Notes: a model not told the origin generated them from the sequence alone. Numbered from the whole stretch's first letter, positions 1 to 63,162 are shown. The stretch: DNA of 63,162 bases, filler included, from Reclinomonas americana ATCC 50394 (GCA_048213135.1; 4 parts of 2 records of this genome joined end to end with filler, not necessarily neighbours in it); one strand, 5' to 3'. Translations and numbers: made by a program.

Positions 1-163
1 GTCGTGTTCGTTCTCCGTCCCTCGTCCTCCCTCCCTCCCTCCTCTCTCTCTCTCTCTCTCTCTCTCCATTCCTTCCGTCGTCATTCGCTCTCTTCTTTCC
101 TTCTTCTCTTTCCAACTTCTCCAACCTCTCCCCTTCCCTTGCTCACTCCCTCCCTTATCACAG

Positions 164-1233
164 CGGCGGCGGAGTCCGCGGGTTCCTCGCCCACGGACTG
201 AGCTCGCTACAGGAGCTGCTGTCGTCGTTAAATGTGTTGCGAAAGCAGCCGACATCTGCGGCCGCCGCGGCATCGCTGACAGGTTCCGGCGACGCCTTGT
301 CACTAGTTTCGTGTGGATTGTGTTTTCTCTGTGGCCGAGCGGGTGGATGACTGTGCTCTGTGTGCGTGTAGGGTGATTCGGCAGGTGGCTCGGATCATCG
401 GCGACGAGCTGGACGCAATGCGCCAGTATTGCCGGCGGTGAAGGATGACACGACGACAAGCACAGGTGACTCGATCCATCTTCTCCCTTCCCCTTTTCCC
501 TTCGTCACGCGTTGTCAACGTGTCGCGTCACCTCTCACATCTTCTCCCCGTCTTCTGCTCCCTATGTAGCACACACACATATATACACACACACACACTG
601 TTCCTGCATTTCTTCGAAACTCCACTCGTTCGTCTTTCTTCCTGTTCTTCTGATTCTTCTTCTCCTCGCGGTTTTCGTTCTTTACTTTTCTTTCTCTCTC
701 CTCCTCTCATCCACTCATCCCCCTTCCCCTTTGTCACCCCTCAGCCACCTCCCGCGACATGGACTCTGTCGACGACTCCCTCAACGTGGCCGTGGACTCC
801 TCTCTGGCCGCCGCTGCCCCACCACCCCCGCGCTCCGCCCAGGGCGGCAAGGTGACACGGCCGGTCTCCGTCTGGTACGCCGTGTGTGGCTCGTACGGCG
901 ATCGACAGATTCTCGCTCTCTACCTCTCCAACGACACCCTGGTGCTGCGCTGCATCGAGAGACCACTGGCGGTCACCGGGTCGGCTGTCGGTGGCGGTGG
1001 CGGTGGTGGTGGTGGTGGGCACGGTGGACATGGTGATGTGGGCGGAACGAGTGCGAGTACCGCGTGCACGCCGATTGTGCGCCTGCTGCAGCTCTTTGGA
1101 GGGCGTGACAAGGTGCGTGTGAGAGAGAGGGAGGGAGGGAGAGAAAAGAGAGAGAGACTATTCAGCGACGATGTTGATGAGCCTATACTTAACTTATCGC
1201 GCCCTTTCTCATTGACATTCTCTCTCTCTATTG

Positions 1234-1272
<39 letters not shown>

Positions 1273-4200
1273 AGAGAGAGAGAGAGAGAGNNNNNNNNNN
1301 NNNNNNNNNNACGACTAGTTGTAGTAGTAGCCGTACTACTTAACTTTAACTTACGTCGCCCGTTCCTTCCTACTTGTACATCTCTCTCTCTACTTGTCCA
1401 CCTCTCTCTCTCTCTCTCTCTCTCTCTCTGCTGTGAGAGAGAGAGAGAGAGAGACTGTTGGGCGACGTTTTGATGCGCCTCTGGTCGACTGATCACGCAC
1501 TTTCTCGTTTTCTTTCTCTCTCTCTCTCTGTGCTGCCCTCTCTCCTGTATGTGTGCGCGTGCGAGAGTGAGAGAGGTAGCGACTGGATGCGCCGCTGGTC
1601 ATCTAATCACGCTCTTTCTCATTGACTTTTTCTCTCTTTTTATGTGCGTCTGAGAGAGAGAGAGAGCGTCTCTTCAGCGACGACTTCTATTTGTAATCAC
1701 TCTCATTCTCTCTGTGCTGCCCTCTCTCTCTCGGAATGCCCTTTGATTGCATTCCCCTTTCCCTCTCCCCGCACAGGTGGTGGTGGCCATGGATTTGGAT
1801 CCACTGGCGCGCATCCTCATGTGCGTGACAGCCGACGAGACTGTGTTTTTGTTGCCCGTGGACTTCCTGTTGTTTGCCGGTGCACCACACGCTTCGCTCT
1901 TCTGGAGTCGGTCTGGACGGCCAATCTTGCGCGCCGGTATTGGTGTGGGTGGCGGCGCGTCGGGCTCGCGGCACTCCAGTGCAGGTGCGTCTCTCTCCTC
2001 CCTCTCTTGCTCTTCCTCCTTCTCATCCTCCTCCTCATTCGCCTTCTCGTAGATCTCGGCACGGCACCCTTCGGCAGTGTGGAGCTACCCAAGTTGCCGC
2101 TGCTGACGTCTTATGTCGACGGCTCGGGCCACCAGACACAAGGCGACATTAACGATCGCGGTGAGCTGCGCGTGGTGTGGAGTCGCGCACCCGGATCACA
2201 GAACCGGCAGCGCGGCAACGTCACCTGCTGTCGCTGGTGGCGCAGCTTTGACGGCACGGATTTCGCGCTGCTCGGCACCGACTCGGGCTCTCTCATTGTG
2301 ATCAATCTGGAGACGGAGCGCGAGGAGTGTGTGGTCAAGGGCTTCGATCCAGGCATCTTGAAGCTGGACGTCATTGTCGACAAGAACGAGGCCTTCAAGA
2401 CTGTGCTGGTGCACGGACTGCGTGGCATGTTCTTCAGCTTGCTGCTCGAGCAGGAGGACGAGACGGACCAGACGTATCACATGTTGCCGAGGTTTGCGAG
2501 GCACAGAAGATTCAAGGGGGCCTGTGTCGTGTGGTGTCAATCAACGTGGCTGCACAACACTCACTCTCTGTGTGTGTGTGTGTGCGTGTTGTATAAGAGA
2601 GGGAGGGAGTGAGCGACTGTTAGGCGTCGACTTACATGCGCCTCTGGTCGGCTGATGGCACATTTTCTCATTGACTTTTTCTGTCTCTGTGTTGTCCTCT
2701 CTCTTCGCTTCTCTCTGTGTGTCTGAGAGAGAGAGAGAGTGACAGAGTGAGCAACTGTTAGGACGACGATTTTCGTGCACCGCTGCTCGATGATACATTT
2801 TCTCATCGACTTTCTGTCTCTTTGTTGCTCTCTCTCTCTCTCTTCTCTTCTCTCTCTGTATGTGTGCGTTTGCGAGAGTGAGAGAGTGAGCAACTGTTTG
2901 GCGACGATTTTCGTGCATCGCTGCTCGATGATACATTTCTCATGGACTTTCTGTCTCTTTGTTGCTCTCTCTCTTCCGTTCTCTCTTTCTCTTTGTGTAA
3001 GAGTGAGAATGAGTGCGTGAGCGAGCATCAGTCAGGCGACGATAGACATGCGCCTCTGGTCGACATATCGCATGTTTTCTCATCGATTCTCTCTGTGTTG
3101 CCCTCTCCCTTTCCTTCTCTCCCCTCTCTGTGGAGATTGTTTTTGTGTAATCCCCTCACCGCCTTATTCCGCACACAGCTCGCTGGATCGCAAGCCCTTC
3201 ACTGTCGAACCCATCCCCATGTTCACGGGCCAACCGTGCGAGGTCTCCATCCGCTACGACGCCGACAAGGGTCCGCTGATCTGCGCCTACTTTTCCGCCG
3301 CCCAGCGGTTGGAGATTTACGACGCCGAACTGCACCGATACCCGCTCTACGTGTACCAGCTGCACCCCGATACGGGTCTCGTGTACTGGAGTCGAAAGGT
3401 ACAGTTCCTTGCCCCCGCACACGCTTCTCATGCGATTTTCCTCACTTTTCATGTCGATATCGCAGGTCATTTTCTGTGTGCAGCGAGAACCCTCCTCCCG
3501 CGGCAACGAGAAGCTGTGGGCTGTCAGCGGCCTGCTGGCGGCCTCGGCCACGGGCATGTCACAGGATGCGTCGGGCGCTGCGCGTAATGCGGTGCTGCAG
3601 GAGTTCTGCATGCTGCCGTCGGAGCGCATTTGTGGATTTGCATCGTCGCTTCCGCCGCAGCCGTCGCAGCGCGAGAAGCAGGCATCGGCAAGAGAACGGC
3701 AGGCGGAGGTGTTTCACAGCCGCCTGGCCGACTCCAATGCGCCGATTCGTTCAGCAGCTGCAGCTGCCGCTGCGGCAGCTGCTGGGGACGTAGGCGAGGT
3801 GCAATTGCAGCATGAGTTACGCGCAGCCTGTGAAGCGCCCACCTTGTCCTTTTTCTTTACTCACCCTACCGTCAGGGCCACCTTCCGCTGGCTGGACACG
3901 GTGTACGTGTGGACCCAGGACTCGGTGTACGAGTTGGAGACGGGTCGTGCGCCGGAGAATGTGTTTGAGAGCTTGCTGACCAAGGTGTGACAATGTCGAG
4001 AGCAACAGAGTCTCGGCTTGCTTCTCATTCAACTGTGCCTCGCAGAACCCACTTCCACCGCATGCCATTCCGAGCGCGGAGAAGCTGGCCAAGACCTTCC
4101 ACTTGGACATTTGTCGGTTGTACGAGGAGGTCGCTGACCGGTGTTACGAACGTGGTGATCACAACCGGGCCGCCGAGTTTTACGCTCGCTCCGATGTGTC

Positions 4201-7200
4201 GCTGCCCAAGTTGGTGTCGAGGTGAGCGAGAGAGATAGAGAGAGGGNNNNNNNNNNNNNNNNNNNNNNNNNNNNNNNNNNNNNNNNNNNNNNNNNNNNNN
4301 NNNNNNNNNNNNNNNNNNNNNNNNNNNNNNNNNNNNNNNNNNNNNNNNNNNNNNNNNNNNNNNNNNNNNNNNNNNNNNNNNNNNNNNNNNNNNNNNNNNN
4401 NNNNNNNNNNNNNNNNNNNNNNNNNNNNNNNNNNNNNNNNNNNNNNNNNNNNNNNNNNNNNNNNNNNNNNNNNNNNNNNNNNNNNNNNNNNNNNNNNNNN
4501 NNNNNNNNNNNNNNNNNNNNNNNNNNNNNNNNNNNNNNNNNNNNNNNNNNNNNNNNNNNNNNNNNNNNNNNNNNNNNNNNNNNNNNNNNNNNNNNNNNNN
4601 NNNNNNNNNNNNNNNNNNNNNNNNNNNNNNNNNNNNNNNNNNNNNNNNNNNNNNNNNNNNNNNNNNNNNNNNNNNNNNNNNNNNNNNNNNNNNNNNNNNN
4701 NNNNNNNNNNNNNNNNNNNNNNNNNNNNNNNNNNNNNNNNNNNNNNNNNNNNNNNNNNNNNNNNNNNNNNNNNNNNNNNNNNNNNNNNNNNNNNNNNNNN
4801 NNNNNNNNNNNNNNNNNNNNNNNNNNNNNNNNNNNNNNNNNNNNNNNNNNNNNNNNNNNNNNNNNNNNNNNNNNNNNNNNNNNNNNNNNNNNNNNNNNNN
4901 NNNNNNNNNNNNNNNNNNNNNNNNNNNNNNNNNNNNNNNNNNNNNNNNNNNNNNNNNNNNNNNNNNNNNNNNNNNNNNNNNNNNNNNNNNNNNNNNNNNN
5001 NNNNNNNNNNNNNNNNNNNNNNGTCAGTGCGCGCCATGCAATCGAACCCAGCCGCGCCGTCGACACTCGCAGATGTTGCGTGCATGCAGGCACTTTATGC
5101 CCTCACTTGAGCCTGTGCCTATTCACCTTCTTTAACACCAGGGCTTGATGACGGATGATGCCGTGGTGTTGGCGTCGTCGGAGGCGTCGCAGAATGGGAA
5201 AACACTCGATTACCAGGCCGAATTCGTGCACTTTTTGTTGACCAACCAGGACTACGACGCACCGAAGGCGCTGTTGTTGCTGGTTCGCTCCTTTGTGATG
5301 TTAATTGTTGTTGTCGGTGTGTGTCTCACATGTCACCAGGTCAATGCCGGTTTCAACGACATTGCGCTGCGAGTGGCACACCACCGACGAGCCTCGAATG
5401 TGCCGAGGGCGCGCGAGTCGGGAAATATGGCCCGGTCGTCCTCTTCCACCTCCAATCTTGGCTCTAGTGAACGCTCATGTTGCGTGTCCATATGTGTGTG
5501 TACTGGTGTAGTCATTGACTGACGGCGATCGCACAGGGTCTTCCATGGGTCCGCAAGACGACGCGCTCATGACATCGGCGTTGAAGTTGCTCATCAATCG
5601 CGGCGTGCTGGCCCTCTCGCCCACCATTGTGTCATTCCTGTTGGAGAATGGATATGGTGCGCTGCTGCTGTATGTGTGTCGATCGCTACCACGCAGTCAC
5701 TAATTGGCTTTCGCAGCGCTGACCATCGAGAGTGTGAGCCACGGAGCCTTGTTTGAGAGTCTGCCGCCTGATATGCAAGTTACGCGGTGACGAACGAAGC
5801 GCTGGTTGTGTGTGATTGATCGCTCACTCTCTCCCAGTGTCGAGTCGTGCTGGAAGAAGACGAACTGCTCCTGCGACATGTGAATCATTTGTACAGCCTG
5901 CTGCCCGACCTCCAGCCGACCACCTTGGTTTGCATCTCACTGTGTGCTCTCACACCAACACTTGGGTGGCTCACTGGCCGTTTGCGCAGCTGAGAGTATT
6001 CAGAAAACTGCATCCGCGCACATCGCATTTCCTGCATCAAATCGCCTCGATGAAGAAGATGGACATGGACAGCCAGTTCTCCTCGCCAACGCTGGCACAC
6101 CTGCAGGAGCGCCAGGCGGCGATGAAGGTATGTGCTAGCGCCATTGCGTTACCCTCATCTCTCTTCCCTCGCGCTCATGCAATTGTCACAGCATGCACCG
6201 CAAGTATCGCGCTTCGTGGAATTGTTGCTCATGGCCGCCATCCTGCTCGTCACGCGCATGACCAACTCGCCACCGGCAGTGGATGCTGCCACAGCCGCCG
6301 AGCTGAACGAGGTCGATCACTGGCAGGTGGAGACACTGATAAAGCAGCTGGACGACAAGTACAGCCCGTTCGTGTTGCTGCGCTCGTGCTACGCTGTCTC
6401 TGCGTACCGATTTGCCGCCGTGGTTTGTTCCTTTGTTGTTGTGTCATGGAGTGCAGTGTGTGTCTGAGTGCTAACTCATTATGCAGATTCACGAGCACGT
6501 ACACCAGTGGGACAAGGCCTTCAAGTGCCACCTGCTTGATCTCGACCAGCGACTGACCTCCGAGGTCTTTTGTCGCATCCAGTGCTTCGCAAACCGTACT
6601 GCACTTCTTCTTTGACACCACAGTCGCGCAGATTTCAACAGTGGAGCGCGAGGACAACGTCTTTCAGGCGCTCTCCACATTTGTTGCCTCGTGGACCGAG
6701 GAGTGCCGGAAAGCTGTCGCACAGCACCAGTTGTCGATGGACATGGACATTGAGGTGTTGTTGCAACAGCAGCGTGCCGTCATGGTCACCGTGTTGGAGG
6801 AGGTATGTGAAAGAAAGAGAAGGACGTTTGTGGTAACAGCCAGGCACTCATCACCTTCTCGCGTGCAGATGTTTGTGTTGTGGCATCGCTGGGCGCTGCC
6901 GGTGGACGACCTCGAGTCGCACATGCTGTGCAACCTCGACACATTTGCCGATGGCCTCGTATCTGTGCTGTTCCAGTCGACGGTGCGTTCCACTTCTCGC
7001 AGACGGAGATGTGTTTGCTTGCCCACTAACGACTGCCTTCTCTGCAGAGCGGTGCTGCAACGGCACTGAATTTCAGCGTTTCGTTCTACGTGGCGGTGGC
7101 CGAGCACGGCTTGCGAGATGCCTTTACTCGCAACCAGGAGCACCGTTGCGCTCTTGTCTCCCGTGATGTTTTTCAGTGACACTTGACGCTCATGTTATCG

Positions 7201-8252
7201 ATGCAAACAGGCAATCGGATCCAAGCACATTGGAAGCAGCTGTCCGACACGCTGGCCACCAACATGCACAAGCGGCCATTCGTCGTCGTCCCGCAAAGTC
7301 GCAGTGTCGGTCGCCACGAATCACTGTTGTTTAATCGCCGTTGCGTCGTGTCGTCTACCAGAGGATGTGCTTTGCCCTCCATACTCACCCATGATCGTCG
7401 CTTCACCAGATCCCAAGAAACCACTCGACTCGCGCGATCGGGTTTGTTTACCCTCGAAGACTTCTCTCTCTCCATCATGCTCATCTACTCTCTCTCTCTC
7501 TCTTTCTTTCTTTCTGTGCACAGTACGGCGTCGTGTTCACATGTAACCACTACTTTTTGCGGTCGACCTTCAACGACGCCGTGGTTCCGGAGTACAAGCG
7601 GAGAATGGAGTTACTGACGACGGCTTTCCGAGAACGCGTGGCGGCACTGACGCTGGCCGTGGCCCCGCCACCGACACCACCAGCGCCGGAGGAACTGCAG
7701 CGATCCACATCGCAGAACCGCTTTGGCTCGCTGGAGCGCTCGCGGCGGCAGTACAGTAGCCAGTCGGCCGAGCGCGACATGGATCTCATGGCGTCGGATG
7801 TGTCGAACCGCTTCCGCAGCTCCGGAGCCGACTCCTTCACACCACCACCACCAGCATCGTCCTCATCAGCAGCCGCTGCCGTCGCCGCCACCGCCACCTC
7901 CGCAGCACAGACGCGACGAGAGCAACAACTGCAAAAGGCCGTCGATCGCCTCTCACAGCTGGCCGAGTGGGCCAGCCTCTTCACCGTCAACCGCCCTGCG
8001 TCCTCCAACGGCAGCTCGTCCACCACACCTACCTCGGCATCCGCAGCTGCTCCACCACCACCACCACTACCAGCACCGCCACCAGTGTCGTCATCATCCT
8101 CATCCTCATCACCATCAGCAGAGCAGCCGCGATACATCCCATGCGCCTGCCCCATCTGCGTATATAACGACATCCTAGACGAGATCCGCAGCGAGCTGGA
8201 CGCCGCCACGCTCGCCACACAACAGCTGTCCAAGTGGCGCGATGACTTGTGA
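164..8252 (+). CDS. Large multi-exon protein, 5' end outside window: predicted N-terminal beta-propeller, alpha-solenoid and C-terminal split Cys/His Zn-finger (Vps11/Vps18/HPS-like architecture; family not assigned)
   Basis: About 22 GT-AG exons join in frame (e.g. 164-305, 372-465, 745-1112, 1777-1984, 2053-~2518, 3179-3398, last exon ~7524-8252 ending TGA). WD-like strands (VTCCRWWRSFDGTDFALLGTDSGSLIVINLE), TPR/CHCR-like helices (LYEEVADRCYERGDHNRAAEFYARS), FTCNHYF...CACPICV. Gap 4247-5022 hides part of it. Confidence 0.7.
1113..3178 (+). repeat. Diverged ~100-150 bp intronic repeat family with embedded (CT)n/(GA)n, shared by two introns (1113-1776 and ~2600-3100)
   Basis: Recurring blocks gactgtt(a/g)ggcg, atgcgcctctggtcgac and ttttctcattgacttt, each followed by (CT)n-tgtg-(GA)n. 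Confidence 0.75.
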
Positions 8253-8674
8253 TAAAGAGAGACGAGAGACATGTTTTTATGACGAGGAAGATGATGATGG
8301 TTGTGCAGGTGGAGCTGAAGGAGGAGGAGAAGGAGTGGAAGAGGAAGCAGCAGCAAGGCGTGACTGTTTCCACGCGGCTTCCTGTTGTCGCCGCTCTTGT
8401 CGTCGCTCGGCCTCCTTGCGTGTGACGATTGTATCTGTGTGAGAGGCAAAGAGAGTGAGTGACTGATGCACTAAGAGAGCAGCAGCAGCAGCAGCAGGCG
8501 CGTAACAGAAGCCAGTGAGGTTCATGAATCTGTGAGTGGAGGTAAGTGAGTTGGCAGAAGAAAGAGAGGGCACAGAGAGTGTGTTTGTGCTCACGTTTCA
8601 ATGCCAGCGCCGACGACAAAGAAGAGTGGAATGACCTTCTTGAGATCGCGCTTGAGCAACTGTGCGTGAGAGAG

Positions 8675-8726
<52 letters not shown>

Positions 8727-8948
8727 GGGTGTGGAGAGAGAAGGAAGGAAGAAAGACGCAACAGCAGCACCACCAGCGCTCATCCTTCTTTGAATTGTTA
8801 TGTTGTGTTTGTGCATGCAGGACGCTTTTAAGATCTTCATCTTCGTCAATCATTTTCATTCATTATCGCTCTCGCGGTGGTGCATGCATACAACATACGC
8901 AGTGGATTCTTAAACAACAACAACAACAATACACACAACACTACGAAA

Positions 8949-11900
8949 TCAGTCGCGCTGCAGGCCTTCGTAGCACGACAGGCCGAATGAGTTTCGTAAT
9001 GTATCCTGCGGTGTGAAGTTGGGCATATGAGACGACAGAGAGAAAGTATGCGTCTTCGTGAGTTGATTGAGAGTAAACGCAACATCGGCGCCCTTGGCGA
9101 TCAGCCACTCGCCCAAGTCCGTGTAGCCGTAGGCGAAACAAAAGTGCAACGCTGTCTGGCCCTTGCCCTGTGTGCGTGTGTGTCCACCACGTGAGTTCAC
9201 CGCTGCATCATCGAGTATCGCTCTCGTCTGCAACGTACGTTTTGCGCGTTGAGATTGCACTTGTGCTTTGCCATGAGCTTCAGCACGTTCTTGTGTCCGT
9301 TCTGGGCGCCAATGATCAGCATGGTGTTGCCGAACCTGCATTCCACAACCATTTAGCAACCATCACGACAAATGAAAGGAGACGAGACGGGCACGCAACG
9401 GATCGCAAATGTTGGGATCGAGGNNNNNNNNNNNNNNNNNNNNNNNNNNNNNNNNNNNNNNNNNNNNNNNNNNNNNNNNNNNNNNNNNNNNNNNNNNNNN
9501 NNNNNNNNNNNNNNNNNNNNNNNNNNNNNNNNNNNNNNNNNNNNNNNNNNNNNNNNNNNNNNNNNNNNNNNNNNNNNNNNNNNNNNNNNNNNNNNNNNNN
9601 NNNNNNNNNNNNNNNNNNNNNNNNNNNNNNNNNNNNNNNNNNNNNNNNNNNNNNNNNNNNNNNNNNNNNNNNNNNNNNNNNNNNNNNNNNNNNNNNNNNN
9701 NNNNNNNNNNNNNNNNNNNNNNNNNNNNNNNNNNNNNNNNNNNNNNNNNNNNNNNNNNNNNNNNNNNNNNNNNNNNNNNNNNNNNNNNNNNNNNNNNNAT
9801 GGTGGTCTGATGCGGAGCAGCGGACGACTCGGCGGCTGTGATATTGGGGTTGAGAGAGAGGACGAAGGGGGTTTTTCTCAAAGAGGAACACAAACCAGCA
9901 GAGGACGGAGCACCGGGTGTTGTGCGTCCTGCCGCAACAACGGCCGGCGCGGGTGGAGCTGCAGGGAGACATGGTAAAGTGAGTGTGCATGCATCGCTGC
10001 CATGCAATGACCCCACGATGGCGTACCAGTGAGCGAGGGTGCAGGCGACGGTGCTCGCGATGCAGGCAGTGATTCCACTTGCGGTGCCGCAGCTGCGTGA
10101 CGCATCGGCAATGTCAGTGCCTTGTCAATCATCGCATGTCCATGTCAACAACTCACCAACAGCGGCCTCGTGCGGAGTGAGTGGCGGTTGCGCGGGGGTG
10201 GGGGCACGAGAGGCTGTCGCGCGAAATTGTCAGCAAGAGCACATAAAGAGACTGTCGTGACAGCACACGCACGTTGCACAACAATCGGCGACGGTGCACG
10301 GGATGGCTGAGCATCGAAAGAGGGCACTGGCGAATGCGCTGCATGCCAACCCGAGAAAATAAGAATCAAAAACAAATGGATAACTACGGGGGCACCGACA
10401 AACCTGGTGGAACATGTGCATCTTCGTGATGCGGCGTGAGTGGCGGAGGAGCCGGCGAGGCACTTCTTGAAGCTGCGGGCACACCAACAAGTCAGTGTCG
10501 CAATTCTCAGCACGAGCTTCGCAGAGGAAAGCAGTCTTACCGGGTGGCTGCAGTTCGTCCGGTGGCATGGGCGACGCAAGACGGCCGTGAGGAGTCGTCG
10601 GCACTGGTGATGACGACGGAGCGGCACTTGCTGTGAGGCAGGGGAAAGGAGGCCAGTGAGACACCAAATAGTGGCTGTTGAGAGCCAATGAAAAACTAAC
10701 CATAAGCATCGATGGGAGTTTGTGGATGCGGCACTGCAACCAACAAAGTAAATAAACAACAACAGCGACTGTGCACAACAGCAATGCAAACAGTACCTGG
10801 GGCGGGACGGGCGCTGGCCACCAGCGGATCGGGTACAGGTGAAACAGCTGCGCGCAAAAAAGAAATGAGTATCATCGCAAGTCGATTTTCCCGTCACGAG
10901 TACGCAACAAGGAGTGCCTGCCGGTGCTGGTGTCGTCGCAGGAGTCGGATGCGCTGTTGGCGCCAGTGTCGGGCTGGGAGCACCCGGCCGTTGTGGCACG
11001 GGGCTCGGCGACACTGCACGAACAGAGGACGGTGGTTCAGAAAAGGTTGGTGATCCGGGAGGAGGCGGGCCAGAAATTGACAAGGCAGGGCTAGGCGACG
11101 CGGCGTGCGGCGAAGCGAGAGGCAGCACGGCTGGATCGGGCGCCAGCATGGACATGGCAGGAGAGACGGCCGACGAGCGCATGGTGGTGGGCGACACGGA
11201 GAGGCGAGCACTGGCAGCTGGACTCGCTCCGGCCACCGTGCCTGGCGTAACACCGCGCATGGGAATCGGCGACGGCGGCGGTTGGCCAGGCTCGGTCGGC
11301 GCCGGGGTGACGCCACGAAGATAGGACGGCGAGGCGGCACGAGCGGTGCTGTGAGGGCTCGGCGGTTGCGACGCAACGGCGGCAGAATCTGTGGGATACT
11401 GTGCAAGGGCAGGCGGGCGGGCAGAGTCGGTCGGCAGCAAATCGTTCGGCACCGGCGACGCGGCGTAGCGAGCCGACGGAGCCGCGGGTGAGGCTCGGGC
11501 CGCCGCACTCGCCGCAGCGGCCGCTGCCTCTTGCGGTGTGGAAAAGGGAGGCGGGGCGGGCGATTCAGGGCGCATTGTTTGTGGGTCTACGGACAACATA
11601 CCTGCTGGAACAGCGCCGATAGGAGGCACTGTGTACGAGCACACAAAGTGTGAGCAACAAACTCGGGAGAAAGACCGAGAGGTGCGTCATCACTCAACGA
11701 GGATTGTTGTCGCGCTGACTCTTCGGTGACTGCAGTGGCGACGGATCAAAGGCCCCGGAACGCTTCGAGCCAGGTGGTGTTGCCTGTTGCTGGGCTAATG
11801 GCGGACGGCCAGAGGCGGAATAGTTGCGCGCCGATGCCCGCGCCTCGGCAATCGAACCCGTGGCGACGGCGGCATCGGACTGCATCTGTGTCTGTGCCAG

Positions 11901-14900
11901 TGGTGGTGGTGGTGGCGACGACACGCCGTCCAAGCTCGGTCGCCGATGGCCCGCAGAACCGACGCGAGCGAGCGGCGGCAGAGCCGCATTGTCGCCGTTG
12001 GCCATGTTTGCGTGGTCCGTGGCATTGTTCGAGGGCATGTGATAGGTTCCCGGCTCTGCGCTACCGGCGACAACGTGGTGATACACGCCGTCGACCAGCA
12101 CATACTCACCGCTTGGCGGCGGGTCGCCTGTGTGGGGGAAATGAAAAAGGAGTAGAAATGAAAAGAGCAACACAAAACAAACGCACCCTCGTCGAGAGCC
12201 GGGTCCCAGAAAAAAGGACGCCCACTGATGGGTGGCAATGAAGCCAGCAGTTGTTCCGTCTTCTCCATGCGCTCCTGCAACTCTGTCCGTCGTCGCTGCT
12301 CAGCCTCCAGAGCCATGCGCATCTCCTCCAACATGTTCTCCAGCTTGGCGGCGGGCTCCTTGGTCGGCGACTCGGCTCCCGATTTCAGTGTGCTCATCAT
12401 CATCGGTGTGGCGTTGGGGTTGGGTTTGGAGCCGGTGCCTGCGCATGGGAAAGGGTGGGTGAGGGGGAGATGAAGGGAAGGGGAAGGGGAACGGGGAAGG
12501 GGAAGGGAGGGGAAAAGGGGAAGGGGAAGGGGAAGGGAAAGGGGAAGGGAAAGGGTGGGTGAGGGAGGGAGGGGAAGGGGAAGGGGGAAGGGGAAGGGGG
12601 AAGGGGGAAGGGGGAAGGGGAAGGGGGAAGGGGAAGGGGAAGGGGAAGGGGGAAGGGGAAGGGGGAAGGGGAAGGGGGAAGGGGAAGGGGGAATGGAGAG
12701 GGAGAGAGGGAGGTGGAGGCATAGGGGAGGGTGGGAGAGGATACCAAGGAAGGTGGGAGTAGTCAAGAGTCGTGGAGTCAGACATTGTGCAAGAGGATGT
12801 GTGATCGCGTGAAAGACAGACAGACAGACAGACAGACAGAGAGAGAGTGAGAGAGAGAGGAGAGAGAGGGAATTAGAAAGAAACGAGAAGGAGAGAAGAA
12901 TGGGCAAGAGAAAACAGAGGACGTCAAGCAAGTGTGGGGCGACAATACACTGTGGCATGAGGCCAAGAGCACGTGGTGTTAGAATGTGCACATTATGACT
13001 TAAGGACAGGCGCCTACACAGCGCGCGAGAGAGAGATGTGGAAAACGAAGAACAGCAACACGATTAAGAACGTGATTGAGAACAAGGAACAAGAAGGAGA
13101 GACAAGAGAGGAGACGAAACATGAGAAAATGAAGGAGAAGGACGACGAGTCGACACAGAACTGAGGGCAGCAGCAACTGCGTTCGGTATCCAAGACTGGT
13201 GTGCGTATTTATACATGTATGTGTGTGCGTGCGTTATGTGTGTGTGTGAGTGAGTGAGTGAGACTGAGAAAGAAAGATATGCGGTCTCAAAGTCAATCTT
13301 GCTCACATAACTTGTCCCAATATTTTTCTCTCAAAAACTCAATTCCCTCGTCTTTCTCTCTCTCAGTCCTCCTCCCTTCACCTTCACTCTCTCTCTCTCT
13401 TTCTCTCTTTCTCTCTCTTCTTCTCTTCANNNNNNNNNNNNNNNNNNNNNNNNNNNNNNNNNNNNNNNNNNAGAAGGGGGAAGAGAAGGGGGAAGAGAAG
13501 GGGGAGAGAAGGGGGAGAGAAGGGGAAGGGAAAGGGGGAAGGGAAAGGGGGAAGGGAAAGGGGGAAGGGAAAGGGGGAAGGGAAAGGGGGAAGAGAGGTG
13601 AGGCGAAGAAAGGAAGACGAGGGATGGGAACTCTGACAGAGAGCGGAGACGTCAAAGAAAGATGAGCAGTAAAATAGGGGCATGGAAGACTGACGGTGAG
13701 GGGGAAAAGAGGACCACAGAGGTGAGGATGAAAGAATTCGAAGTGTGGTACGGAAGGTAAGAGAGGAAGAGGAAGATGAGACAAGGGACGGAGGTGAAGG
13801 AGGAAGGAGAAGAGAAGGAAGAAGAAAGAAACGTGAACAAAGAGCGGGATGACGGGCAGGAGAGGCAACACAGAGCACGGCAGAAGGCAAAGAGCAAGCA
13901 AGTGAGAGTGGAGTGGAAGACAGACGCACTGGATGAAGGAAAGTGAGAGAGACAGAGAGATGAGACGGTGGTGATAAGAAGGAGAGAATGACCCCAACCC
14001 TCCCTCCATCCTCCAAACTGCACCTTCAAAGAATCCCTTCATGCGCGGTCGCCACGGTGCCCCAGCAGGCTCGCTGGGACCACGCGAGATCTCCTCCAGT
14101 CCCTCGTGCAACTGCTCCACAAACGACGACACGTGCGTGGTGTTGGTGTTGAGGAGTTGCTCCAGTCGATACAGGCGATCGGGAGAGGCGGCAGTCGGCG
14201 GTGAGCGTGCGGCGTTGACCGCTGCCGCCACACTTGACGCTTCGCTGACCGGCACGGCGGCGGCCGGCTTCATGCTGTCCAACATTGACGATCGGAAGCC
14301 AGCAGCTTCGGCGGCGGCGGCAGACGACGGGCTGTTGCCTTTCTTGGCGACTTGCTCGGCCAGCAGAGTTGCGAGCATCTCCTTTGGTGTCTTGTTGGTG
14401 CTCGAGGCCAGCACCGGCAGCGACGGAGGCCCGCCGCTCCCAAACATCGAGTCCAACAGTGGTGTCGCACTGTTGGCGGGCGCCCACGGCGCAATCAACT
14501 CGTTGCTGAGGGCTCCCGGACGTCCGCCACCCATCACCGACGACATGTTCATGGGTGCGTTGGGCACGCGCCCTGCCGCACCCAGTGGGCCTCCGCGTGG
14601 GGCGGGAATGGCGCCGTTGGTGGGTGATGTTGCGGTGCCGCCGAGGAGGCTGAGCTCCAGTGTGCGGCCGATCATGTTGTTGGGATGTGCTTGCTGTGGG
14701 GTGGAGGAGGGAAGGGAGGGGGAAAGAGGACAAGTGTGTCAGAACGTACATAAACATAGGAGACAGAGAGAGAGGGGGGTGGGAGCGGAGGAAATAAGAT
14801 GGCATAACAGAGCACATGTGACAGTGAAGTGGCTGAGAAAAAGAGGTGTGTGTGTGAACAGAACAATTAAGAAAGATAGAGGAGGCGGGGTGCTTGCAGC

Positions 14901-15032
14901 AAGAAGCCCACCAAATCTTGACATAGGAGGCGCACATTGGAAGACAAAGAGTGAGAGCGAGAAGACGGCTGCGTTGAACCAAAGACAAGGTAAAAGAGCC
15001 ACGCGCTGGGCACGAAAGAGAGATGTATACAC

Positions 15033-15080
<48 letters not shown>

Positions 15081-17800
15081 AGAGAAGACGACGGTAGTAC
15101 ATGCGAGTACGAGGTCACGACAAACACGACGCGTGGAGACAAACGAGAGAGACAGAGATAGACATGTACTAGTGGTGCAGACGAGAGACGAGGTGGACGA
15201 NNNNNNNNNNNNNNNNNNNNNNNNNNNNNNNNNNNNNNNNNNNNNNNNNNNNNNNNNNNNNNNNNNNNNNNNNNNNNNNNNNNNNNNNNNNNNNNNNNNN
15301 NNNNNNNNNNNNNNNNNNNNNGGAGAGATGAGCGACAGAGAGAGACAGAGAGAGTCTCTAGGGTTCCCCAAAGTGGGTGACAGAAGGAGCGATACAGCTG
15401 GAATGAGAGTCTGTGAGGGGGCGAGCGAAAAGAGAGACACAAAAAAAGCGATGGAGAGAGTCGACAGTGAGAGGAAAGAGGAGTGCAACTATGAGAAGCA
15501 GAAGACACGAGAGTCTCTGATGAGTGAGAGACACACAACAATGGAGAGTCTCTCGTGTCCCATAAAGTGGATGGGAGTGAGGAGAAGAAGAGGAGCGGGA
15601 GAGAGAGAGCGCGCGCGAGATTGAGAGAGAGACGCAGAGCGAAAGAGCGATATCAGAGATCAGACACTTTCTTTCTCTCTCTGCCTGACTCTCTCCCTCA
15701 CTTCTCTCCTCTCTTTCTCTCTCTCTCTCTCTCTCTCCCCTGCTCCCCTCTCCTCTCCCCACATCACGCCTCCACGCGCACACATCTCCTGCTGACTCAC
15801 CTCCTCATGCTCCACCATATACTCAGGCACCCTCGACCGCGCCATCGAAAACACCGCCTCATCCGCCACCCGCGCGTTACGGTCACCCGTGAGCCGGCCC
15901 AGCATATCCATATCCGAGCGGAACTCGGCAAACGAAGCCTCCATTTCACCACCTCCATTGCTCGCCCTATTCCCATACACAGGCGGCGGCTGATAGAACG
16001 CAGGACCACTAGAAGCAGACGGAGGACTGTGACTGCGACTTCGCGGAGGCGGAGGTCGTCTCTGCTGTTGTGGTGGCTGTGACTGCTTGCGACGTTGTGC
16101 GCCTCCGCCACTGGAGAGAAGTGCATGACGTGCTCTGTTCAACTCGGCGGTGCTGTCGTCCAGTGAGGCGAGCATGGCGCTCAGCTCGGCGTCGGCACCA
16201 CCTCCGCCAACAGAGCGCATGCGACGCACTTTGGTCGACATGGATTGCGTGCGAGCAAGCGCCTCTCGAAACTGATCGCGTTGGTTGGTTCGGTGGATGG
16301 GTCGAAATTGATCGGTGAAGGCCGAGGAAAGGAGAGAACGTGCGGGAAGTGGAGATGTGCAGTGGCGCAGAGAGAGAGTGTGTGCATGTGGCGAGACGAG
16401 TGAAAATTTCGATATCCATAAATCGGACATGCGTGTGTCGGGCTTAGCTTGTACATGTCGGTGGTNNNNNNNNNNNNNNNNNNNNNNNNNNNNNNNNNNN
16501 NNNNNNNNNNNNNNNNNNNNNNNNNNNNNNNNNNNNNNNNNNNNNNNNNNNNNNNNNNNNNNNNNNNNNNNNNNNNNNNNNNNNNNNNNNNNNNNNNNNN
16601 NNNNNNNNNNNNNNNNNNNNNNNNNNNNNNNNNNNNNNNNNNNNNNNNNNNNNNNNNNNNNNNNNNNNNNNNNNNNNNNNNNNNNNNNNNNNNNNNNNNN
16701 NNNNNNNNNNNNNNNNNNNNNNNNNNNNNNNNNNNNNNNNNNNNNNNNNNNNNNNNNNNNNNNNNNNNNNNNNNNNNNNNNNNNNNNNNNNNNNNNNNNN
16801 NNNNNNNNNNNNNNNNNNNNNNNNNNNNNNNNNNNNNNNNNNNNNNNNNNNNNNNNNNNNNNNNNNNNNNNNNNNNNNNNNNNNNNNNNNNNNNNNNNNN
16901 NNNNNNNNNNNNNNNNNNNNNNNNNNNNNNNNNNNNNNNNNNNNNNNNNNNNNNNNNNNNNNNNNNNNNNNNNNNNNNNNNNNNNNNNNNNNNNNNNNNN
17001 NNNNNNNNNNNNNNNNNNNNNNNNNNNNNNNNNNNNNNNNNNNNNNNNNNNNNNNNNNNNNNNNNNNNNNNNNNNNNNNNNNNNNNNNNNNNNNNNNNNN
17101 NNNNNNNNNNNNNNNNNNNNNNNNNNNNNNNNNNNNNNNNNNNNNNNNNNNNNNNNNNNNNNNNNNNNNNNNNNNNNNNNNNNNNNNNNNNNNNNNNNNN
17201 NNNNNNNNNNNNNNNNNNNNNNNNNNNNNNNNNNNNNNNNNNNNNNNNNNNNNNNNNNNNNNNNNNNNNNNNNNNNNTGTGAGAGAGAGAGAGAGTGAGA
17301 GAGAGAGAGAGAGAGAGAGTGAGTGGAGGGGAGTGAGTGAGAGAGAGAGAGAGTGCGTGCGAGAGATGTCCGGTCATCAGCAACACACAAAGAGACACAC
17401 ACACACACACACGTGCGTGTACGCGCGCGCAACTGTACTCGTATGTGACGGTGGCTGCTGGGGCAGGTGGTGCCATGGCCGCGGCTGACGAGCGCGCAAG
17501 GAGAGGCCCGTCGTTGCGCAACATGACACGCGCAAAAGTGGACTCGGGGTCATGCTGTTGTTGTTGTTGTTGTTGTTGTTGTTGCCGCGGTGGAGGCAAC
17601 AGCACTCGGTTGTCGTTGACAGGCGCTTCCTGTTGTTGTGGCTGTTGTGGTTGTTGGCCACGTTGAGAAGGGACGCGTATGGCCAGTGGCGAGAGTGGAG
17701 GCATGAGCGAGGGAATGCCGCTGTCGCCGGCTGGAAGTCGAAAAGAGGGCGCTCGAGCGGCCCAGTAGGCGCCCTCGAGTTCCTTATCTCGTTGTGACAT
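8949..17800 (-). CDS. Pro/Ser-rich protein with a short coiled coil and C-terminal ankyrin repeats
   Basis: Terminal exons splice to GNTMLIIGAQNGHKNVLKLMAKHKCNLNAQN|GKGQTALHFCFAYGYTDLGEWLIAKGAD|DTLRNSFGLSCYEGLQRD* (TGA 8949-8951). Upstream exons are phase-compatible through 12439-12188, ~14690-14026 and ~16273-15801 towards ATG 17800. Gaps prevent proving that this is a single gene. Confidence 0.7.
12470..12700. repeat. (GAAGGG)n-type polypurine tract; (CCCTTC)n on the transcribed strand near the 3' end of an intron
   Basis: Directly visible; similar tracts at 13472-13600 and 59545-59720. Confidence 0.9.
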
Positions 17801-18665
17801 CGAGAGAGCGATTTATGTGTGATTCATCCGTTGACCTGTGCGGTTTTGGACAACCGACGCGATGAGCTGTGCAGTGACGACAGCTGCGGGTGAGTGCGGG
17901 GGATGCGTTTGTGGTATTAATGTGCAGGCGTGGGCGCGTGTGGTATGCGCGTGCCTGCTAGTGCAGTTCACGGGGAAAACTGAGTGCGCATTCGCGATCG
18001 ATATCGACGTCGTGATCGATATTTTGCGACGTTTCAAGCCCGCGAATTGAAGGCGGAAGGTCGGCTGCAAACCATCACAATTCTGGATTCACCTGGAGGA
18101 GCAAAGGATCAAATTGCTTCGCTAGCCGTTACTACTGCTGCCGAATTTGATTGGATTCGATTGGCAATGGTTTTTGTTCGCTTGGATAGCTGCTCGGCCG
18201 AAGGCCAGAGCTGCTCTCTATCTCCAGCTGGAATACGTACCCGAATGGCCTCTGCGCCGACCACCCGGTGTGCGCGATCGATCTCTGCACCTGCATAACG
18301 TGTACGTTGAACTTGGTAATCAAGGCTCTGTGTTGATGTTTTGGATACGGTTGAACTTGGTCATCAAGACAGCTGTTGCTTGTTTGTTGGTGAATGAATT
18401 GTTGTTGTTGTTATAGATCTACTGCGCGCAGCGCTGCTGCTTGTTTGTTGGTAAATGAAGTTGCTGTTGAAAATCGTCATTGCAGAAACGTGCCTTCATT
18501 CACCACACCTGCCTGCGATTCGCGTACACAGAAACGTCAGGATTAGACATCAGACTTTGTTTGGTTGCGAGTGACCATCATGCAGGCAGCTGTGCTGCTG
18601 TGTGGATTCGTAAAAAATATTGTTGTCGTTGTTCCCGGTAGTCAAACCTCGATCGCGAACGCGTG

Positions 18666-21600
18666 CTACAGGGCCGAATCTGCGGGCGGTGCCGCACCAG
18701 CATTATTAGTAGCATGCGCTTGCAACGCATCGTTGTGGAGAAGAAGTTCGATGTCGTCATCGCCAACTGGAATAACATGCACGCCTTGCACGTGTACATG
18801 TACACCAGCATGCCGACGCTGCAGCGCCACTCGCCGACGCCAGTGCACCAACAACCAGACGACAATTGACAACACGGCCACTCCGGCGGCACACGAAACA
18901 CCAATCACAACCCATTTCCACACAGCAGGCAGCGGTGTTGGATCCGCAAGAGAACGACCAGCAGCAGGCCTAGATACTGAACTGCCGCCACCCGTCTTTG
19001 CACGCAGGTTGGCCGATGGGAGCGACTGGCCAAACGAGTTGATGGCGCGCACATTCATGACGTACGGCGTGCCAGGCTGCAGGTTCGACTGAGTGAACGT
19101 GTAGTTTGCGCGCGACGACGACGAAGTCGAGTCGGCGGCGTTCATGTAGCCGATAATCACGTTACCGCCATTCTCCGGGAACGTCTGGATCTGGTAGCTG
19201 GTGATCTGCGCCAGACCAGCGTAAACCGGGGTCGAGAAGCTGATGGTGATTGATGTGCTGGTGACAGCGAGGAGAATCGGGGCGGCCGGCGCGGCAGCCT
19301 GGCCCGTCTGCGTCCGAGCACCCTGAACTGGAGTGCCAATGTTGTTGTTGGCGGTGCCCTGCGAGCCCTGGCCGAGGCCGACAGTGTTGCCACCGATCAG
19401 CACCATGCGGTAGCGTGACGACGGCTTGATGGTCTGGAACAGCTGCACGCAAGTGCCGGCAGTGGCCGGGTTGGTGCCGCTGCCGAGCACAGCAGTGTTC
19501 ATGCCCAGCCCGTCAGCGGCGGCCGGGTTGCCAGTCGACGCCAGGTAGCGGCTCGTCCACTGCCAGTACACAAGGTAGTAGGTGGTGGCCGCAGTCGTGC
19601 CCGAGCCCACCGCAGTCCACGACACGAGGTACTCGTTGGCGGCGTAGAAGTCCAGCGACGGGGTGCCAGCAGCCGGCACAATGCCAGTCGTAGTCACCGG
19701 CGACGCCTGGATGTAGATCGACAGCGAGTTGTCGCCTGTGCCAACCGAGTTGGAGGCGTTGAGGAAGAAGCGGTAGAAGTTGCCGTTCACCACCGTCACA
19801 GATGCCCTGGTGTCGGTGGCACCCACCGCCACCGCCGGGTTCGGCGCAGTCGTGCCCGACACACCAGTCAGAGCCTGGTGAGAGATGGCAGTCGACGCGC
19901 CAGTGGCAGTCGTCCACGAAAATGAAATCGCCGTGCCAGTGTTGCTGGTCACCGCAAAGTTGGGCTGGTCATTCGGCACCTGGCCCGTCAGCACGTTGTT
20001 GTTGAGGCCGTTGCCGAGGATGCCGTCGCCGAAGGTGGCCTGAGTGGTCGAAGTGCCAATGCCATTGATGCCGCGCACATCGATAAAGTAGTTGGTGGCG
20101 TCGGTGAGGCCGCGGATCACGGCCTGCGGCACCGACGTGGTAATGTGGATCGGCATGTTGCTTGTCACTGCGCGCCAAGACACCTGCCACTGGTTCACGA
20201 AACCCTGGCCGCCAGTCTCCTGCGGCTGGCCCCAGCTGAGCGAGATCGAGGTCGAACGCTTGAGCAGAAGGTTTGACGACAGCGACGTGATGCCGCCAGG
20301 AAGCACAGCCGAGGCGGCCGTGGTGATGGTGATGGCCGACGCAGACCAGGCAGTCTGGTAGCCGTTGAACGACGCCACGCCAATGCGGTACTTGGTGTTG
20401 GAGGTGAGGCCATTCACCGTCAGCGTCGTGGTGCTCGAGCCGAACGAGCCAGTGAGCTGAGTCACAAAGTTGTCCGGCACGAAGGTGGTCGAGGTGACGT
20501 TGGTCAGGTTCTGCACCAGCACCTGCACGCCAACGTAATTTTTGAAGCCGTCCGAGGTGTGCAGCGAGTACTGCGTGCCCGACACAGTCGACGGGGTCGA
20601 CAGCGTGAAGGTGGCGTAGCCGGAGCCAGTTGTGCCAGCCGAGCCGCCAGTGGTCAGAGCCGGCAGCGGGTACGGGCGCACAATCGAGTTGGCAATCTGA
20701 GACAGAGTGCCCGACTGAGCACCGCTCTGCGTCGAGGTCACACCAGAGTCCGAGCGGGTGTTGGTGGCCTGCACGGCGTAGGTGTACGACTTGCCCGGAA
20801 TGGTCGGGAACGAGAAGTTGGTGGTCAGCATCGTCCACGTGTACGTGCGGTTGCAGTTGTTGGTGTTCTGCGTCACAATGTAGCCGTTGATGGAGGTGCC
20901 ACCAATGCCAATCGGCGACGCCCACGAGGCGTTGGTGAGGGTGTCCTGGTAGTAGTTGCCAGAGAAGCCCACACCACCAGTCGAGCCGCCCTCCGAGTTG
21001 ACCACACCGCCGACGAGCGTCGGGGCGGCCGGGGCAATCGGTGCGTCATCTGTGTGGTGGGGGAGTAGGGAGGAAGTGGATGAGATACTAATATTCAAAA
21101 CAAGCAGATGGTTTCCGTGTCCTGTCCTCTTTCTTTCCCCTCCTTTCCCCCTTTCACGCAACTGGTGTTGTGAGTGGTCTGAGTGATCGGGCCAGCAGCC
21201 GTGGCCGAGTTGGTCGACGTGGCAGTGGCGTACACCTGGTACGTGTACGACGTGTTGGCCGTCAGCGTCGTGTCGGCAGTGTAAGCGGCAGTGGTCGCCC
21301 AGCCAGCCGGCAGGGTCACCGTGCCCACAGACACCGGGGTCGCGCTGCCCTGGCCGCGGAAGATCGTGAACACCGTCACGGCGTTGGAGCCAAAGTTCTG
21401 CGGAATCGTCCACTGCAGGAAGATGTTGGTCAGGCCGTACTGCGTCACCGCCAGGTTGGTCGGCGGGTTCGGCACAACACCAGAGGCAGCCGGAGTGGTG
21501 AAGTTGATCGCAGTGCTGAACTGGCAAGTCACCGGGTTGGCGCCAGTGCCAGCCGGGTTGAACGGCGATGTCGGGAACGCAATCGAGAACTGGTTGCTGG

Positions 21601-23214
21601 CGCAGATCCGCAGGAAGACTGTGGTGCCCGCCGGCAGGCCCGTCACGTCCACGAAGTAGGTCGACAGGTTGTTGTTCCACGACTCCGCAGCACCGCTGCC
21701 GTTGGTCGGCGGGATCGAGCTGGTGTCAATGGCGACGGCGGGGTTCACAGTGGCCGCAGTCACCGACGAGGCGCTGGTGGTGTAGTACACCACACGGTAG
21801 GCGCTCACATTCGGAGTCGGCGTCGTCACATTGCTCTGTGAGGCGCTCGAGGTGGCAGTGTTGGAGCCGCCGACGCTGATCGGGGTCGAGAAGTCGAGAC
21901 GCACGCCAGTCGAGAACAGGCGCGAGTACGCCACACCAGTGGGCGCAGCCGGCACCGCACCATTGTTGTCGGTGGTGGCCTGGAGGGAGCCGGCCGCCGA
22001 GGCAGTGGTGTTGTTGTTCACAGTGACGCGGATCTTGGTCGTGTACTGCGTGGCAGCCACAAAGTAGTTGACGGTCCCGCTCGCAATGAAGCCGGTAATC
22101 TGCTGGTAGAAGCCAGAGTTGTACGAGAACAAGCCGTAGAACGAGGTGGCGATGTTGCCGTTGCCAGTCGCGCCGGTGGTGATGGCAGGCTGGTCAGTGC
22201 CGGAGTTGGTCACCGTGTAGGCGGCAGTCGGCGCAGCGGTAGTGTCGCCCGTGCCAAAGGTGGCCGGGTAGTTGAAGGCGACGACAAACGACGTCGAAGT
22301 GACCTGGTCCACAGAGCCAGTGTACGGAGCCACTGCGTAGCCAGTCGGCGTGGCCGGCGCACCCGACGCCAGCGTCACCGTCACGGCAGTCGAGAAGGTC
22401 AAATTGGCACCGTCAGTGCCCGGATGGCCACTGCCGTTGTTGTAGGCGACCGAGATGTCGCACATGACACCGGTCAGACCAGTGACCTTGACGAGCACGC
22501 GGTTGCGCGACAGACCAGAGCTGCCGGCCGGAATGCCAAAGTCGGTCAGGTCGCCAATGGTGGCAACCACAGTCAGGGTACCTACGCCGCAATACGACTT
22601 GATGTACCACGACGGAGCACCACCAATCACGCCCACATTGGCCGCCACACCCTCCCACTCCACCCACGTCGAGGTCGACGTGATGTAGCGCAGGTTGGAC
22701 GACAGCGTCGGGGCCGCAGTCGACACCTTCGTGGCATCCGAGCCGCTGGTGGTCAGAGTGCCGCTCCAGGCCGCAGCCGAGCGGTTCACCTGCGACTCAG
22801 TCCACACGTTGATGGTGTAGCCCTGGCCAGTGGTAGCGTTGGCGGCAGCGAGCGTGCCGATCGTGTAGCCGCGCCACGTGCCAGCAGAGCCAGCATCGGT
22901 GGCGGTCGCAGTGGTGGGACCGGCGTCGCCGATAAGGAACGCGCGGTAGGCAGTGGTGCCGGTGGCGAGGTTGGACGTCTGCTGCACCGTGAGTGAGGTG
23001 TTGATGTCCTGGAACTGATTGGCGCCGTTGCCGACAGAGGAGATGGTCGAGAGACCGCCCTGGCCAACTTGGTCAGCCGGCAGCTGCAACCAGATGGTGG
23101 CCTGAGTGCTGCCAATGTAGTAGATAGCGTTCGAGGACGCGGTGGTGGCAGGAGCGCGGTCTGTAAGAAAGATACAATACAAACGAGTCGATGAGATCTC
23201 AAGTGGAGCGAGCG

Positions 23215-23254
<40 letters not shown>

Positions 23255-24418
23255 AGTAAGAACATAGTAAAAGTTAGCGCCGCGCAACNNNNNNNNNNNN
23301 NNNNNNNNNNNNNNNNNNNNNNNNNNNNNNNNNNNNNNNNNNNNNNNNNNNNNNNNNNNNNNNNNNNNNNNNNNNNNNNNNNNNNNNNNNNNNNNNNNNN
23401 NNNNNNNNNNNNNNNNNNNNNNNNNNNNNNNNNNNNNNNNNNNNNNNNNNNNNNNNNNNNNNNNNNNNNNNNNNNNNNNNNNNNNNNNNNNNNNNNNNNN
23501 NNNNNNNNNNNNNNNNNNNNNNNNNNNNNNNNNNNNNNNNNNNNNNNNNNNNNNNNNNNNNNNNNNNNNNNNNNNNNNNNNNNNNNNNNNNNNNNNNNNN
23601 NNNNNNNNNNNNNNNNNNNNNNNNNNNNNNNNNNNNNNNNNNNNNNNNNNNNNNNNNNNNNNNNNNNNNNNNNNNNNNNNNNNNNNNNNNNNNNNNNNNN
23701 NNNNNNNNNNNNNNNNNNNNNNNNNNNNCGATGTCTGCACTGGAACTGCCGCCACCAAGGTTCACCACCCGAAGCTGCACATTGCCGGCAGATTGACCAG
23801 CGGCGATGGCGTGCGAGAAGGCCATGGTGCCCAGGAGGTCACTCGGGCCCATCGAAACGGTGCCGGTGGCGCCGGCGACGCCGTTGGCGCCGAAAGTGTA
23901 GGGCGTCACTCCAAAGCCCCCGTTGCCAATGACTGTGGCGGCAGTCGTGTTGGCCAAGCAGTTGGTCGTCGTGCTGCCAGTCACCGACCAGCAAGCCACC
24001 AGCACTGGGGCGATGCCGAGAGACGGGTTGGCTGAGTTGTTGAGGGTGATTTCCTGCTGCGACGAAACGTCGAGCGCCACCGTGCCGTCGCCGTTATTGT
24101 TCCGCGCCTGCACACGGACGCGATACGTGGTGTAGAAAGCCGTCGGCAACGCCGAGATCAAGACGTGACCTCCAGACACACGGCCAAAAGTAGTATCGAT
24201 CACCGGCGTGCCAACGGGCGTTCCAAAGGCATTGTACAGTGCAGTGCCGCCATTGCTCGACGCCGCAGCCTCGACCTTCCAGCCGGTTATGGCATCGCCG
24301 GTCAGCTGCGGACTGGTCCAGGAGATCAAGCCGCCATTCGAGGCCGCAGCCACAACGGTTGGGAGCAGAACCTTGCCCGGGGATTGCTTGCCGTCCTGGG
24401 TGGTCACCGAGGTGGTCT
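18666..24418 (-). CDS. Large fibronectin type III repeat, Thr/Ser/Gly-rich type I membrane protein (5' end in gap)
   Basis: Exons 24418-23729, 23161-21163 and 21050-18666 (TAG). FN3 signatures: PNPPTNLAVTQYGLTNIFLQWTIP...LTANTSYTYQVYA; LTDATNYFIDVRGINGIG; LQPGTPYVMNVRAINSFG. TM helix VWKWVVIGVSCAAGVAVLSIVVWLLV followed by HWRRR and a ~60 aa tail. Confidence 0.88.
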
Positions 24419-24495
24419 GCACATTGGGAGGAAACGAGTGAACAAACTGTGNNNNNNNNNNNNNNNNNNNNNNNNNNNNNNNNNNNNNNNNNNNN

Positions 24496-24507
24496 TTAAT
24501 TAATTAA
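24496..24507. other. Artificial contig linker TTAATTAATTAA inside N run
   Basis: Six-frame stop palindrome centred in ~100 N; identical copies at 33735 and 58534. Confidence 0.95.
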
Positions 24508-24551
24508 NNNNNNNNNNNNNNNNNNNNNNNNNNNNNNNNNNNNNNNNNNNN

Positions 24552-27500
24552 ACACGAGTCGGTCAGCGAGCTGACCTCGCAGGTCGCCTCGTTGCAGGCG
24601 CGACTCGCCATTGCCGACGAAGCTGGTGCCATTGAGCACACTCAGCTGTCCGCGGTGACAGTTGAGCGCGACGCCTTTGCTCAGCAGCTGGCCACCACCT
24701 CCGCGGAGTTGGCGTCGCTGCGCGCTCAATGGCAGACCGCCACGCGCGATTTGGAGGCGATTCGTGCCGAGCGCGACGAGCTGTCGACCCTGTTCTCCGC
24801 CGACAAGGTCAGTCGCACTCCGCAGCTCGCGTATGTGAGTTTTTTCTCATTGCTTTTTGTTGTTGCTGTTGCTGCTCTTTGTGCAGGCCACGCGAGAGCA
24901 AGAAGTCGCGGCCTTGGAGGCGGAGCGTGATGATTTTGCCGCAAAGCTTGGCGACATGCGGCGTGCGCACGCAGCGGCGACCACTGAGCGCGACCAGCTG
25001 CAGAGCCGCGTAATCACGCTTACCGCGACCTCGGCCGAGCAGCAGAGATCTTTGCAGGAAATGGAGCGCGGTCGACGCACGTTTGCGGAGACCTCGGCCA
25101 AGGAGGTGGCGGCGTTGCGGGCGCAGATCGCGAGTCTGACCGCGGAGCGTGCCAGACTCATTGAGGAGGGCGATCAGGCGCGTCGCGCGCATCGGCGGGA
25201 AGTCGATCGCGTCAGCGATGAGTTTGAGGACGCCAAGGCCGAGTTGGAGGATCATTTGGCCGCCGCCAATGCCGAACGCGACGAGATGGCCATGCGATTG
25301 CTGGAGCAAGCCAACGGCATGCAGAAGATGGCGATGGAGGTAGAATCGCTGTTCCAGGCCATCAAGCGAGCCACTGACGAGCGCGACGAATTGCGCCGTG
25401 TGCTGGATCAGCAGATCACGTCCGTCGAAGCCAATCTGCGACAGCACGAGACCGAGCGAGATCGCCTGCTGGCCGAGGGTCAGAGTGCGCGCGAAGTACA
25501 CGCGACTCGCATTGCCGATCTGGAACAGCAGCTCAACAATGCTCGTCAGCAGCATCTCGCTCTGCTGGCCGTCTCCGAGGCCCAACTGGACAAGTTGTCG
25601 GATCGTGGTCAGCGTGCGCTGCAGAGCGCCGTCAGTCAGCAACACAGCACCGATTCGCGACTCACTGCGTTGCAAGAAGAACTCGACGAGACCGTGTTGT
25701 CGCTGCGGCAGCGCACGGCTCGTGTGGACGAAATGGAGCGGCAGCTTCACGAGATGCAGGAGCGGTATCAGAGGTACTGCTGTGCGCTTTTCCGTCTCCA
25801 CTTTTGTGTGGCCGAAACTGACATGCGCACTGCATTTTTGTTTGTTTCGACAGTGTGGTGGAGGAGCTGCGCATCACAACCACGTCGCACATGGAGGAGG
25901 TCAGCAGCTGGCAGTTGCGCATCGACACGTTGCAGCAACAGTGCGACGAGATGCGTGTGGAAGCAACGGAGACATCGCAAACGCTGTCGACGCTGCGGCA
26001 GCAGCATGGAGAGGCGGTGGCACAACGCGATGCTGTCAACCAGAAACTGCTGGGAGTCAACAGGGAGTTGGAGGAGGCTGCGCAGCGACTGGAGAGGTGT
26101 GATTAGCGGTGCTTCGTTTCATATTTCGTTGATGGTTCTCACGCGTCGTGAGCAGGTTGACAAACAGTGCGCAGCGAGAGGCGCAGGAGCACGCTCGTGT
26201 AGTGGCGCACTACGAAGCCGAGTTGCAGCGACTGCTGGCGGAGGGCGAGATGGCGCGGGCGGCACACTTGCAGGCGGTTCATGAGCTGCAGGTGTTGCTG
26301 GACGCGGCTCGTGCCGAGCGTGATGCCAACGCCCAGGCGCTGGCCGAACTGGACGAGGAGATTCACGGTCTGCTTGCCGACGCCCAGCGAGTGGCCGGCG
26401 AGCGTGACATGGTCGCGGCGCAGCTCACCGAGCAGTTCACCATCATCGAGACCATGCGCGAGGAGCTGACGCAGCTCAACACACTGCGCGTGGAGCAGCA
26501 AGTGACAATCACAACTCACAACTCGGACTTGGAGAATCTGCGCAGCACTCGCGACGACCTGAAGGCGCAGCTGAGTGCGGCGCTCGCTGACATTGAACGG
26601 CTGCGAGCGGAGCTGGATAGTGCGCGCGCGTCGGGCGCCGAGACGGAGACACAACGCGCCACCCTGGCCACCTCGCTTGAGCACACGACGGCCGACCGCG
26701 ACTCTGTCGCGCGCCAGTTGGCCGAGCGCGAGTCTGAGTTGGTCTCGATTCGACAGGCTCGAGACGAGTTGTCACGTTCAGTGGCCGAGCTGACGTTGCA
26801 TCTGTCGGCGGCTCGTACTGATATTGAGCGGTTGTCGACCGACGGTCGCGAGGCGCGCTCTCTGGCTTCCGACGCCGAGTCGCAACGTGCCGCACTGAAT
26901 ATCTCATTGGAACGTGCGCTGAGCGAGCGTGATGTGCTCACTCGACAGCTGGCCGAGCGTGACGTCAAGGTCGATCGACTGGTGGCCGAATCTGCGGTGC
27001 TGACGGGCAGATACGAGGCCGAATGCGCAACATCGGCGCGTCTGGCAGCGGAACTGGAGCAACTGCGTGCTCAGACAACGGTCTCCAAGGTTCAACTTCA
27101 GCGACTGGGCTCGATCAAGCAGCAAGTGCACGCTCAGTTGCTGCAGGTGTCGGACGAGCACTCCACACTGGTATCGCAAAAGGAAGGTGTCGACGCAGAA
27201 CTCACCGTCGTTGGCGATCGAGCGGCGCAGCTGCAAGAGGAGCTTGATCGTGTTCGGCGCGAGCTGCACGACGCCCAGACGACACTGACGTCGCGCACTG
27301 AGGAATGCGCGACGCTCGCCGCTCGACTCCAGACGACCGGCGATAAGTTGAGCGAGAGCGAGACAGCCTGCTCCGCGTTGACAGCGGAGCGCGATGCTTC
27401 ACGCGAGCGCGTAGCTGGACTTGTGGCCGATGGGGCATCGTTGCTGAGTGAGCGTGATCGCCTCAGCTCAGAACTCACCACCCTTCGCAATCTGCTGAAG

Positions 27501-30500
27501 AGGTCTGTTTGCGTTGAGTTGTTTGTGTGCAAAAAGAATGTGCTGCTGACGTGCGATGTGAACAGCACCGAAACCAGTGCGGAGACAAGCACCACACAAC
27601 TGACACAGCTGCAGCTGAATCACGCAGCGCTGCAGTCGGACCACGAGCAGCTGAAGAATGAGTGTGCCGAACTCACGCAGCGGCTGCGTGGTGTGGGGGA
27701 GTCGAACAGCGAACTTCGCGGAGAACTCGAGCAGTGGCACAAGGCGGCGGAGGAGGCCAGTGTACAGCTCATGTCGACACAAAAGAAGCTGCAGGAGCGT
27801 GAGGCCGACAATGAGAGGTTTGCTTGGTCTGTGTGTTTTGTTTTATCAGTGTGTGAGTTGCTGACTCGACGCGATGTGTGCAGTTTGCGCGGTCGGTTGG
27901 ACAGTGCATGGGCCGAGGGTGCACGGCTGTCGGCACACAATCAGCAGCTGTCGAACGAGTTGGCACGTGTGCTTGCGGAGGGCGAATCGTGTCGTGCGGC
28001 GCATTTGCAAGGAACCAGCCAGTTGGAGCGACAGGTAGAGGTGCTGCAGGCAGAGCGCGACCGACAGTCGGCCAACTTGGCGGAGACCAACAGCGAGTTG
28101 GAGAGTGTGCGATCGGAGCTGCGGGTGGCACGCAGCGAGTGGGAGAGGTGCGTTGATTCTTGGAGAGGAGATGCTCTGCGAGTGAGTCACTTAATCGAAT
28201 CGTTGTTATGCGCACAGCACGACAACACGACTGAGCGAGGCATTGTTGACGATCAGCACGCATGTGACGACAATCGAGACACTGCGTCAGCAGCTGCAAG
28301 ACGAGAGTGCGGAGCGACAGCGATTGGTGGAAGAAGGCGACGCGGCACGCCGGACGCATGAGCGTGTGGCGGCTGAGCTGCTCGGGCGTATCGAGGAGTT
28401 GTCGAGCGAGCTGGACGCACTGCGTGAGCATCTGAATGGATCCACTGCGGAATGCAAGCGGTACGGATGTGTGACTGACTGCTGATTTCGCTCTGCGTGC
28501 ATTTGCTGACATTGCGAGTGCGTTTGTTTTGATGCAGATTGACATTGGAGGTCGAGTCTCGTGATGGTCGCATCGAGCAGCTGTCAGCAGAGGTGGCTCG
28601 GTTGCAGTCTGAGCTGGCAGTGACACAGTCGTCGCTGAGCAGGTGTGATGGCCATCGTCGTCGTCATGTGAGAGAGGCGAGGTTTGTTTCTCAAATGGTA
28701 ATCTGCGAACAGCACAAGTGAGGATCTTGCCAGTGTGCGCACTCAGCGACAGCAATTGGAGCAGCAGCTGCAGCAAGTGCAGCTCTCTGGCGACGAGGCA
28801 TCGCAGGAGTTGATGTCGACACAGAAGAAGCTGCAGGAGCGTGAGGCCGACAATGAGAGGTTTGTTTGGTCTGTGTGTTTGTTTTATCAGTGTGTGAGTT
28901 GCTGATTCGATGTGATGTGTGCAGTTTGCGCGGTCGGTTGGACAATGCATGGGCCGAGGGTGCACGACTGTCGGCACACAATCAGCAACTGTCGGACGAG
29001 TTGGCACGTGTGCTTGCGGAGGGCGAGTCGTGTCGTGCGGCGCACTTGCAAGGAACCAGCCAGTTGGAGCGACAGGTTGAGGCGCTGCAGGCAGAGCGCG
29101 ATCGACAGTCGGCCAATTCGGCGGAGACCAACAGCGAGTTGGAGAGTGTGCGCAGCGAGTGGGAGAGGTGCGTTGGGGGGTTTGGCAAGAAGATGGTGGG
29201 GGAGAAGGAGAGAGACTTATTCGGATCGATGTGTTTGTGTTCACAGCACGACAACACGACTTAGCGAGGCACTGCTGACAATCAGCACGCATGTGACGAC
29301 AATCGAGACTGTGCGTCAGCAGCTGCAAGACGAGAGTGCGGAGCGACAGCGATTGGTGGAAGAAGGCGACGCGGCACGACGGACGCATGAACGTATGGCG
29401 GCTGAGCTGCAAGGGCGTATCGAGGAGTTGTCGAGTGAGCTGGATGCACTGCGTGAGCAGCTGAATGGATCGACAGCGGAATGCAAGCGGTACGGATGTG
29501 TGATTGATTCCTGATCTCACTGTGCGCACGTGAGCTGACATTGTGAGTTCGTTTGTTCTGATGCAGACTGACGTTGGAGGTCGAGTCTCGTGATGGTCGC
29601 ATCGAGCAGCTGTCAGCAGAGTTGGCACGGTTGCAGTCGGAGCTGGCGGCGGCACAAGCGTCGCTGAGCAGGTGTGATGGCCATCGTCGTCGTTGTGTGA
29701 GAGAGGCGAGACGTGTTTCTCAAATCGTAATCTGCGAACAGCACAAGTGAGGATCTTGCCAGCGTGCGCACTCAGCGACAGCAGTTGGAGCAGCAATTGC
29801 AGCAAGTGCAGCTCTCTGGCGACGAGGCATCGCAGGAGCTGATGTCGACACAAAAGAAGCTGCAGGAGCGTGAGGCCGACAATGAGAGGTTTGTTTGGTT
29901 TGTGTGTTTTGTAGTATCAGTGTGTGAGTTGCTGACTCGACGTGCAGTCTGCGCGGTCGGTTGGACAATGCATGGGCCGAGGGTGCACGGCTGTCGGCAC
30001 ACAATCAGCAACTGTCGGACGAGTTGGCACGTGTGCTTGCGGAGGGCGAGTCGTGTCGTGCGGCGCATTTGCAAGGAACCAGCCAGTTGGAGCGACAGGT
30101 AGAGGCGCTGCAGGCAGAGCGCGACCGACAGTCGGCCAACTTGGCGGAGACCAACAGCGAGTTGGAGAGTGTGCGATCGGAGTTGCGGGTGGCACGCAGC
30201 GAGTGGGAGAGGTGCGTTGGAGCGTCGGCAGCAAGATGGCGGGAAGGGAGAGACTCAATCTGATCGATGTGTTTCTGTTCACAGCACGACAACACGACTG
30301 AGCGAGGCGCTGTTGACGATCAGCACGCATGTGACGACGATCGAGACACTGCGTCAGCAGCTGCAAGACGAGAGTGCAGAGCGGCAGCGACTGGTGGAAG
30401 AAGGCGACGCGGCACGACGGACGCACGAACGTGTGGCGGCTGAGCTGCAAGGGCGTATCGAGGAGTTGTCGAGCGAGCTCGCTGCACTTCGTGAGCAACT

Positions 30501-33500
30501 GAACGGATCGACTGCGGAATGCAAGCGGTGCGGTTGTGTGATTGGTTGCTGATTTCGCTCTGCGTGCACGTGCTGATATTGCGAGTTCGTTTGCTCTGAT
30601 GCAGATTGACATTGGAGGTCGAGTCTCGTGATGGCCGCATCGAGCAGCTGTCAGCAGAGTTGGCACGGTTGCAGTCGGAGCTGGCAGCGGCACAAGCGTC
30701 GCTGAGCAGGTGTGATGGCCATCGTCGTCGTTGTGTGAGAGAGGCGAGACGTGTTTCTCAAATCGTAATCTGCGAACAGCACAAGTGAGGATCTTGCCAG
30801 TGTGCGCACTCAGCGACAGCAGTTGGAGCAGCAATTGCAGCAAGTGCAGCTCTCTGGCGACGAGGCATCGCAGGAGCTGATGTCGACACAGAAGAAGCTG
30901 CAGGAGCGTGAGGCCGACAATGAGAGGTTTGTTTGGTCTGTGTGTTTTGTATTATCAGTGTGTGAGTTGCTTATTCGATGTGATGTGTGCAGTCTGCGCG
31001 GTCGGTTGGACAATGCGTGGGCCGAGGGTGCACGACTGTCGGCACACAATCAGCAACTGTCGGACGAGTTGGCACGTGTGCTTGCGGAGGGCGAGTCGTG
31101 TCGTGCGGCACACTTGCAAGGAACCAGTCAGTTGGAGCGACAAGTGGAGGCGCTGCAGGCAGAGCGCGATCGACAGTCGGCCAATTCGGCGGAGACCAAC
31201 AGCGAGTTGGAGAGTGTGCGCAGCGAGTGGGAGAGGTGCGTTGGGGGGTTTGGCAAGAAGATGGTGGGGGAGAAGGAGAGAGACTTATTCGGATCGATGT
31301 GTTTGTTGTGTTCACAGCACGACAACACGACTGAGCGAGGCACTGTCGACAATCAGCACGCATGTGACGACAATCGAGACACTGCGTCAGGAGCTGCAAG
31401 ACGAGAGTGCAGAGCGACAGCGTCTTGTAGCGACACATGAGCGTGTGGTGGCTGAGTTGCAAGATCGTATTGATGAGCTGTCGAGTGAGCTGGATGCAAT
31501 GCGTGAGCAGCTTGCAGCTCGCCAGCAGGACGTCCTCCGGCGAGACAGCACCATTGAGAGGTTCGTGACACTTGCTGGTCAGCGTCATCCGGTTGGCACT
31601 CACATATGAAATGTGCCTGCGCAGTTTGAACTCACAGCTCGCCGCACTGCGAGCTGCCGGTGAGAATGACGTGAGCCGGCTCGACGCAGAATTGTCGGCT
31701 CGTGCTGCTCGCATCGACGAGCTTCTTGCCAGGATCTCCATGTTGGAGGCTGAAGTTGCTCGTCTGCTTGCGGAGGGTGAACAGGCCCGTCAGGCGCACC
31801 TGCACGCAGTGGCTCAGAATGACAAGTCGCTGATGCAAGCGCGCGCGGAGAACAACGAACTCTCTGACCGTTTGCTCGAGCTCATGCGGACGCATGAGTC
31901 TGTGAATGGCGAGCGAGCGGCACTCTTGGCGGAACGCGATTCACTGCACGAGCGGCTCACCAGGTCGGTTCAATTCGTTACATTTGTCACGTGTTCGCCG
32001 AGAATTGGTCACTCACTGTTGTTTTTGTGTCGCAGTACCGAGTCGAAACTGGCAGTGACATTGACCGAGCTGACGATCCGCATGGAGCGCATCAGCATCT
32101 TGGAGCGTGAACTGGCGGAGCACGCAGAGACTGTGTCAAGTGTTCGCGAGTTGCACTCGTCCACTAGCGAGCGTGCGGATTCGTTGGAACGTGACAGAGC
32201 CACTCTGGAGCGACAGCTGACCGAAGCCACCGACGCTCTCACTGCGGCCAATGGCGATGTGGAGCGCTTGGGAAGGGAGCTCAGTCGGCTGCGTGCGGAG
32301 AAGGAGTCAGCCGAGGAGATTTCGGCTCAGCGCTTGTCGCAATTGAACCGAACCGAGGCGGAGCGCAGTCGCTTGGAGAGTGAGCTGCAGACAGTGACGC
32401 ATGAGCGAAACAGCCTGCGCACCGAGCGCGACGATCTCAACAACAAGCTGGATGAGTCGTCAGCCGAGCTGGCTGCAGTTGGCGGCAAGTTGCAGGGCGT
32501 CCAGGCTGAGCTCAACAGGTGAGCCGTGTACAATGCACGGAACTTCACCTTGTGCACAGGTGACTTACACTTCTCCTTCCAACAGCGTTCGTCAATCGTT
32601 GCACTTGGTAATGACGGCAGAGTCGACGCTGCGTGAGGAGTGCACCATGCTACAGCGGCGGCTGCATGAGTTGCGTGAATGTGTGATGGCAAGACAATGG
32701 CAGCATCGTATTTTTCTCACGACGTCTTGTGTATTCCTCCGCAGGGTCGAGCGCGCGAGTCAAGCTGATTCTTCGGCGCTGCGTGAGGCTGTGGCGAATG
32801 GCTTGGCGGAAATTGCGCGGCTGCTGGCCGAGGGTGAGGCGGCGCGAGTGGCGCACGCACAGGCCCTTGCCGCACTCCAGACGGAGATTGCTCACTTGTC
32901 AGCGGAGAGCGACGAGCGACTGCGCCAGGTGGAGACGTTGAGCTCGATGCTGGCGGACAGCAAGCGCTCGGGTGACGATGTGGTCCACGAATTGCAGAAG
33001 ACGCGAGCCGCACTGGCGGAGCTTGATGGACGGGCTGCGAAGCTGACGAGCAACTTGGACGACGCACATCAGAGCCTGGCATCACTCGGTTCGCAAGTGC
33101 AAGATCTCAGTGCAGCCCGCGACGCGCTGCACGACAACGTGGAACGGCTGACCAATGAACTGGCGCAAGCACGGCAGCGCATTGCGGAGGTGGAAAGCGA
33201 GCGCAATCAGGTGCGCGAGGACCTGGGCCGCGCGGTGAGCGAGCGTGACCGTATGACGCACGAGTGCCACGAGCTCGAAATTCGCGTGCAACGCACTGTG
33301 GAGGAGACCACAACACTCCGCATCACCATTGCTTCTCACGAGGCAACGATTGCGCAGCTGCAACATGATGCAGCGCAAGTGCGCACGCAGCACGCCAGCG
33401 AGGCCGATCAGTGGCGACAGCAGCAACAGCAAGCCAGCTCGCTGGCTGTGCAGCTGGAGAGCGACTGCACCTCCCTCCGTGCGCAGGTGCGGCAGCTAAA

Positions 33501-33690
33501 CGAGGACGCTGAGCGCGAGCGTGCACAATCGGCCGACGCGGCAGCCGAGCATGCTGCTTCCGCTGGCAAACTGCGCGAACAGCTGGTGGAGCGCGACGCG
33601 GACAACAAGCGGCTGAACACGGAGCTGCAGCAGAGCTCGGCGGCAATTGTCGAGCTGAGCCACCGTCTGTCGGCCAGCGAGCAGACGGGT
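24552..33690 (+). CDS. Giant coiled-coil (rootletin/myosin-tail-like filament) protein, both ends in gaps
   Basis: 22 short GT-AG introns splice into one continuous Ala/Glu/Leu/Arg/Gln heptad-rich frame with almost no Pro; recurrent motif RLLAEGExARxxH. Confidence 0.85.
27770..31500 (+). repeat. Intragenic tandem repeat, ~1.04 kb unit (4 exons + 4 introns), about 3.6 copies
   Basis: Landmark gaggccgacaatgagaggttt at 27801, 28843, 29872 and 30910 (periods 1042, 1029, 1038 bp). Confidence 0.95.
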
Positions 33691-33734
33691 NNNNNNNNNN
33701 NNNNNNNNNNNNNNNNNNNNNNNNNNNNNNNNNN

Positions 33735-33746
33735 TTAATTAATTAA
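33735..33746. other. Artificial contig linker TTAATTAATTAA
   Basis: Same linker as at 24496. Confidence 0.95.
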
Positions 33747-33790
33747 NNNNNNNNNNNNNNNNNNNNNNNNNNNNNNNNNNNNNNNNNNNN

Positions 33791-36700
33791 GCACCGAGGG
33801 GAGCAGGACCAGCGGCGGCGGCGGGAGCGGCAGCAGCAGCCACACCGTTGCCCTCGGGATTCATCGGCTTGACCTTCTTGACGCGTTTCCGTGCCGAATC
33901 GCGGGCTTGCAGACTGACCATCTTGGCCTCCTTTTCCAGTTCCTGGAAGTGGGGAGGGCGAATGAGGTGACTGGGAGCAGAGATAAACAACCAAAGATGC
34001 TAATCTGAAACGAACGCGTGCAAACAAACAGAGACAGAAGATCATTGACAGCTCGTCAGCACGCAGTGCACACAGGCACCAATGCTCACACTCGTTCTCA
34101 CACGCGCACACACAACACACACACACTCTCTCTCTCTCTCAAACACTCAGCTGCTCCGAAATAAACACAAACGCACAAAAACAAAGCAGGACAAAACACA
34201 CTTTTCACACAACACACCCTCTCTCTCAATGAGTACGCATGCTAGTTATAAAGTCATTTGCTCAGTAATAGACACAGACGCACAACAAGCAAAGCACACA
34301 CTACACTCGTTCTCGTGCACACACACACTCCCTCTCAAACAGTCAGTTGCTCCGAAATAGACAAGGAGAAACAATAAACAAAGCACACACTGCACTCGTT
34401 CTCACGCACACTCACACTCCCTCTTAAACAGTCATATGCTCCGAAATAGACAGAGACGCACAACAAGCAAGCACACACTTACACTTCACACGCACACACT
34501 CCCTCTCAAACAGTCAGCACAAATAACAAACAGGACAAAACACACTTTCACACAACACACAAATACAAACACACTTCTCTCTAAACAAGTGCGATCGTTC
34601 AAATGCAGTCAATTGTGCGCACTCTCTCATCCCACCTCTAACTCCTCTCTCCCTCCTTCCCCTCCCTCTCTGTCCACACACCTTGATCTTCTCCTGCAGC
34701 GTGGCAATCGTCTGATCGCGATCGGCCACCTCCCTCGCCAACGTCTTCTCGGCCGCCACTCGCTTCTTGTACTCGGCGTCCTGCGACTTTTGCAGCACGG
34801 CTAAATGTCGTTGCAAATCATTGACCTTGGTCTCCACCTCCTCCTTCTCCGTTTGCAGACTGTTGACTTGCTCGTGCGTGCCGAGGTCCACATCGTGCTG
34901 CTTCAGCAGGCCGGCCATCTTGCGATTGCGCTCCTGCAGACGCACCAGCTGCTGCAATTGCGTCTGATGCACCTTTTCGCGTTCCGCCAGCGTCTTTCTC
35001 ATCTCCACCACCTGCTTCTTGGCTGCCACCAACTGCTCGTTGAGCGAGCGGATCTGCGACGCCTGCGAGCCGGTCTCCGAGTCCACACTCTCCAGGGCCT
35101 TGGTTTGCTCGCGTTGGACCTGCAGTGCACACACGAAAAAGAAAAAAGTGAGTCTCCAGGAGAGAGCTCTCTCTTTTGCACACGGCCAACGCAACATTCT
35201 TCATCGCTCGAATCTCCGTGCGCAGCTCCTTCATCTTGGTGTCGCGCTCCATCAGTGTGTTCTCCAGCTCGACAATGCGCTCAATGAGTTGTGAGCTGTG
35301 TGGGGCACGTGAGCGACTGGCAAAGACACGCGACGTGACAAGGAGAGGAGTACGCAACTCGCCGCCGCCCTTTTGTTGCATCTCTTCGATCGTGCGCTTG
35401 TAGCGCTCAATCTGCTTTTGTGCGTTCTTCAGCTCGCGCTCCGCCACACTGGCCTCAATGTGCAGGTTTGGTCGCTTGGCGCGACCAATGCGCTCGCCTT
35501 GGGCGTTGAGGGCTTCGTCGAGGGCCTGCGCGAGGGAGGGGAAGGGTGGGTGAGGGGAGATGGAGGGGAAGGGAGGGAAAGGGAAGGGAGAGGGGGGGAA
35601 AGAAAGATATAGAGAGAGGGAAATGGTGGAAAGAGAGAGAGAGAGAGAGAATGGAGATGAGCGTGAGAATTGAAGGACAGAGGTAACTAAGAGCAGATAG
35701 AGGAGAGAAAGCAGAGAGGCAACAGCATGGAAAGTGGGGGAAAGAGGAAGGAATGAAGCGGACGGGCAGGCGGGGATTGAGGCAAAAGAAAGGGGACATG
35801 AAGAGTGGAGTAAAAGATGACACACCGGTTATAAAGCTTTGCAGGAGGAAAAGATTGCTGACACACAGATTGTGTTCAGGTGTACCTCTGCTTTCCAGAT
35901 AGACTGAACGTGAAGACGAAGAGACAAGGAAGAGATTCGAGGATGCTCGCATTCAAGAAGCAATAACGTAGAGTGAAGGAGATGACCAACAGATGAAGAA
36001 GACCTGGAAGGAAGAGAAAACGCAACAGCATTAAGCTCGAGCAACTGCTGTCGCAACTGTCCGTTCTGCTTCTTCAGCTTGCCAATGTCATCACCTGCGC
36101 AGAAATCAAGAGTGAGCAACACCGCCTCCCATGCTGCTTGTCTTCACAGGAAACTCACCAGGGCTGGGCATCGGGGCAGGTTGCGCACCGCGCTTGCCGC
36201 CCTTGACCTTGAGCTTGCCGCTCGTCTCACCAGCGTCTTCCTCATCCGAGGCCGCAGCACTCGACGAGGTGGTGAACGAGTTGCCGCCGTGCGGGAGCGC
36301 CCACAGTACGTCGCCGTCGCGCAGCTGCAGGCTGCGTACATTGCCGCTGCTGGCCACAGGTCGGCCGCCATTCGAGTCGCGGGAGAGCACAAAGTTTCTG
36401 CGAGAAATGGTGAGAAATTAACGGGAAAGGGGGGAGAGAAGGAGGGCAAGAAAGAGAAAGAGAGATGGGGAGGCACGAAGCGCAGCGCACAGAAGAGAAG
36501 ATGCAGGGGAAAATGTAAACGACACCAGGATCCATCAGAAGCTGCAGTCCACAGAACGAGTTGAAAGAGAGAATAATGCACAAGTGTGTACCGCCGCTTG
36601 TCAGCTTGTCACAAAGAGAATAAGAATTGAGCGAGAGAAGCCAAGTACAAGGCGTAGTCCACAGAAAGCAAACATGCAGATAGAGGGCGCGATTTGTGAC

Positions 36701-37492
36701 AAAAGTGAACGATGTGAGGAAGCCATCACAGCCTCCAGTCCACAGAACGAGGGGAGAGAGAGAATAAAGCACAAGCGTGTACCGCCGCTTGTCAGCTTGT
36801 CACGAAGAGAAGAAGAATGGAGCGAGAGAAGCCCAAGTAAAAGGCGTAGTCCACAGAAGAAAGTCATAAATGCACCGCGAGAGAAAAGGAGGAACTGGAA
36901 GGATCCAGAGAAGGCGCAGTACACAAAGAGAAGGTGCAGAGGGAAGAATGAATGACGACAGGAATCTATCAGAAGCAGCAGTTCACAGAGAGAACATGGT
37001 AGTGGCGTCATCTTTTCCACCAAGAGACAATAAAAGGCGGAGTCCAAACAACGAGACGATAGAGAGACTCAACTTGGCCAATCCGAGGCTCTGTGCCACC
37101 ATGGTGCGGACCATGGCAATTGCCGACGACACGGGCAGTGTCAGATCGAGCACCGAAATGTTGCCGGCGCCCTTGTCGTGCTTGATGCTGACGCGGATCG
37201 ACTCTTCTTCTTCGTGTGCCTCGCCATCTGAGAATGGAGGAAGGGGAAGGAGAGGAATAAGTGGGTGGCGAGAAAGACGAGGAAGAAAAAGGGGGAAGAG
37301 CCTTTGATATCGACTCCCCAATCTCCGTAAGTGGAGGGATAAAGTGTGAAGGCGAATGCGTGCAGAGGACGGAGTGAACCGACTCGGAGAGTTGAAGAGG
37401 GCAAGAGAGTAGCAGTCTTGTGTTAACACTACATCACGCCAACTGAAACACTGTGGAGGAAACGGCATGCCTAACTCACACACACTGAGTGC

Positions 37493-37523
<31 letters not shown>

Positions 37524-37615
37524 AGATAGAGGAGCGATCGATTAAGGCGATGCCTACTGACGCCTAAGGCGAGCCTAGTCACGTCTAAGTCGCACCTGTG
37601 TTCTCTCTCTCTCTC

Positions 37616-37706
<91 letters not shown>

Positions 37707-37718
37707 TAGTAGTAGTGT

Positions 37719-37767
<49 letters not shown>

Positions 37768-38301
37768 AGTAGTAGTAGTAGTAGTGTGTCGTACGTACGT
37801 ACGTAACGTAACGTAACGTAACGTACGTACGTTACGTTACGTTAACGTAACNNNNNNNNNNNNNNNNNNNNNNNNNNNNNNNNNNNNNNNNNNNNNNNNN
37901 NNNNNNNNNNNNNNNNNNNNNNNNNNNNNNNNNNNNNNNNNNNNNNNNNNNNNNNNNNNNNNNNNNNNNNNNNNNNNNNNNNNNNNNNNNNNNNNNNNNN
38001 NNNNNNNNNNNNNNNNNNNNNNNNNNNNNNNNNNNNNNNNNNNNNNNNNNNNNNNNNNNNNNNNNNNNNNNNNNNNNNNNNNNNNNNNNNNNNNNNNNNN
38101 NNNNNNNNNNNNNNNNNNNNNNNNNNNNNNNNNNNNNNNNNNNNNNNNNNNNNNNNNNNNNNNNNNNNNNNNNNNNNNNNNNNNNNNNNNNNNNNNNNNN
38201 NNNNNNNNNNNNNNNNNNNNNNNNNNNNNNNNNNNNNNNNNNNNNNNNNNNNNNNNNNNNNNNNNNNNNNNNNNNNNNNNNNNNNNNNNNNNNNNNNNCC
38301 T

Positions 38302-38332
<31 letters not shown>

Positions 38333-38400
38333 ACGTACGACGACGTACGTACGTACGTACGTACGTACGTACGTACGTCGTCGTCGTTCGTCGTCTCTCT

Positions 38401-38494
<94 letters not shown>

Positions 38495-39178
38495 AAAAGT
38501 GTCTGTGTGAATGAGTATAGTGAATGAGTGTTTGTGTGAGAGACAGTGAGAGCGTGTGTGCTTGAACACAAGACAGTGATCCTTATCAAAGGAGAGCAAC
38601 ACAGTGTTCCCTTCTCCCTTCTCTCTTCAATCTCTCTCTCTCATATCATGTCCGATTACTCACCATCATCCTCCTCGCCCGCATCCTCGTCCTCGTCTTC
38701 CTCCTCTTCCTCCTCGTCCTCGTGACCGCCGTCGCTCACGTCCTCCTCGAACTCATCCTCGTAGTGATCTATAAGAGAGAGAGTGAGGAGATAAAGAGAG
38801 AGGAGTGTGTGAGTGAGTGAGTGTGTGTGAGAGTGAGTGTGTGTGTGAGAGAGTGTGTGAGTGAGTGAATGAGGAGTGAGAGAGAGAGTGTGTGTGTGAG
38901 AGAGAGAGTGTGTGTGTCTGAGAGAGAGACAGAGAGGGAAACAAAAAGATGCGTGAGAGAGTGTGAAAGAGTGTGTGAAAGTGCGTGTGTGAACGAGAGT
39001 GCGTGTGTGTGTGTTAAAGAGTGAGAGTGAGAGTATGCGTGTTGTTGACACACGCAAGCAAGCAACGAATTTCCTACAAGTCAACGACAAAAAAGCAATC
39101 ACTCTTGCCTGTTTCTATCTTTCTCTGTCTCTTTTATGTGTGTGTGAGTATAAAGGGCAAACCTTCGCGGCCGGCCAT
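33791..39178 (-). CDS. Protein with acidic N-terminus, ubiquitin-like domain and lebercilin-like coiled coil (3' end in gap)
   Basis: ATG 39178 MAGRE|DHYEDEFEEDVSD...; UBL-like IRVSIKHDKG...VRTMVAQSLGLAK|NFVLSRD...NVRSLQLRDGDVLWAL; coiled coil ELENTLMERDTKMKELRTEIRAMKN|VQREQTKALE...LQERNRKM. All junctions are phase-compatible. Confidence 0.7.
34130..34600. repeat. Diverged intronic tandem repeat
   Basis: Recurring gctccgaaata and cacacactccctctcaaacagtca blocks. Confidence 0.7.
36480..37050. repeat. Diverged intronic tandem repeat (~190 bp spacing)
   Basis: gtgtaccgccgcttgtcagcttgtcac at ~36586 and ~36777; repeated (a/g)gtccacagaa. Confidence 0.75.
37621..38492. repeat. Long (GT)n microsatellite flanking a gap, with sequencing-noise tails
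   Basis: (GT)n at 37621-37704 and 38404-38492; degenerate GTA/GTAC/GTC runs toward the Ns. Confidence 0.85.
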
Positions 39179-39659
39179 GTCTGTTCAGAGTGCCTCTTTT
39201 TCTTTTGTTGTGTGTCTCACGCTCACTCTGTCTCTCTCTCACACACACACGCGCGCCACTAACAAACGATGATAACGACAATGCTCGGTTGGTCCGACCG
39301 GACGGTGGATTGCGCGTGAATCACGCATTTTATTGTGATTACGTCACGCATGCGTTGTGTCATTGTGAGGAACAACGAGATGAGCCTCGCATAATGGTTT
39401 GCATGCATGCATGTACAGAGTCACGCAATCAGTTTCTCTCTCAAGCTGAATTTTCTCTCTGTCTTTGTGTGTCGCTCTCTTTCTCATGCACACACACTCT
39501 TTCTTTCTCCTCTGCACACTCACACTCGCCACTCATCGCTCTCTCGGCTGCACATCTCGCGTCCGCTGTCGCTTTCCCGCCATTTCTCTCACCTCTCTGT
39601 TGCTGCATGTAGCACTGTCTCTCGCGCGGGAAGTCAGAAAGAAACGGTGGAAGCGAGTT

Positions 39660-39732
39660 TCTTCTTCTTCTTCTTCTTCTTCTTCTTCTTCTTCTTCTTC
39701 TTCTTCTTCTTCTTCTTCTTCTTCTCCTCCTC

Positions 39733-39787
<55 letters not shown>
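39660..39787 (+). repeat. Compound (CTT)n(CT)n microsatellite
   Basis: Directly visible. Confidence 0.95.
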
Positions 39788-40689
39788 NNNNNNNNNNNNN
39801 NNNNNNNNNNNNNNNNNNNNNNNNNNNNNNNNNNNNNNNNNNNNNNNNNNNNNNNNNNNNNNNNNNNNNNNNNNNNNNNNNNNNNNNNNNNNNNNNNNNN
39901 NNNNNNNNNNNNNNNNNNNNNNNNNNNNNNNNNNNNNNNNNNNNNNNNNNNNNNNNNNNNNNNNNNNNNNNNNNNNNNNNNNNNNNNNNNNNNNNNNNNN
40001 NNNNNNNNNNNNNNNNNNNNNNNNNNNNNNNNNNNNNNNNNNNNNNNNNNNNNNNNNNNNNNNNNNNNNNNNNNNNNNNNNNNNNNNNNNNNNNNNNNNN
40101 NACCTTGACTCTCCCTCTCCTCTTTCTTTCTCTCTCCTTGTCTTCCCTTCCCCTTCTCCTTTTCTCCTTTCCCCCCATCGCACATGCCTTGCTGAACACC
40201 CTCTCGAGGCGTGCGTAGATCAAACAAACACACACATTGGGGGACCTCACCCCTCTCTCCGTGTGTGTCTTGTCGCTTCCCCCGCTGCCACTCTCGGCCA
40301 CAGACGCGCATTGCACGCGCACTTCATTGCACACCGGTGCTTGTCTGTTTTTGTTTTCCTCTCTCGAGTGATCAGCGCGGTGCTTGCACAGTGTGCCGTG
40401 ATCTGATCCTCGCAAAGCGCCGAGTCGTTGTGTGCTTTATCCGCGCGTTTGTGTATTGTTGGGAGGGTGAGCGGGGCGACGAGTTGTTAAGGGACGGCCA
40501 CGGGCTTGTTGGCAGAGCACAGTGATCTGCAAGTCGTATATCCGATCCCACATTTTCCTCTTTTCCTTTCTTTCTTTCTTTCTGTCACCACCGCTGTCGC
40601 TGTCGGCTGCTTTGTTGTGTGTGCTGACTCGACGGCGTGGTGCAGTGATTGTGGAAACTCGATCGCACTTGGAACTGGGGGCTTGATAG

Positions 40690-41600
40690 ATGTGGACGCT
40701 CCACTGTGCCACCGAGGTCGCCACGCTCAGATCTGTGTGGACGCTCGGTGATGCGCCAACACGGCGGTCGTCACGAACGTGCGTCATTGGTGCCTCCCTT
40801 TGTGTGGACGCTCTCGAATGCGCCAATACGAAGCGGTGGTCACCTGCGTGCGTGGATCGACCAAGCGTGACTGGCGCTGAACTCAATCCAGTGCATCAAC
40901 ACGCTGCGGTCACGTATGCCAGGCCGGCACTCGATCTGTGTGGACAACCAACACGGTGATCTCCTTCGGCCATTCGTGACCAGCACCTCGATCTATGTGG
41001 GCTCTATCCAGTGCATCAATGCGCAGCGGATGCCAGCGCCACTCGACCCTGTGTGAACGCTCGCCTGCGTGCCAACACGGCGGGCATCTGCGTGCGTGGA
41101 TTGAGTACTTGTGATCAGCGGTCGATCAGTGCGGGTGCTATCCAGTGGATCAGCACGCAGCAATGACGTATGCCAGGCCGCCACTCGACCTGTGTGGACG
41201 CTCGCCTGCGTGCCAACACGGCGGGCATCTGCGTTCATGCATCGAGCATTCCAGTTCCGCGCCTCCCTGCGAATTCCAGTGGATCAGCACGCAGCGGTCA
41301 CGTATGCCAGGCCGCCACTCGACCCTGTGTGAACGCTCGCCTGCGTGCCAACACGATGGTCACCTTGGTGCATGCATCGAGCATTCCAGTTCAGCGCCTC
41401 CTGCGAATTCCAGTGCGCCAACACGTAGTGGCGGTCTCGCATACCAGGTCACAGCTCGATCTATGCGGGCGTTCTCCATTGCGCTCCAACACGATCACCA
41501 GCGTCCTTCAATCACGGAATGCTAGGCCGGTGCTTGCCCCGTGTGGACAGTCTCCTGCTCGCCTTCACAGTGGTCACTTTGGTGCGTGTGTGCCGAATGT
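40690..41600. repeat. Diverged minisatellite (~135 bp best unit) upstream of the kinesin coding start, possibly intronic
   Basis: ccagtggatcagcacgcagc...tatgccaggccgccactcgacc...tgtg(g/a)acgctcgcctgcgtgccaacacg at ~41142 and ~41276, partial copies at ~40730, ~40888 and ~41008. Confidence 0.8.
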
Positions 41601-41826
41601 CTAATTCCGTCCTTTGTGCGCCGTAGTGTGTTGAAGTCCGTCTGTGGCACGCAGGCGTCGACTGCGGTCAACTCGTTGCCCCACCCAACGTCTCAGTGCT
41701 TGTGTTTTGCGACAAAGTGAACAAATCAGACATGACTTTTCACGCATCTGTGTTGACGACCAAACCCCACATCCCCGCACTGCTTCTCATGTCGCAGAAA
41801 CTTGAAGTCGAGAAAGAAAGAGGGGA

Positions 41827-42070
41827 TGAAAAAAGACGACCAATCCGCCAATTTTTGCAACGACGAGCGAGCAACACACTCTGAAAACACGGGCATGCAG
41901 TCAGAGGGAGAACAGACTGCGGTCTCCGCAGCTACCTCTGATGAGCAACCTCCACCACCACCACCACCTCCACCAGCAGCTCCACCAGCAGCAGCAGAGG
42001 CTCCTCCAGAGAGCACAGTGGAAGAGGAGTTGCCTCCACCACCATTGCCGAGTGATCCAGGTCAGTGAGC

Positions 42071-42102
<32 letters not shown>

Positions 42103-45100
42103 TGTGTGTGTGTGTAGTGTGTGAGAGAAGTGTCGTANNNNNNNNNNNNNNNNNNNNNNNNNNNNNNNNNNNNNNNNNNNNNNNNNNNNNNNNNNNNNNN
42201 NNNNNNNNNNNNNNNNNNNNNNNNNNNNNNNNNNNNNNNNNNNNNNNNNNNNNNNNNNNNNNNNNNNNNNNNNNNNNNNNNNNNNNNNNNNNNNNNNNNN
42301 NNNNNNNNNNNNNNNNNNNNNNNNNNNNNNNNNNNNNNNNNNNNNNNNNNNNNNNNNNNNNNNNNNNNNNNNNNNNNNNNNNNNNNNNNNNNNNNNNNNN
42401 NNNNNNNNNNNNNNNNNNNNNNNNNNNNNNNNNNNNNNNNNNNNNNNNNNNNNNNNNNNNNNNNNNNNNNNNNNNNNNNNNNNNNNNNNNNNNNNNNNNN
42501 NNNNNNNNNNNNNNNNNNNNNNNNNNNNNNNNNNNNNNNNNNNNNNNNNNNNNNNNNNNNNNNNNNNNNNNNNNNNNNNNNNNNNNNNNNNNNNNNNNNN
42601 NNNNNNNNNNNNNNNNNNNNNNNNNNNNNNNNNNNNNNNNNNNNNNNNNNNNNNNNNNNNNNTTCTCTCTGGCCTCTGCTCCTCTTTCCAGCGATCATGT
42701 ACTCTGCTTTGTTGCTCTTTCTCTCTTTCTTGGCCTCCTTGGATGCTCATTTCCTCTCCTTCTTCAATCGCGTGGTCTGTTTCTTCGTTCCTCATTGTTT
42801 CGACCCGCCCATCACTCTCTCGCTTGGCCTCCTTCCATACCCACTCCTTCTGCTCTTCTACTTCTCTACTTTTTCGATCGTCTGCTCTTCTTCCTTGCTT
42901 CACGTCACAGTTTGAATCATCCACTCTCTTTGCCTTGCCCATCGCCCGTTCCCTCAGCCTCGTACCAACTGCTCCTCATCTTTCAACGTTCTCCATCGCC
43001 TGTATCAACCGGTCCTTCCTTTCTCAATCTCGGTTTCTCCATTTACCTTTATAATTAAACTCCTTGATACTCCTCTGCCTTCGATCTTGTTCTCTGCGTA
43101 TTCCTCCCCTTTCCTGTCTCCTTTTCCTTCTCCCGCCACTCATCTCCCTTTTCCCTCCCCCCGCAGTGTGCAACCGAGTGCTGGAGCGTCAGCAGGCGCA
43201 CAAGACAAGGTGTTTACGTTTCACGACGTGTTGCCTCCGGAGAGCAGTCAGGCGCAGGTTTTCGAGCGCGTGCGGCATGTGGTCGATCGCGTCATGGATG
43301 GCTTCAATGGCACCATCTTTGCCTATGGACAGACGGTTTGTGTCTTCTTGGAATCCACAGTCTCCATCTCAGCACCGCTCTTCTTCTGGCCCACCAAACA
43401 GACCTCCTTCTATCGCTGCTCTTTCTCCATCCTCTCCTCTCTTTCTCTTTCCTTTCCTGTCTGCTTCCCCTGTCTCACCCTTCCCGTCACCTTCCAGGGC
43501 TCGGGCAAGACATACACAATGGAGGGCTACCAGTACAGCGTCTCTGAGGAACGCGTGCAGGCAGAGATTGATGTGCGTATTGCTCATCGCTCGACATGAC
43601 ACGCGCATCCTCGCTTAATTGGTGCTGCGTGCAGGGTGGTGACCCGGAGAGCTGGGGTGTGATGCCTCGCAGCATTGAGTATCTATTTCGTCAGATCGCC
43701 AGCGCACCCGCACACCTCAAGTTTACTGTGCGATGCTCGTTGCGTGGCGAGAGGGAAAGACCGCTCTTGCTGAGAATAATAGACCTGACGGAGCTGCTGC
43801 GCAGCTTTATTCAAATCTACAACGAACGTGTATACGATCTGCTGAATCCCGGCAGCTTCCAATTGCATCAACGGTTGCAGAGTTGCGTTGTGATGGCGTG
43901 AGCACGTGCGTAGTGTATCCACGTGCTGACCGTGGTGGACGACAGAGGGGCAGCAGCTTCCACCCGGCCTGCGCGTACGATGGACCAAGAGACGCGGCTT
44001 CTACGTGGAGAACATGTACTCATTCGACTGCGATACGCACGAGGAAGTCAAGTTGCGTGATTCTCCCTCTCTCCGTCTCCCTCCCTGTCCCTTCTTCTCA
44101 CTCCCTTTCCCCTTCTCACCCCCTCAGGCGCCTCTTCGACTCGGGCGTCTCCAACAAAGTCATGGGCACGCATCGCCTCAATCTCAATTCAAGTCGCGCC
44201 CACTCCATCTTCACGGTTCATCTCGAATGCCACGACACCTCCTCCGACCGCACCTCCAAGAGTTGCGCTCTTCCGCGCATTCTCTGTCTCCCACACATTG
44301 CTCACCGACACATCGCGCAGGCAAGCTGAGCTTGGTCGATCTCGCCGGTTCCGAACGCATCCAGCAGCTCGCCGACAATCCCTCGTCGCAGCTGGTGCGC
44401 GAGAGCATCGAGATCAACCGATCGCTGTTCACACTGGGCAAGGTGCGCGATACTGCTTGCCAACTCCATTTTTCCCAACTCGTCTCATGATTCGTTTTCA
44501 TTCCTTCCCCCTTCTCCATTCCCCCCTTTTCGCTCCCCTGTTCCTTCTCCTTCCCTTCCCCACAGGTCATCTCCGCCCTCTCCACCGCCAAATCATCGAC
44601 GCACATCCCGTACCGCGACTCCAAGCTGACCCAACTGCTAAAGGACTCACTCGGCGGCAACTCATACACCGTCATGATCGCCTGCATCACTCNNNNNNNN
44701 NNNNNNNNNNNNAGAGAGAGAGAGAGAGAGCCTGCCATTTCTCAAGCGAGAGAGTCGCTGACGCCCCTCGTTGCAGAACAAGCGACTGAAGGAGGAGATT
44801 CAGTACTTGCGGCAGCTCAGCTCCATTACTGGCCCGAGGGGCGCTGGTGACGGAGCCGGTGCATCGTCCAGTTGCGGCAATCTCTGGCAGTGCATTGCAC
44901 ACTCATGTCTACGTGCTGACTGCTTTTGTTTCGAGCAGAGTCTGTGCTCGGTGACCTGTCGACTGCGGACCTGGAGGATGTCACCAACCGCTTGGTCGAG
45001 TCGGTGCAAGTGATCAAGGTGCGCCTTCTTTTGCACGCACTTGCCTGCCTCTCGTCTCCCTCACCACCGTGCAGGGCATCTTTGAGGTACACAAGACCCT

Positions 45101-48013
45101 CCACGAATCGTTCGACACCATCACCGGCGAGAACGCGCAGCTGCAGCGCTCTGTCGACGATCTCATGGCGGAAAACTACTCGCTCCGTGAGCGGCTCGAC
45201 ATTCTCGAGAGCGTACTCATGCAGCCCGATTACGACAGTGGCAGCGCAGGGCGGTCAGCAGATGCATCGGCCCCCTCCGCTGTCAGCGCCGAGACCACGT
45301 CGGCGACGGCTGCGGCCGGTGGCGACGAATCATATGTCGATCCCACCACTGTCGAGCACGACAAGAAGATTGCCGCGTTTCTGCAATATGTTGCGTCTCT
45401 CGTGTCTCCAATCGTCCCCTGTTGTTCCGCTGCTTCTGTTTCCGCACTCTCCCTGTTGCCATCTTGCGCGCTCTTCCGCACATCGTACCACGTCATTTTC
45501 TTCTCCTTTTTCTTCTTCTTCTTCTTCTTCTTCTCTCTCCATCCACTGTTTCCCGTCTCCATTCCGTCTCCTTACTTCGCTTATCTATATCCCACTAAGT
45601 TCTGGCATGCACTATCTTCCATCCTCGATGTTTCATCCACCTTTGCTCTTCCGCATCTATTTGCCTCTGTTCCCGCGTTCGTTCCTTTCTCCCTTCGTTC
45701 ACGTCTCCTCCTTCCGCTCCTTTCTTCACCACTTCTTCGTTACTCAATGCCCATTGACGCTCCACATCCTTCGCCTCCGTTTTCTCACTCTTTTTTCTCT
45801 CCACGTCTTTCGTGAATTCACATCTCCACCTTCCAGCTCTTCTTCCTTCCGCCTCGCTTTTCTCCATCCCACTTCTTCCTGCCACCCTTGATCTTGCTTT
45901 GCAATTTCTCTCCACCGCCCGCTCCATTACTTTCCTCCCTCATGTCTTCGTTTCCCGACATCTCGCTACGCTGGACCTTTGCCCTCCGTCGCCCTCCATC
46001 TCTTCCCTCTCTGCTTCCTTCCATCCATCTTTATCACACCTCCTGTCCTTTCCCATCTTCCCCTCCCTTACCTATCTCTTCTTCTCCCTTCTTACCCTCA
46101 CTTTACCCTCCCCCTTCCCCTCCCCCCGCAGTGGCGCGAGCAATACCTCCAAGACCTACAATCCCACCTGGAGGCCATCAACGGCTCACCCTCAGCCACA
46201 CCAGTGCAAGCACCCTCCACCGACGCCCTGCACGCGGCACTGAATCGCCACGTGCGCGAATTTCTGGGTGATGCCACGAAGCGCAGCATCATGCAGCGGG
46301 AGGTTGGCACGCAGACAGCCGGTTCGTCTCCTCGCCAGTCACTTAAAAATGCTCTCCATTAACCGCCATTGTCTCTCTCAGACGACGCCTCGCCGAATCT
46401 CGTGTACATGCAAGTCGGTGCGCAGCTCACGTCGCCCAACGCCTCCACCACCTCGGCGTTCCAGTACCTCGAGCAGCGCCTCCCTGCTGGTCCACCTCCG
46501 GCGGCCGCCGCTGCGGCGTCCAGCGAGGGTACCACCGACGACGACGACAGTCAGCGCGTGGGCACGGCAGAGCCGGCGGGCCAGCGGCAGGCACTGCGAC
46601 GTGACAATCTGCGACCGTCGCGCGATCACGTGCAACGCCTGCATCGATCGCGCTCCACGTCGCCCGCCGCCGACAAGGTACTGGCCGAGTTGCAGTCGCC
46701 CAAAACGGGCGCCGAGGTGGCGGCCACAAACTCGCCTCGCAAGTCGCCGCCGCGGAAACCTAAGACCCCGCAGCGCTCGCGACCACCCTCGCGACCGTCG
46801 TCGCCGGCCAAGCGTGGTGCGGCGGCCGCGGCGGCCGCCCTCACATCGGTGATTGAGAGTGTGCCGAGTCGCACCCCTTCGCGACCGTCATCACCTCCGC
46901 CGGCTCCCAAGCCACCACCAGCCTCGTCGCGCAGCAGTGGCGTCAAGTCGCCACTCCGCGCCAAGTCACCGAAGGTTTCGTCGAAAAAGACGGCCGCCAC
47001 CGCCGCCGCGGACAGCGCAGCGCAGTCGTCGCCGTCATTACCACCGGCACCGCCACCTCCACAGCCGCCTGCATCGGATCCACCACCGGCTGGCTCGCCA
47101 AAGGCGAAACGCACGGCGCGCCTCAAGTCACCAGCGTCGGAGCAGCAGCAGCAGCAGCCACCGGCGTCACCGAATCGGTCGCGACCGACGACACCCGGCG
47201 CGCGCCACAAGAAAAAGGCAGTCGAGTCTCCGCAGGCGCTAGAACAACTTCAGCAGCAGCAGCAACAGCAGTCTCCGGCATCGCCGAGTCAATCGAGGCC
47301 ATCGACTCCCGGTGGTGGTGGTGGCGGCGGTGGTGGCGGCGGCACTCGCCCCAAGAAGAAGAAAAAGCTGGTGGATTCATCGCGCCCGCACACACCGACG
47401 ACCGCCTCCGCAGGCGTGAGTAAGAGCGCGGGTGTGCCAGAACATGGAGCCGTCGTCGTGGAGAAGGAAGAGGAGGTCGGCGACAATGCGACGGACTCCC
47501 CTGGTCGGAAGCGAGCAAGCAAGGCGAAGAAGAGCAAGAAACGAGCGGAGGCGAGTGACGAGACGACTGCAAAGAGCAGTGCTGTGCCGCACCTGTTGGT
47601 TCCGCCACTGGATCTGGGCGCCACGTCGCCGTCCAGTGCATCGTCCGCGTCGCGCTCACCATCGTCGTTTGTGGAGGGTGCCGCGCCTGCGGGTGCGGAC
47701 AGTGACACGCGCGCCTCATCACTGAGTCCGCGCCATACTCGCCGGAGCCCGTCCCAGTCACCGCGATCGTCGCTGTCGCGCGATTCCATCTTGGCACCGC
47801 TGCATCGCTCGCCCGTGGAACCCGTCACGGATGCAACACACTTCAAGAAACAACGACGGCGATCACCGTCGAAGCAGCGGCCGTCGACCGCCAACGCAGC
47901 AGCGGCGGAGGTCAGTCACATGCTCGAGCAGCACCGACGACAGGAGCAGGAGGCGAAGCGGCAGCTGGCACTGGCCACGGCGCTGGCTCGCCGGCGCAGG
48001 AAACAAGTGCGAG

Positions 48014-48044
<31 letters not shown>

Positions 48045-50230
48045 TCACGGTTCTTCGCCACGATCCAAGCAGCGCGGCGGTGGCAAGCATCATGGGACGA
48101 CCTCGCCCCGTCACGGCGCTGGTGGCGACGCGGCCTCGGAACTCATGGGCATTTTGAACACGTCGGGCATTGCCGGCCTGCTGGCACTCGTGTCGCAGGC
48201 GGCTGTCCTTGACGACGGACGACCACAGTCCGCGGTTGGCGCGAGGACCTTGCACAATGGCAGTGGAAACGGCAGCATGTCGGCCCGCCCGCACACTGCC
48301 AACTCCGCCATCAGTGGCATCGATCTTGGCACCACGCCCGGCCTCAAGTCACCGCGCGGAATGCTACAGGCACAGGGCAGGCCCTCACATACGACACCCA
48401 CCGCTCCACCACCGCCACCATCATCGTCGTCGGTCCGGCCGCGACGACCGAGTCACAGCAGCCAGACGCAAGCCAATGTGCCTTCATTACGGCTTCCTGT
48501 CATCAGCACCGGCCAGCAGCAGCGTGTGGACATGCCTGGTGGTGCCGACGAGGACACAGCAATGTTGCAGCAGTTGTTGAACGAGCAACTGAGCCACCAG
48601 CGAAATCTGCAGGAGCGGATGACCGAGCGCGCACGCGCCTCCCTGCGCTCACACAGTCCGCATTCGCGCTCGTCGCGCAGCGGCGACGATTCCAGTCAGG
48701 AACCTCCTGCCGCTGTCGTTGCCGCTCCTGTGGCCAGTCCCCGCCAAAATCGGCCTCAGCGCAGTCTGTCGGCCCGACCACGCCGCCACACCATCAACAG
48801 TGCCGACCGCAGCTCACCGAGCCTCAGCGAGCGACCGCTGGTGGAGACCAGTGCCCTGCTCTCGCCGCCGCTTGAGACGCAGGGGTTGGACGATGAGCGC
48901 CTGCTGTCGGTTCCGCGCGGTCCCACACTGGCTCCCGCTTCCGCTCATCGAGTAGTGAGTTGCTTCTCACTTACCGTCACACAATCGAAGTGGAGAGTGA
49001 CAAGAACGATGCTATGTGCACAGATTGCGGAAGCGATATCTCGGCGCATCAACGACCGGCCGAGCTCGACGCCGTCGCCCACCAGACCAAAACTACCATC
49101 GCCACCGCCGCCACCGTCGCACAGTGCGTCTGCTCCGATTTCTTCGTCACGCTCCTCTGTTTTGGTGCTTATCTTCGTTTGCAGAAGCCACCGCTGCCGA
49201 GGGTCCACTGCCGAGCGACTCGCCACTCCGAGCCTTCCGCAAGGCCGTGTCGCCGAGCGCTATCATGCGCACGGGAAGCACATCGCCGTCCAGCAACCGT
49301 ACTCCGTCGCCCGTCACCAATGAGCTGATGATGGTGCTCGGCAGTCGGAGAACGTCCGGTTCGCACTCTGGGTCCGTGTCGGCTCGCAGCATGAGCCCCG
49401 TCGATGGTTTGTGAGCACGCAGTTTGTTTCTCTGTCCCACGCACACACGTATAGGCTTCGTCTCACTCACCTCTTGTGCAGCTCTCGGTCGGCAGCGCAA
49501 TCCAATGTTGCCACGACGGACCGACGCGCAATGGCAGCCACCGTCGTTGGCCATGAGCGATCAGGCGCGCCGCAAAATGTTCCGCAAGCAAATGCCGCAG
49601 TACATGACGGACGCTGTGCAGCCAGCGCCGCCTCCGCCACCACCAGCCCCACCATACCTGTCACGACAGAATCGCGGAGCCGGTGCGGCGCAGTCGTCAC
49701 CGTCGGTCATGAATCGTCCCAACGGACCGGCATCGCACAAACCGCACTACACGCACACCCGCCAGCTGGCGCGACCCAGTTCGTCGGCCGCCATCACTCG
49801 CGGAGGAAACGGTGCCGGTGGCGGCGGCATCGGCAACGGCACGGATCTGGTGGCTCTCGAGGGTTTCATTCGCGGTCTGGGCGCACAAGTGGGCGGCGGC
49901 GGCGCTCCACCAAGTGGATCCCGTCGTTCAGCTGCTGTTGGTGGTGGTGGTGGTTCGGCTGCTACCGCCTCCGCGTTTGCCAGTGCCTCGCCGTACAACA
50001 AGGCGTCGGCTCGCGGTCGCTCGCGCCCCGAGACACCCGTGTACGACGTCAACGCCAATCCGATGCTGGCCGTGCTGCAGCAACTGGCGAGCCGCGGAGG
50101 CGGTGATGGTTTTGGTGGTGGTGGCGCTTCGGCCGCGGCCATGAGCAGCACCGAGGATCTGCTGGAGCTGCTGAATGAGCGTGCAGCCATGCGCAATGCG
50201 CAAAACCTGCAACAATCGCTGCCGCCATAA
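41827..50230 (+). CDS. Kinesin, KIF12/kinesin-16-like N-terminal motor with coiled coil and very long disordered tail
   Basis: Spliced motifs [78 protein letters not shown] resembles the KIF12 VRWxKxRGFYVE signature. Ends TAA 50228-50230. Start codon uncertain; the motor C-terminus falls in gap 44693-44712. Confidence 0.9.
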
Positions 50231-50280
50231 TTGTAGTGTAATATAGTCATCGCTGTTTTGTTTAACTCTCGTTCATTCAA

Positions 50281-51654
50281 TTACATCATGGATTCGGTAA
50301 TGTTTCTCTCGCACAAGTCCTCCAGCTCCCTCTCGAGGCCGTCGGGCCACTCGGCCGTCCAGCCCTTGATGTAGCACCGAATAATGGTGCGATTGCCGTC
50401 GCGCAGCGCATCAATCAGCTGCCGCACACCACCGGCCGGCGAAAACTGATTATCCTCGAGGAAGAGCGAGGTCAGCGTCGAGTTGCGTCGCATGGCCCGC
50501 GCCAGTGCCGGCGCACAGGCGTCGGTCAGTCGATTGCCACTGAGCGACAGCGTGCGCAGCTGCGTGTTGCTCTCCAGCAACTCGGCAAACGCGCGACCGC
50601 CGACATCGGTGACAGCGTTGATACCCAGGCCCAGCAACTGCAAACGCGGATGATCACGCGCAGCCGTGGCCAGTGCCGCAGCGCCCTTGTCGCCAATGCC
50701 ACACGACGACAAGCTCAACGAGACCACATGCGGCGCCGAGCACAGCGCAGCCGCCAGTGCCACTGCCCCATCGTCGCCCACCGGCAACTCGCTCAACACC
50801 ACCTCCCGCAGTCGTCGCGACTGCCCAATCGCCTTGCACAACAGTGTCGCCCCTGCAGCCGTCACCCCCGCACAGTCCTGCAAGTCGAGCGAGCCCAGCG
50901 ACGAGCGCGGTCGCGCAATGTACTCGGCCAATGCGCGCGCCCCGCTGTCACTCAAGCGATTATCCGCGAGGATCAGACTGACACTGGTGCGTCGCTCGCC
51001 TCCCTCGTCGTCGGCATCGCCACTGCCAGAAGCAGCAATGGTCTCCTCCAGTGAGGTCATCCAGCGCACCAGCAGAGGAATGGCGCGATCGGAGAGCGCG
51101 TGGCCACTGAGATCGAGAGTGCGCACAGAGGGCACGCGGGAGAGAGTGGCACACAGTCGTTCCACGCCTGTCTCAGTCAGTCGTCGAGCTGGCGAGTGGA
51201 GAGAAGAGGGAAGGGAGTGAGCATGCAAGTTGTCTCTCCTTGTCTCTGTGCGCGTGTATGTCTTCTCTTGTCTCCACAACCTTCACTCTCAGTTGCCCCT
51301 CTGCTCCCTCCTTCTCCTCCCTACTTCTTCTCCCTTTTCTCTCTCTCTCTCTCTCTCTCTCTTTCTGACCTTCATCACTCAGTGACCGCATGCGGCACGC
51401 CAGTGAGAGCGTGTGCACACGCTCATCGCCGTCTTTGGCGGCCGCCGATGCCGCCAACAGCGCCTCACTCAAGCGACTCACATCGTCGTCGTTCACGCCG
51501 ACTTGACCGACAATGTCGAACTGAGACAACAGAGAGAGTGAGAGAGTGAATGAGAGTGAGAAGCTTCCCTGTCCTCCTCCTACACTTAGTCTCGCACCTC
51601 CTTGGCATGACCGCGGCGAAGAGCATCCAGCGCGCTCTCGAAAAACTCATTCAT
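50281..51654 (-). CDS. RNI-like leucine-rich repeat protein (NLRC3/RanGAP-type 28-aa repeats)
   Basis: Three exons from ATG 51654 (MNEFFESALDALRRGHAKE|FDIVG...); repeats such as LRTLSLSGNRLTDACAPALARAMRRNSTLTSLFLEDNQF; TAA at 50281. Confidence 0.9.
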
Positions 51655-51735
51655 GATTCGCTGCGTGTGGAGGACAACTCTCGTTCATACGTTAACAAAC
51701 AATCATTAGTACATTAAGTCCCTTTCCTCCCCAAT

Positions 51736-54700
51736 CTACTGCCTCTGCGCCAATAGCAGCTCCTCCAAGCGCTGGAGACGCGCAGTGAGCGAGTTGATCT
51801 GCTGCTCCTGCTCGCGCAGCTTGCGGTTCTGCTCCTCAATGAGCGACGTCTGCTCGTTGACAGCTTCGACCAGCACTGCCGTCATGCGCGGGTAGTCGAC
51901 CGTCAGCACGTCCTTGATGGGCGCGTTGTCCGAGGTCGACGTCACCATGTGCACCAGCTCGGGGAACACGCGCTGCACGTCTTGCGCCAGCACACCAATC
52001 TCCAAGTGGTCCACCTCAATCTTGCGCTGAATGGTCTTGGCCGCCATCTCGTTCCACCGGTACTTGTAGGCGGTGATCTGGCGCAGGGAGCCAAGCACAT
52101 TGTCGATGCGCGTGAGGTCGGTCTTGAGACGCTCATCGGACGAGTTGACGAGGTCGGTGTAGATGCGGTGCACGAGGCCAGTACGCGTCTTCCAGAACGG
52201 AATGTCGGCGTTGGTCATGTAGTCGGCCGTGTACAGCTGCACGTACGAGGCATTGGTGGCCGGGCTGAACGACACACCGCGCTCCGCGATCATGATGGCA
52301 CCAGCGTCGGCGCGCAGGTCGTTCGTGAACGACGACACACCTGGCAACAAAAAACAAGAAGTCAGCAACACACGTTTCACCTCTTGCGCCCTCCTCTCCC
52401 CTCTTCCCTCTCCCATCGAAAACGCACCAGCAACCGACAGAGTCGCCGAGGCATTGCTGAGGCTGACGTTGCCGGTCAGCGTGCTGACGCCGGCCACGGA
52501 CAGCGTGCCTCCGAGGGTGGTGGCGCCGAGGTTCACCGTCAGCGTGTTGCTCGCCGAGATGGTCACGTTGCCGTTCAAGGTGCTGGTGTCCGACACGACC
52601 AGCTTGGCGCCGAGCGTGGCGTTGCCGGCCACAGACAATGTGCCATTCAGCGTGGTCACACTGCTCGTGCCGACCGTGAAGTTGAAGCCGTTCGAGATGG
52701 CGACATTGTTGCTAAATGTCGAGGCGCCGCCAACCGAAAGCGTGCCCGAGAGCGCCGTCGCACCGGCTGTCACACTCAGACCGCCGCCAAAGCTGGCGAG
52801 TCCAGTGGTCACTGTGAATGTGGCTCCCGTGCCGACAGTCACCGTGTTCTGTGAGGAGCGACAAGAGAAGCACAAGAGTGAGATCACACAAAAAAAAAAC
52901 ATGGTATCATCATCATGGACTGCTGCTACACAACGCAACATTGAGAGTGGCAACACCAGCCAGCGTGAATGCGCCGGCCATGGTAGTGGTGCCGTTGCCG
53001 ACGACCAGATTGACGCCAGGTGAAATGGTCACCGTGTTGCCAAAAGTGGAGGTGCCCGTCGCCGACAGGCTCGTCACCGTCGTCACACCCGTGACGTTGA
53101 CAGTGCCGGCAAAGGTGCTGGCGCCGTTGCCCATGGCAAAGGTGCGCGAGTTGCTGATCGTCACGTTGCCGTCAATGTTGGTTGAGCCGTTGACGGACAG
53201 CGCGTTGTTCAAAATGGTCACGCCCGCCACCGTCAGCGCGCCGCCAAAGGTCACCGCGCCAGTGCCCACAGTGAGCGTCGAGGTTCCATTGATGGCCACG
53301 TTACCGGAGAAGGTACCTGATTTTTTTTTCGCATCGACAGACAGACAATGAGACGAACAGCAATAGATAAAAAGAGATGTAATGGCTACGCACCCGCCGC
53401 AGTGGTCACACCACCCGTCAGCGTCGCCAAACCGGTGACCGCGAGTGTGCCGCCGAGAGTGCTGGCGCCGGCATTCACGCTGAATGTGTTGGCGTTGAGC
53501 ACAGCGAGCGAGCCGTCAAAGCTGGCGGCCTTGCCCGTGATCGAGCCCGTAAACGTGGACGTCAGACCGGTCACCGACAGAGTGCCGCCAATGGTGGTGG
53601 CACCCGTGGTCACCGTGAATGTCGAGCCGCCACCGACAGACACGTTGCCGCTGAATGTGGCAGCCTGAGCAACCAGACTGGCGCTGAGGGTGGTCGCACC
53701 CGTGACGCCGAGCGTGCCGCCGAGAGTGGTGGCACCGCCGGTGGCCACCGAGAAGCTGTTGCCGTTCAGCACCGACAGGTTACCGTCAAAGTTGCCGGCC
53801 TTGGCAGACAGCGCACCCGACAGCGTCGTCAGGCCGGTTACGCTCAACGAGCCACCGAGCGACGTCGCGCCAGTGCCGACCGTAAACGTGTTGGCATTCT
53901 GCACCGCCACTGCGCCATTAAAGGTGGCATCCTTGGCGGCGACAGTGGCCGCAAACGTGCTAATGCCGCCCACCGACAGCGTTCCAGACAGCGACGTGGC
54001 ACCCGTCGACACCTAACGCAAAAGAAAACCAAGGAGGTGAGTACACGAGCGCGGATGGATACAAAGAGTGTGCGTGTCTGTGCAAAGTTGGCACGCACCG
54101 TCAAGGTGGCGCCCGTGCCCAGAGTCACGTTGCCGTTGAGCGTGCTGGTGCCGGCGACAGTCAGCGTGCTGGAGAGGGTGGTGGCCAAGGTCACGCCGAG
54201 GGTGCCGCCAATGGTGGCGTTGCCCGAGACGAGCGACAGGTTGATGCCCGTGTCGAGGGTGACCGCGCCCTTGAACAGCGACGTCGAGTTGACCGTGAGC
54301 GCCGCGAGCGTGGTCGCTCCCGTGACCGTGGCCGTGCCGCCAACCGTCAGGTTGCCCGACGTGAGTGCCAGGTTACCCGCCGACAGAGTTGCGCCGCCAG
54401 AGAATGTCGCCAAGCCGGCCACACTGAGCGTGCTCGACAGCGTGGCGGCACCCGAAATGGCCGCCGTGCCCGACAGCGTCGTTGCACCGCCGACAGTCAG
54501 CGTGTTGGTGCCGCTCACCGTCACATTGCCGCCAAACGTCGACGCCGCACCCGTCGACACACCACCGGTGAGGGTGGCCAGGCCGGTCACACCGAGTGTG
54601 CCGCCAAATGTCGCCGCACCGGCACCGACAGAGAAGGTGCTGGTGGCACCCGTCACTGCATACGAGTGAAGAAAAGGTGAGTAAAAAAATGATTCTATGG

Positions 54701-57700
54701 AAGAGAATGAAGGAGAAACGCACCAGCGACAGCTCCCGTAAACGTCGCCGCAACACCATTGAGCGAGCCACTGAGCGTCGTCAAACCACCCACCGACAGA
54801 GCGCCAGTGAGGGTGGAGGCACCGGCGACCGACAAGGTGCCAGGTGTGCCCGTCACAGCCAGCGAGCCGTCGAATGTGGCCGCCTGTGTAAAGTACACGA
54901 TAAGTGACATACTCGGGAAATAAAAACTCACAGACAAACAGACAACAATAAACAAACAAACCTTGCCCGACACCGCCTGCAGGGTGGTGGCGCCAGCGGA
55001 GACTGTTAGGCCGCCACCCAGCGTGACCAGACCAGTGCCGACAGTGAGCTGCGAGGCACCAGAGAGCGTCACGTTGGCGGCAAACGTGGAGGCGCCGCCA
55101 ATCGACAACGTGCCCGTTGCCGAGGCGTTGCCCGTCACGCTGACACCACCGCCGAGCGTCGTCAGACCCGTGCCGACCGTGAACGTGTTGGCGTTGGAGA
55201 CGGCCACGGCGCCGTTAAAGGTGGCACCGACGCCACTCAGTGCCGCCGACAGCGTGGTGGCACCAGTCACATTCAGCGCGCCGCCGAGCGTCACCAGTCC
55301 GGCGCCCGTCGTCAGCGTCGTGGTCATGCCGACAATCGACACGTTGCCATTCAACGTGGTGGTACCATTGGCAACCACGCTTGACGCAAATGTGCTGGCA
55401 CCGCCAACAGACAGCGAGCCCGTCATGGTGGTGGCTCCAGTTCCAATCGACACCGCCTGCCCATCAGACACCGTCACCGGTTTCTGGAAGAGCGCGGCAC
55501 CGTTCGTGGTCAATCCGCCAGTCAGTGTGGCCACGCCGGCCACCGCCAGTGTGCCTCCGAGGGTGGTGGCACCCGTTCCGACCGTCAGAGTGCTCGTGCC
55601 GGTAATCTGCGCAGAGTTGTGTGAGTAATCAAGCAATCAAAAAAACAAGAAATTGAAAATAGAACGCACTGAAACGTTGCCGCTATGCGTGGCACCGGCA
55701 CCGACAAACGGTTGGCTAAACGTGGCCACACCGCTGACCAACAGCGTGCTCGACAGAGTGGTAGCGCCGCCGACCGCCAGTGTGTTGCTGCCGAGCACAG
55801 TCACGGCCGCACCGAAATCGGCACCACCCGTCAGTGTCGACTTGCCCAGCACCAAGGCCGTGCCGCCCACAGAAATGGCACCCGAGGTCGAGAAGAGACC
55901 GGTGCCGAGTGTGAGCGTATTGGTGCCCGAGATGCTCACATTGTTGTTCAGCGTCGCAGTACCAGTGACGACAATGTTGCCGGTAAACGTCGAGGAACCG
56001 CCGACACTCAGAGCGCCAGTCAAGTTGGCGGGTCCGCCCTGCACACGCAGCTCGGAACCGGTGCCCACAGTCACCGCGCCCGTCAACGTCGAAATGCCGC
56101 CCACCGACAATGTCGTGGACACTGTGGCAGCGCCAGTCACCGACAAGCCGCCGCCGAGCGTGCTCAGACCAGTGCCAGTGGTGAATGTGCCCGATCCGCT
56201 AATCGACACGTTGCCGTTGAAGAGCGCATTGCCGCCGACGGTCAGCGTGGTGCTCGCCGTCACGGCACCGGTCACGGTCAGAGTGCCGGCCATGGCCGAG
56301 GCGCCGGTGCCGACCGTAAACGTGGCCGCATTCGCCACCGTCACGTTGCCGTTGAGGGTCGAAGTGCCCGTCACGGCCAGCGAGCCACCGAGAATCGTGG
56401 CACCGGTGCCGACGGTGAAATTGTTGGCGTTGGTGATGGTGACCGAGTTCTGGAACGTGACCGGCTGGCTGGCAGTGATTGTGCCGGAGAACGTCGACGC
56501 GCCACCAACACTGAGCGAGCCCGTCAGCGTGGTGGAGCCGCCGGTCACCGTCAGCGGCTGGTTCGTGGACAGCGTCACCGCACCGTTGAAGGTGGCGGCG
56601 CCTGTGGTCAACGACGTCAGCGTGGTGATGCCGGCCGACAGAGTTCCGTTAATGGTGCACCCTCCGTCGCCAATGGTCACGGCGTTGCCGTTCGACACCG
56701 TAATGGCGCCGTTGAAACGCGAAGTCGAGTTGGCCGTCAGCGCACCATTCAAGGTCGCCACACCAGCCACCGTCAGTGCACCGCCGAGGGTGGTGGCACC
56801 CGTGCCCACTGTCACCGTGTTGGTGCCCGACACACTCACACTGTTGTTGAAGGTGCTGGCGCCAGAGACAGTGACAGCGCCGCCGAGTGTGGTCACACCA
56901 CTGGTGACCGTCAGCGAAATGCCCGTGTCCACCGTCACATTGCCCTTGAAGAGCGACGTGCCATTCACTGTCAGCGCACCGCCCAGTGTCGCAGCGCCCG
57001 TGCCGGTGGTGAACGTGCTGGCCGCGCCAGAAATGGACACGGACGAGCTGAACGTCGATGTGCCACCAACACTGAGCGTGCTCGTCAAGGTGGTGGCGCC
57101 AGTCACCGCCAGCGTACCGCCCAGGGACGAGGCGCCTGCTCCGACAGAGAACGTGGTCGTCATGCCGCTCACCGACACGTTGCCGTTGAAGGTGGCGGTG
57201 CCGTTGGCAATCAGAGCGCCGGTCAGCGTGCTGCCGCCAGTCACCGCCAGCGTACCACCGAGCGCAGTTGCGCCGCCGACCACGGTAAACGTGCTCGTGC
57301 CAGTGACACTGGTGTTGCCGGCAAACGAGGCCGTGGAGGACGTGGCAAGTGTCGTCAGCGTGGTTGCGCCGGTCACCGACACGGCGCCCAAGAACGAGCT
57401 CAGTCCAGTGCCCGAGGTGAAGGTGTTGGCGCCGCTAATGACCACCGCGCCACCCAAGGTGGTCGCGCCGGCCGTCGTCAGTGCCTGCACATTGGTGGCA
57501 CCGGCCGACACCGTCAGACCACCGCCAAGAGTGGTGAGACCAGTGCCGACAGTCAGCGTCGACGGAGACACAATGTTGACGGGGTTGTTGAAGGTGACGG
57601 CTCCAGAGAAGCTGGTGGCACGCAGAGTTGTGATGCCCTGCGCCTCGAAATCGCCCAACAGCAACACCTTGCCAGTGCCGACATTGACCGTGTTGGTGCC

Positions 57701-58695
57701 GGAGACCGACAGCGTACCGTTCAGCGTGGTGGCACCAGCCACCGTCAGCGAGCCACCGAGAGTGGTGGCGCCAGTTGCCACCGTAAATGTAGAGCTGTTG
57801 GTGACCAACGTAGCGCCACGGAACTCCGCCGTCGAGGCCGCCGTAAAGGCACCGCTAATCGTCGTCACGCCCGAGGTCACCGAGAGGCCGCCACCCAGCG
57901 TTGTCAGACCAGTAGTGGTGCTGAGCGTGGAGCCGCCAAGCAAAGCAACATTGCCGGAGAAGTTGGCCGCGTTCGCCGTGAGCGTGCCAGTCAGAGTGGT
58001 CGCGCCCGTCACCGAGAGGGAGCCGCCGAGTGAGGTGGCGCCAGTGCCCACCGTGAGAGTGTTGGCACCGGAGAACAGCACGTTGCCGGTGAACGTGGTG
58101 ATGCCGCCAACCGACAGCGTGCCCGTCAGCTTAGTGTTGCCCGTCACCGTCAGGTCGCCGCCAAGAGCCGTGGCAAACGTGCCGCTGACCGTCAGCGTGT
58201 TGTTGACAGTCGTCACACCGTTCAGCGAGGCTGTGCCGGCGGCCACCAACGGACCGTTAAAGGTCGAGGTGCCCGTGCCCACCGTGAAGGAGAACAAGTT
58301 CGCGATCGCCACGTTGTTGTTGAACTGCGAGGCACCCGATACGGTGAGCGGACCGCCAATCGTCACTGTGCCGGTGCCCGTGGTCACCGTGTTCGTACCC
58401 GACACCACGAGGTTGCCGTTGAGGGTGGACACACCACCGACAGTGAGCGTGTTGCTCAGTGTTGTGCCGCCCGTCACCGCCAGAGTTGANNNNNNNNNNN
58501 NNNNNNNNNNNNNNNNNNNNNNNNNNNNNNNNNTTAATTAATTAANNNNNNNNNNNNNNNNNNNNNNNNNNNNNNNNNNNNNNNNNNNNGGAGTCTCGAG
58601 GGAAGGGGGAAGGAGGGAGAAAGGAAAGGAGATGATGATGAATGGAGAATGGATAGAGAGAGAGAGAGTGTGTGTGTGTGTGTGTGTGTGTACGT

Positions 58696-58726
<31 letters not shown>

Positions 58727-61700
58727 ACATTGCGCATGGTCAACGTGGGAGTGGTGGCGCCGAGAGTCAGGTCGTCCGTCAGCAAATTGAATGTGCCCGA
58801 GAGCAGCATAGGGCCGACGGCGGGAAGACGGATCTTTTCGACTCCATTGATCATGAACACCAGGTTGTCAATGGGGCTGGTGGAGCCTGTGTGTGCGGGT
58901 GGGAGAGCGGGAAGAGTGATGAGCACACAATCTCTCATTTGAGTATCATCTCTCACTCCCTCGTCATACCTGTGCGTTGCGCAAACATGCCCGTGTTCTG
59001 ATTCGACTCAAAGGCGTAACCGAGGTTGTCGGTGGTCGTAGTCGTGGGAATACCGACCGACACACGCGTGCCGCCCGTCACTTCCAGCGAGGCGACGGGC
59101 GTGGTCGACGAACCAACGCGCAGCTTGCCCACCACAGTACCGCTGCCCGTGGCGTAGTAGGTGCCGGTGATGTTGAGCGCGGTGGCAAACGTCGAGCCAA
59201 TGGTCAGACGCGGCGTGCTGTCCACCGACAGGTACAGTGGAGTGCCGTCGGCAGTGGTACCTGTGCAAGAGAGATGAGAGGCGGCTGGCAACAAAATAAA
59301 GTGCTTGTGTGCACAAACCTCCCGCAAAGAGACCCGTGTCGCCATTAATGTCAAAGGCGTAGCCGGCGGGTGGAGAGCCCGAGTTGCCGGCGACTGTGCC
59401 TTGGCTGACGCGGATGCCGCCAAAGACGCGCAGGAGTGAGTTCACGCTTGAGCTGCCAATGGATACTGCGCCCGAGGTGACCGACATGCCGGCGTTGCCA
59501 ATGGTGACGCCACCGGTGAATGCGTTGTCGCCATTCACTGCAGAGAAGGGGAAGGGTGAGGGAAGGGGAAGGGGAAGGGAGAAGGAAGGGAAGGGGAGAA
59601 GGGAGAAGGAAGGGAGAGGGAGAAGAGGGGAAGGGGAGGGAGAAGGAAAGGAAGGGGAGAAGGAGAGGAAGGGGAAGAGAGAAGGAATGGAAGGGGAAGG
59701 GAGAAGGAAGGGAAGGGGAAGGGCGAAGGAGAATGGAGAGGGCAAGGCAATGGAAGGGATCAGTGAATGCAAGAAGGGGAAAGGAAGAAAGGATGACGAA
59801 AAGAGCAAGTGAGACGGCGAGGGATGCGAACGAGAAAAAAGGGAATAAGACAAGCGAGAGACTTGAAGAGAGCGTCGGCAAGCGAGTAGAAGCAAGTTTG
59901 ACAGGCAAATGAAACCACAGAGGAACACGAAATAAGTATGAGCCAGAGCAGTGGACAAGGAAAGTAAGTACTCTCATGAGTGTGTGTGTGAGAGAGTGAG
60001 AGGAGAGAAGTCAGTTGTCCGCACGCAACATTGAATGGTGCTCCCACTCTGCACCAGGGCATTCAGGCTGTTGATTTGCACATTGCCGCGCACATCCAGC
60101 GACGAGAACACCACAGCGGCCTCCGACAACGACGCCGGCAGCACGAGGCGCTTGTTGGCCGAGGTGTAAAAGGACATGATTTGCGGAGTCGTCGTCTGCT
60201 GCAGCTGCCGCCCGCCCGCCGACGACGGCGTCACAAACGGATGCCGCAAGGCGGCAGACTCGATTTCCTCGCCCGCCTCCTCTGCGTCGTAGCCATGCTC
60301 CAAATCGAGCGCCTGGTCGCCTCCATCGCTGCGCGCCGACGACGACGCACCAGCAGGAATGGAGGAATCAAAGAGACGACGACGCTTGGCGCCAGCGCGG
60401 CGAGCCGACAATGACGACGGCACAGGCGGATAACCGAATGGTGTCGATGTGGATGACACCGTGGTGGTGGTGGAGAAAATGCCCGTGCCGTCGACTCCTT
60501 GCGAGCCGAACACGATACCGATATCCTTGGTACTCGTTGTGGGTTCGCCTGAAGACACACGCAAACCGCCAGCGACGGCGACGGAGCGATCGGCGTTGCA
60601 CGTGTTGAAGCCGACCGTGGAAGTACTACTTGTGCTATTCGTACAGATGACGCCTGGAGAGGGGGAAGGATGAGAACAAGACGAAGGGGAGACAGCCGGG
60701 GTCGATGCGCTTACCATTTTTTACAACAAGATCACCGCCAATGACGGCATCGCCGCCCGTTGACACCGTGCCGGCGACAGCCACATTGTTTTTCATCTGC
60801 ATGTTGATGATTGTCAGCTCATGTCTCGCTCACAGGAATGACACATGCATTGCACTCGCCTTTAGAACAAAATACGTAATAAGGAACGCTCCGAGCAGGA
60901 GCACGACGAGCGAGATGATGATGACCCAGATCAAGCACACTTGCTTGCGACTCTTGGAGTACGTGTACTTGACGTGCTCGTCCACCTGCGTCGAGCGAGA
61001 GTGAGAAAAGGCTGTCGCCCCCTTTCTTTCCTCTTTTCCCCCTTTGTGTCGTACCTTTTCAATGCTGCGTAACCTCGGCGCCGGCGGCAACGGCAGCCGC
61101 GGCGGCGGGGCAATGGCACGACCAGTGCGTGGCGTGGACAACGAGGGTCCGGTGCCCGATAGGGGCTTGAGCAGCGGAATCGGTCGCGCGTCAAACGTCG
61201 GTGCGGGATCATCCAAAACTGTAATGGCGGTGGCCGGGCGCGAGGGGAACATCAAATCGCGCTGGAAGCCGAGGCCGCCGGAACTGGCACTGCCGCGATA
61301 CGGGCCCGCCATGCTCAACTAGGCACAAGAACACAAAGGGGAAGGGTCAGTGTATGGGTGAAGAAGAAGGAGGCGGGAAATTGTGACTCAACACTGCTGG
61401 GTCCTCCCATGTACCGCGTGAGGGCGCCACCACGTGGCGTCGACATGTCAAACTCAATGTCGGTGACTCCCGCCGCCGACATGTTGCTGCGTGTTCCGTA
61501 CCCACTGACACTGCTACCGGTCGACGACTCGTCATCGGGCTCCATAATCGACATTTGGTGCTGCACGCTGCGCGTCGACATGTCCAACTCGCGCGGAGTG
61601 GCGTACGTGTCGAGTGGGCGCGGCGATTGTGGGTAGGCGCGTGGTGAACCGCCTCCGTCGCGCGGAGTGGGCGACATGTAGCCACTCAGGGGATTGGTCA

Positions 61701-62669
61701 GTGGCGGGGGTGGAGGTGGTGGCGGTGGCAGGCCCTGTGGGGTGGTGAGAAGCGGGGAAGGGGACAGGGGGAATGGAGGTGACGACGAAACTGTGGGTGT
61801 GGAGGCTCCAAATGGTGGTGCAAAACCGGAGCCGAGGGGGATGCCGCTGCCAGAGGCGCTGCCGGGGGCGCGGGCGGAGAGGAAGCGCACTGCGGGGAGG
61901 GGGTGAGAAGGGAAAGGGGAAGGGGAGGGAGGGGAAAGGAACACATCCTGCAGAAGGGACAAGGCAAGCGGGCAGAAAGGAGCAAGAGCAGAACAAATGA
62001 AGCGGGGATACGCTGGTGGAGCGGAGACGAGGAAAGAAATTGCTTTGTCGTCCGAGAGAGAGAGAGAGAAGACAACAGGAACACGAGCTTCACGTCCTTT
62101 GTTGAGCAGAAGGAGCAAAGGTAAGCGAGCAGAGAGTAATAGAATGAGAAGAGACAGAAGAGAAAAGAAATGCTTTGGTCAGAGAGAGAGAGAGAGAAGG
62201 AAACAGAACACAAGCTTTGCATCCCTCATCCTACGGAACGAGCAAGGCAAGCGAGCAGAGAGTCATAGAAATAACAAGCGCAGTGACACTCAACAAATGA
62301 AGCCGAGAATGCTGTCGGACAGAAGAGAAAGAAATTGCTTTGTCGTCAAAGAGAGAGAGAGAGAGAGAGAGAGAAGGAAACAGAACACAAGCTTTGCATC
62401 CCTCATCCTACGGAACGAGCAAGGCAAGCGAGCAGAGAGTAATAGAAAAACAAAATGAGCGACGACTACGTTTGCCCGCGGAGAGGTGAAAGAGGAAAGA
62501 AATCCCCATTCTTTGTCATAAAACAAACAAGCACGGCAAGCACACTGCGACTACCTGCTACTCATTCAAGCACAACAAAGCAAAGAGAAAAACAATTCAA
62601 CCAAACATGCCAATGACCATAAGAAGAGTGGCGAACAGCGCGGGTTGTCTGATTCTCTTGCCCATACAT
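51736..62669 (-). CDS. Giant type II membrane protein with tail-fibre-like beta-repeat stalk and C-terminal Peptidase_S74 intramolecular chaperone
   Basis: At least 16 exons. Pro-rich N-terminus; TM CLIWVIIISLVVLLLGAFLITYFVL (60863-60937) preceded by KSRK; three GG.RVS.G...G.AF...TG.F modules; ~1,900 aa of TTLGGxLxVxGA-type repeats; then SDERLK...IGVLAQDVQRVFPELV...VDYPRMTAVLVEAVNEQ plus coiled coil, TAG 51736. Continuity across the 58490-58589 gap and the ATG at 62669 are inferred. Confidence 0.82.
58534..58545. other. Artificial contig linker TTAATTAATTAA
   Basis: Same linker as at 24496. Confidence 0.95.
61950..62520. repeat. Intronic direct repeats (~180 bp unit)
   Basis: gagaaggaaacagaacacaagctttgcatccctcatcctacggaacgagcaaggcaagcgagcagagagt at ~62192 and ~62371; diverged copies at ~61955 and ~62065. 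Confidence 0.85.
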
Positions 62670-63162
62670 GCAACCGCATAGTCACACACTCTCACTCACA
62701 CAAACACAAACACCGGAAAACACCAAAGAACAAACACAAACAACAACGGTCCATCGACACATAAGAGGGCCCAGCTCACGACAAAATCAGACATCTTACG
62801 AAAAAAAACCACATTGTGATGCGTGTCTCTCTGTCTCTCACACGCAAGACACGCGCTTGTTATCGCACACAGAGAGAGAGAGCAGAGGAGAGACACACAC
62901 AGAGAGGAGAGAGTGAGGAGGGCCCACATGACAAAATCAGACACCGGAATGTGCGCGCAAAATGTGTGAGTGAGAGAGAGAGAGAGAGAGAGAGGAGAGT
63001 GCATGAGAGGGAGAGTGTGCGTATGTGAGTGAGTGAGTGAGAGAGAGAGAGAGAAGGAAAGTGCGAGAGATACGCGGACAGAACTCTTGACACACAGTGC
63101 GCGCTTCTTCCCTCTCATGCACTCTCCACACACACACACACACACACGCACACACACGCACA

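Follow-up and report, generated by a model that had tools for sequence, protein, structure and literature searches.

The GT-AG introns of the analysed stretch of Reclinomonas americana DNA (63,162 nucleotides, hereafter the window) very probably fall into two discrete classes by their 5' splice sites, and we consider the donors of the second class real with high confidence. The window consists of intron-rich DNA from a draft assembly with 17 N runs. Normal-register donors with G at +5 are here called class 1, and GTT..G donors with G at +6 class 2; a slash outside brackets marks the exon-intron junction. After exons with a final G, the site reads G/GT(G/T/A)(C/T/A)G(T), with G at +5, while exons ending in A, C or T are mostly followed by GTTGCGT and less often by GTTGAG, GTTACG or GTTTCG. 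The class-2 motif consists of GT, a T and the core of the normal donor, i.e. the core moved one base downstream. Its GCGT corresponds to +3 to +6 of the most frequent normal donor, and the core variants GCGT, ACG, GAG and TCG are common to both classes. Three donor forms occur side by side within single genes, and both GUUUGU-type donors and GUGCG donors with C at +4 are present in the window.

The strand bias of the motif and the rule for the preceding base are independent of any annotation. In the six gene territories, GTTGCGT had 19 sense occurrences against a single antisense one (binomial p = 4e-5), and it ranked second by strand asymmetry among all 7-mers starting with GT. A sense excess was looked for in the same territories for GTAGCGT, GTCGCGT and GTGGCGT and none was seen; the base inserted at +3 was T only. 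The base before the 31 sense GTTGCG strings was A in 11, C in 6 and T in 14 cases. G/GTTGCG donors, which an earlier note on this DNA had reported to be missing, were thus absent from the sense strand in the raw sequence as well (0/31), whereas G preceded 7 of the 17 antisense strings (Fisher p = 2.6e-4) and 27.7% of the exonic non-donor GT sites (p = 4e-5). The sole G-preceded candidate for the wider motif, G/GTTACG at 61073, was rejected, as forcing it into the gene model cost 13 log-likelihood units.

The two classes also differed in uniformity. Among the 19 best-supported class-2 donors, +4 was G in 18, +5 was C in 16 and A in 3, +6 was G in all 19 and +7 was T in 16, while class 1 after G was degenerate at +3, +4 and +6. 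Three donors after G had G at +6 and T at +7, and these placed the extra base at +5, never at +3 (GTACAGTT, GTGCAGTT and GTACTGTT). After non-G exons, the gene model contained no donors with an extra base at +4 or +5.

Placement of class-2 introns

The gene model was seeded with seven kinesin introns, four of them class 2. It permitted GT-AG introns only, so other intron types could not turn up, and its donor model was first-order and cannot itself create a dependence between -1 and +3. A donor-blind run knew only "GT" as the donor and reused the coding, intron and acceptor models of the seeded parse. Where a donor was not chosen, a forced parse gave the cost of accepting it in log-likelihood units.

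The model yielded 115 scorable donors, of which 72 had G at +5 (53 after G) and 21 were GTT..G donors with G at +6 (0 after G). Among unique donors with an acceptor score of at least 7.5, G stood at -1 in 43/56 of class 1 (77%) and in 0/19 of class 2 (Fisher p = 1.2e-9). In the donor-blind parse GTTGCG was the most frequent donor hexamer (13/121), and class 2 made up 17/121 donors against 73/3505 sense GT sites (odds ratio 9.7, p = 1.6e-10). The spliced chains were stop-free in all six territories, with 494 to 3099 aa in 3 to 26 exons. The share of class 2 was 18% in the model (21/115) and would reach about 30 donors (about 27%) if near-equivalent alternatives and the candidates at 5075, 7340 and 62294 were accepted; the earlier note had put it at about 25 of roughly 100 donors.

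Five class-2 junctions were fixed independently by protein evidence. The spliced kinesin motor was aligned with 9 of 19 matched homologs over the first 480 residues (43739, 44052 and 44262), and for the ankyrin gene we asked whether the 33-residue repeat spacing was retained after splicing (9083 and 9399). The earlier note had regarded several donors as pinned by these families, and the three kinesin junctions and 9083 bear this out. The relevant introns, with a further kinesin intron and two normal-register donors for comparison, are:

43739..43804, plus strand: class-2 intron, C/GTTGCGTGG, 66 nt, in frame, branch CCTGACG; splicing gap-free against 9 kinesin homologs
43882..43945, plus strand: class-2 intron, A/GTTGCGTTG, 64 nt; seeded and donor-blind parses
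44052..44127, plus strand: class-2 intron, A/GTTGCGTGA, 76 nt; EEVK/RLFDSG gap-free against homologs; both parses
44262..44320, plus strand: class-2 intron, A/GTTGCGCTC, 59 nt; gap-free against homologs; both parses
9006..9083, minus strand: class-2 intron, T/GTTGCGTTT, 78 nt; both parses; 33-residue ankyrin spacing kept (GQTALH to FGLS)
9336..9399, minus strand: class-2 intron absent from the earlier list, C/GTTGCGTGC, 64 nt; seeded parse; LDPNIC(D)/PFGNT fits the ankyrin spacing
43573..43634, plus strand: normal-register donor after non-G, T/GTGCGTATT (T/GTGCGT), 62 nt; seeded parse
9168..9238, minus strand: normal-register donor after non-G, C/GTACGTTGC (C/GTACGT), 71 nt; exactly between two 33-residue ankyrin repeats

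The intron at 43739 was read through by the seeded model, and forcing it cost 4.4 units. The junction at 43882 lies in a variable loop, with the frames of the flanking exons set by kinesin homology, and that at 44262 brings together positions 220/221 of the Pfam kinesin profile. At 9399 an N gap interrupts the upstream exon. The donor at 43573 lies inside the kinesin motor, adjoining a 14-residue loop insertion relative to the homologs.

The other class-2 sites and candidates are:

306..371, plus strand: class-2 intron, A/GTTTCGTGT, 66 nt, TAG acceptor, weak acceptor score 4.8; both parses
3816..3875, plus strand: class-2 intron (alternative), A/GTTACGCGC, 60 nt; forced cost 1.7 units
5075..5141, plus strand: candidate class-2 intron absent from the earlier list, T/GTTGCGTGC, 67 nt, just past an N gap; forced cost 0.3 units
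5479..5536, plus strand: class-2 intron, T/GTTGCGTGT, 58 nt; seeded parse; donor-blind parse uses an in-frame GT 12 nt upstream
5779..5837, plus strand: class-2 intron (alternative), A/GTTACGCGG, 59 nt; forced cost 4.6 units
7145..7210, plus strand: class-2 intron, C/GTTGCGCTC, 66 nt; both parses
7340..7409, plus strand: candidate class-2 intron absent from the earlier list, C/GTTGCGTCG, 70 nt; forced cost 0.5 units
10848..10908, minus strand: class-2 intron (alternative), T/GTTGCGTAC, 61 nt; forced cost 2.5 units; one intron for two
11629..11698, minus strand: class-2 intron, C/GTTGAGTGA, 70 nt; seeded parse; donor-blind parse uses another GT
16265..17433, minus strand: class-2 donor A/GTTGCGCGC, intron across an N gap, acceptor uncertain; donor-blind parse; 0.2 units in the seeded parse
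21050..21162, minus strand: class-2 intron, A/GTTGCGTGA, 113 nt; both parses
23283..23288, minus strand: GTTGCG string bordering an N gap, exon side unsequenced; string present only
32670..32744, plus strand: class-2 intron, A/GTTGCGTGA, 75 nt; both parses
35120..35195, minus strand: class-2 intron, T/GTTGCGTTG, 76 nt; seeded parse; donor-blind parse uses an in-frame GT 12 nt away
35296..35358, minus strand: class-2 intron, A/GTTGCGTAC, 63 nt; both parses
35526..36026, minus strand: class-2 intron, T/GTTGCGTTT, 501 nt; both parses
36398..37073, minus strand: class-2 intron, A/GTTGAGTCT, 676 nt; seeded parse
44871..44938, plus strand: class-2 intron, A/GTTGCGGCA, 68 nt, branch GCTGACT; both parses
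45390..46131, plus strand: class-2 intron, T/GTTGCGTCT, 742 nt, CT-rich; both parses
52849..52939, minus strand: class-2 intron, T/GTTGCGTTG, 91 nt; seeded parse; donor-blind parse uses an in-frame GT 15 nt upstream
58595..58728, minus strand: class-2 donor T/GTTTCGTTC, adjoins N blocks, acceptor uncertain; forced cost 3.1 units
59538..60029, minus strand: class-2 intron, T/GTTGCGTGC, 492 nt; seeded parse
61319..61392, minus strand: class-2 intron, T/GTTGAGTCA, 74 nt, TAG acceptor; both parses
61735..61791, minus strand: class-2 intron absent from the earlier list, A/GTTTCGTCG, 57 nt; seeded parse
61890..62294, minus strand: candidate class-2 intron absent from the earlier list, T/GTTGAGTGT, 405 nt; forced cost 0.9 units

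All 26 donor motifs listed in the earlier note were found in place and on the right strand (GTTGCG 19, GTTGAG 3, GTTACG 2 and GTTTCG 2). The seeded model used 19 of them and the donor-blind run 14, leaving out 7 and 12, respectively; six (3816, 5779, 43739, 10908, 17433 and 58728) were near-equivalent alternatives at a cost of 0.2 to 4.6 units. The model itself contributed the unlisted donors at 9399 and 61791. At 3816 and 10908 a class-2 donor swaps two poor introns for one ordinary intron of 60-61 nt; the seeded model still favoured the odd double introns at both places. The 3816 intron is in frame, so the reading frame cannot prove its removal, and 7340 offers an in-frame option in place of a poor-donor intron of 106 nt. 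The intron at 21162 links two long fn3 reading frames into a stop-free chain of 1589 aa, and that at 52939 has the highest acceptor score of class 2 (12.4).

The earlier note had also listed a few normal-register donors after non-G exons: 9238 (minus strand, C/GTACGT), 43573 (plus, T/GTGCGT), 49124 (plus, A/GTGCGT) and 55669 (minus, A/GTGCGT), all reading GTRCGT. A strong intron core was indeed seen, but the group had been undercounted, as the model added four more (10272 C/GTGCGT, 24835 T/GTGAGT, 48955 A/GTGAGT and 50314 T/GTGCGA).

Misplaced junctions, with the true donors at nearby GTs, or an extra T arising as a homopolymer sequencing error appear highly unlikely as the source of class 2. 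It is true that the junctions were placed from sequence in a draft assembly containing N runs, and that at 5479, 35195, 52939 and 60029 the donor-blind parse preferred in-frame GTs 12-18 nt off. Homology or repeat spacing nevertheless fixes five of the junctions, and neither the -1 rule nor the strand bias of 19:1 needs an annotation. Random extra Ts would break exons too, but the chains were long and stop-free.

Apart from the donor, class-2 and class-1 introns do not differ in length, phase, branch point or acceptor. Among the best-supported introns, median length was 68 nt in class 1 and 75 nt in class 2, and the phases were mixed. All class-2 introns of the model run from GT to AG; in the same best-supported set the acceptor was CAG in 55/56 class-1 and 18/19 class-2 introns, the remaining class-2 one being TAG. 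A branch motif CT(G/C/A)A(C/T) was found 8-45 nt before the acceptor in 18/19 class-2 (CTCAC 12, CTGAC 3, CTCAT 3) and 40/56 class-1 introns, CTCAC and CTGAC being used by both classes, and the median distance from branch to acceptor was 20.5 nt and 18 nt, respectively. Class 2 thus has the GT and AG ends and the branch motif of U2-type introns, and its splicing restores a homologous protein. U12-type introns have the donor (A/G)TATCCTT and the branch site TCCTTAAC. They resemble class 2 in being a further donor class, discrete and highly uniform, within one genome, but an assignment of class 2 to this type was rejected: its donors read GTT(G/A/T)(C/A)G, the U12 donor and branch motif are absent, and the branch and acceptor signals are those of class 1.

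Some algae harbour transposons that generate introns and bring a splice site with them, and the class-2 motif is unusually uniform. Class-2 introns could descend from an inserted element that ended in GTTGCGT and had a preference for non-G targets; the -1 rule would then be an insertion footprint. We regard such an origin as very improbable: the introns are alike in the 7-mer only, with unrelated flanks (identity at most 55%), they range from 57 to 742 nt, and their branch points, acceptors and phases are as in class 1.

Proposed pairing of class-2 donors with U1

As GTTGCGT follows only non-G exons, the start of the intron seems to be read routinely one base out of step. We tentatively propose, at slightly less than an even chance for the statement with its mechanism, that class-2 donors pair with U1 in a register shifted by +1. 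The 5' end of U1 snRNA would pair with seven bases, G-N-U-G-C-G-U, in one fixed register, and the first G would be the last exon base in class 1 and the first intron base in class 2. The class-2 helix would thereby be shifted, with G+1 opposite U1 C9, U+3 opposite A7, and G+6/U+7 opposite C4/A3. Cleavage would still occur before GU, because U6, U5 and the catalytic core, and not U1, would set the site at a later step. Three facts fit shifted pairing: the T-only insertion, the lack of G at -1 and the build of the motif as GT, T and core. The insertion should be T only, since the shift requires U opposite A7, and near-invariance is expected if the intron must compensate for the lost exon pairing. 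An extra base at +5 rather than +3 after G would follow from G-1, G+1 and U+2 holding the normal register in place. The earlier note had considered shifted pairing a routine rule; the class is real, frequent, tied to non-G exons and of the expected form, while the U1 pairing itself is what we infer.

Duplex energies were less clear. With the standard ACUUAC U1, class-2 donors had a mean of -1.2 kcal/mol and exonic decoy GT sites -2.6 (AUC 0.30); almost no pairing was predicted in any register, and G+1 paired with C9 in 4/19 minimum-energy structures. A search of the window for snRNA genes gave no match, either at the gathering threshold or with E values of up to 1. With ACGUAC or ACGCAC as the U1 end, the class-2 means were -4.6 and -6.4, and the minimum-energy register for these ends with G at position 5 paired U+3..U+7 with A7..A3, and G+1 with C9 in 10/19. 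With every standard-length U1 tried, N/GTGCGT pairs better than N/GTTGCGT (-7.9 vs -4.6 and -8.6 vs -6.4), so pairing strength alone cannot explain why GTTGCGT is commoner after non-G exons. Against the shifted register, a G at -1 should do no harm there and might even help (G.U with U10), and the order of the bases at -1, with A and T more frequent than C, does not track pairing with U10. For the complete lack of G at -1 there is only an indirect explanation, namely that an exon ending in G is better served by the normal form and can make do with many degenerate ones.

As the standard U1 end pairs poorly with class-2 sites in any register, an altered U1 is a live alternative. Normal-register non-G donors also formed weak duplexes (-2.2), which makes this energy argument soft. 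The recognition strand would differ from the universal ACUUAC in being one base longer and GC-containing (..ACG(C/U)AAC.., for example with G at position 5 and an extra A beside A7) and complementary to GUUGCGU, or there would be two U1 species. In that case class 2 would be the full match, and pairing with class 1 would require a base of U1 to loop out. Of six U1 ends, only those with the extra A made class 2 strong and separate from exonic decoys (-9.2 and -7.5 kcal/mol, AUC 0.90), with class 1 still bound. Such a strand predicts the observed excess of GTTGCGT over GTGCGT after non-G exons and a frequent U at +3, seen in 15/43 G-preceded donors. On the other hand, the hypothetical strands were picked after the donors had been seen, G/GUUGCGU would be the strongest site and yet is missing, and G/GUUUGU donors require the normal spacing. 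We regard an altered U1 as unlikely, though worth serious consideration. The earlier note held that altered U1/U5/U6 recognition or variant snRNAs were implied; the weak duplexes with standard U1 lend some support to this, but it is not a necessary consequence.

Looping out one U of +2/+3, with G+1:C8 and U+2:A7 kept and GCGU normally placed, gives as many Watson-Crick pairs as the shifted register, and the run of two Us allows the bulge at either position. C9 would be free in this arrangement, and G at -1, common in class 1, ought then to be favoured for the additional pair; it is excluded, which speaks indirectly against a plain bulge. Moreover, a bulge would not be restricted to U, whereas T is the only base found, and extra bases at +4 or +5 are lacking after non-G exons. 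We consider a bulged U improbable.

Comparison with known systems and significance

Both shifted and bulged U1 registers have been experimentally established in human cells (PMC4856993). Human +1 shifted sites (Roca and Krainer 2009, as summarised in PMC4856993) are described as rare exceptions, and all validated noncanonical human registers together account there for ~1.5% of 201,541 sites. By that description they resemble class 2 in being GT-AG sites with a poor canonical U1 match, the consensus one base later and the cut at GU, as well as in having a pyrimidine as the extra base after GU and an exon end unused in pairing. Class 2 likewise has no G at +5 and regains the consensus core one base later. 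It differs from the human sites as summarised in constituting 18-27% of the window donors, in having one near-invariant sequence and in never following G. At +4/+5 the human sites carry A, which pairs with the two pseudouridines; the class-2 GCG does not, and the energetic case for a shift is therefore weak with a standard U1. The human bulge +2/+3 register is likewise validated, with 68 sites, 54 after curation, of 201,541 (Roca et al. 2012, via PMC4856993 Table 3). It has the same form as class 2, GU, an extra U and then the core, but the exclusion of G at -1 in class 2 does not suit a register leaving C9 free.

Roy and Bowser (bioRxiv 10.1101/2022.06.08.495308) describe how the U1 recognition strand can change along with the donor consensus, which provides a precedent for an altered U1. 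In their account, the Entamoeba U1 AACAAAC matches GUUUGUU, the Mastigamoeba U1 candidate is ACGUAC, and Physarum has standard and changed forms. The same source counts against an altered U1 in that lineages with C at +4 (Thecamonas, Mamiellales) retain the standard U1. The Archamoebae with co-evolved U1 share with the window the atypical donors GUUUGU and GUGCG, but are presented there with one consensus per lineage and no reported -1 dependence, whereas the window has three forms within genes.

In this genome, gene prediction that relies on one donor matrix would misplace a large share of the junctions. In humans, shifted and bulged pairing concerns a small share of sites and needed site-by-site mutational proof. 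If shifted pairing holds, this would be a genome with a fifth to a quarter of its donors in one uniform shifted form, all-or-none by the last exon base, and a natural experiment on how the cut site is fixed independently of U1 pairing, on the worth of the U1 C9 pair versus the C8 pair, and on whether the U1 strand co-evolves with its sites. If instead U1 is altered, GUUGCGU would be the fully complementary site, and G/GUGCGU would be the form for which a base has to loop out. The last exon base would then set, in a natural genome, the register between U1 pairing and the cleavage site.

Genes, introns and the two donor classes

All results are based on the sequence of one 63-kb window, on protein homology and on published papers. 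Of the 63,162 bases in the window, 4,156 are N, in 17 runs, and G+C makes up 58.5% of the called bases. Gene territories were taken from Pfam scans of open reading frames and from our own gene model; their orientation was set by the Pfam hits, with which the stop-free chains later agreed.

Gene territories of the window (Pfam and gene model)
1-8252, plus strand: 26-exon gene
24450-8949, minus strand: large fn3 protein, plus a 22-exon gene with ankyrin repeats at its end
24556-33700, plus strand: coiled-coil gene, >2,500 aa, including about four tandem repeats of 1 kb each
~37800-33800, minus strand: coiled-coil gene
43168-50150, plus strand: kinesin
63162-50151, minus strand: giant repetitive protein with a terminal Peptidase_S74 domain, then a leucine-rich-repeat gene

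The introns are mostly 55-90 nt long, with some of 500-750 nt whose sense strand is rich in CT; branch motifs CTCAC or CTGAC lie about 20 nt upstream of a CAG acceptor. The roughly four tandem units of ~1.03 kb in the plus-strand coiled-coil gene (28100-31650) have four introns in common, and their donors are repeated from unit to unit: G/GTGCGTTG, G/GTACGGAT or G/GTGCGGTT, G/GTGTGATG and G/GTTTGTTTG (the slash marks the exon-intron boundary). The giant protein (>2,500 aa; 51739-60000, minus strand) is built of 'TLGG.L.V.G'-type repeats and ends in the Peptidase_S74 (endosialidase chaperone) domain, residues 297-360 of the frame 51739-53028. The only Atlas neighbours of this frame were tail-fibre clusters of phages and bacteria, and the architecture of the protein resembles that of phage tail fibres. 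The fn3 reading frame (1019 aa) had no match in a protein search, and the 80 of 220 loci kept from a metagenome scan were all distant, with identities of at most 63%, or 79% over 27 residues (locus L076). Exons of three genes are interrupted by blocks of 44 N, 12 called bases and 44 N (24452-24551, 33691-33790, and 58490-58589), a pattern that perhaps arose in assembly or masking as an artefact.

The gene model covered the sense strand of each territory and combined separate models for coding sequence (three-periodic), introns and donors (first-order) with a branch-point scan and an acceptor matrix. Started from seven kinesin introns as seeds and repeated until it converged, it yielded 117 introns and chains without stops of 494 to 3,099 aa. 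Among the 115 scorable donors, 72 have G at +5, the normal register (class 1), and 53 of these follow an exonic G. Another 21 have the form GTT..G, lacking G at +5 but carrying it at +6 (class 2), and none of them follows G. In a filtered set, from which seven duplicate tandem-repeat contexts were dropped and for which a good acceptor was required, G stands at −1 in 43/56 class-1 donors versus 0/19 class-2 donors (Fisher p = 1.2 × 10−9). As the donor model couples neighbouring positions only, this dependence between −1 and +3 was not created by the model.

In a donor-blind run, GT was the only donor information and the intron model was retrained without its first 12 bases, the other models being those trained on the seeded parse. 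The commonest donor hexamer was still GTTGCG (13/121). In this run 17 of the 121 chosen donors belonged to class 2, compared with 73 among the 3,505 GT sites on the sense strand (odds ratio 9.7, p = 1.6 × 10−10), and none of the 17 had G at −1. The class-2 donors are confirmed as an observation, and the earlier estimate that about a quarter of donors belong to this class is a fair one, the share being 18% in the parse and ~27% with alternatives.

Class-2 donors in the raw sequence and at single junctions

The 26 class-2 donors listed in the earlier note have the strings and strands ascribed to them (GTTGCG 19, GTTGAG 3, GTTACG 2, GTTTCG 2), and the four normal-register donors listed for comparison all read GT(A or G)CGT. 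In the raw sequence, without annotation, GTTGCGT occurs 19 times in sense and once in antisense within the gene territories (binomial p = 4 × 10−5) and ranks second in strand asymmetry among all 7-mers starting with GT. A sense excess is absent for GTAGCGT (0 sense, 2 antisense), GTCGCGT (2 and 3), and GTGGCGT (6 and 11). The 31 sense GTTGCG sites are preceded by A in 11, C in 6, and T in 14 cases and never by G, as had been claimed for the donors, while G precedes 7 of the 17 antisense sites (Fisher p = 2.6 × 10−4). Measured against the 27.7% of exonic non-donor GT sites with G at −1, 0/31 has p = 4 × 10−5. The strand bias and the −1 counts indicate that the GTTGCGT motif is a signal of the sense strand, and G is genuinely excluded before sense GTTGCG in the raw sequence.

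The model leaves about ten sense GTTGCG sites unused as donors (11377 on the minus strand, 236, 9938, 17522, 25114, 25914, 30182, 36057, 54754, and 8762). None is preceded by G, and all except 11377 and 8762 lack T at +7, so T+7 seems to belong to the donor signal. Using GTTGCGT at 11377 as a donor cost 22 units, and the site is taken as exonic; G/GTTACG at 61073, the sole G-preceded candidate of the wider motif, was rejected at a cost of 13 units. A (GTTAC)n pentanucleotide repeat adjoining an N gap (37807-37851) contains several chance GTTACG matches, none of them donors.

Of the 26 donors on the list, the seeded parse recovered 19 and the donor-blind parse 14. Forcing six listed donors missed by the seeded parse cost 0.2 to 4.6 log units; with 3816 and 10908 forced, a single intron of ordinary length took the place of two introns with poor donors. 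At 5479, 35195, 52939, and 60029 the donor-blind parse chose an in-frame GT 12-18 nt off, and these alternatives are inseparable by reading frame alone. Three listed donors, 17433, 58728, and 23288, adjoin N gaps. Beyond the list, the seeded parse contains class-2 donors at 9399 and 61791, and further candidates lie at 5075, 7340, and 62294, each with a forcing cost below 1 unit. For one normal-register donor on the minus strand, the model picked 55675 (C/GTTTCAGTG); the position proposed earlier, 55669 (A/GTGCGTTCT), lies 6 nt downstream, and being in frame with a full consensus it looks the better placement.

Several junctions could be fixed by homology or repeat spacing. A kinesin exon search gave 19 distant kinesins (identity ≤64%); exons were matched by tblastn with four of these, and the first 480 residues of the spliced motor were aligned to nine. 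The alignment runs without gaps across the junctions 43739, 44052 (EEVK/RLFDSG), and 44262, while 43882 falls in a variable loop of the motor, with the exons on either side fixed in frame. GTTGCG starts four of the seven introns of the motor. In the terminal ankyrin repeats, the 33-residue spacing is preserved exactly when the donors 9399, 9238, and 9083 are used. Five class-2 donors are pinned INDEPENDENTLY: 43739, 44052, and 44262 in the kinesin and 9399 and 9083 in the ankyrin gene. Since homology and spacing ignore the donor motif, these five are fixed without using it.

Comparison of the two classes

The introns of class 1 and class 2 have median lengths of 68 and 75 nt, mixed phases in both, a CAG acceptor in 55/56 and 18/19 cases, respectively, and common branch motifs. 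Outside the motif, class-2 flanks share at most 55% identity, so a recently inserted family of elements is disfavoured; recent intron-generating elements were rejected as the source, as class-2 introns lack mutual similarity. U12-type introns were dismissed on their motifs, and homopolymer sequencing error as the origin of the extra T because the exons stay open.

Donors after G (n = 43) are degenerate, with G 19, T 15, A 7, and C 2 at +3, T 19, C 18, A 5, and G 1 at +4, and T at +6 in 26/43. Class 2 is near-invariant GTTGCGT (+4 G 18/19, +5 C 16/19, +7 T 16/19). Where the exon does not end in G, normal-register donors are fewer, and their cores are likewise strong (GTGCGT, GTACGT, GTGAGT); the class-2 variant cores GTT-ACG, GTT-GAG, and GTT-TCG parallel the normal GT-ACG, GT-GAG, and GT-TCG.

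Three well-supported donors after G have G at +6 and T at +7: GTACAGTT at 3399 (plus strand), GTGCAGTT at 14023 (minus), and GTACTGTT at 10796 (minus), with acceptor scores of 13.2, 13.0, and 11.3. They have a normal core with the extra base at +5, not +3, and look like a second type of one-base displacement, restricted to G-ending exons. T at +3 is also unusually common in normal-register donors (15/43 after G; e.g., 27818, 28860, 43336, and 54961), 12 of these 15 having the form G/GTTTG(T), which occurs alongside GTGCGT within single genes. The GTTTG(T) type is described as the Entamoeba consensus in 10.1101/2022.06.08.495308; here it stands beside GTGCGT. The same source gives Mastigamoeba donors as GUGCGC, with C at +6, whereas T dominates +6 in the window.

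Pairing with U1

The earlier note proposed that class 2 is read in a shifted U1 register, with the intron G+1 in the role of the exon G−1; G+1 would then lie on U1 C9. This register is the best fit to the donor pattern, and from that fit we infer the U1 pairing itself. The guide RNA would read seven bases, G-N-U-G-C-G-U, in a single register; their first G would be the last exon base in class 1 and the first intron base in class 2, cleavage at the GU being positioned by later steps. A plain bulge register would instead place G+1 on C8 and loop out one U. Both shifted and bulged registers are reported as experimentally established in human cells (PMC4856993), the bulge +2/+3 class comprising 68 sites, 54 after curation. 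In class 2 the +3 base is always T, G never precedes the site even though an unpaired C9 would favour it there, and after non-G exons the extra base is never further downstream in any donor, so that the shift is favoured. All validated noncanonical registers together make up ~1.5% of 201,541 human sites according to the same article, compared with 18% to ~27% of donors for class 2 here.

Pairing energies were calculated as nearest-neighbour duplexes, leaving out pseudouridine and proteins, with 300-400 exonic GT sites as decoys. With the standard ACUUAC end, class-2 donors have a mean of −1.2 kcal/mol, weaker than the decoys (−2.6 to −2.7; AUC 0.29-0.30), and G+1 lies on C9 in only 4/19 minimum-energy structures. 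With G at U1 position 5 (ACGUAC or ACGCAC), the predicted register is shifted, with U+3..U+7 on A7..A3 and G+1:C9 in 10/19; ACGUAC is given as a Mastigamoeba U1 candidate (10.1101/2022.06.08.495308). With these ends N/GTGCGT still beats N/GTTGCGT (−7.9 versus −4.6 and −8.6 versus −6.4), and class 2 is the better site only with hypothetical U1 ends carrying an extra A (−9.2, −7.5; AUC 0.90), as an altered or second U1 snRNA might have. The U1 recognition strands of Archamoebae are described as changing with the donor consensus, and Physarum as having both standard and changed forms (10.1101/2022.06.08.495308), which makes such a U1 a serious rival here. The window gave no Rfam snRNA match at the gathering threshold, nor at E up to 1, where the hits were confined to chance resemblances of low-complexity sequence to miRNA and snoRNA models.

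None of the pairing models directly explains why G is absent at −1 and not merely unneeded. After G, the normal form would pair better and many degenerate forms would suffice, so the seven-base form may be neither needed nor kept.

Among the papers listed, our literature search found no genome-scale report of such a donor class, a mention in a genome-paper supplement being possible, and the words GTTGCG, GUUGCG, GTTGCGT, and GUUGCGU gave nothing on splicing by title or abstract. The shifted-register U1 literature that we found is human, tunicate or drug work, and the tunicate paper raises the shifted register just as a possibility. The class-2 donors are of real interest for research on splice-site recognition and intron evolution.

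Follow-up and report, generated by a model that had tools for sequence, protein, structure and literature searches.

The locus at positions 51736 to 62669 of the window (the whole stretch of 63,162 nucleotides that was analysed, filler included) raises the question of how a spliced gene of Reclinomonas americana ATCC 50394 comes to encode a protein with the design of a viral attachment fibre, and whether that protein serves the host or a virus. The reading that we favour, with moderate confidence, is that of a nuclear, spliced and host-resident gene, whose product has the design of a viral attachment fibre and is used by the host as a membrane-anchored filament. The features of the locus are listed in Table 1.

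Table 1. Modelled exons, introns and predicted protein features of the fibre gene, in the order of transcription (positions in the window).
Feature	Position	Strand	Description
Stretch lacking coding evidence, included by the earlier note	61678..62669	-	Frame open from 62178 to the first ATG (61677), own ATG absent
Exon 1 as modelled	61393..61677	-	95 aa from the first in-frame ATG; Ser/Pro/Gly/Arg-rich, cytoplasmic side
Intron 1	61319..61392	-	74 nt, GTTGAG...TAG, CTGAC branch-like site
Exon 2	60860..61318	-	153 aa; remaining cytoplasmic region and TM helix
Single predicted TM helix	60863..60940	-	VCLIWVIIISLVVLLLGAFLITYFVL, aa 222-247 of the pre-gap model
Intron 2	60797..60859	-	63 nt, AAG/GCGAGT...CAG (GC-AG); CTGAC 21 nt before the 3' site
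Exon 3	60715..60796	-	MKNNVAVAGTVSTGGDAVIGGDLVVKN...
Intron 3	60654..60714	-	61 nt, GTAAGC...CAG
Exon 4	60030..60653	-	207 whole codons; ectodomain with charged linker, probably disordered
KRRR	60376..60387	-	aa 365-368, context ARRAGAKRRRLFD; 118 aa past the TM helix
Intron 4	59538..60029	-	492 nt, GTTGCG...CAG; GA/CT-rich 11-17-nt repeat array inside
Exon 5	59319..59537	-	...GYAFDINGDTGLFAG
Intron 5	59261..59318	-	58 nt, GTTTGT...CAG
Exon 6	58970..59260	-	Contains VGSSTTPVASLEVTG
Intron 6	58887..58969	-	83 nt, GTATGA...CAG
Exon 7	58729..58886	-	Ends at donor AAT/GTTTCG
Intron 7 start	58590..58728	-	(CT)n and (CA)n microsatellites; enters gap
Scaffold spacer	58490..58589	.	N44 + TTAATTAATTAA + N44
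Exon 8	55670..58489	-	940 aa, P0002, 5' end open; stalk repeats
Intron 8	55607..55669	-	63 nt, GTGCGT...CAG
Exon 9, stalk	54962..55606	-	
Intron 9	54884..54961	-	78 nt, GTTTGT...CAG
Exon 10, stalk	54724..54883	-	
Intron 10	54656..54723	-	68 nt, GTGCGT...CAG
Exon 11, stalk	54099..54655	-	
Intron 11	54013..54098	-	86 nt, GTGCGT...TAG
Exon 12, stalk	53394..54012	-	
Intron 12	53317..53393	-	77 nt, GTGCGT...CAG
Exon 13, stalk	52940..53316	-	
Intron 13	52849..52939	-	91 nt, GTTGCG...CAG
Exon 14, stalk end	52428..52848	-	
Intron 14	52341..52427	-	87 nt, GTGCGT...CAG
Exon 15	51736..52340	-	200 aa, P0001, and stop 51736-51738; ~58 poorly modelled residues, then ICA domain
Pfam Peptidase_S74 (PF13884)	51949..52140	-	ORF 51736-53028(-) aa 297-360
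Predicted nucleophile Ser	52138..52140	-	S67 of last exon; invariant in 40/40 aligned sequences
Predicted general-base Lys	52123..52125	-	K72 of last exon; invariant in 40/40 aligned sequences
Long C-terminal helix	51742..51894	-	aa 149-199 of last exon, pLDDT about 97-98

The last exon encodes the ICA domain, which stands C-terminal to a stalk modelled as a homotrimer. A profile search for PF13884, which had been proposed as a check, matched this exon over profile positions 1-58 of 58, with an E-value of 5e-15 and 56 bits against a cut-off of 22. The Ser and Lys that the earlier note had reported as intact within SDERLK were found exactly there in the translation, with the S-x4-K spacing (five residues apart), and the further motifs it had named, G(V/F)(L/I)AQ(D/E)V...PELV and VDY, are present as IGVLAQDVQRVFPELV and TVDYP. 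D68 likewise shows no variation among the 40 sequences aligned, at least 90% of which keep R70; an oxyanion Arg has been described for endosialidase. Among PDB sequences, the exon matched the phage S16 long tail fibre (6f45, E 6.7e-7) and, more weakly, MYRF (7dc3, E 3.8e-4), where SSDERLK aligns to SSDRRIK of the former and to the mutated site of the latter. The AF2 model of the exon has a pLDDT of 79.5 overall and of >85 over aa 70-200. Its best structural match by Foldseek is the MyRF ICA domain (7dc3_B, E 7.3e-7, TM 0.73, rmsd 2.4 Å over 120 columns), followed by the endosialidase ICA structures 3gud and 3gw6 and then by the T5 fibre 4uw8. Of the 367 BFVD matches at E<=0.001, most are ICA proteins of phage tail fibres, and PHROG tail-fibre families scored down to E 1.5e-22. 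As judged from its sequence, the S74/ICA domain is bona fide, with the predicted catalytic pair intact. The terminal coiled coil noted earlier corresponds to the helix at aa 149-199; since the stretch that aligns to this helix lies within the ICA domain in both phage S16 and MyRF, the helix belongs, in the model, to the ICA fold itself rather than forming an extra module.

The stalk consists of 1,867 aa, is almost uncharged and rich in Thr, Gly, Ala, Ser and Val, and is built of 11-residue beta units, which are grouped into super-repeats of 33 and 44-46 residues. Its autocorrelation has a maximum at lag 45 (0.243), followed by lags of 89, 44, 33 and 12, against a background of 0.135. The long beta-repeat region of about 1,900 aa that had been described is retained with a unit of 11 residues instead of about 12. 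Structure prediction as a trimer, which had been suggested for the stalk, was applied to aa 311-600 of exon 8 (290 aa, window 56690-57559). The piece is predicted to form an intertwined homotrimer with a score of 0.92 (0.91, 0.92 and 0.92 in the runs, 0.00 for the best of three controls). In the calibration of the method, which holds only roughly for three copies, 21 of 30 proteins with structures solved as pairs attained the mark, and none of the 23 solved as single chains did. The runs share at least 90% of contacts, with a partner pLDDT of at least 96 and about 2,070 inter-chain contacts; as a monomer, the same piece has a pLDDT of 54.9. The trimer score may reflect memory of solved triple beta-helices. 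The 950-aa stalk ORF matched no Pfam family at E<=0.1, and an assignment of the stalk itself to bactofilin (PF04519) was rejected because that profile was not matched at this threshold, though relatives of the stalk match it.

The gene was modelled on the minus strand as 15 exons, the junctions of which are predicted from the sequence. They are separated by 14 introns, and not by at least 15 as claimed before: 13 are complete (12 GT-AG and one GC-AG) and one runs into a scaffold gap. CTSAY branch-like sites occur in 12 of the 13 complete introns, and the G+C content is 0.35-0.61 in introns versus 0.52-0.68 in exons. When the seven short introns (63-91 nt) after the gap are removed, a single frame of 2,067 codons results, whose only stop is terminal, and removal of the six introns before the gap gives a frame of 706 codons starting at the ATG at 61677. 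The encoded protein thus comprises at least 2,773 aa in total (706 aa from the pre-gap frame plus 2,067 aa from the post-gap frame), and the frame is kept throughout about 8.3 kb of coding sequence without frameshift or internal stop. Two such long open frames cannot be attributed to chance; together with the host-type neighbours described below, they bear out the original description of a spliced gene in a host-type context. The extent given for it, to 62669, is reduced, as coding is modelled from the ATG at 61677, and 62178-62669 consists of repeats and microsatellites without coding evidence. Upstream of this ATG, a poly-Pro tract lies in the frame that is open to 62178 without an ATG, 126-bp tandem repeats occupy 62025-62270 (a further copy, judged by eye, extends to about 62460), and 62350-62374 is an (AG)n run. 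The region 61678..62669 is probably 5' UTR or promoter, or else hides an unseen 5' exon.

The predicted TM helix is preceded on its N side by KSRK, which suggests an N-in, type II orientation and agrees with the single helix with N-in charge bias noted earlier. The fibre is probably type II membrane-anchored; its anchoring depends on the GC-AG (or a weak GT-AG) intron 2 and on continuity across the spacer at 58490-58589. The exon 2-3 junction requires a GC-AG donor or a weak GT donor. GT-AG alternatives at 60844-60797 and 60868-60797 both leave the TM helix in frame, and all three of the best in-frame splices retain it. If intron 2 is left unspliced, a TGA at 60831-60833 ends a TM protein of 258 aa.

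The alternative that survives best, which is nevertheless unlikely, is that two genes are joined only by the scaffold: a separate TM protein that ends at this TGA or in the gap, and a fibre with its own start and perhaps a signal peptide, secreted or intracellular. The six-frame-stop spacer, identical copies of which occur at 24452-24551 and 33691-33790, marks a join of unknown length and could conceal an exon, a stop codon, another gene or an erroneous join, and the non-canonical intron 2 also fits two genes. The 458 aa of ectodomain encoded by exons 3-7 gave no significant Pfam, PHROG or NCBIfam match that would tie them to fibres; their viral likeness consists of one degenerate motif and of Atlas feature scores that are weak (0.94 and 0.90) and involve few features in common. 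However, the two halves lie on one strand and have complementary lacks, as exon 7 ends in a splice donor without a stop and exon 8 is open from its first base without a start. Moreover, exons 3-7 are rich in Gly, Thr, Ser and Val, and the segment of exon 6 given in Table 1 is a degenerate copy of VGIGTTSPxxKLxVxG, a motif typical of S74 fibre proteins that is present in 55 of 150 S74 relatives. The unspliced reading would also place the two genes just 27 nt apart, from the stop codon to the next ATG. A single gene spanning the gap is the reading followed below.

Relatives of the stalk numbered 152 at E<=1e-3 among 7,999 candidate proteins (best 4.7e-46) and 35 at the same threshold among longer proteins (best 4.5e-55); PF13884 occurs in 27 among the 120 stalk relatives listed, and PF04519 or source names such as bactofilin and DUF342 are frequent. 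The relatives of the best longer-protein match lie on IMG/VR contigs, three of which are labelled GVMAG, presumably for giant-virus MAG. On viral metagenome contigs, the stalk relatives show about 30-35% identity. A 2,235-aa protein of contig L008 shares the TFTVGTGASSLGG... 33-residue repeat (31% identity over 507 aa, E 2e-22), and the protein of contig L009:13993-17034 combines bactofilin-like repeats with S74 and is encoded next to genes for Asn synthase, an Ulp1/adenain-type protease, SNF2, RNase III and DUF5872. Against 50,697 cultured phage records, tblastn of the stalk gave no match, and the S74 exon matched 359 records, with 26-34% identity among the best 12 of the matches listed. In these sequence comparisons, only the S74 domain is common to cultured phages and the gene, and the closest stalk relatives appear to be uncultured viral or metagenomic proteins, including those with the repeat-plus-S74 design on GVMAG-labelled contigs. 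The ancestry is probably viral-type, among giant-virus, polinton-like-virus (PLV) or uncultured-virus fibres rather than those of any cultured phage. The earlier proposal of a domesticated phage, bacterial or giant-virus fibre is upheld as to the host-type spliced gene, the S74/ICA domain and a virus-type stalk modelled as a homotrimer, and is narrowed as to the source, phages sharing S74 only.

A less probable alternative, which we consider doubtful, is that the gene is a still-viral or relic fibre gene of an endogenised giant virus, PLV or virophage that serves or served virions, the TM exons being unrelated and the other viral genes lying beyond the 5' end or having decayed. According to passages of PMC12220804, giant, modular fibres that are tipped with S74 and reach 3.9k aa are ubiquitous among the PLVs found integrated in the genomes of protists, which lowers the novelty of the present gene and supplies this explanation. 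The stalk-plus-S74 proteins on contigs labelled giant-virus MAGs are in line with it, and the 5' flank in the window covers only about 1.5 kb beyond the first in-frame ATG. On the other hand, the coding sequence carries 14 spliceosomal-type introns with its frame intact, whereas the passages of PMC12220804 on introns mention only self-splicing group I introns for PLVs. In L004, L005, L008 and L009, each relative is encoded by one ORF, and the uninterrupted ORF of the viral type is not what was found here. The G+C content of the exons is like that of the host neighbours, and the stop codon is separated by about 450 bp from a host-type LRR gene. Within the 51.7 kb on the 3' side, the claim that viral genes are lacking nearby is borne out, as a scan of the 113 other ORFs of the window gave no viral hallmark gene and the domains were host-type only (kinesin, LRR_6, fn3 and coiled-coil families). 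The window contains no paralogue of the fibre gene elsewhere. No relative reached 60% identity among 1.84 billion representatives, which indicates that none of the sampled viruses inserted the gene recently.

It is very improbable that the gene is an artefact, either a contig from contaminating bacteria or phage or an ORF that arose by chance in low-complexity DNA. Proteins with S74 domains and beta repeats are typical of phages and bacteria, but 14 short, AT-richer segments with splice signals interrupt the coding sequence, which is open only once these are removed. The sequence has no N all the way from the S74 exon, through the LRR gene, to the first gap at 44693-44712, beyond which lies a multi-exon kinesin gene.

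The preferred reading, a host-used filament, can be compared with known systems. Phage tail fibres and tailspikes (K1F endosialidase 3gw6/3gud, the T5 pb1 L-shaped fibre 4uw8 and the S16 long tail fibre 6f45) share with this gene the C-terminal S74/ICA domain, the Ser and Lys five residues apart, the matching fold and, as far as the model goes, a trimeric beta stalk upstream of the ICA domain. They have a virion-attachment domain, however, in place of which this eukaryotic, spliced gene has a cytoplasmic tail and a TM helix. The fibres of giant-virus MAGs and PLVs likewise have long Thr/Gly-rich 11/33-residue repeats ending in S74, but they are uninterrupted ORFs among viral genes, with about 27-35% identity, whereas this gene has 14 introns, host neighbours and a predicted TM anchor. 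Bactofilin-like or 'beta strand repeat-containing' fibre proteins have short-strand beta repeats in common with this stalk, which is modelled as an intertwined trimer and not as a single-chain beta-helix.

MYRF and Dictyostelium MrfA are eukaryotic type II membrane proteins that use an ICA domain, as is modelled for this gene, and passages of PMC3742443 describe the self-cleavage of MYRF as trimerisation-dependent. A MYRF/MrfA-type architecture was considered and rejected: Pfam matched no Ndt80-type DNA-binding domain in the 10 ORFs scanned, which take in 12 of the 15 exons, the other three (27, 72 and 52 aa) being too small for such a domain, and the only TM helix is in the pre-gap model, with none after the ICA domain. 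The difference from MYRF stated in the earlier note is confirmed, as the TM helix and the ICA domain follow each other in the opposite order. Here, the ICA domain forms the very C-terminus, at least about 2,400 aa past the TM helix and on the non-cytoplasmic side, so that cleavage would shed a small cap instead of freeing a transcription factor.

Bacterial trimeric autotransporter adhesins, type II membrane collagens and scavenger receptors carry a long homotrimeric rod on a membrane anchor. They are analogous to this gene without homology, and neither a YadA anchor nor collagen was matched by Pfam in the scanned ORFs (12 of the 15 exons). The present protein would differ from them in that the stalk is a beta repeat and the assembly is brought about by a self-cleaving C-terminal chaperone.

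In the proposed working of the fibre, the C-terminal ICA domain would trimerise first and nucleate a zipper-like folding of the stalk, as in endosialidase, T5 pb1 and MYRF, and the three chains are predicted to intertwine along the stalk. The ICA domain would then cut itself off just before the predicted nucleophile Ser, by which a C-terminal fragment of 134 aa would be freed. According to the gene model, the N-terminus would form a Ser/Pro/Gly/Arg-rich cytoplasmic tail of about 221 aa, followed by the TM helix, and the mature trimer would be a type II anchored filament projecting from the cell, or into a lumen. The KRRR is a possible dibasic processing site and could permit shedding. The 14 host-type introns, the host-like G+C content, the host neighbours and the lack of any relative above about 40-55% identity speak for long residence and use in the host. 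These results suggest that a viral attachment fibre was taken over by the host, in which its role would most likely be that of a cell-surface adhesion or coat filament.

The fibre gene lies on the minus strand. It can securely be regarded as a real eukaryotic gene, spliced and intact, whose product is a virus-type fibre carrying an S74 chaperone. Between the gap and the stop codon, removal of seven segments of 63–91 nt leaves eight exons in one frame of 6,204 nt, which has a terminal stop only and encodes 2,067 aa; the other two frames contain 125 and 23 stops. The seven introns start with GTGCGT in five cases and with GTTTGT and GTTGCG in one case each, and all seven end in AG. In the 5' half, six more introns (58–492 nt) connect seven exons to a frame of 706 codons, counted from the first in-frame ATG. 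Exon 7 closes on the donor AAT/GTTTCG, and the intron that follows contains (CT)n and (CA)n tracts and enters the spacer. On the far side of the spacer, the frame of exon 8 is open at the very first base. Among the 13 complete introns, a single GC-AG intron stands beside 12 of the GT-AG type, and a CTSAY-like branch motif lies within 50 nt of the 3' site in 12 of the 13. With the intron entering the spacer, the total is 14, which lowers the earlier note's count of at least 15. The G+C fraction is 0.35–0.61 in the introns versus 0.52–0.68 in the exons. The kinesin motor domain in the same window is divided over at least three ORFs, which indicates that the kinesin gene is also spliced and, therefore, that genes of this genome normally carry short introns.

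Intron 4 (492 nt, where the other 12 complete introns are 58–91 nt) is packed with a repeat array. In five of the seven post-gap introns, the initial GTGCGT directly follows a G. The string GGTGCG inside the stalk repeats would encode Gly-Ala, which raises the question of whether the post-gap introns were born within repeat sequence.

The window is a draft eukaryotic sequence with 17 N runs. Because the spacer between the two halves of the gene is of the same type as those at two other positions, it represents a join of unknown length and not a measured gap. All three spacers adjoin N runs of differing lengths and resemble markers placed at joins of unknown size, across each of which adjacency is not guaranteed.

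Coordinates of the fibre gene, the scaffold spacers and the other features in the window
Feature	Position	Strand	Remark
ORF with fibronectin type III domains	18669-21725	minus	uninterrupted, 1,019 aa; two domains (E 4.7e-26)
Spacer N44 + TTAATTAATTAA + N44	24452-24551, 33691-33790, 58490-58589		three identical 100-nt copies, stops in all six frames
Tandem repeat among long coiled-coil-like ORFs	27837-31245		~1.03-1.04 kb, four copies (82-97% identical)
Kinesin motor domain	42916-44487	plus	
Open frame between kinesin and LRR genes	46363-49320	plus	986 aa, G+C-rich DNA, no Pfam family
Fibre gene, stop codon	51736-51738	minus	
Predicted catalytic Lys	52123-52125	minus	
Predicted catalytic Ser	52138-52140	minus	
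Post-gap introns with GTGCGT after a G	52341-55669	minus	
Repeat array of intron 4	59545-59759		11/17/61-nt repeats; GA-rich (CT-rich on coding strand)
Fibre gene, first in-frame ATG	61677	minus	
Rejected upstream intron, GTGCGC...CAG	61890-61735	minus	
Rejected upstream ATG	~61947	minus	
Limit of open frame upstream of first ATG	62178	minus	
Tandem repeat just upstream of first ATG	62025-62460		126 bp, about 2-3 copies, 79% matches; microsatellites incl. (AG)n

At the 5' end, the Pro-rich N-terminus that had been proposed survives only in part: a poly-Pro tract is encoded in an open frame, but it lies upstream of the first ATG and the frame itself has no ATG. The proposed 5' limit at 62669 is unsupported, as this region consists of the tandem repeat and microsatellites, possibly an element of the promoter or 5' UTR, together with the ATG-less frame. 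An upstream ATG and a candidate intron were rejected, since neither yields an open frame into exon 1. A further 5' exon beyond the present model is conceivable.

Residues 1–221 are rich in Ser, Pro, Gly and Arg and match no family. The single TM helix with a charge bias described in the earlier note was recovered at residues 222–247, with KSRK just before it, as the sole strongly hydrophobic segment in both halves. To join the TM exon to the next exon, a GC-AG intron of 63 nt is needed (AAG/GCGAGT...CAG), in which CTGAC precedes the acceptor by 21 nt; alternatively, a GT-AG intron of 48 or 72 nt would likewise keep the helix in frame. If the TM exon is left unspliced, the frame ends at a TGA and yields a short TM protein, with the next ATG (MQMKNNVAV...) 27 nt further on. 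The 458 aa after the helix are rich in Gly, Thr, Ser and Val, with a charged linker that holds KRRR (aa 365–368). The pre-gap exons gave no significant match in Pfam, PHROG or NCBIfam; Pfam returned sub-threshold noise only for the pre-gap ORFs, and PHROGs returned one weak match (E 0.003) for six of the exons. These exons contain VGSSTTPVASLEVTG, a degenerate copy of the motif VGIGTTSPxxKLxVxG. This motif occurs in 55 of the 150 best S74 relatives; 91 of the 150 reach 400 aa or more, and 40 of these have it. Atlas look-ups led from exon 6 and from exon 4 to one and the same set of viral 'hypothetical protein' clusters (scores 0.94 and 0.90; 95–119 of 256 features shared; recognition 2601 and 1759), a lead only, whose origin may be compositional.

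The fibre probably carries the upstream TM helix, a link that depends on the predicted GC-AG splice and the unsequenced join. It is the most parsimonious arrangement because the two halves are complementary, lie on one strand and each supply what the other lacks. It is also favoured because the ectodomain would otherwise have no targeting signal, and because a spacing of just 27 nt between two genes would be unusual. An alternative is that the pre-gap and post-gap parts are two separate genes, which we regard as unlikely.

The last exon (200 aa) encodes the S74 domain that had been predicted from the sequence, scoring 56 bits against a cut-off of 22 for PF13884, and the Ser and Lys of the predicted catalytic pair are both at the positions assigned to them. 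When the exon was aligned with 39 short relatives, S67, D68, K72, G115, A118, Q119 and P126 were invariant. Sequence comparison pairs the exon with the long tail fibre of phage S16 (6f45, E 6.7e-7) and with MYRF (7dc3, E 3.8e-4). The AF2 model built from the 39-relative alignment is confident from residue 70 on and ends in a 51-residue helix. Its top Foldseek match is the MyRF ICA domain (E 7.3e-7, TM 0.73, rmsd 2.4 Å), followed by the endosialidase ICA entries 3gud and 3gw6 and then by the T5 fibre 4uw8. The comparison with BFVD gave 367 models at E ≤ 0.001; most are ICA proteins of phage tail fibres, and one is a 'putative endosialidase' of Heterosigma akashiwo virus. This indicates that the terminal coiled coil of the earlier note, present as the 51-residue helix, is part of the ICA fold and not a separate element. 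Assembly with the aid of an S74/ICA domain has been described for the fibres of phages and viruses and, among the proteins of eukaryotic cells, for the MYRF family of transcription factors. For endosialidases and MYRF, it is established that cleavage uses the Ser-Lys dyad and depends on trimerisation (PMC3742443).

The first 1,867 aa after the gap form the stalk, with 22% Thr, 18% Gly, 1.7% charged residues and 43 N-x-S/T sequons. Its autocorrelation peaks at lags of 45, 89, 44, 33 and 12. The beta-type repeats seen earlier are present; however, alignment on the TFTVGTG motif gives units of 11 residues rather than about 12, arranged in groups of three or four. A 290-aa piece modelled as a monomer gave a low-confidence fold (pLDDT 54.9). 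The multimer model of the stalk trimer, suggested in the earlier note as a check, gave 0.92 for three copies of this piece (runs 0.91, 0.92 and 0.92) versus 0.00 for the best of three controls. In the calibration of this score, 21 of 30 proteins with structures solved as pairs reach the mark, and none of 23 solved as single chains does so; the calibration is only roughly valid at three copies, and a pass may reflect memory of solved fibres. At least 90% of the contacts were common to the runs, the partner pLDDT was at least 96, and about 2,070 inter-chain contacts extended along the whole piece. The closest contacts link residue i to i+6 to i+8 on neighbouring chains, not i+11. An intertwined homotrimeric beta fibre is well supported by the model, although not proven. 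An estimated fibre length of ~50–100 nm (33 residues per turn, three-sided helix) was set aside, as it was derived from general beta-helix geometry and not from coordinates.

Against 1.84 billion cluster representatives, the S74 exon gave 15,682 matches at E ≤ 0.001, 245 at E ≤ 1e-10 and none at E ≤ 1e-30; the best match is 34% identical, and identities are 31–55% among the 150 matches listed. Judged by sequence, the exon is a member of a huge family with no close sampled relative. Of 50,697 cultured phage records, 359 match it, all below 60% identity (26–34% in the 12 best listed), and none matches the stalk. The tail-fibre motif GYxF...DTGMF occurred in 0 of 285 proteins examined and was dropped as evidence.

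For the stalk, the near-length search found 152 relatives at E ≤ 1e-3 among 7,999 candidates scored (best 4.7e-46); by our count, PF13884 occurs in 27 and PF04519 in 10 of the 120 listed. Among longer proteins, there were 35 relatives (best 4.5e-55), six of them with PF13884. Two of the 35 are eukaryote-labelled, P0302 (an fn3 protein of Tribonema minus, 1,925 aa, E 4e-23) and P0327 (a EukProt transcript, 2,808 aa, E 5e-5); they have related stalk repeats and show neither an S74 match nor a TM helix. Loci of one stalk-relative cluster adjoin collagen-like tail-fibre and tail-collar genes.

In IMG/VR, the stalk itself gave one weak locus, and scans with the proteins P0170 and P0171 gave no match. 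Relatives of the best long stalk match do lie on IMG/VR contigs, where 98 out of 101 candidate stretches proved genuine and 80 loci were retained. Three of the stalk-relative contigs are labelled GVMAG, presumably meaning giant-virus MAG. One of these (L009) encodes Asn synthase, an Ulp1/adenain-type protease, SNF2, RNase III and DUF5872, and then two adjoining fibre genes, head to tail (L009:9929-17034). The first (1,344 aa) consists of bactofilin-like repeats and lacks S74, and the second (1,013 aa) has such repeats and Peptidase_S74 (E 5e-13); this looks like a two-part fibre with the chaperone on the distal part only. Another of the three (L008) has a gene for a protein of 2,235 aa that shares the 33-residue repeat of the stalk (31% identity over 507 aa, E 2e-22). 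According to a survey of polinton-like viruses (PLVs), those from most protist groups have modular fibre proteins, up to 3.9k aa in length, that end in S74 (PMC12220804).

Among the 113 other window ORFs scanned, only kinesin, LRR_6, fn3 and coiled-coil families were found, with no capsid, ATPase, polymerase or integrase. The absence of neighbouring viral genes claimed earlier therefore holds for these ORFs, but the 5' flank of the gene lies beyond the window end. The LRR gene ends about 450 bp from the fibre stop codon, and no part of the fibre gene has a second copy within the window. That the locus is a viral relic or a still-viral gene is improbable, and an artefact is hardly credible.

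Elsewhere in the window, the fn3 ORF has no sequence relation to the fibre gene and a weak likeness, below the cut-off, to the Ig-like domain of phage tip-attachment protein J (E 1.4e-4). The ~1-kb tandem repeat reflects either a recent duplication within a coiled-coil gene or an expansion introduced by the assembly.

By analogy with established ICA biology, the C-terminal ICA domains would trimerise first, the stalk would then fold from the C-terminus to the N-terminus, and the chaperone would finally cut itself off as a 134-aa fragment. The product could be a type II anchored surface filament that acts as an adhesin, coat or virus-interference element, possibly shed at KRRR. A more speculative and rather doubtful reading is that the host captured a viral attachment fibre, which gained introns as well as a membrane anchor and a cytoplasmic tail, and that the host now shows it on its own surface as a virus decoy or glycan-binding filament. 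Such a captured fibre could interfere with receptors or act as a decoy against giant viruses or PLVs with related fibres, analogous to domesticated retroviral env genes. It could also be a glycan-binding filament for prey capture or adhesion, whose assembly still needs the self-cleaving phage-type chaperone.

As a protein kind, the S74-capped trimeric fibre is well known. No protein such as this one was described in the full-text literature searched, although the PLV fibre-architecture supplements of PMC12220804 may hold similar genes; the variant absent from that literature combines 14 spliceosomal introns, host neighbours and a predicted cytoplasmic tail and TM anchor with no close viral relative. 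A host-encoded, intron-rich, membrane-tethered S74 fibre would be new. If the captured-fibre reading is true, this would be the first surface organelle of a cell to be assembled in the manner of S74 fibres, and MYRF would be the sole other case in which eukaryotes use the S74 domain. It would mean that a cell can adopt a whole viral fibre-building module, trimeric beta stalk and self-cleaving chaperone together, for its own surface, and it would offer a concrete case in which to ask how protist-virus interactions are shaped by virus-to-host or host-to-virus exchange of attachment proteins.
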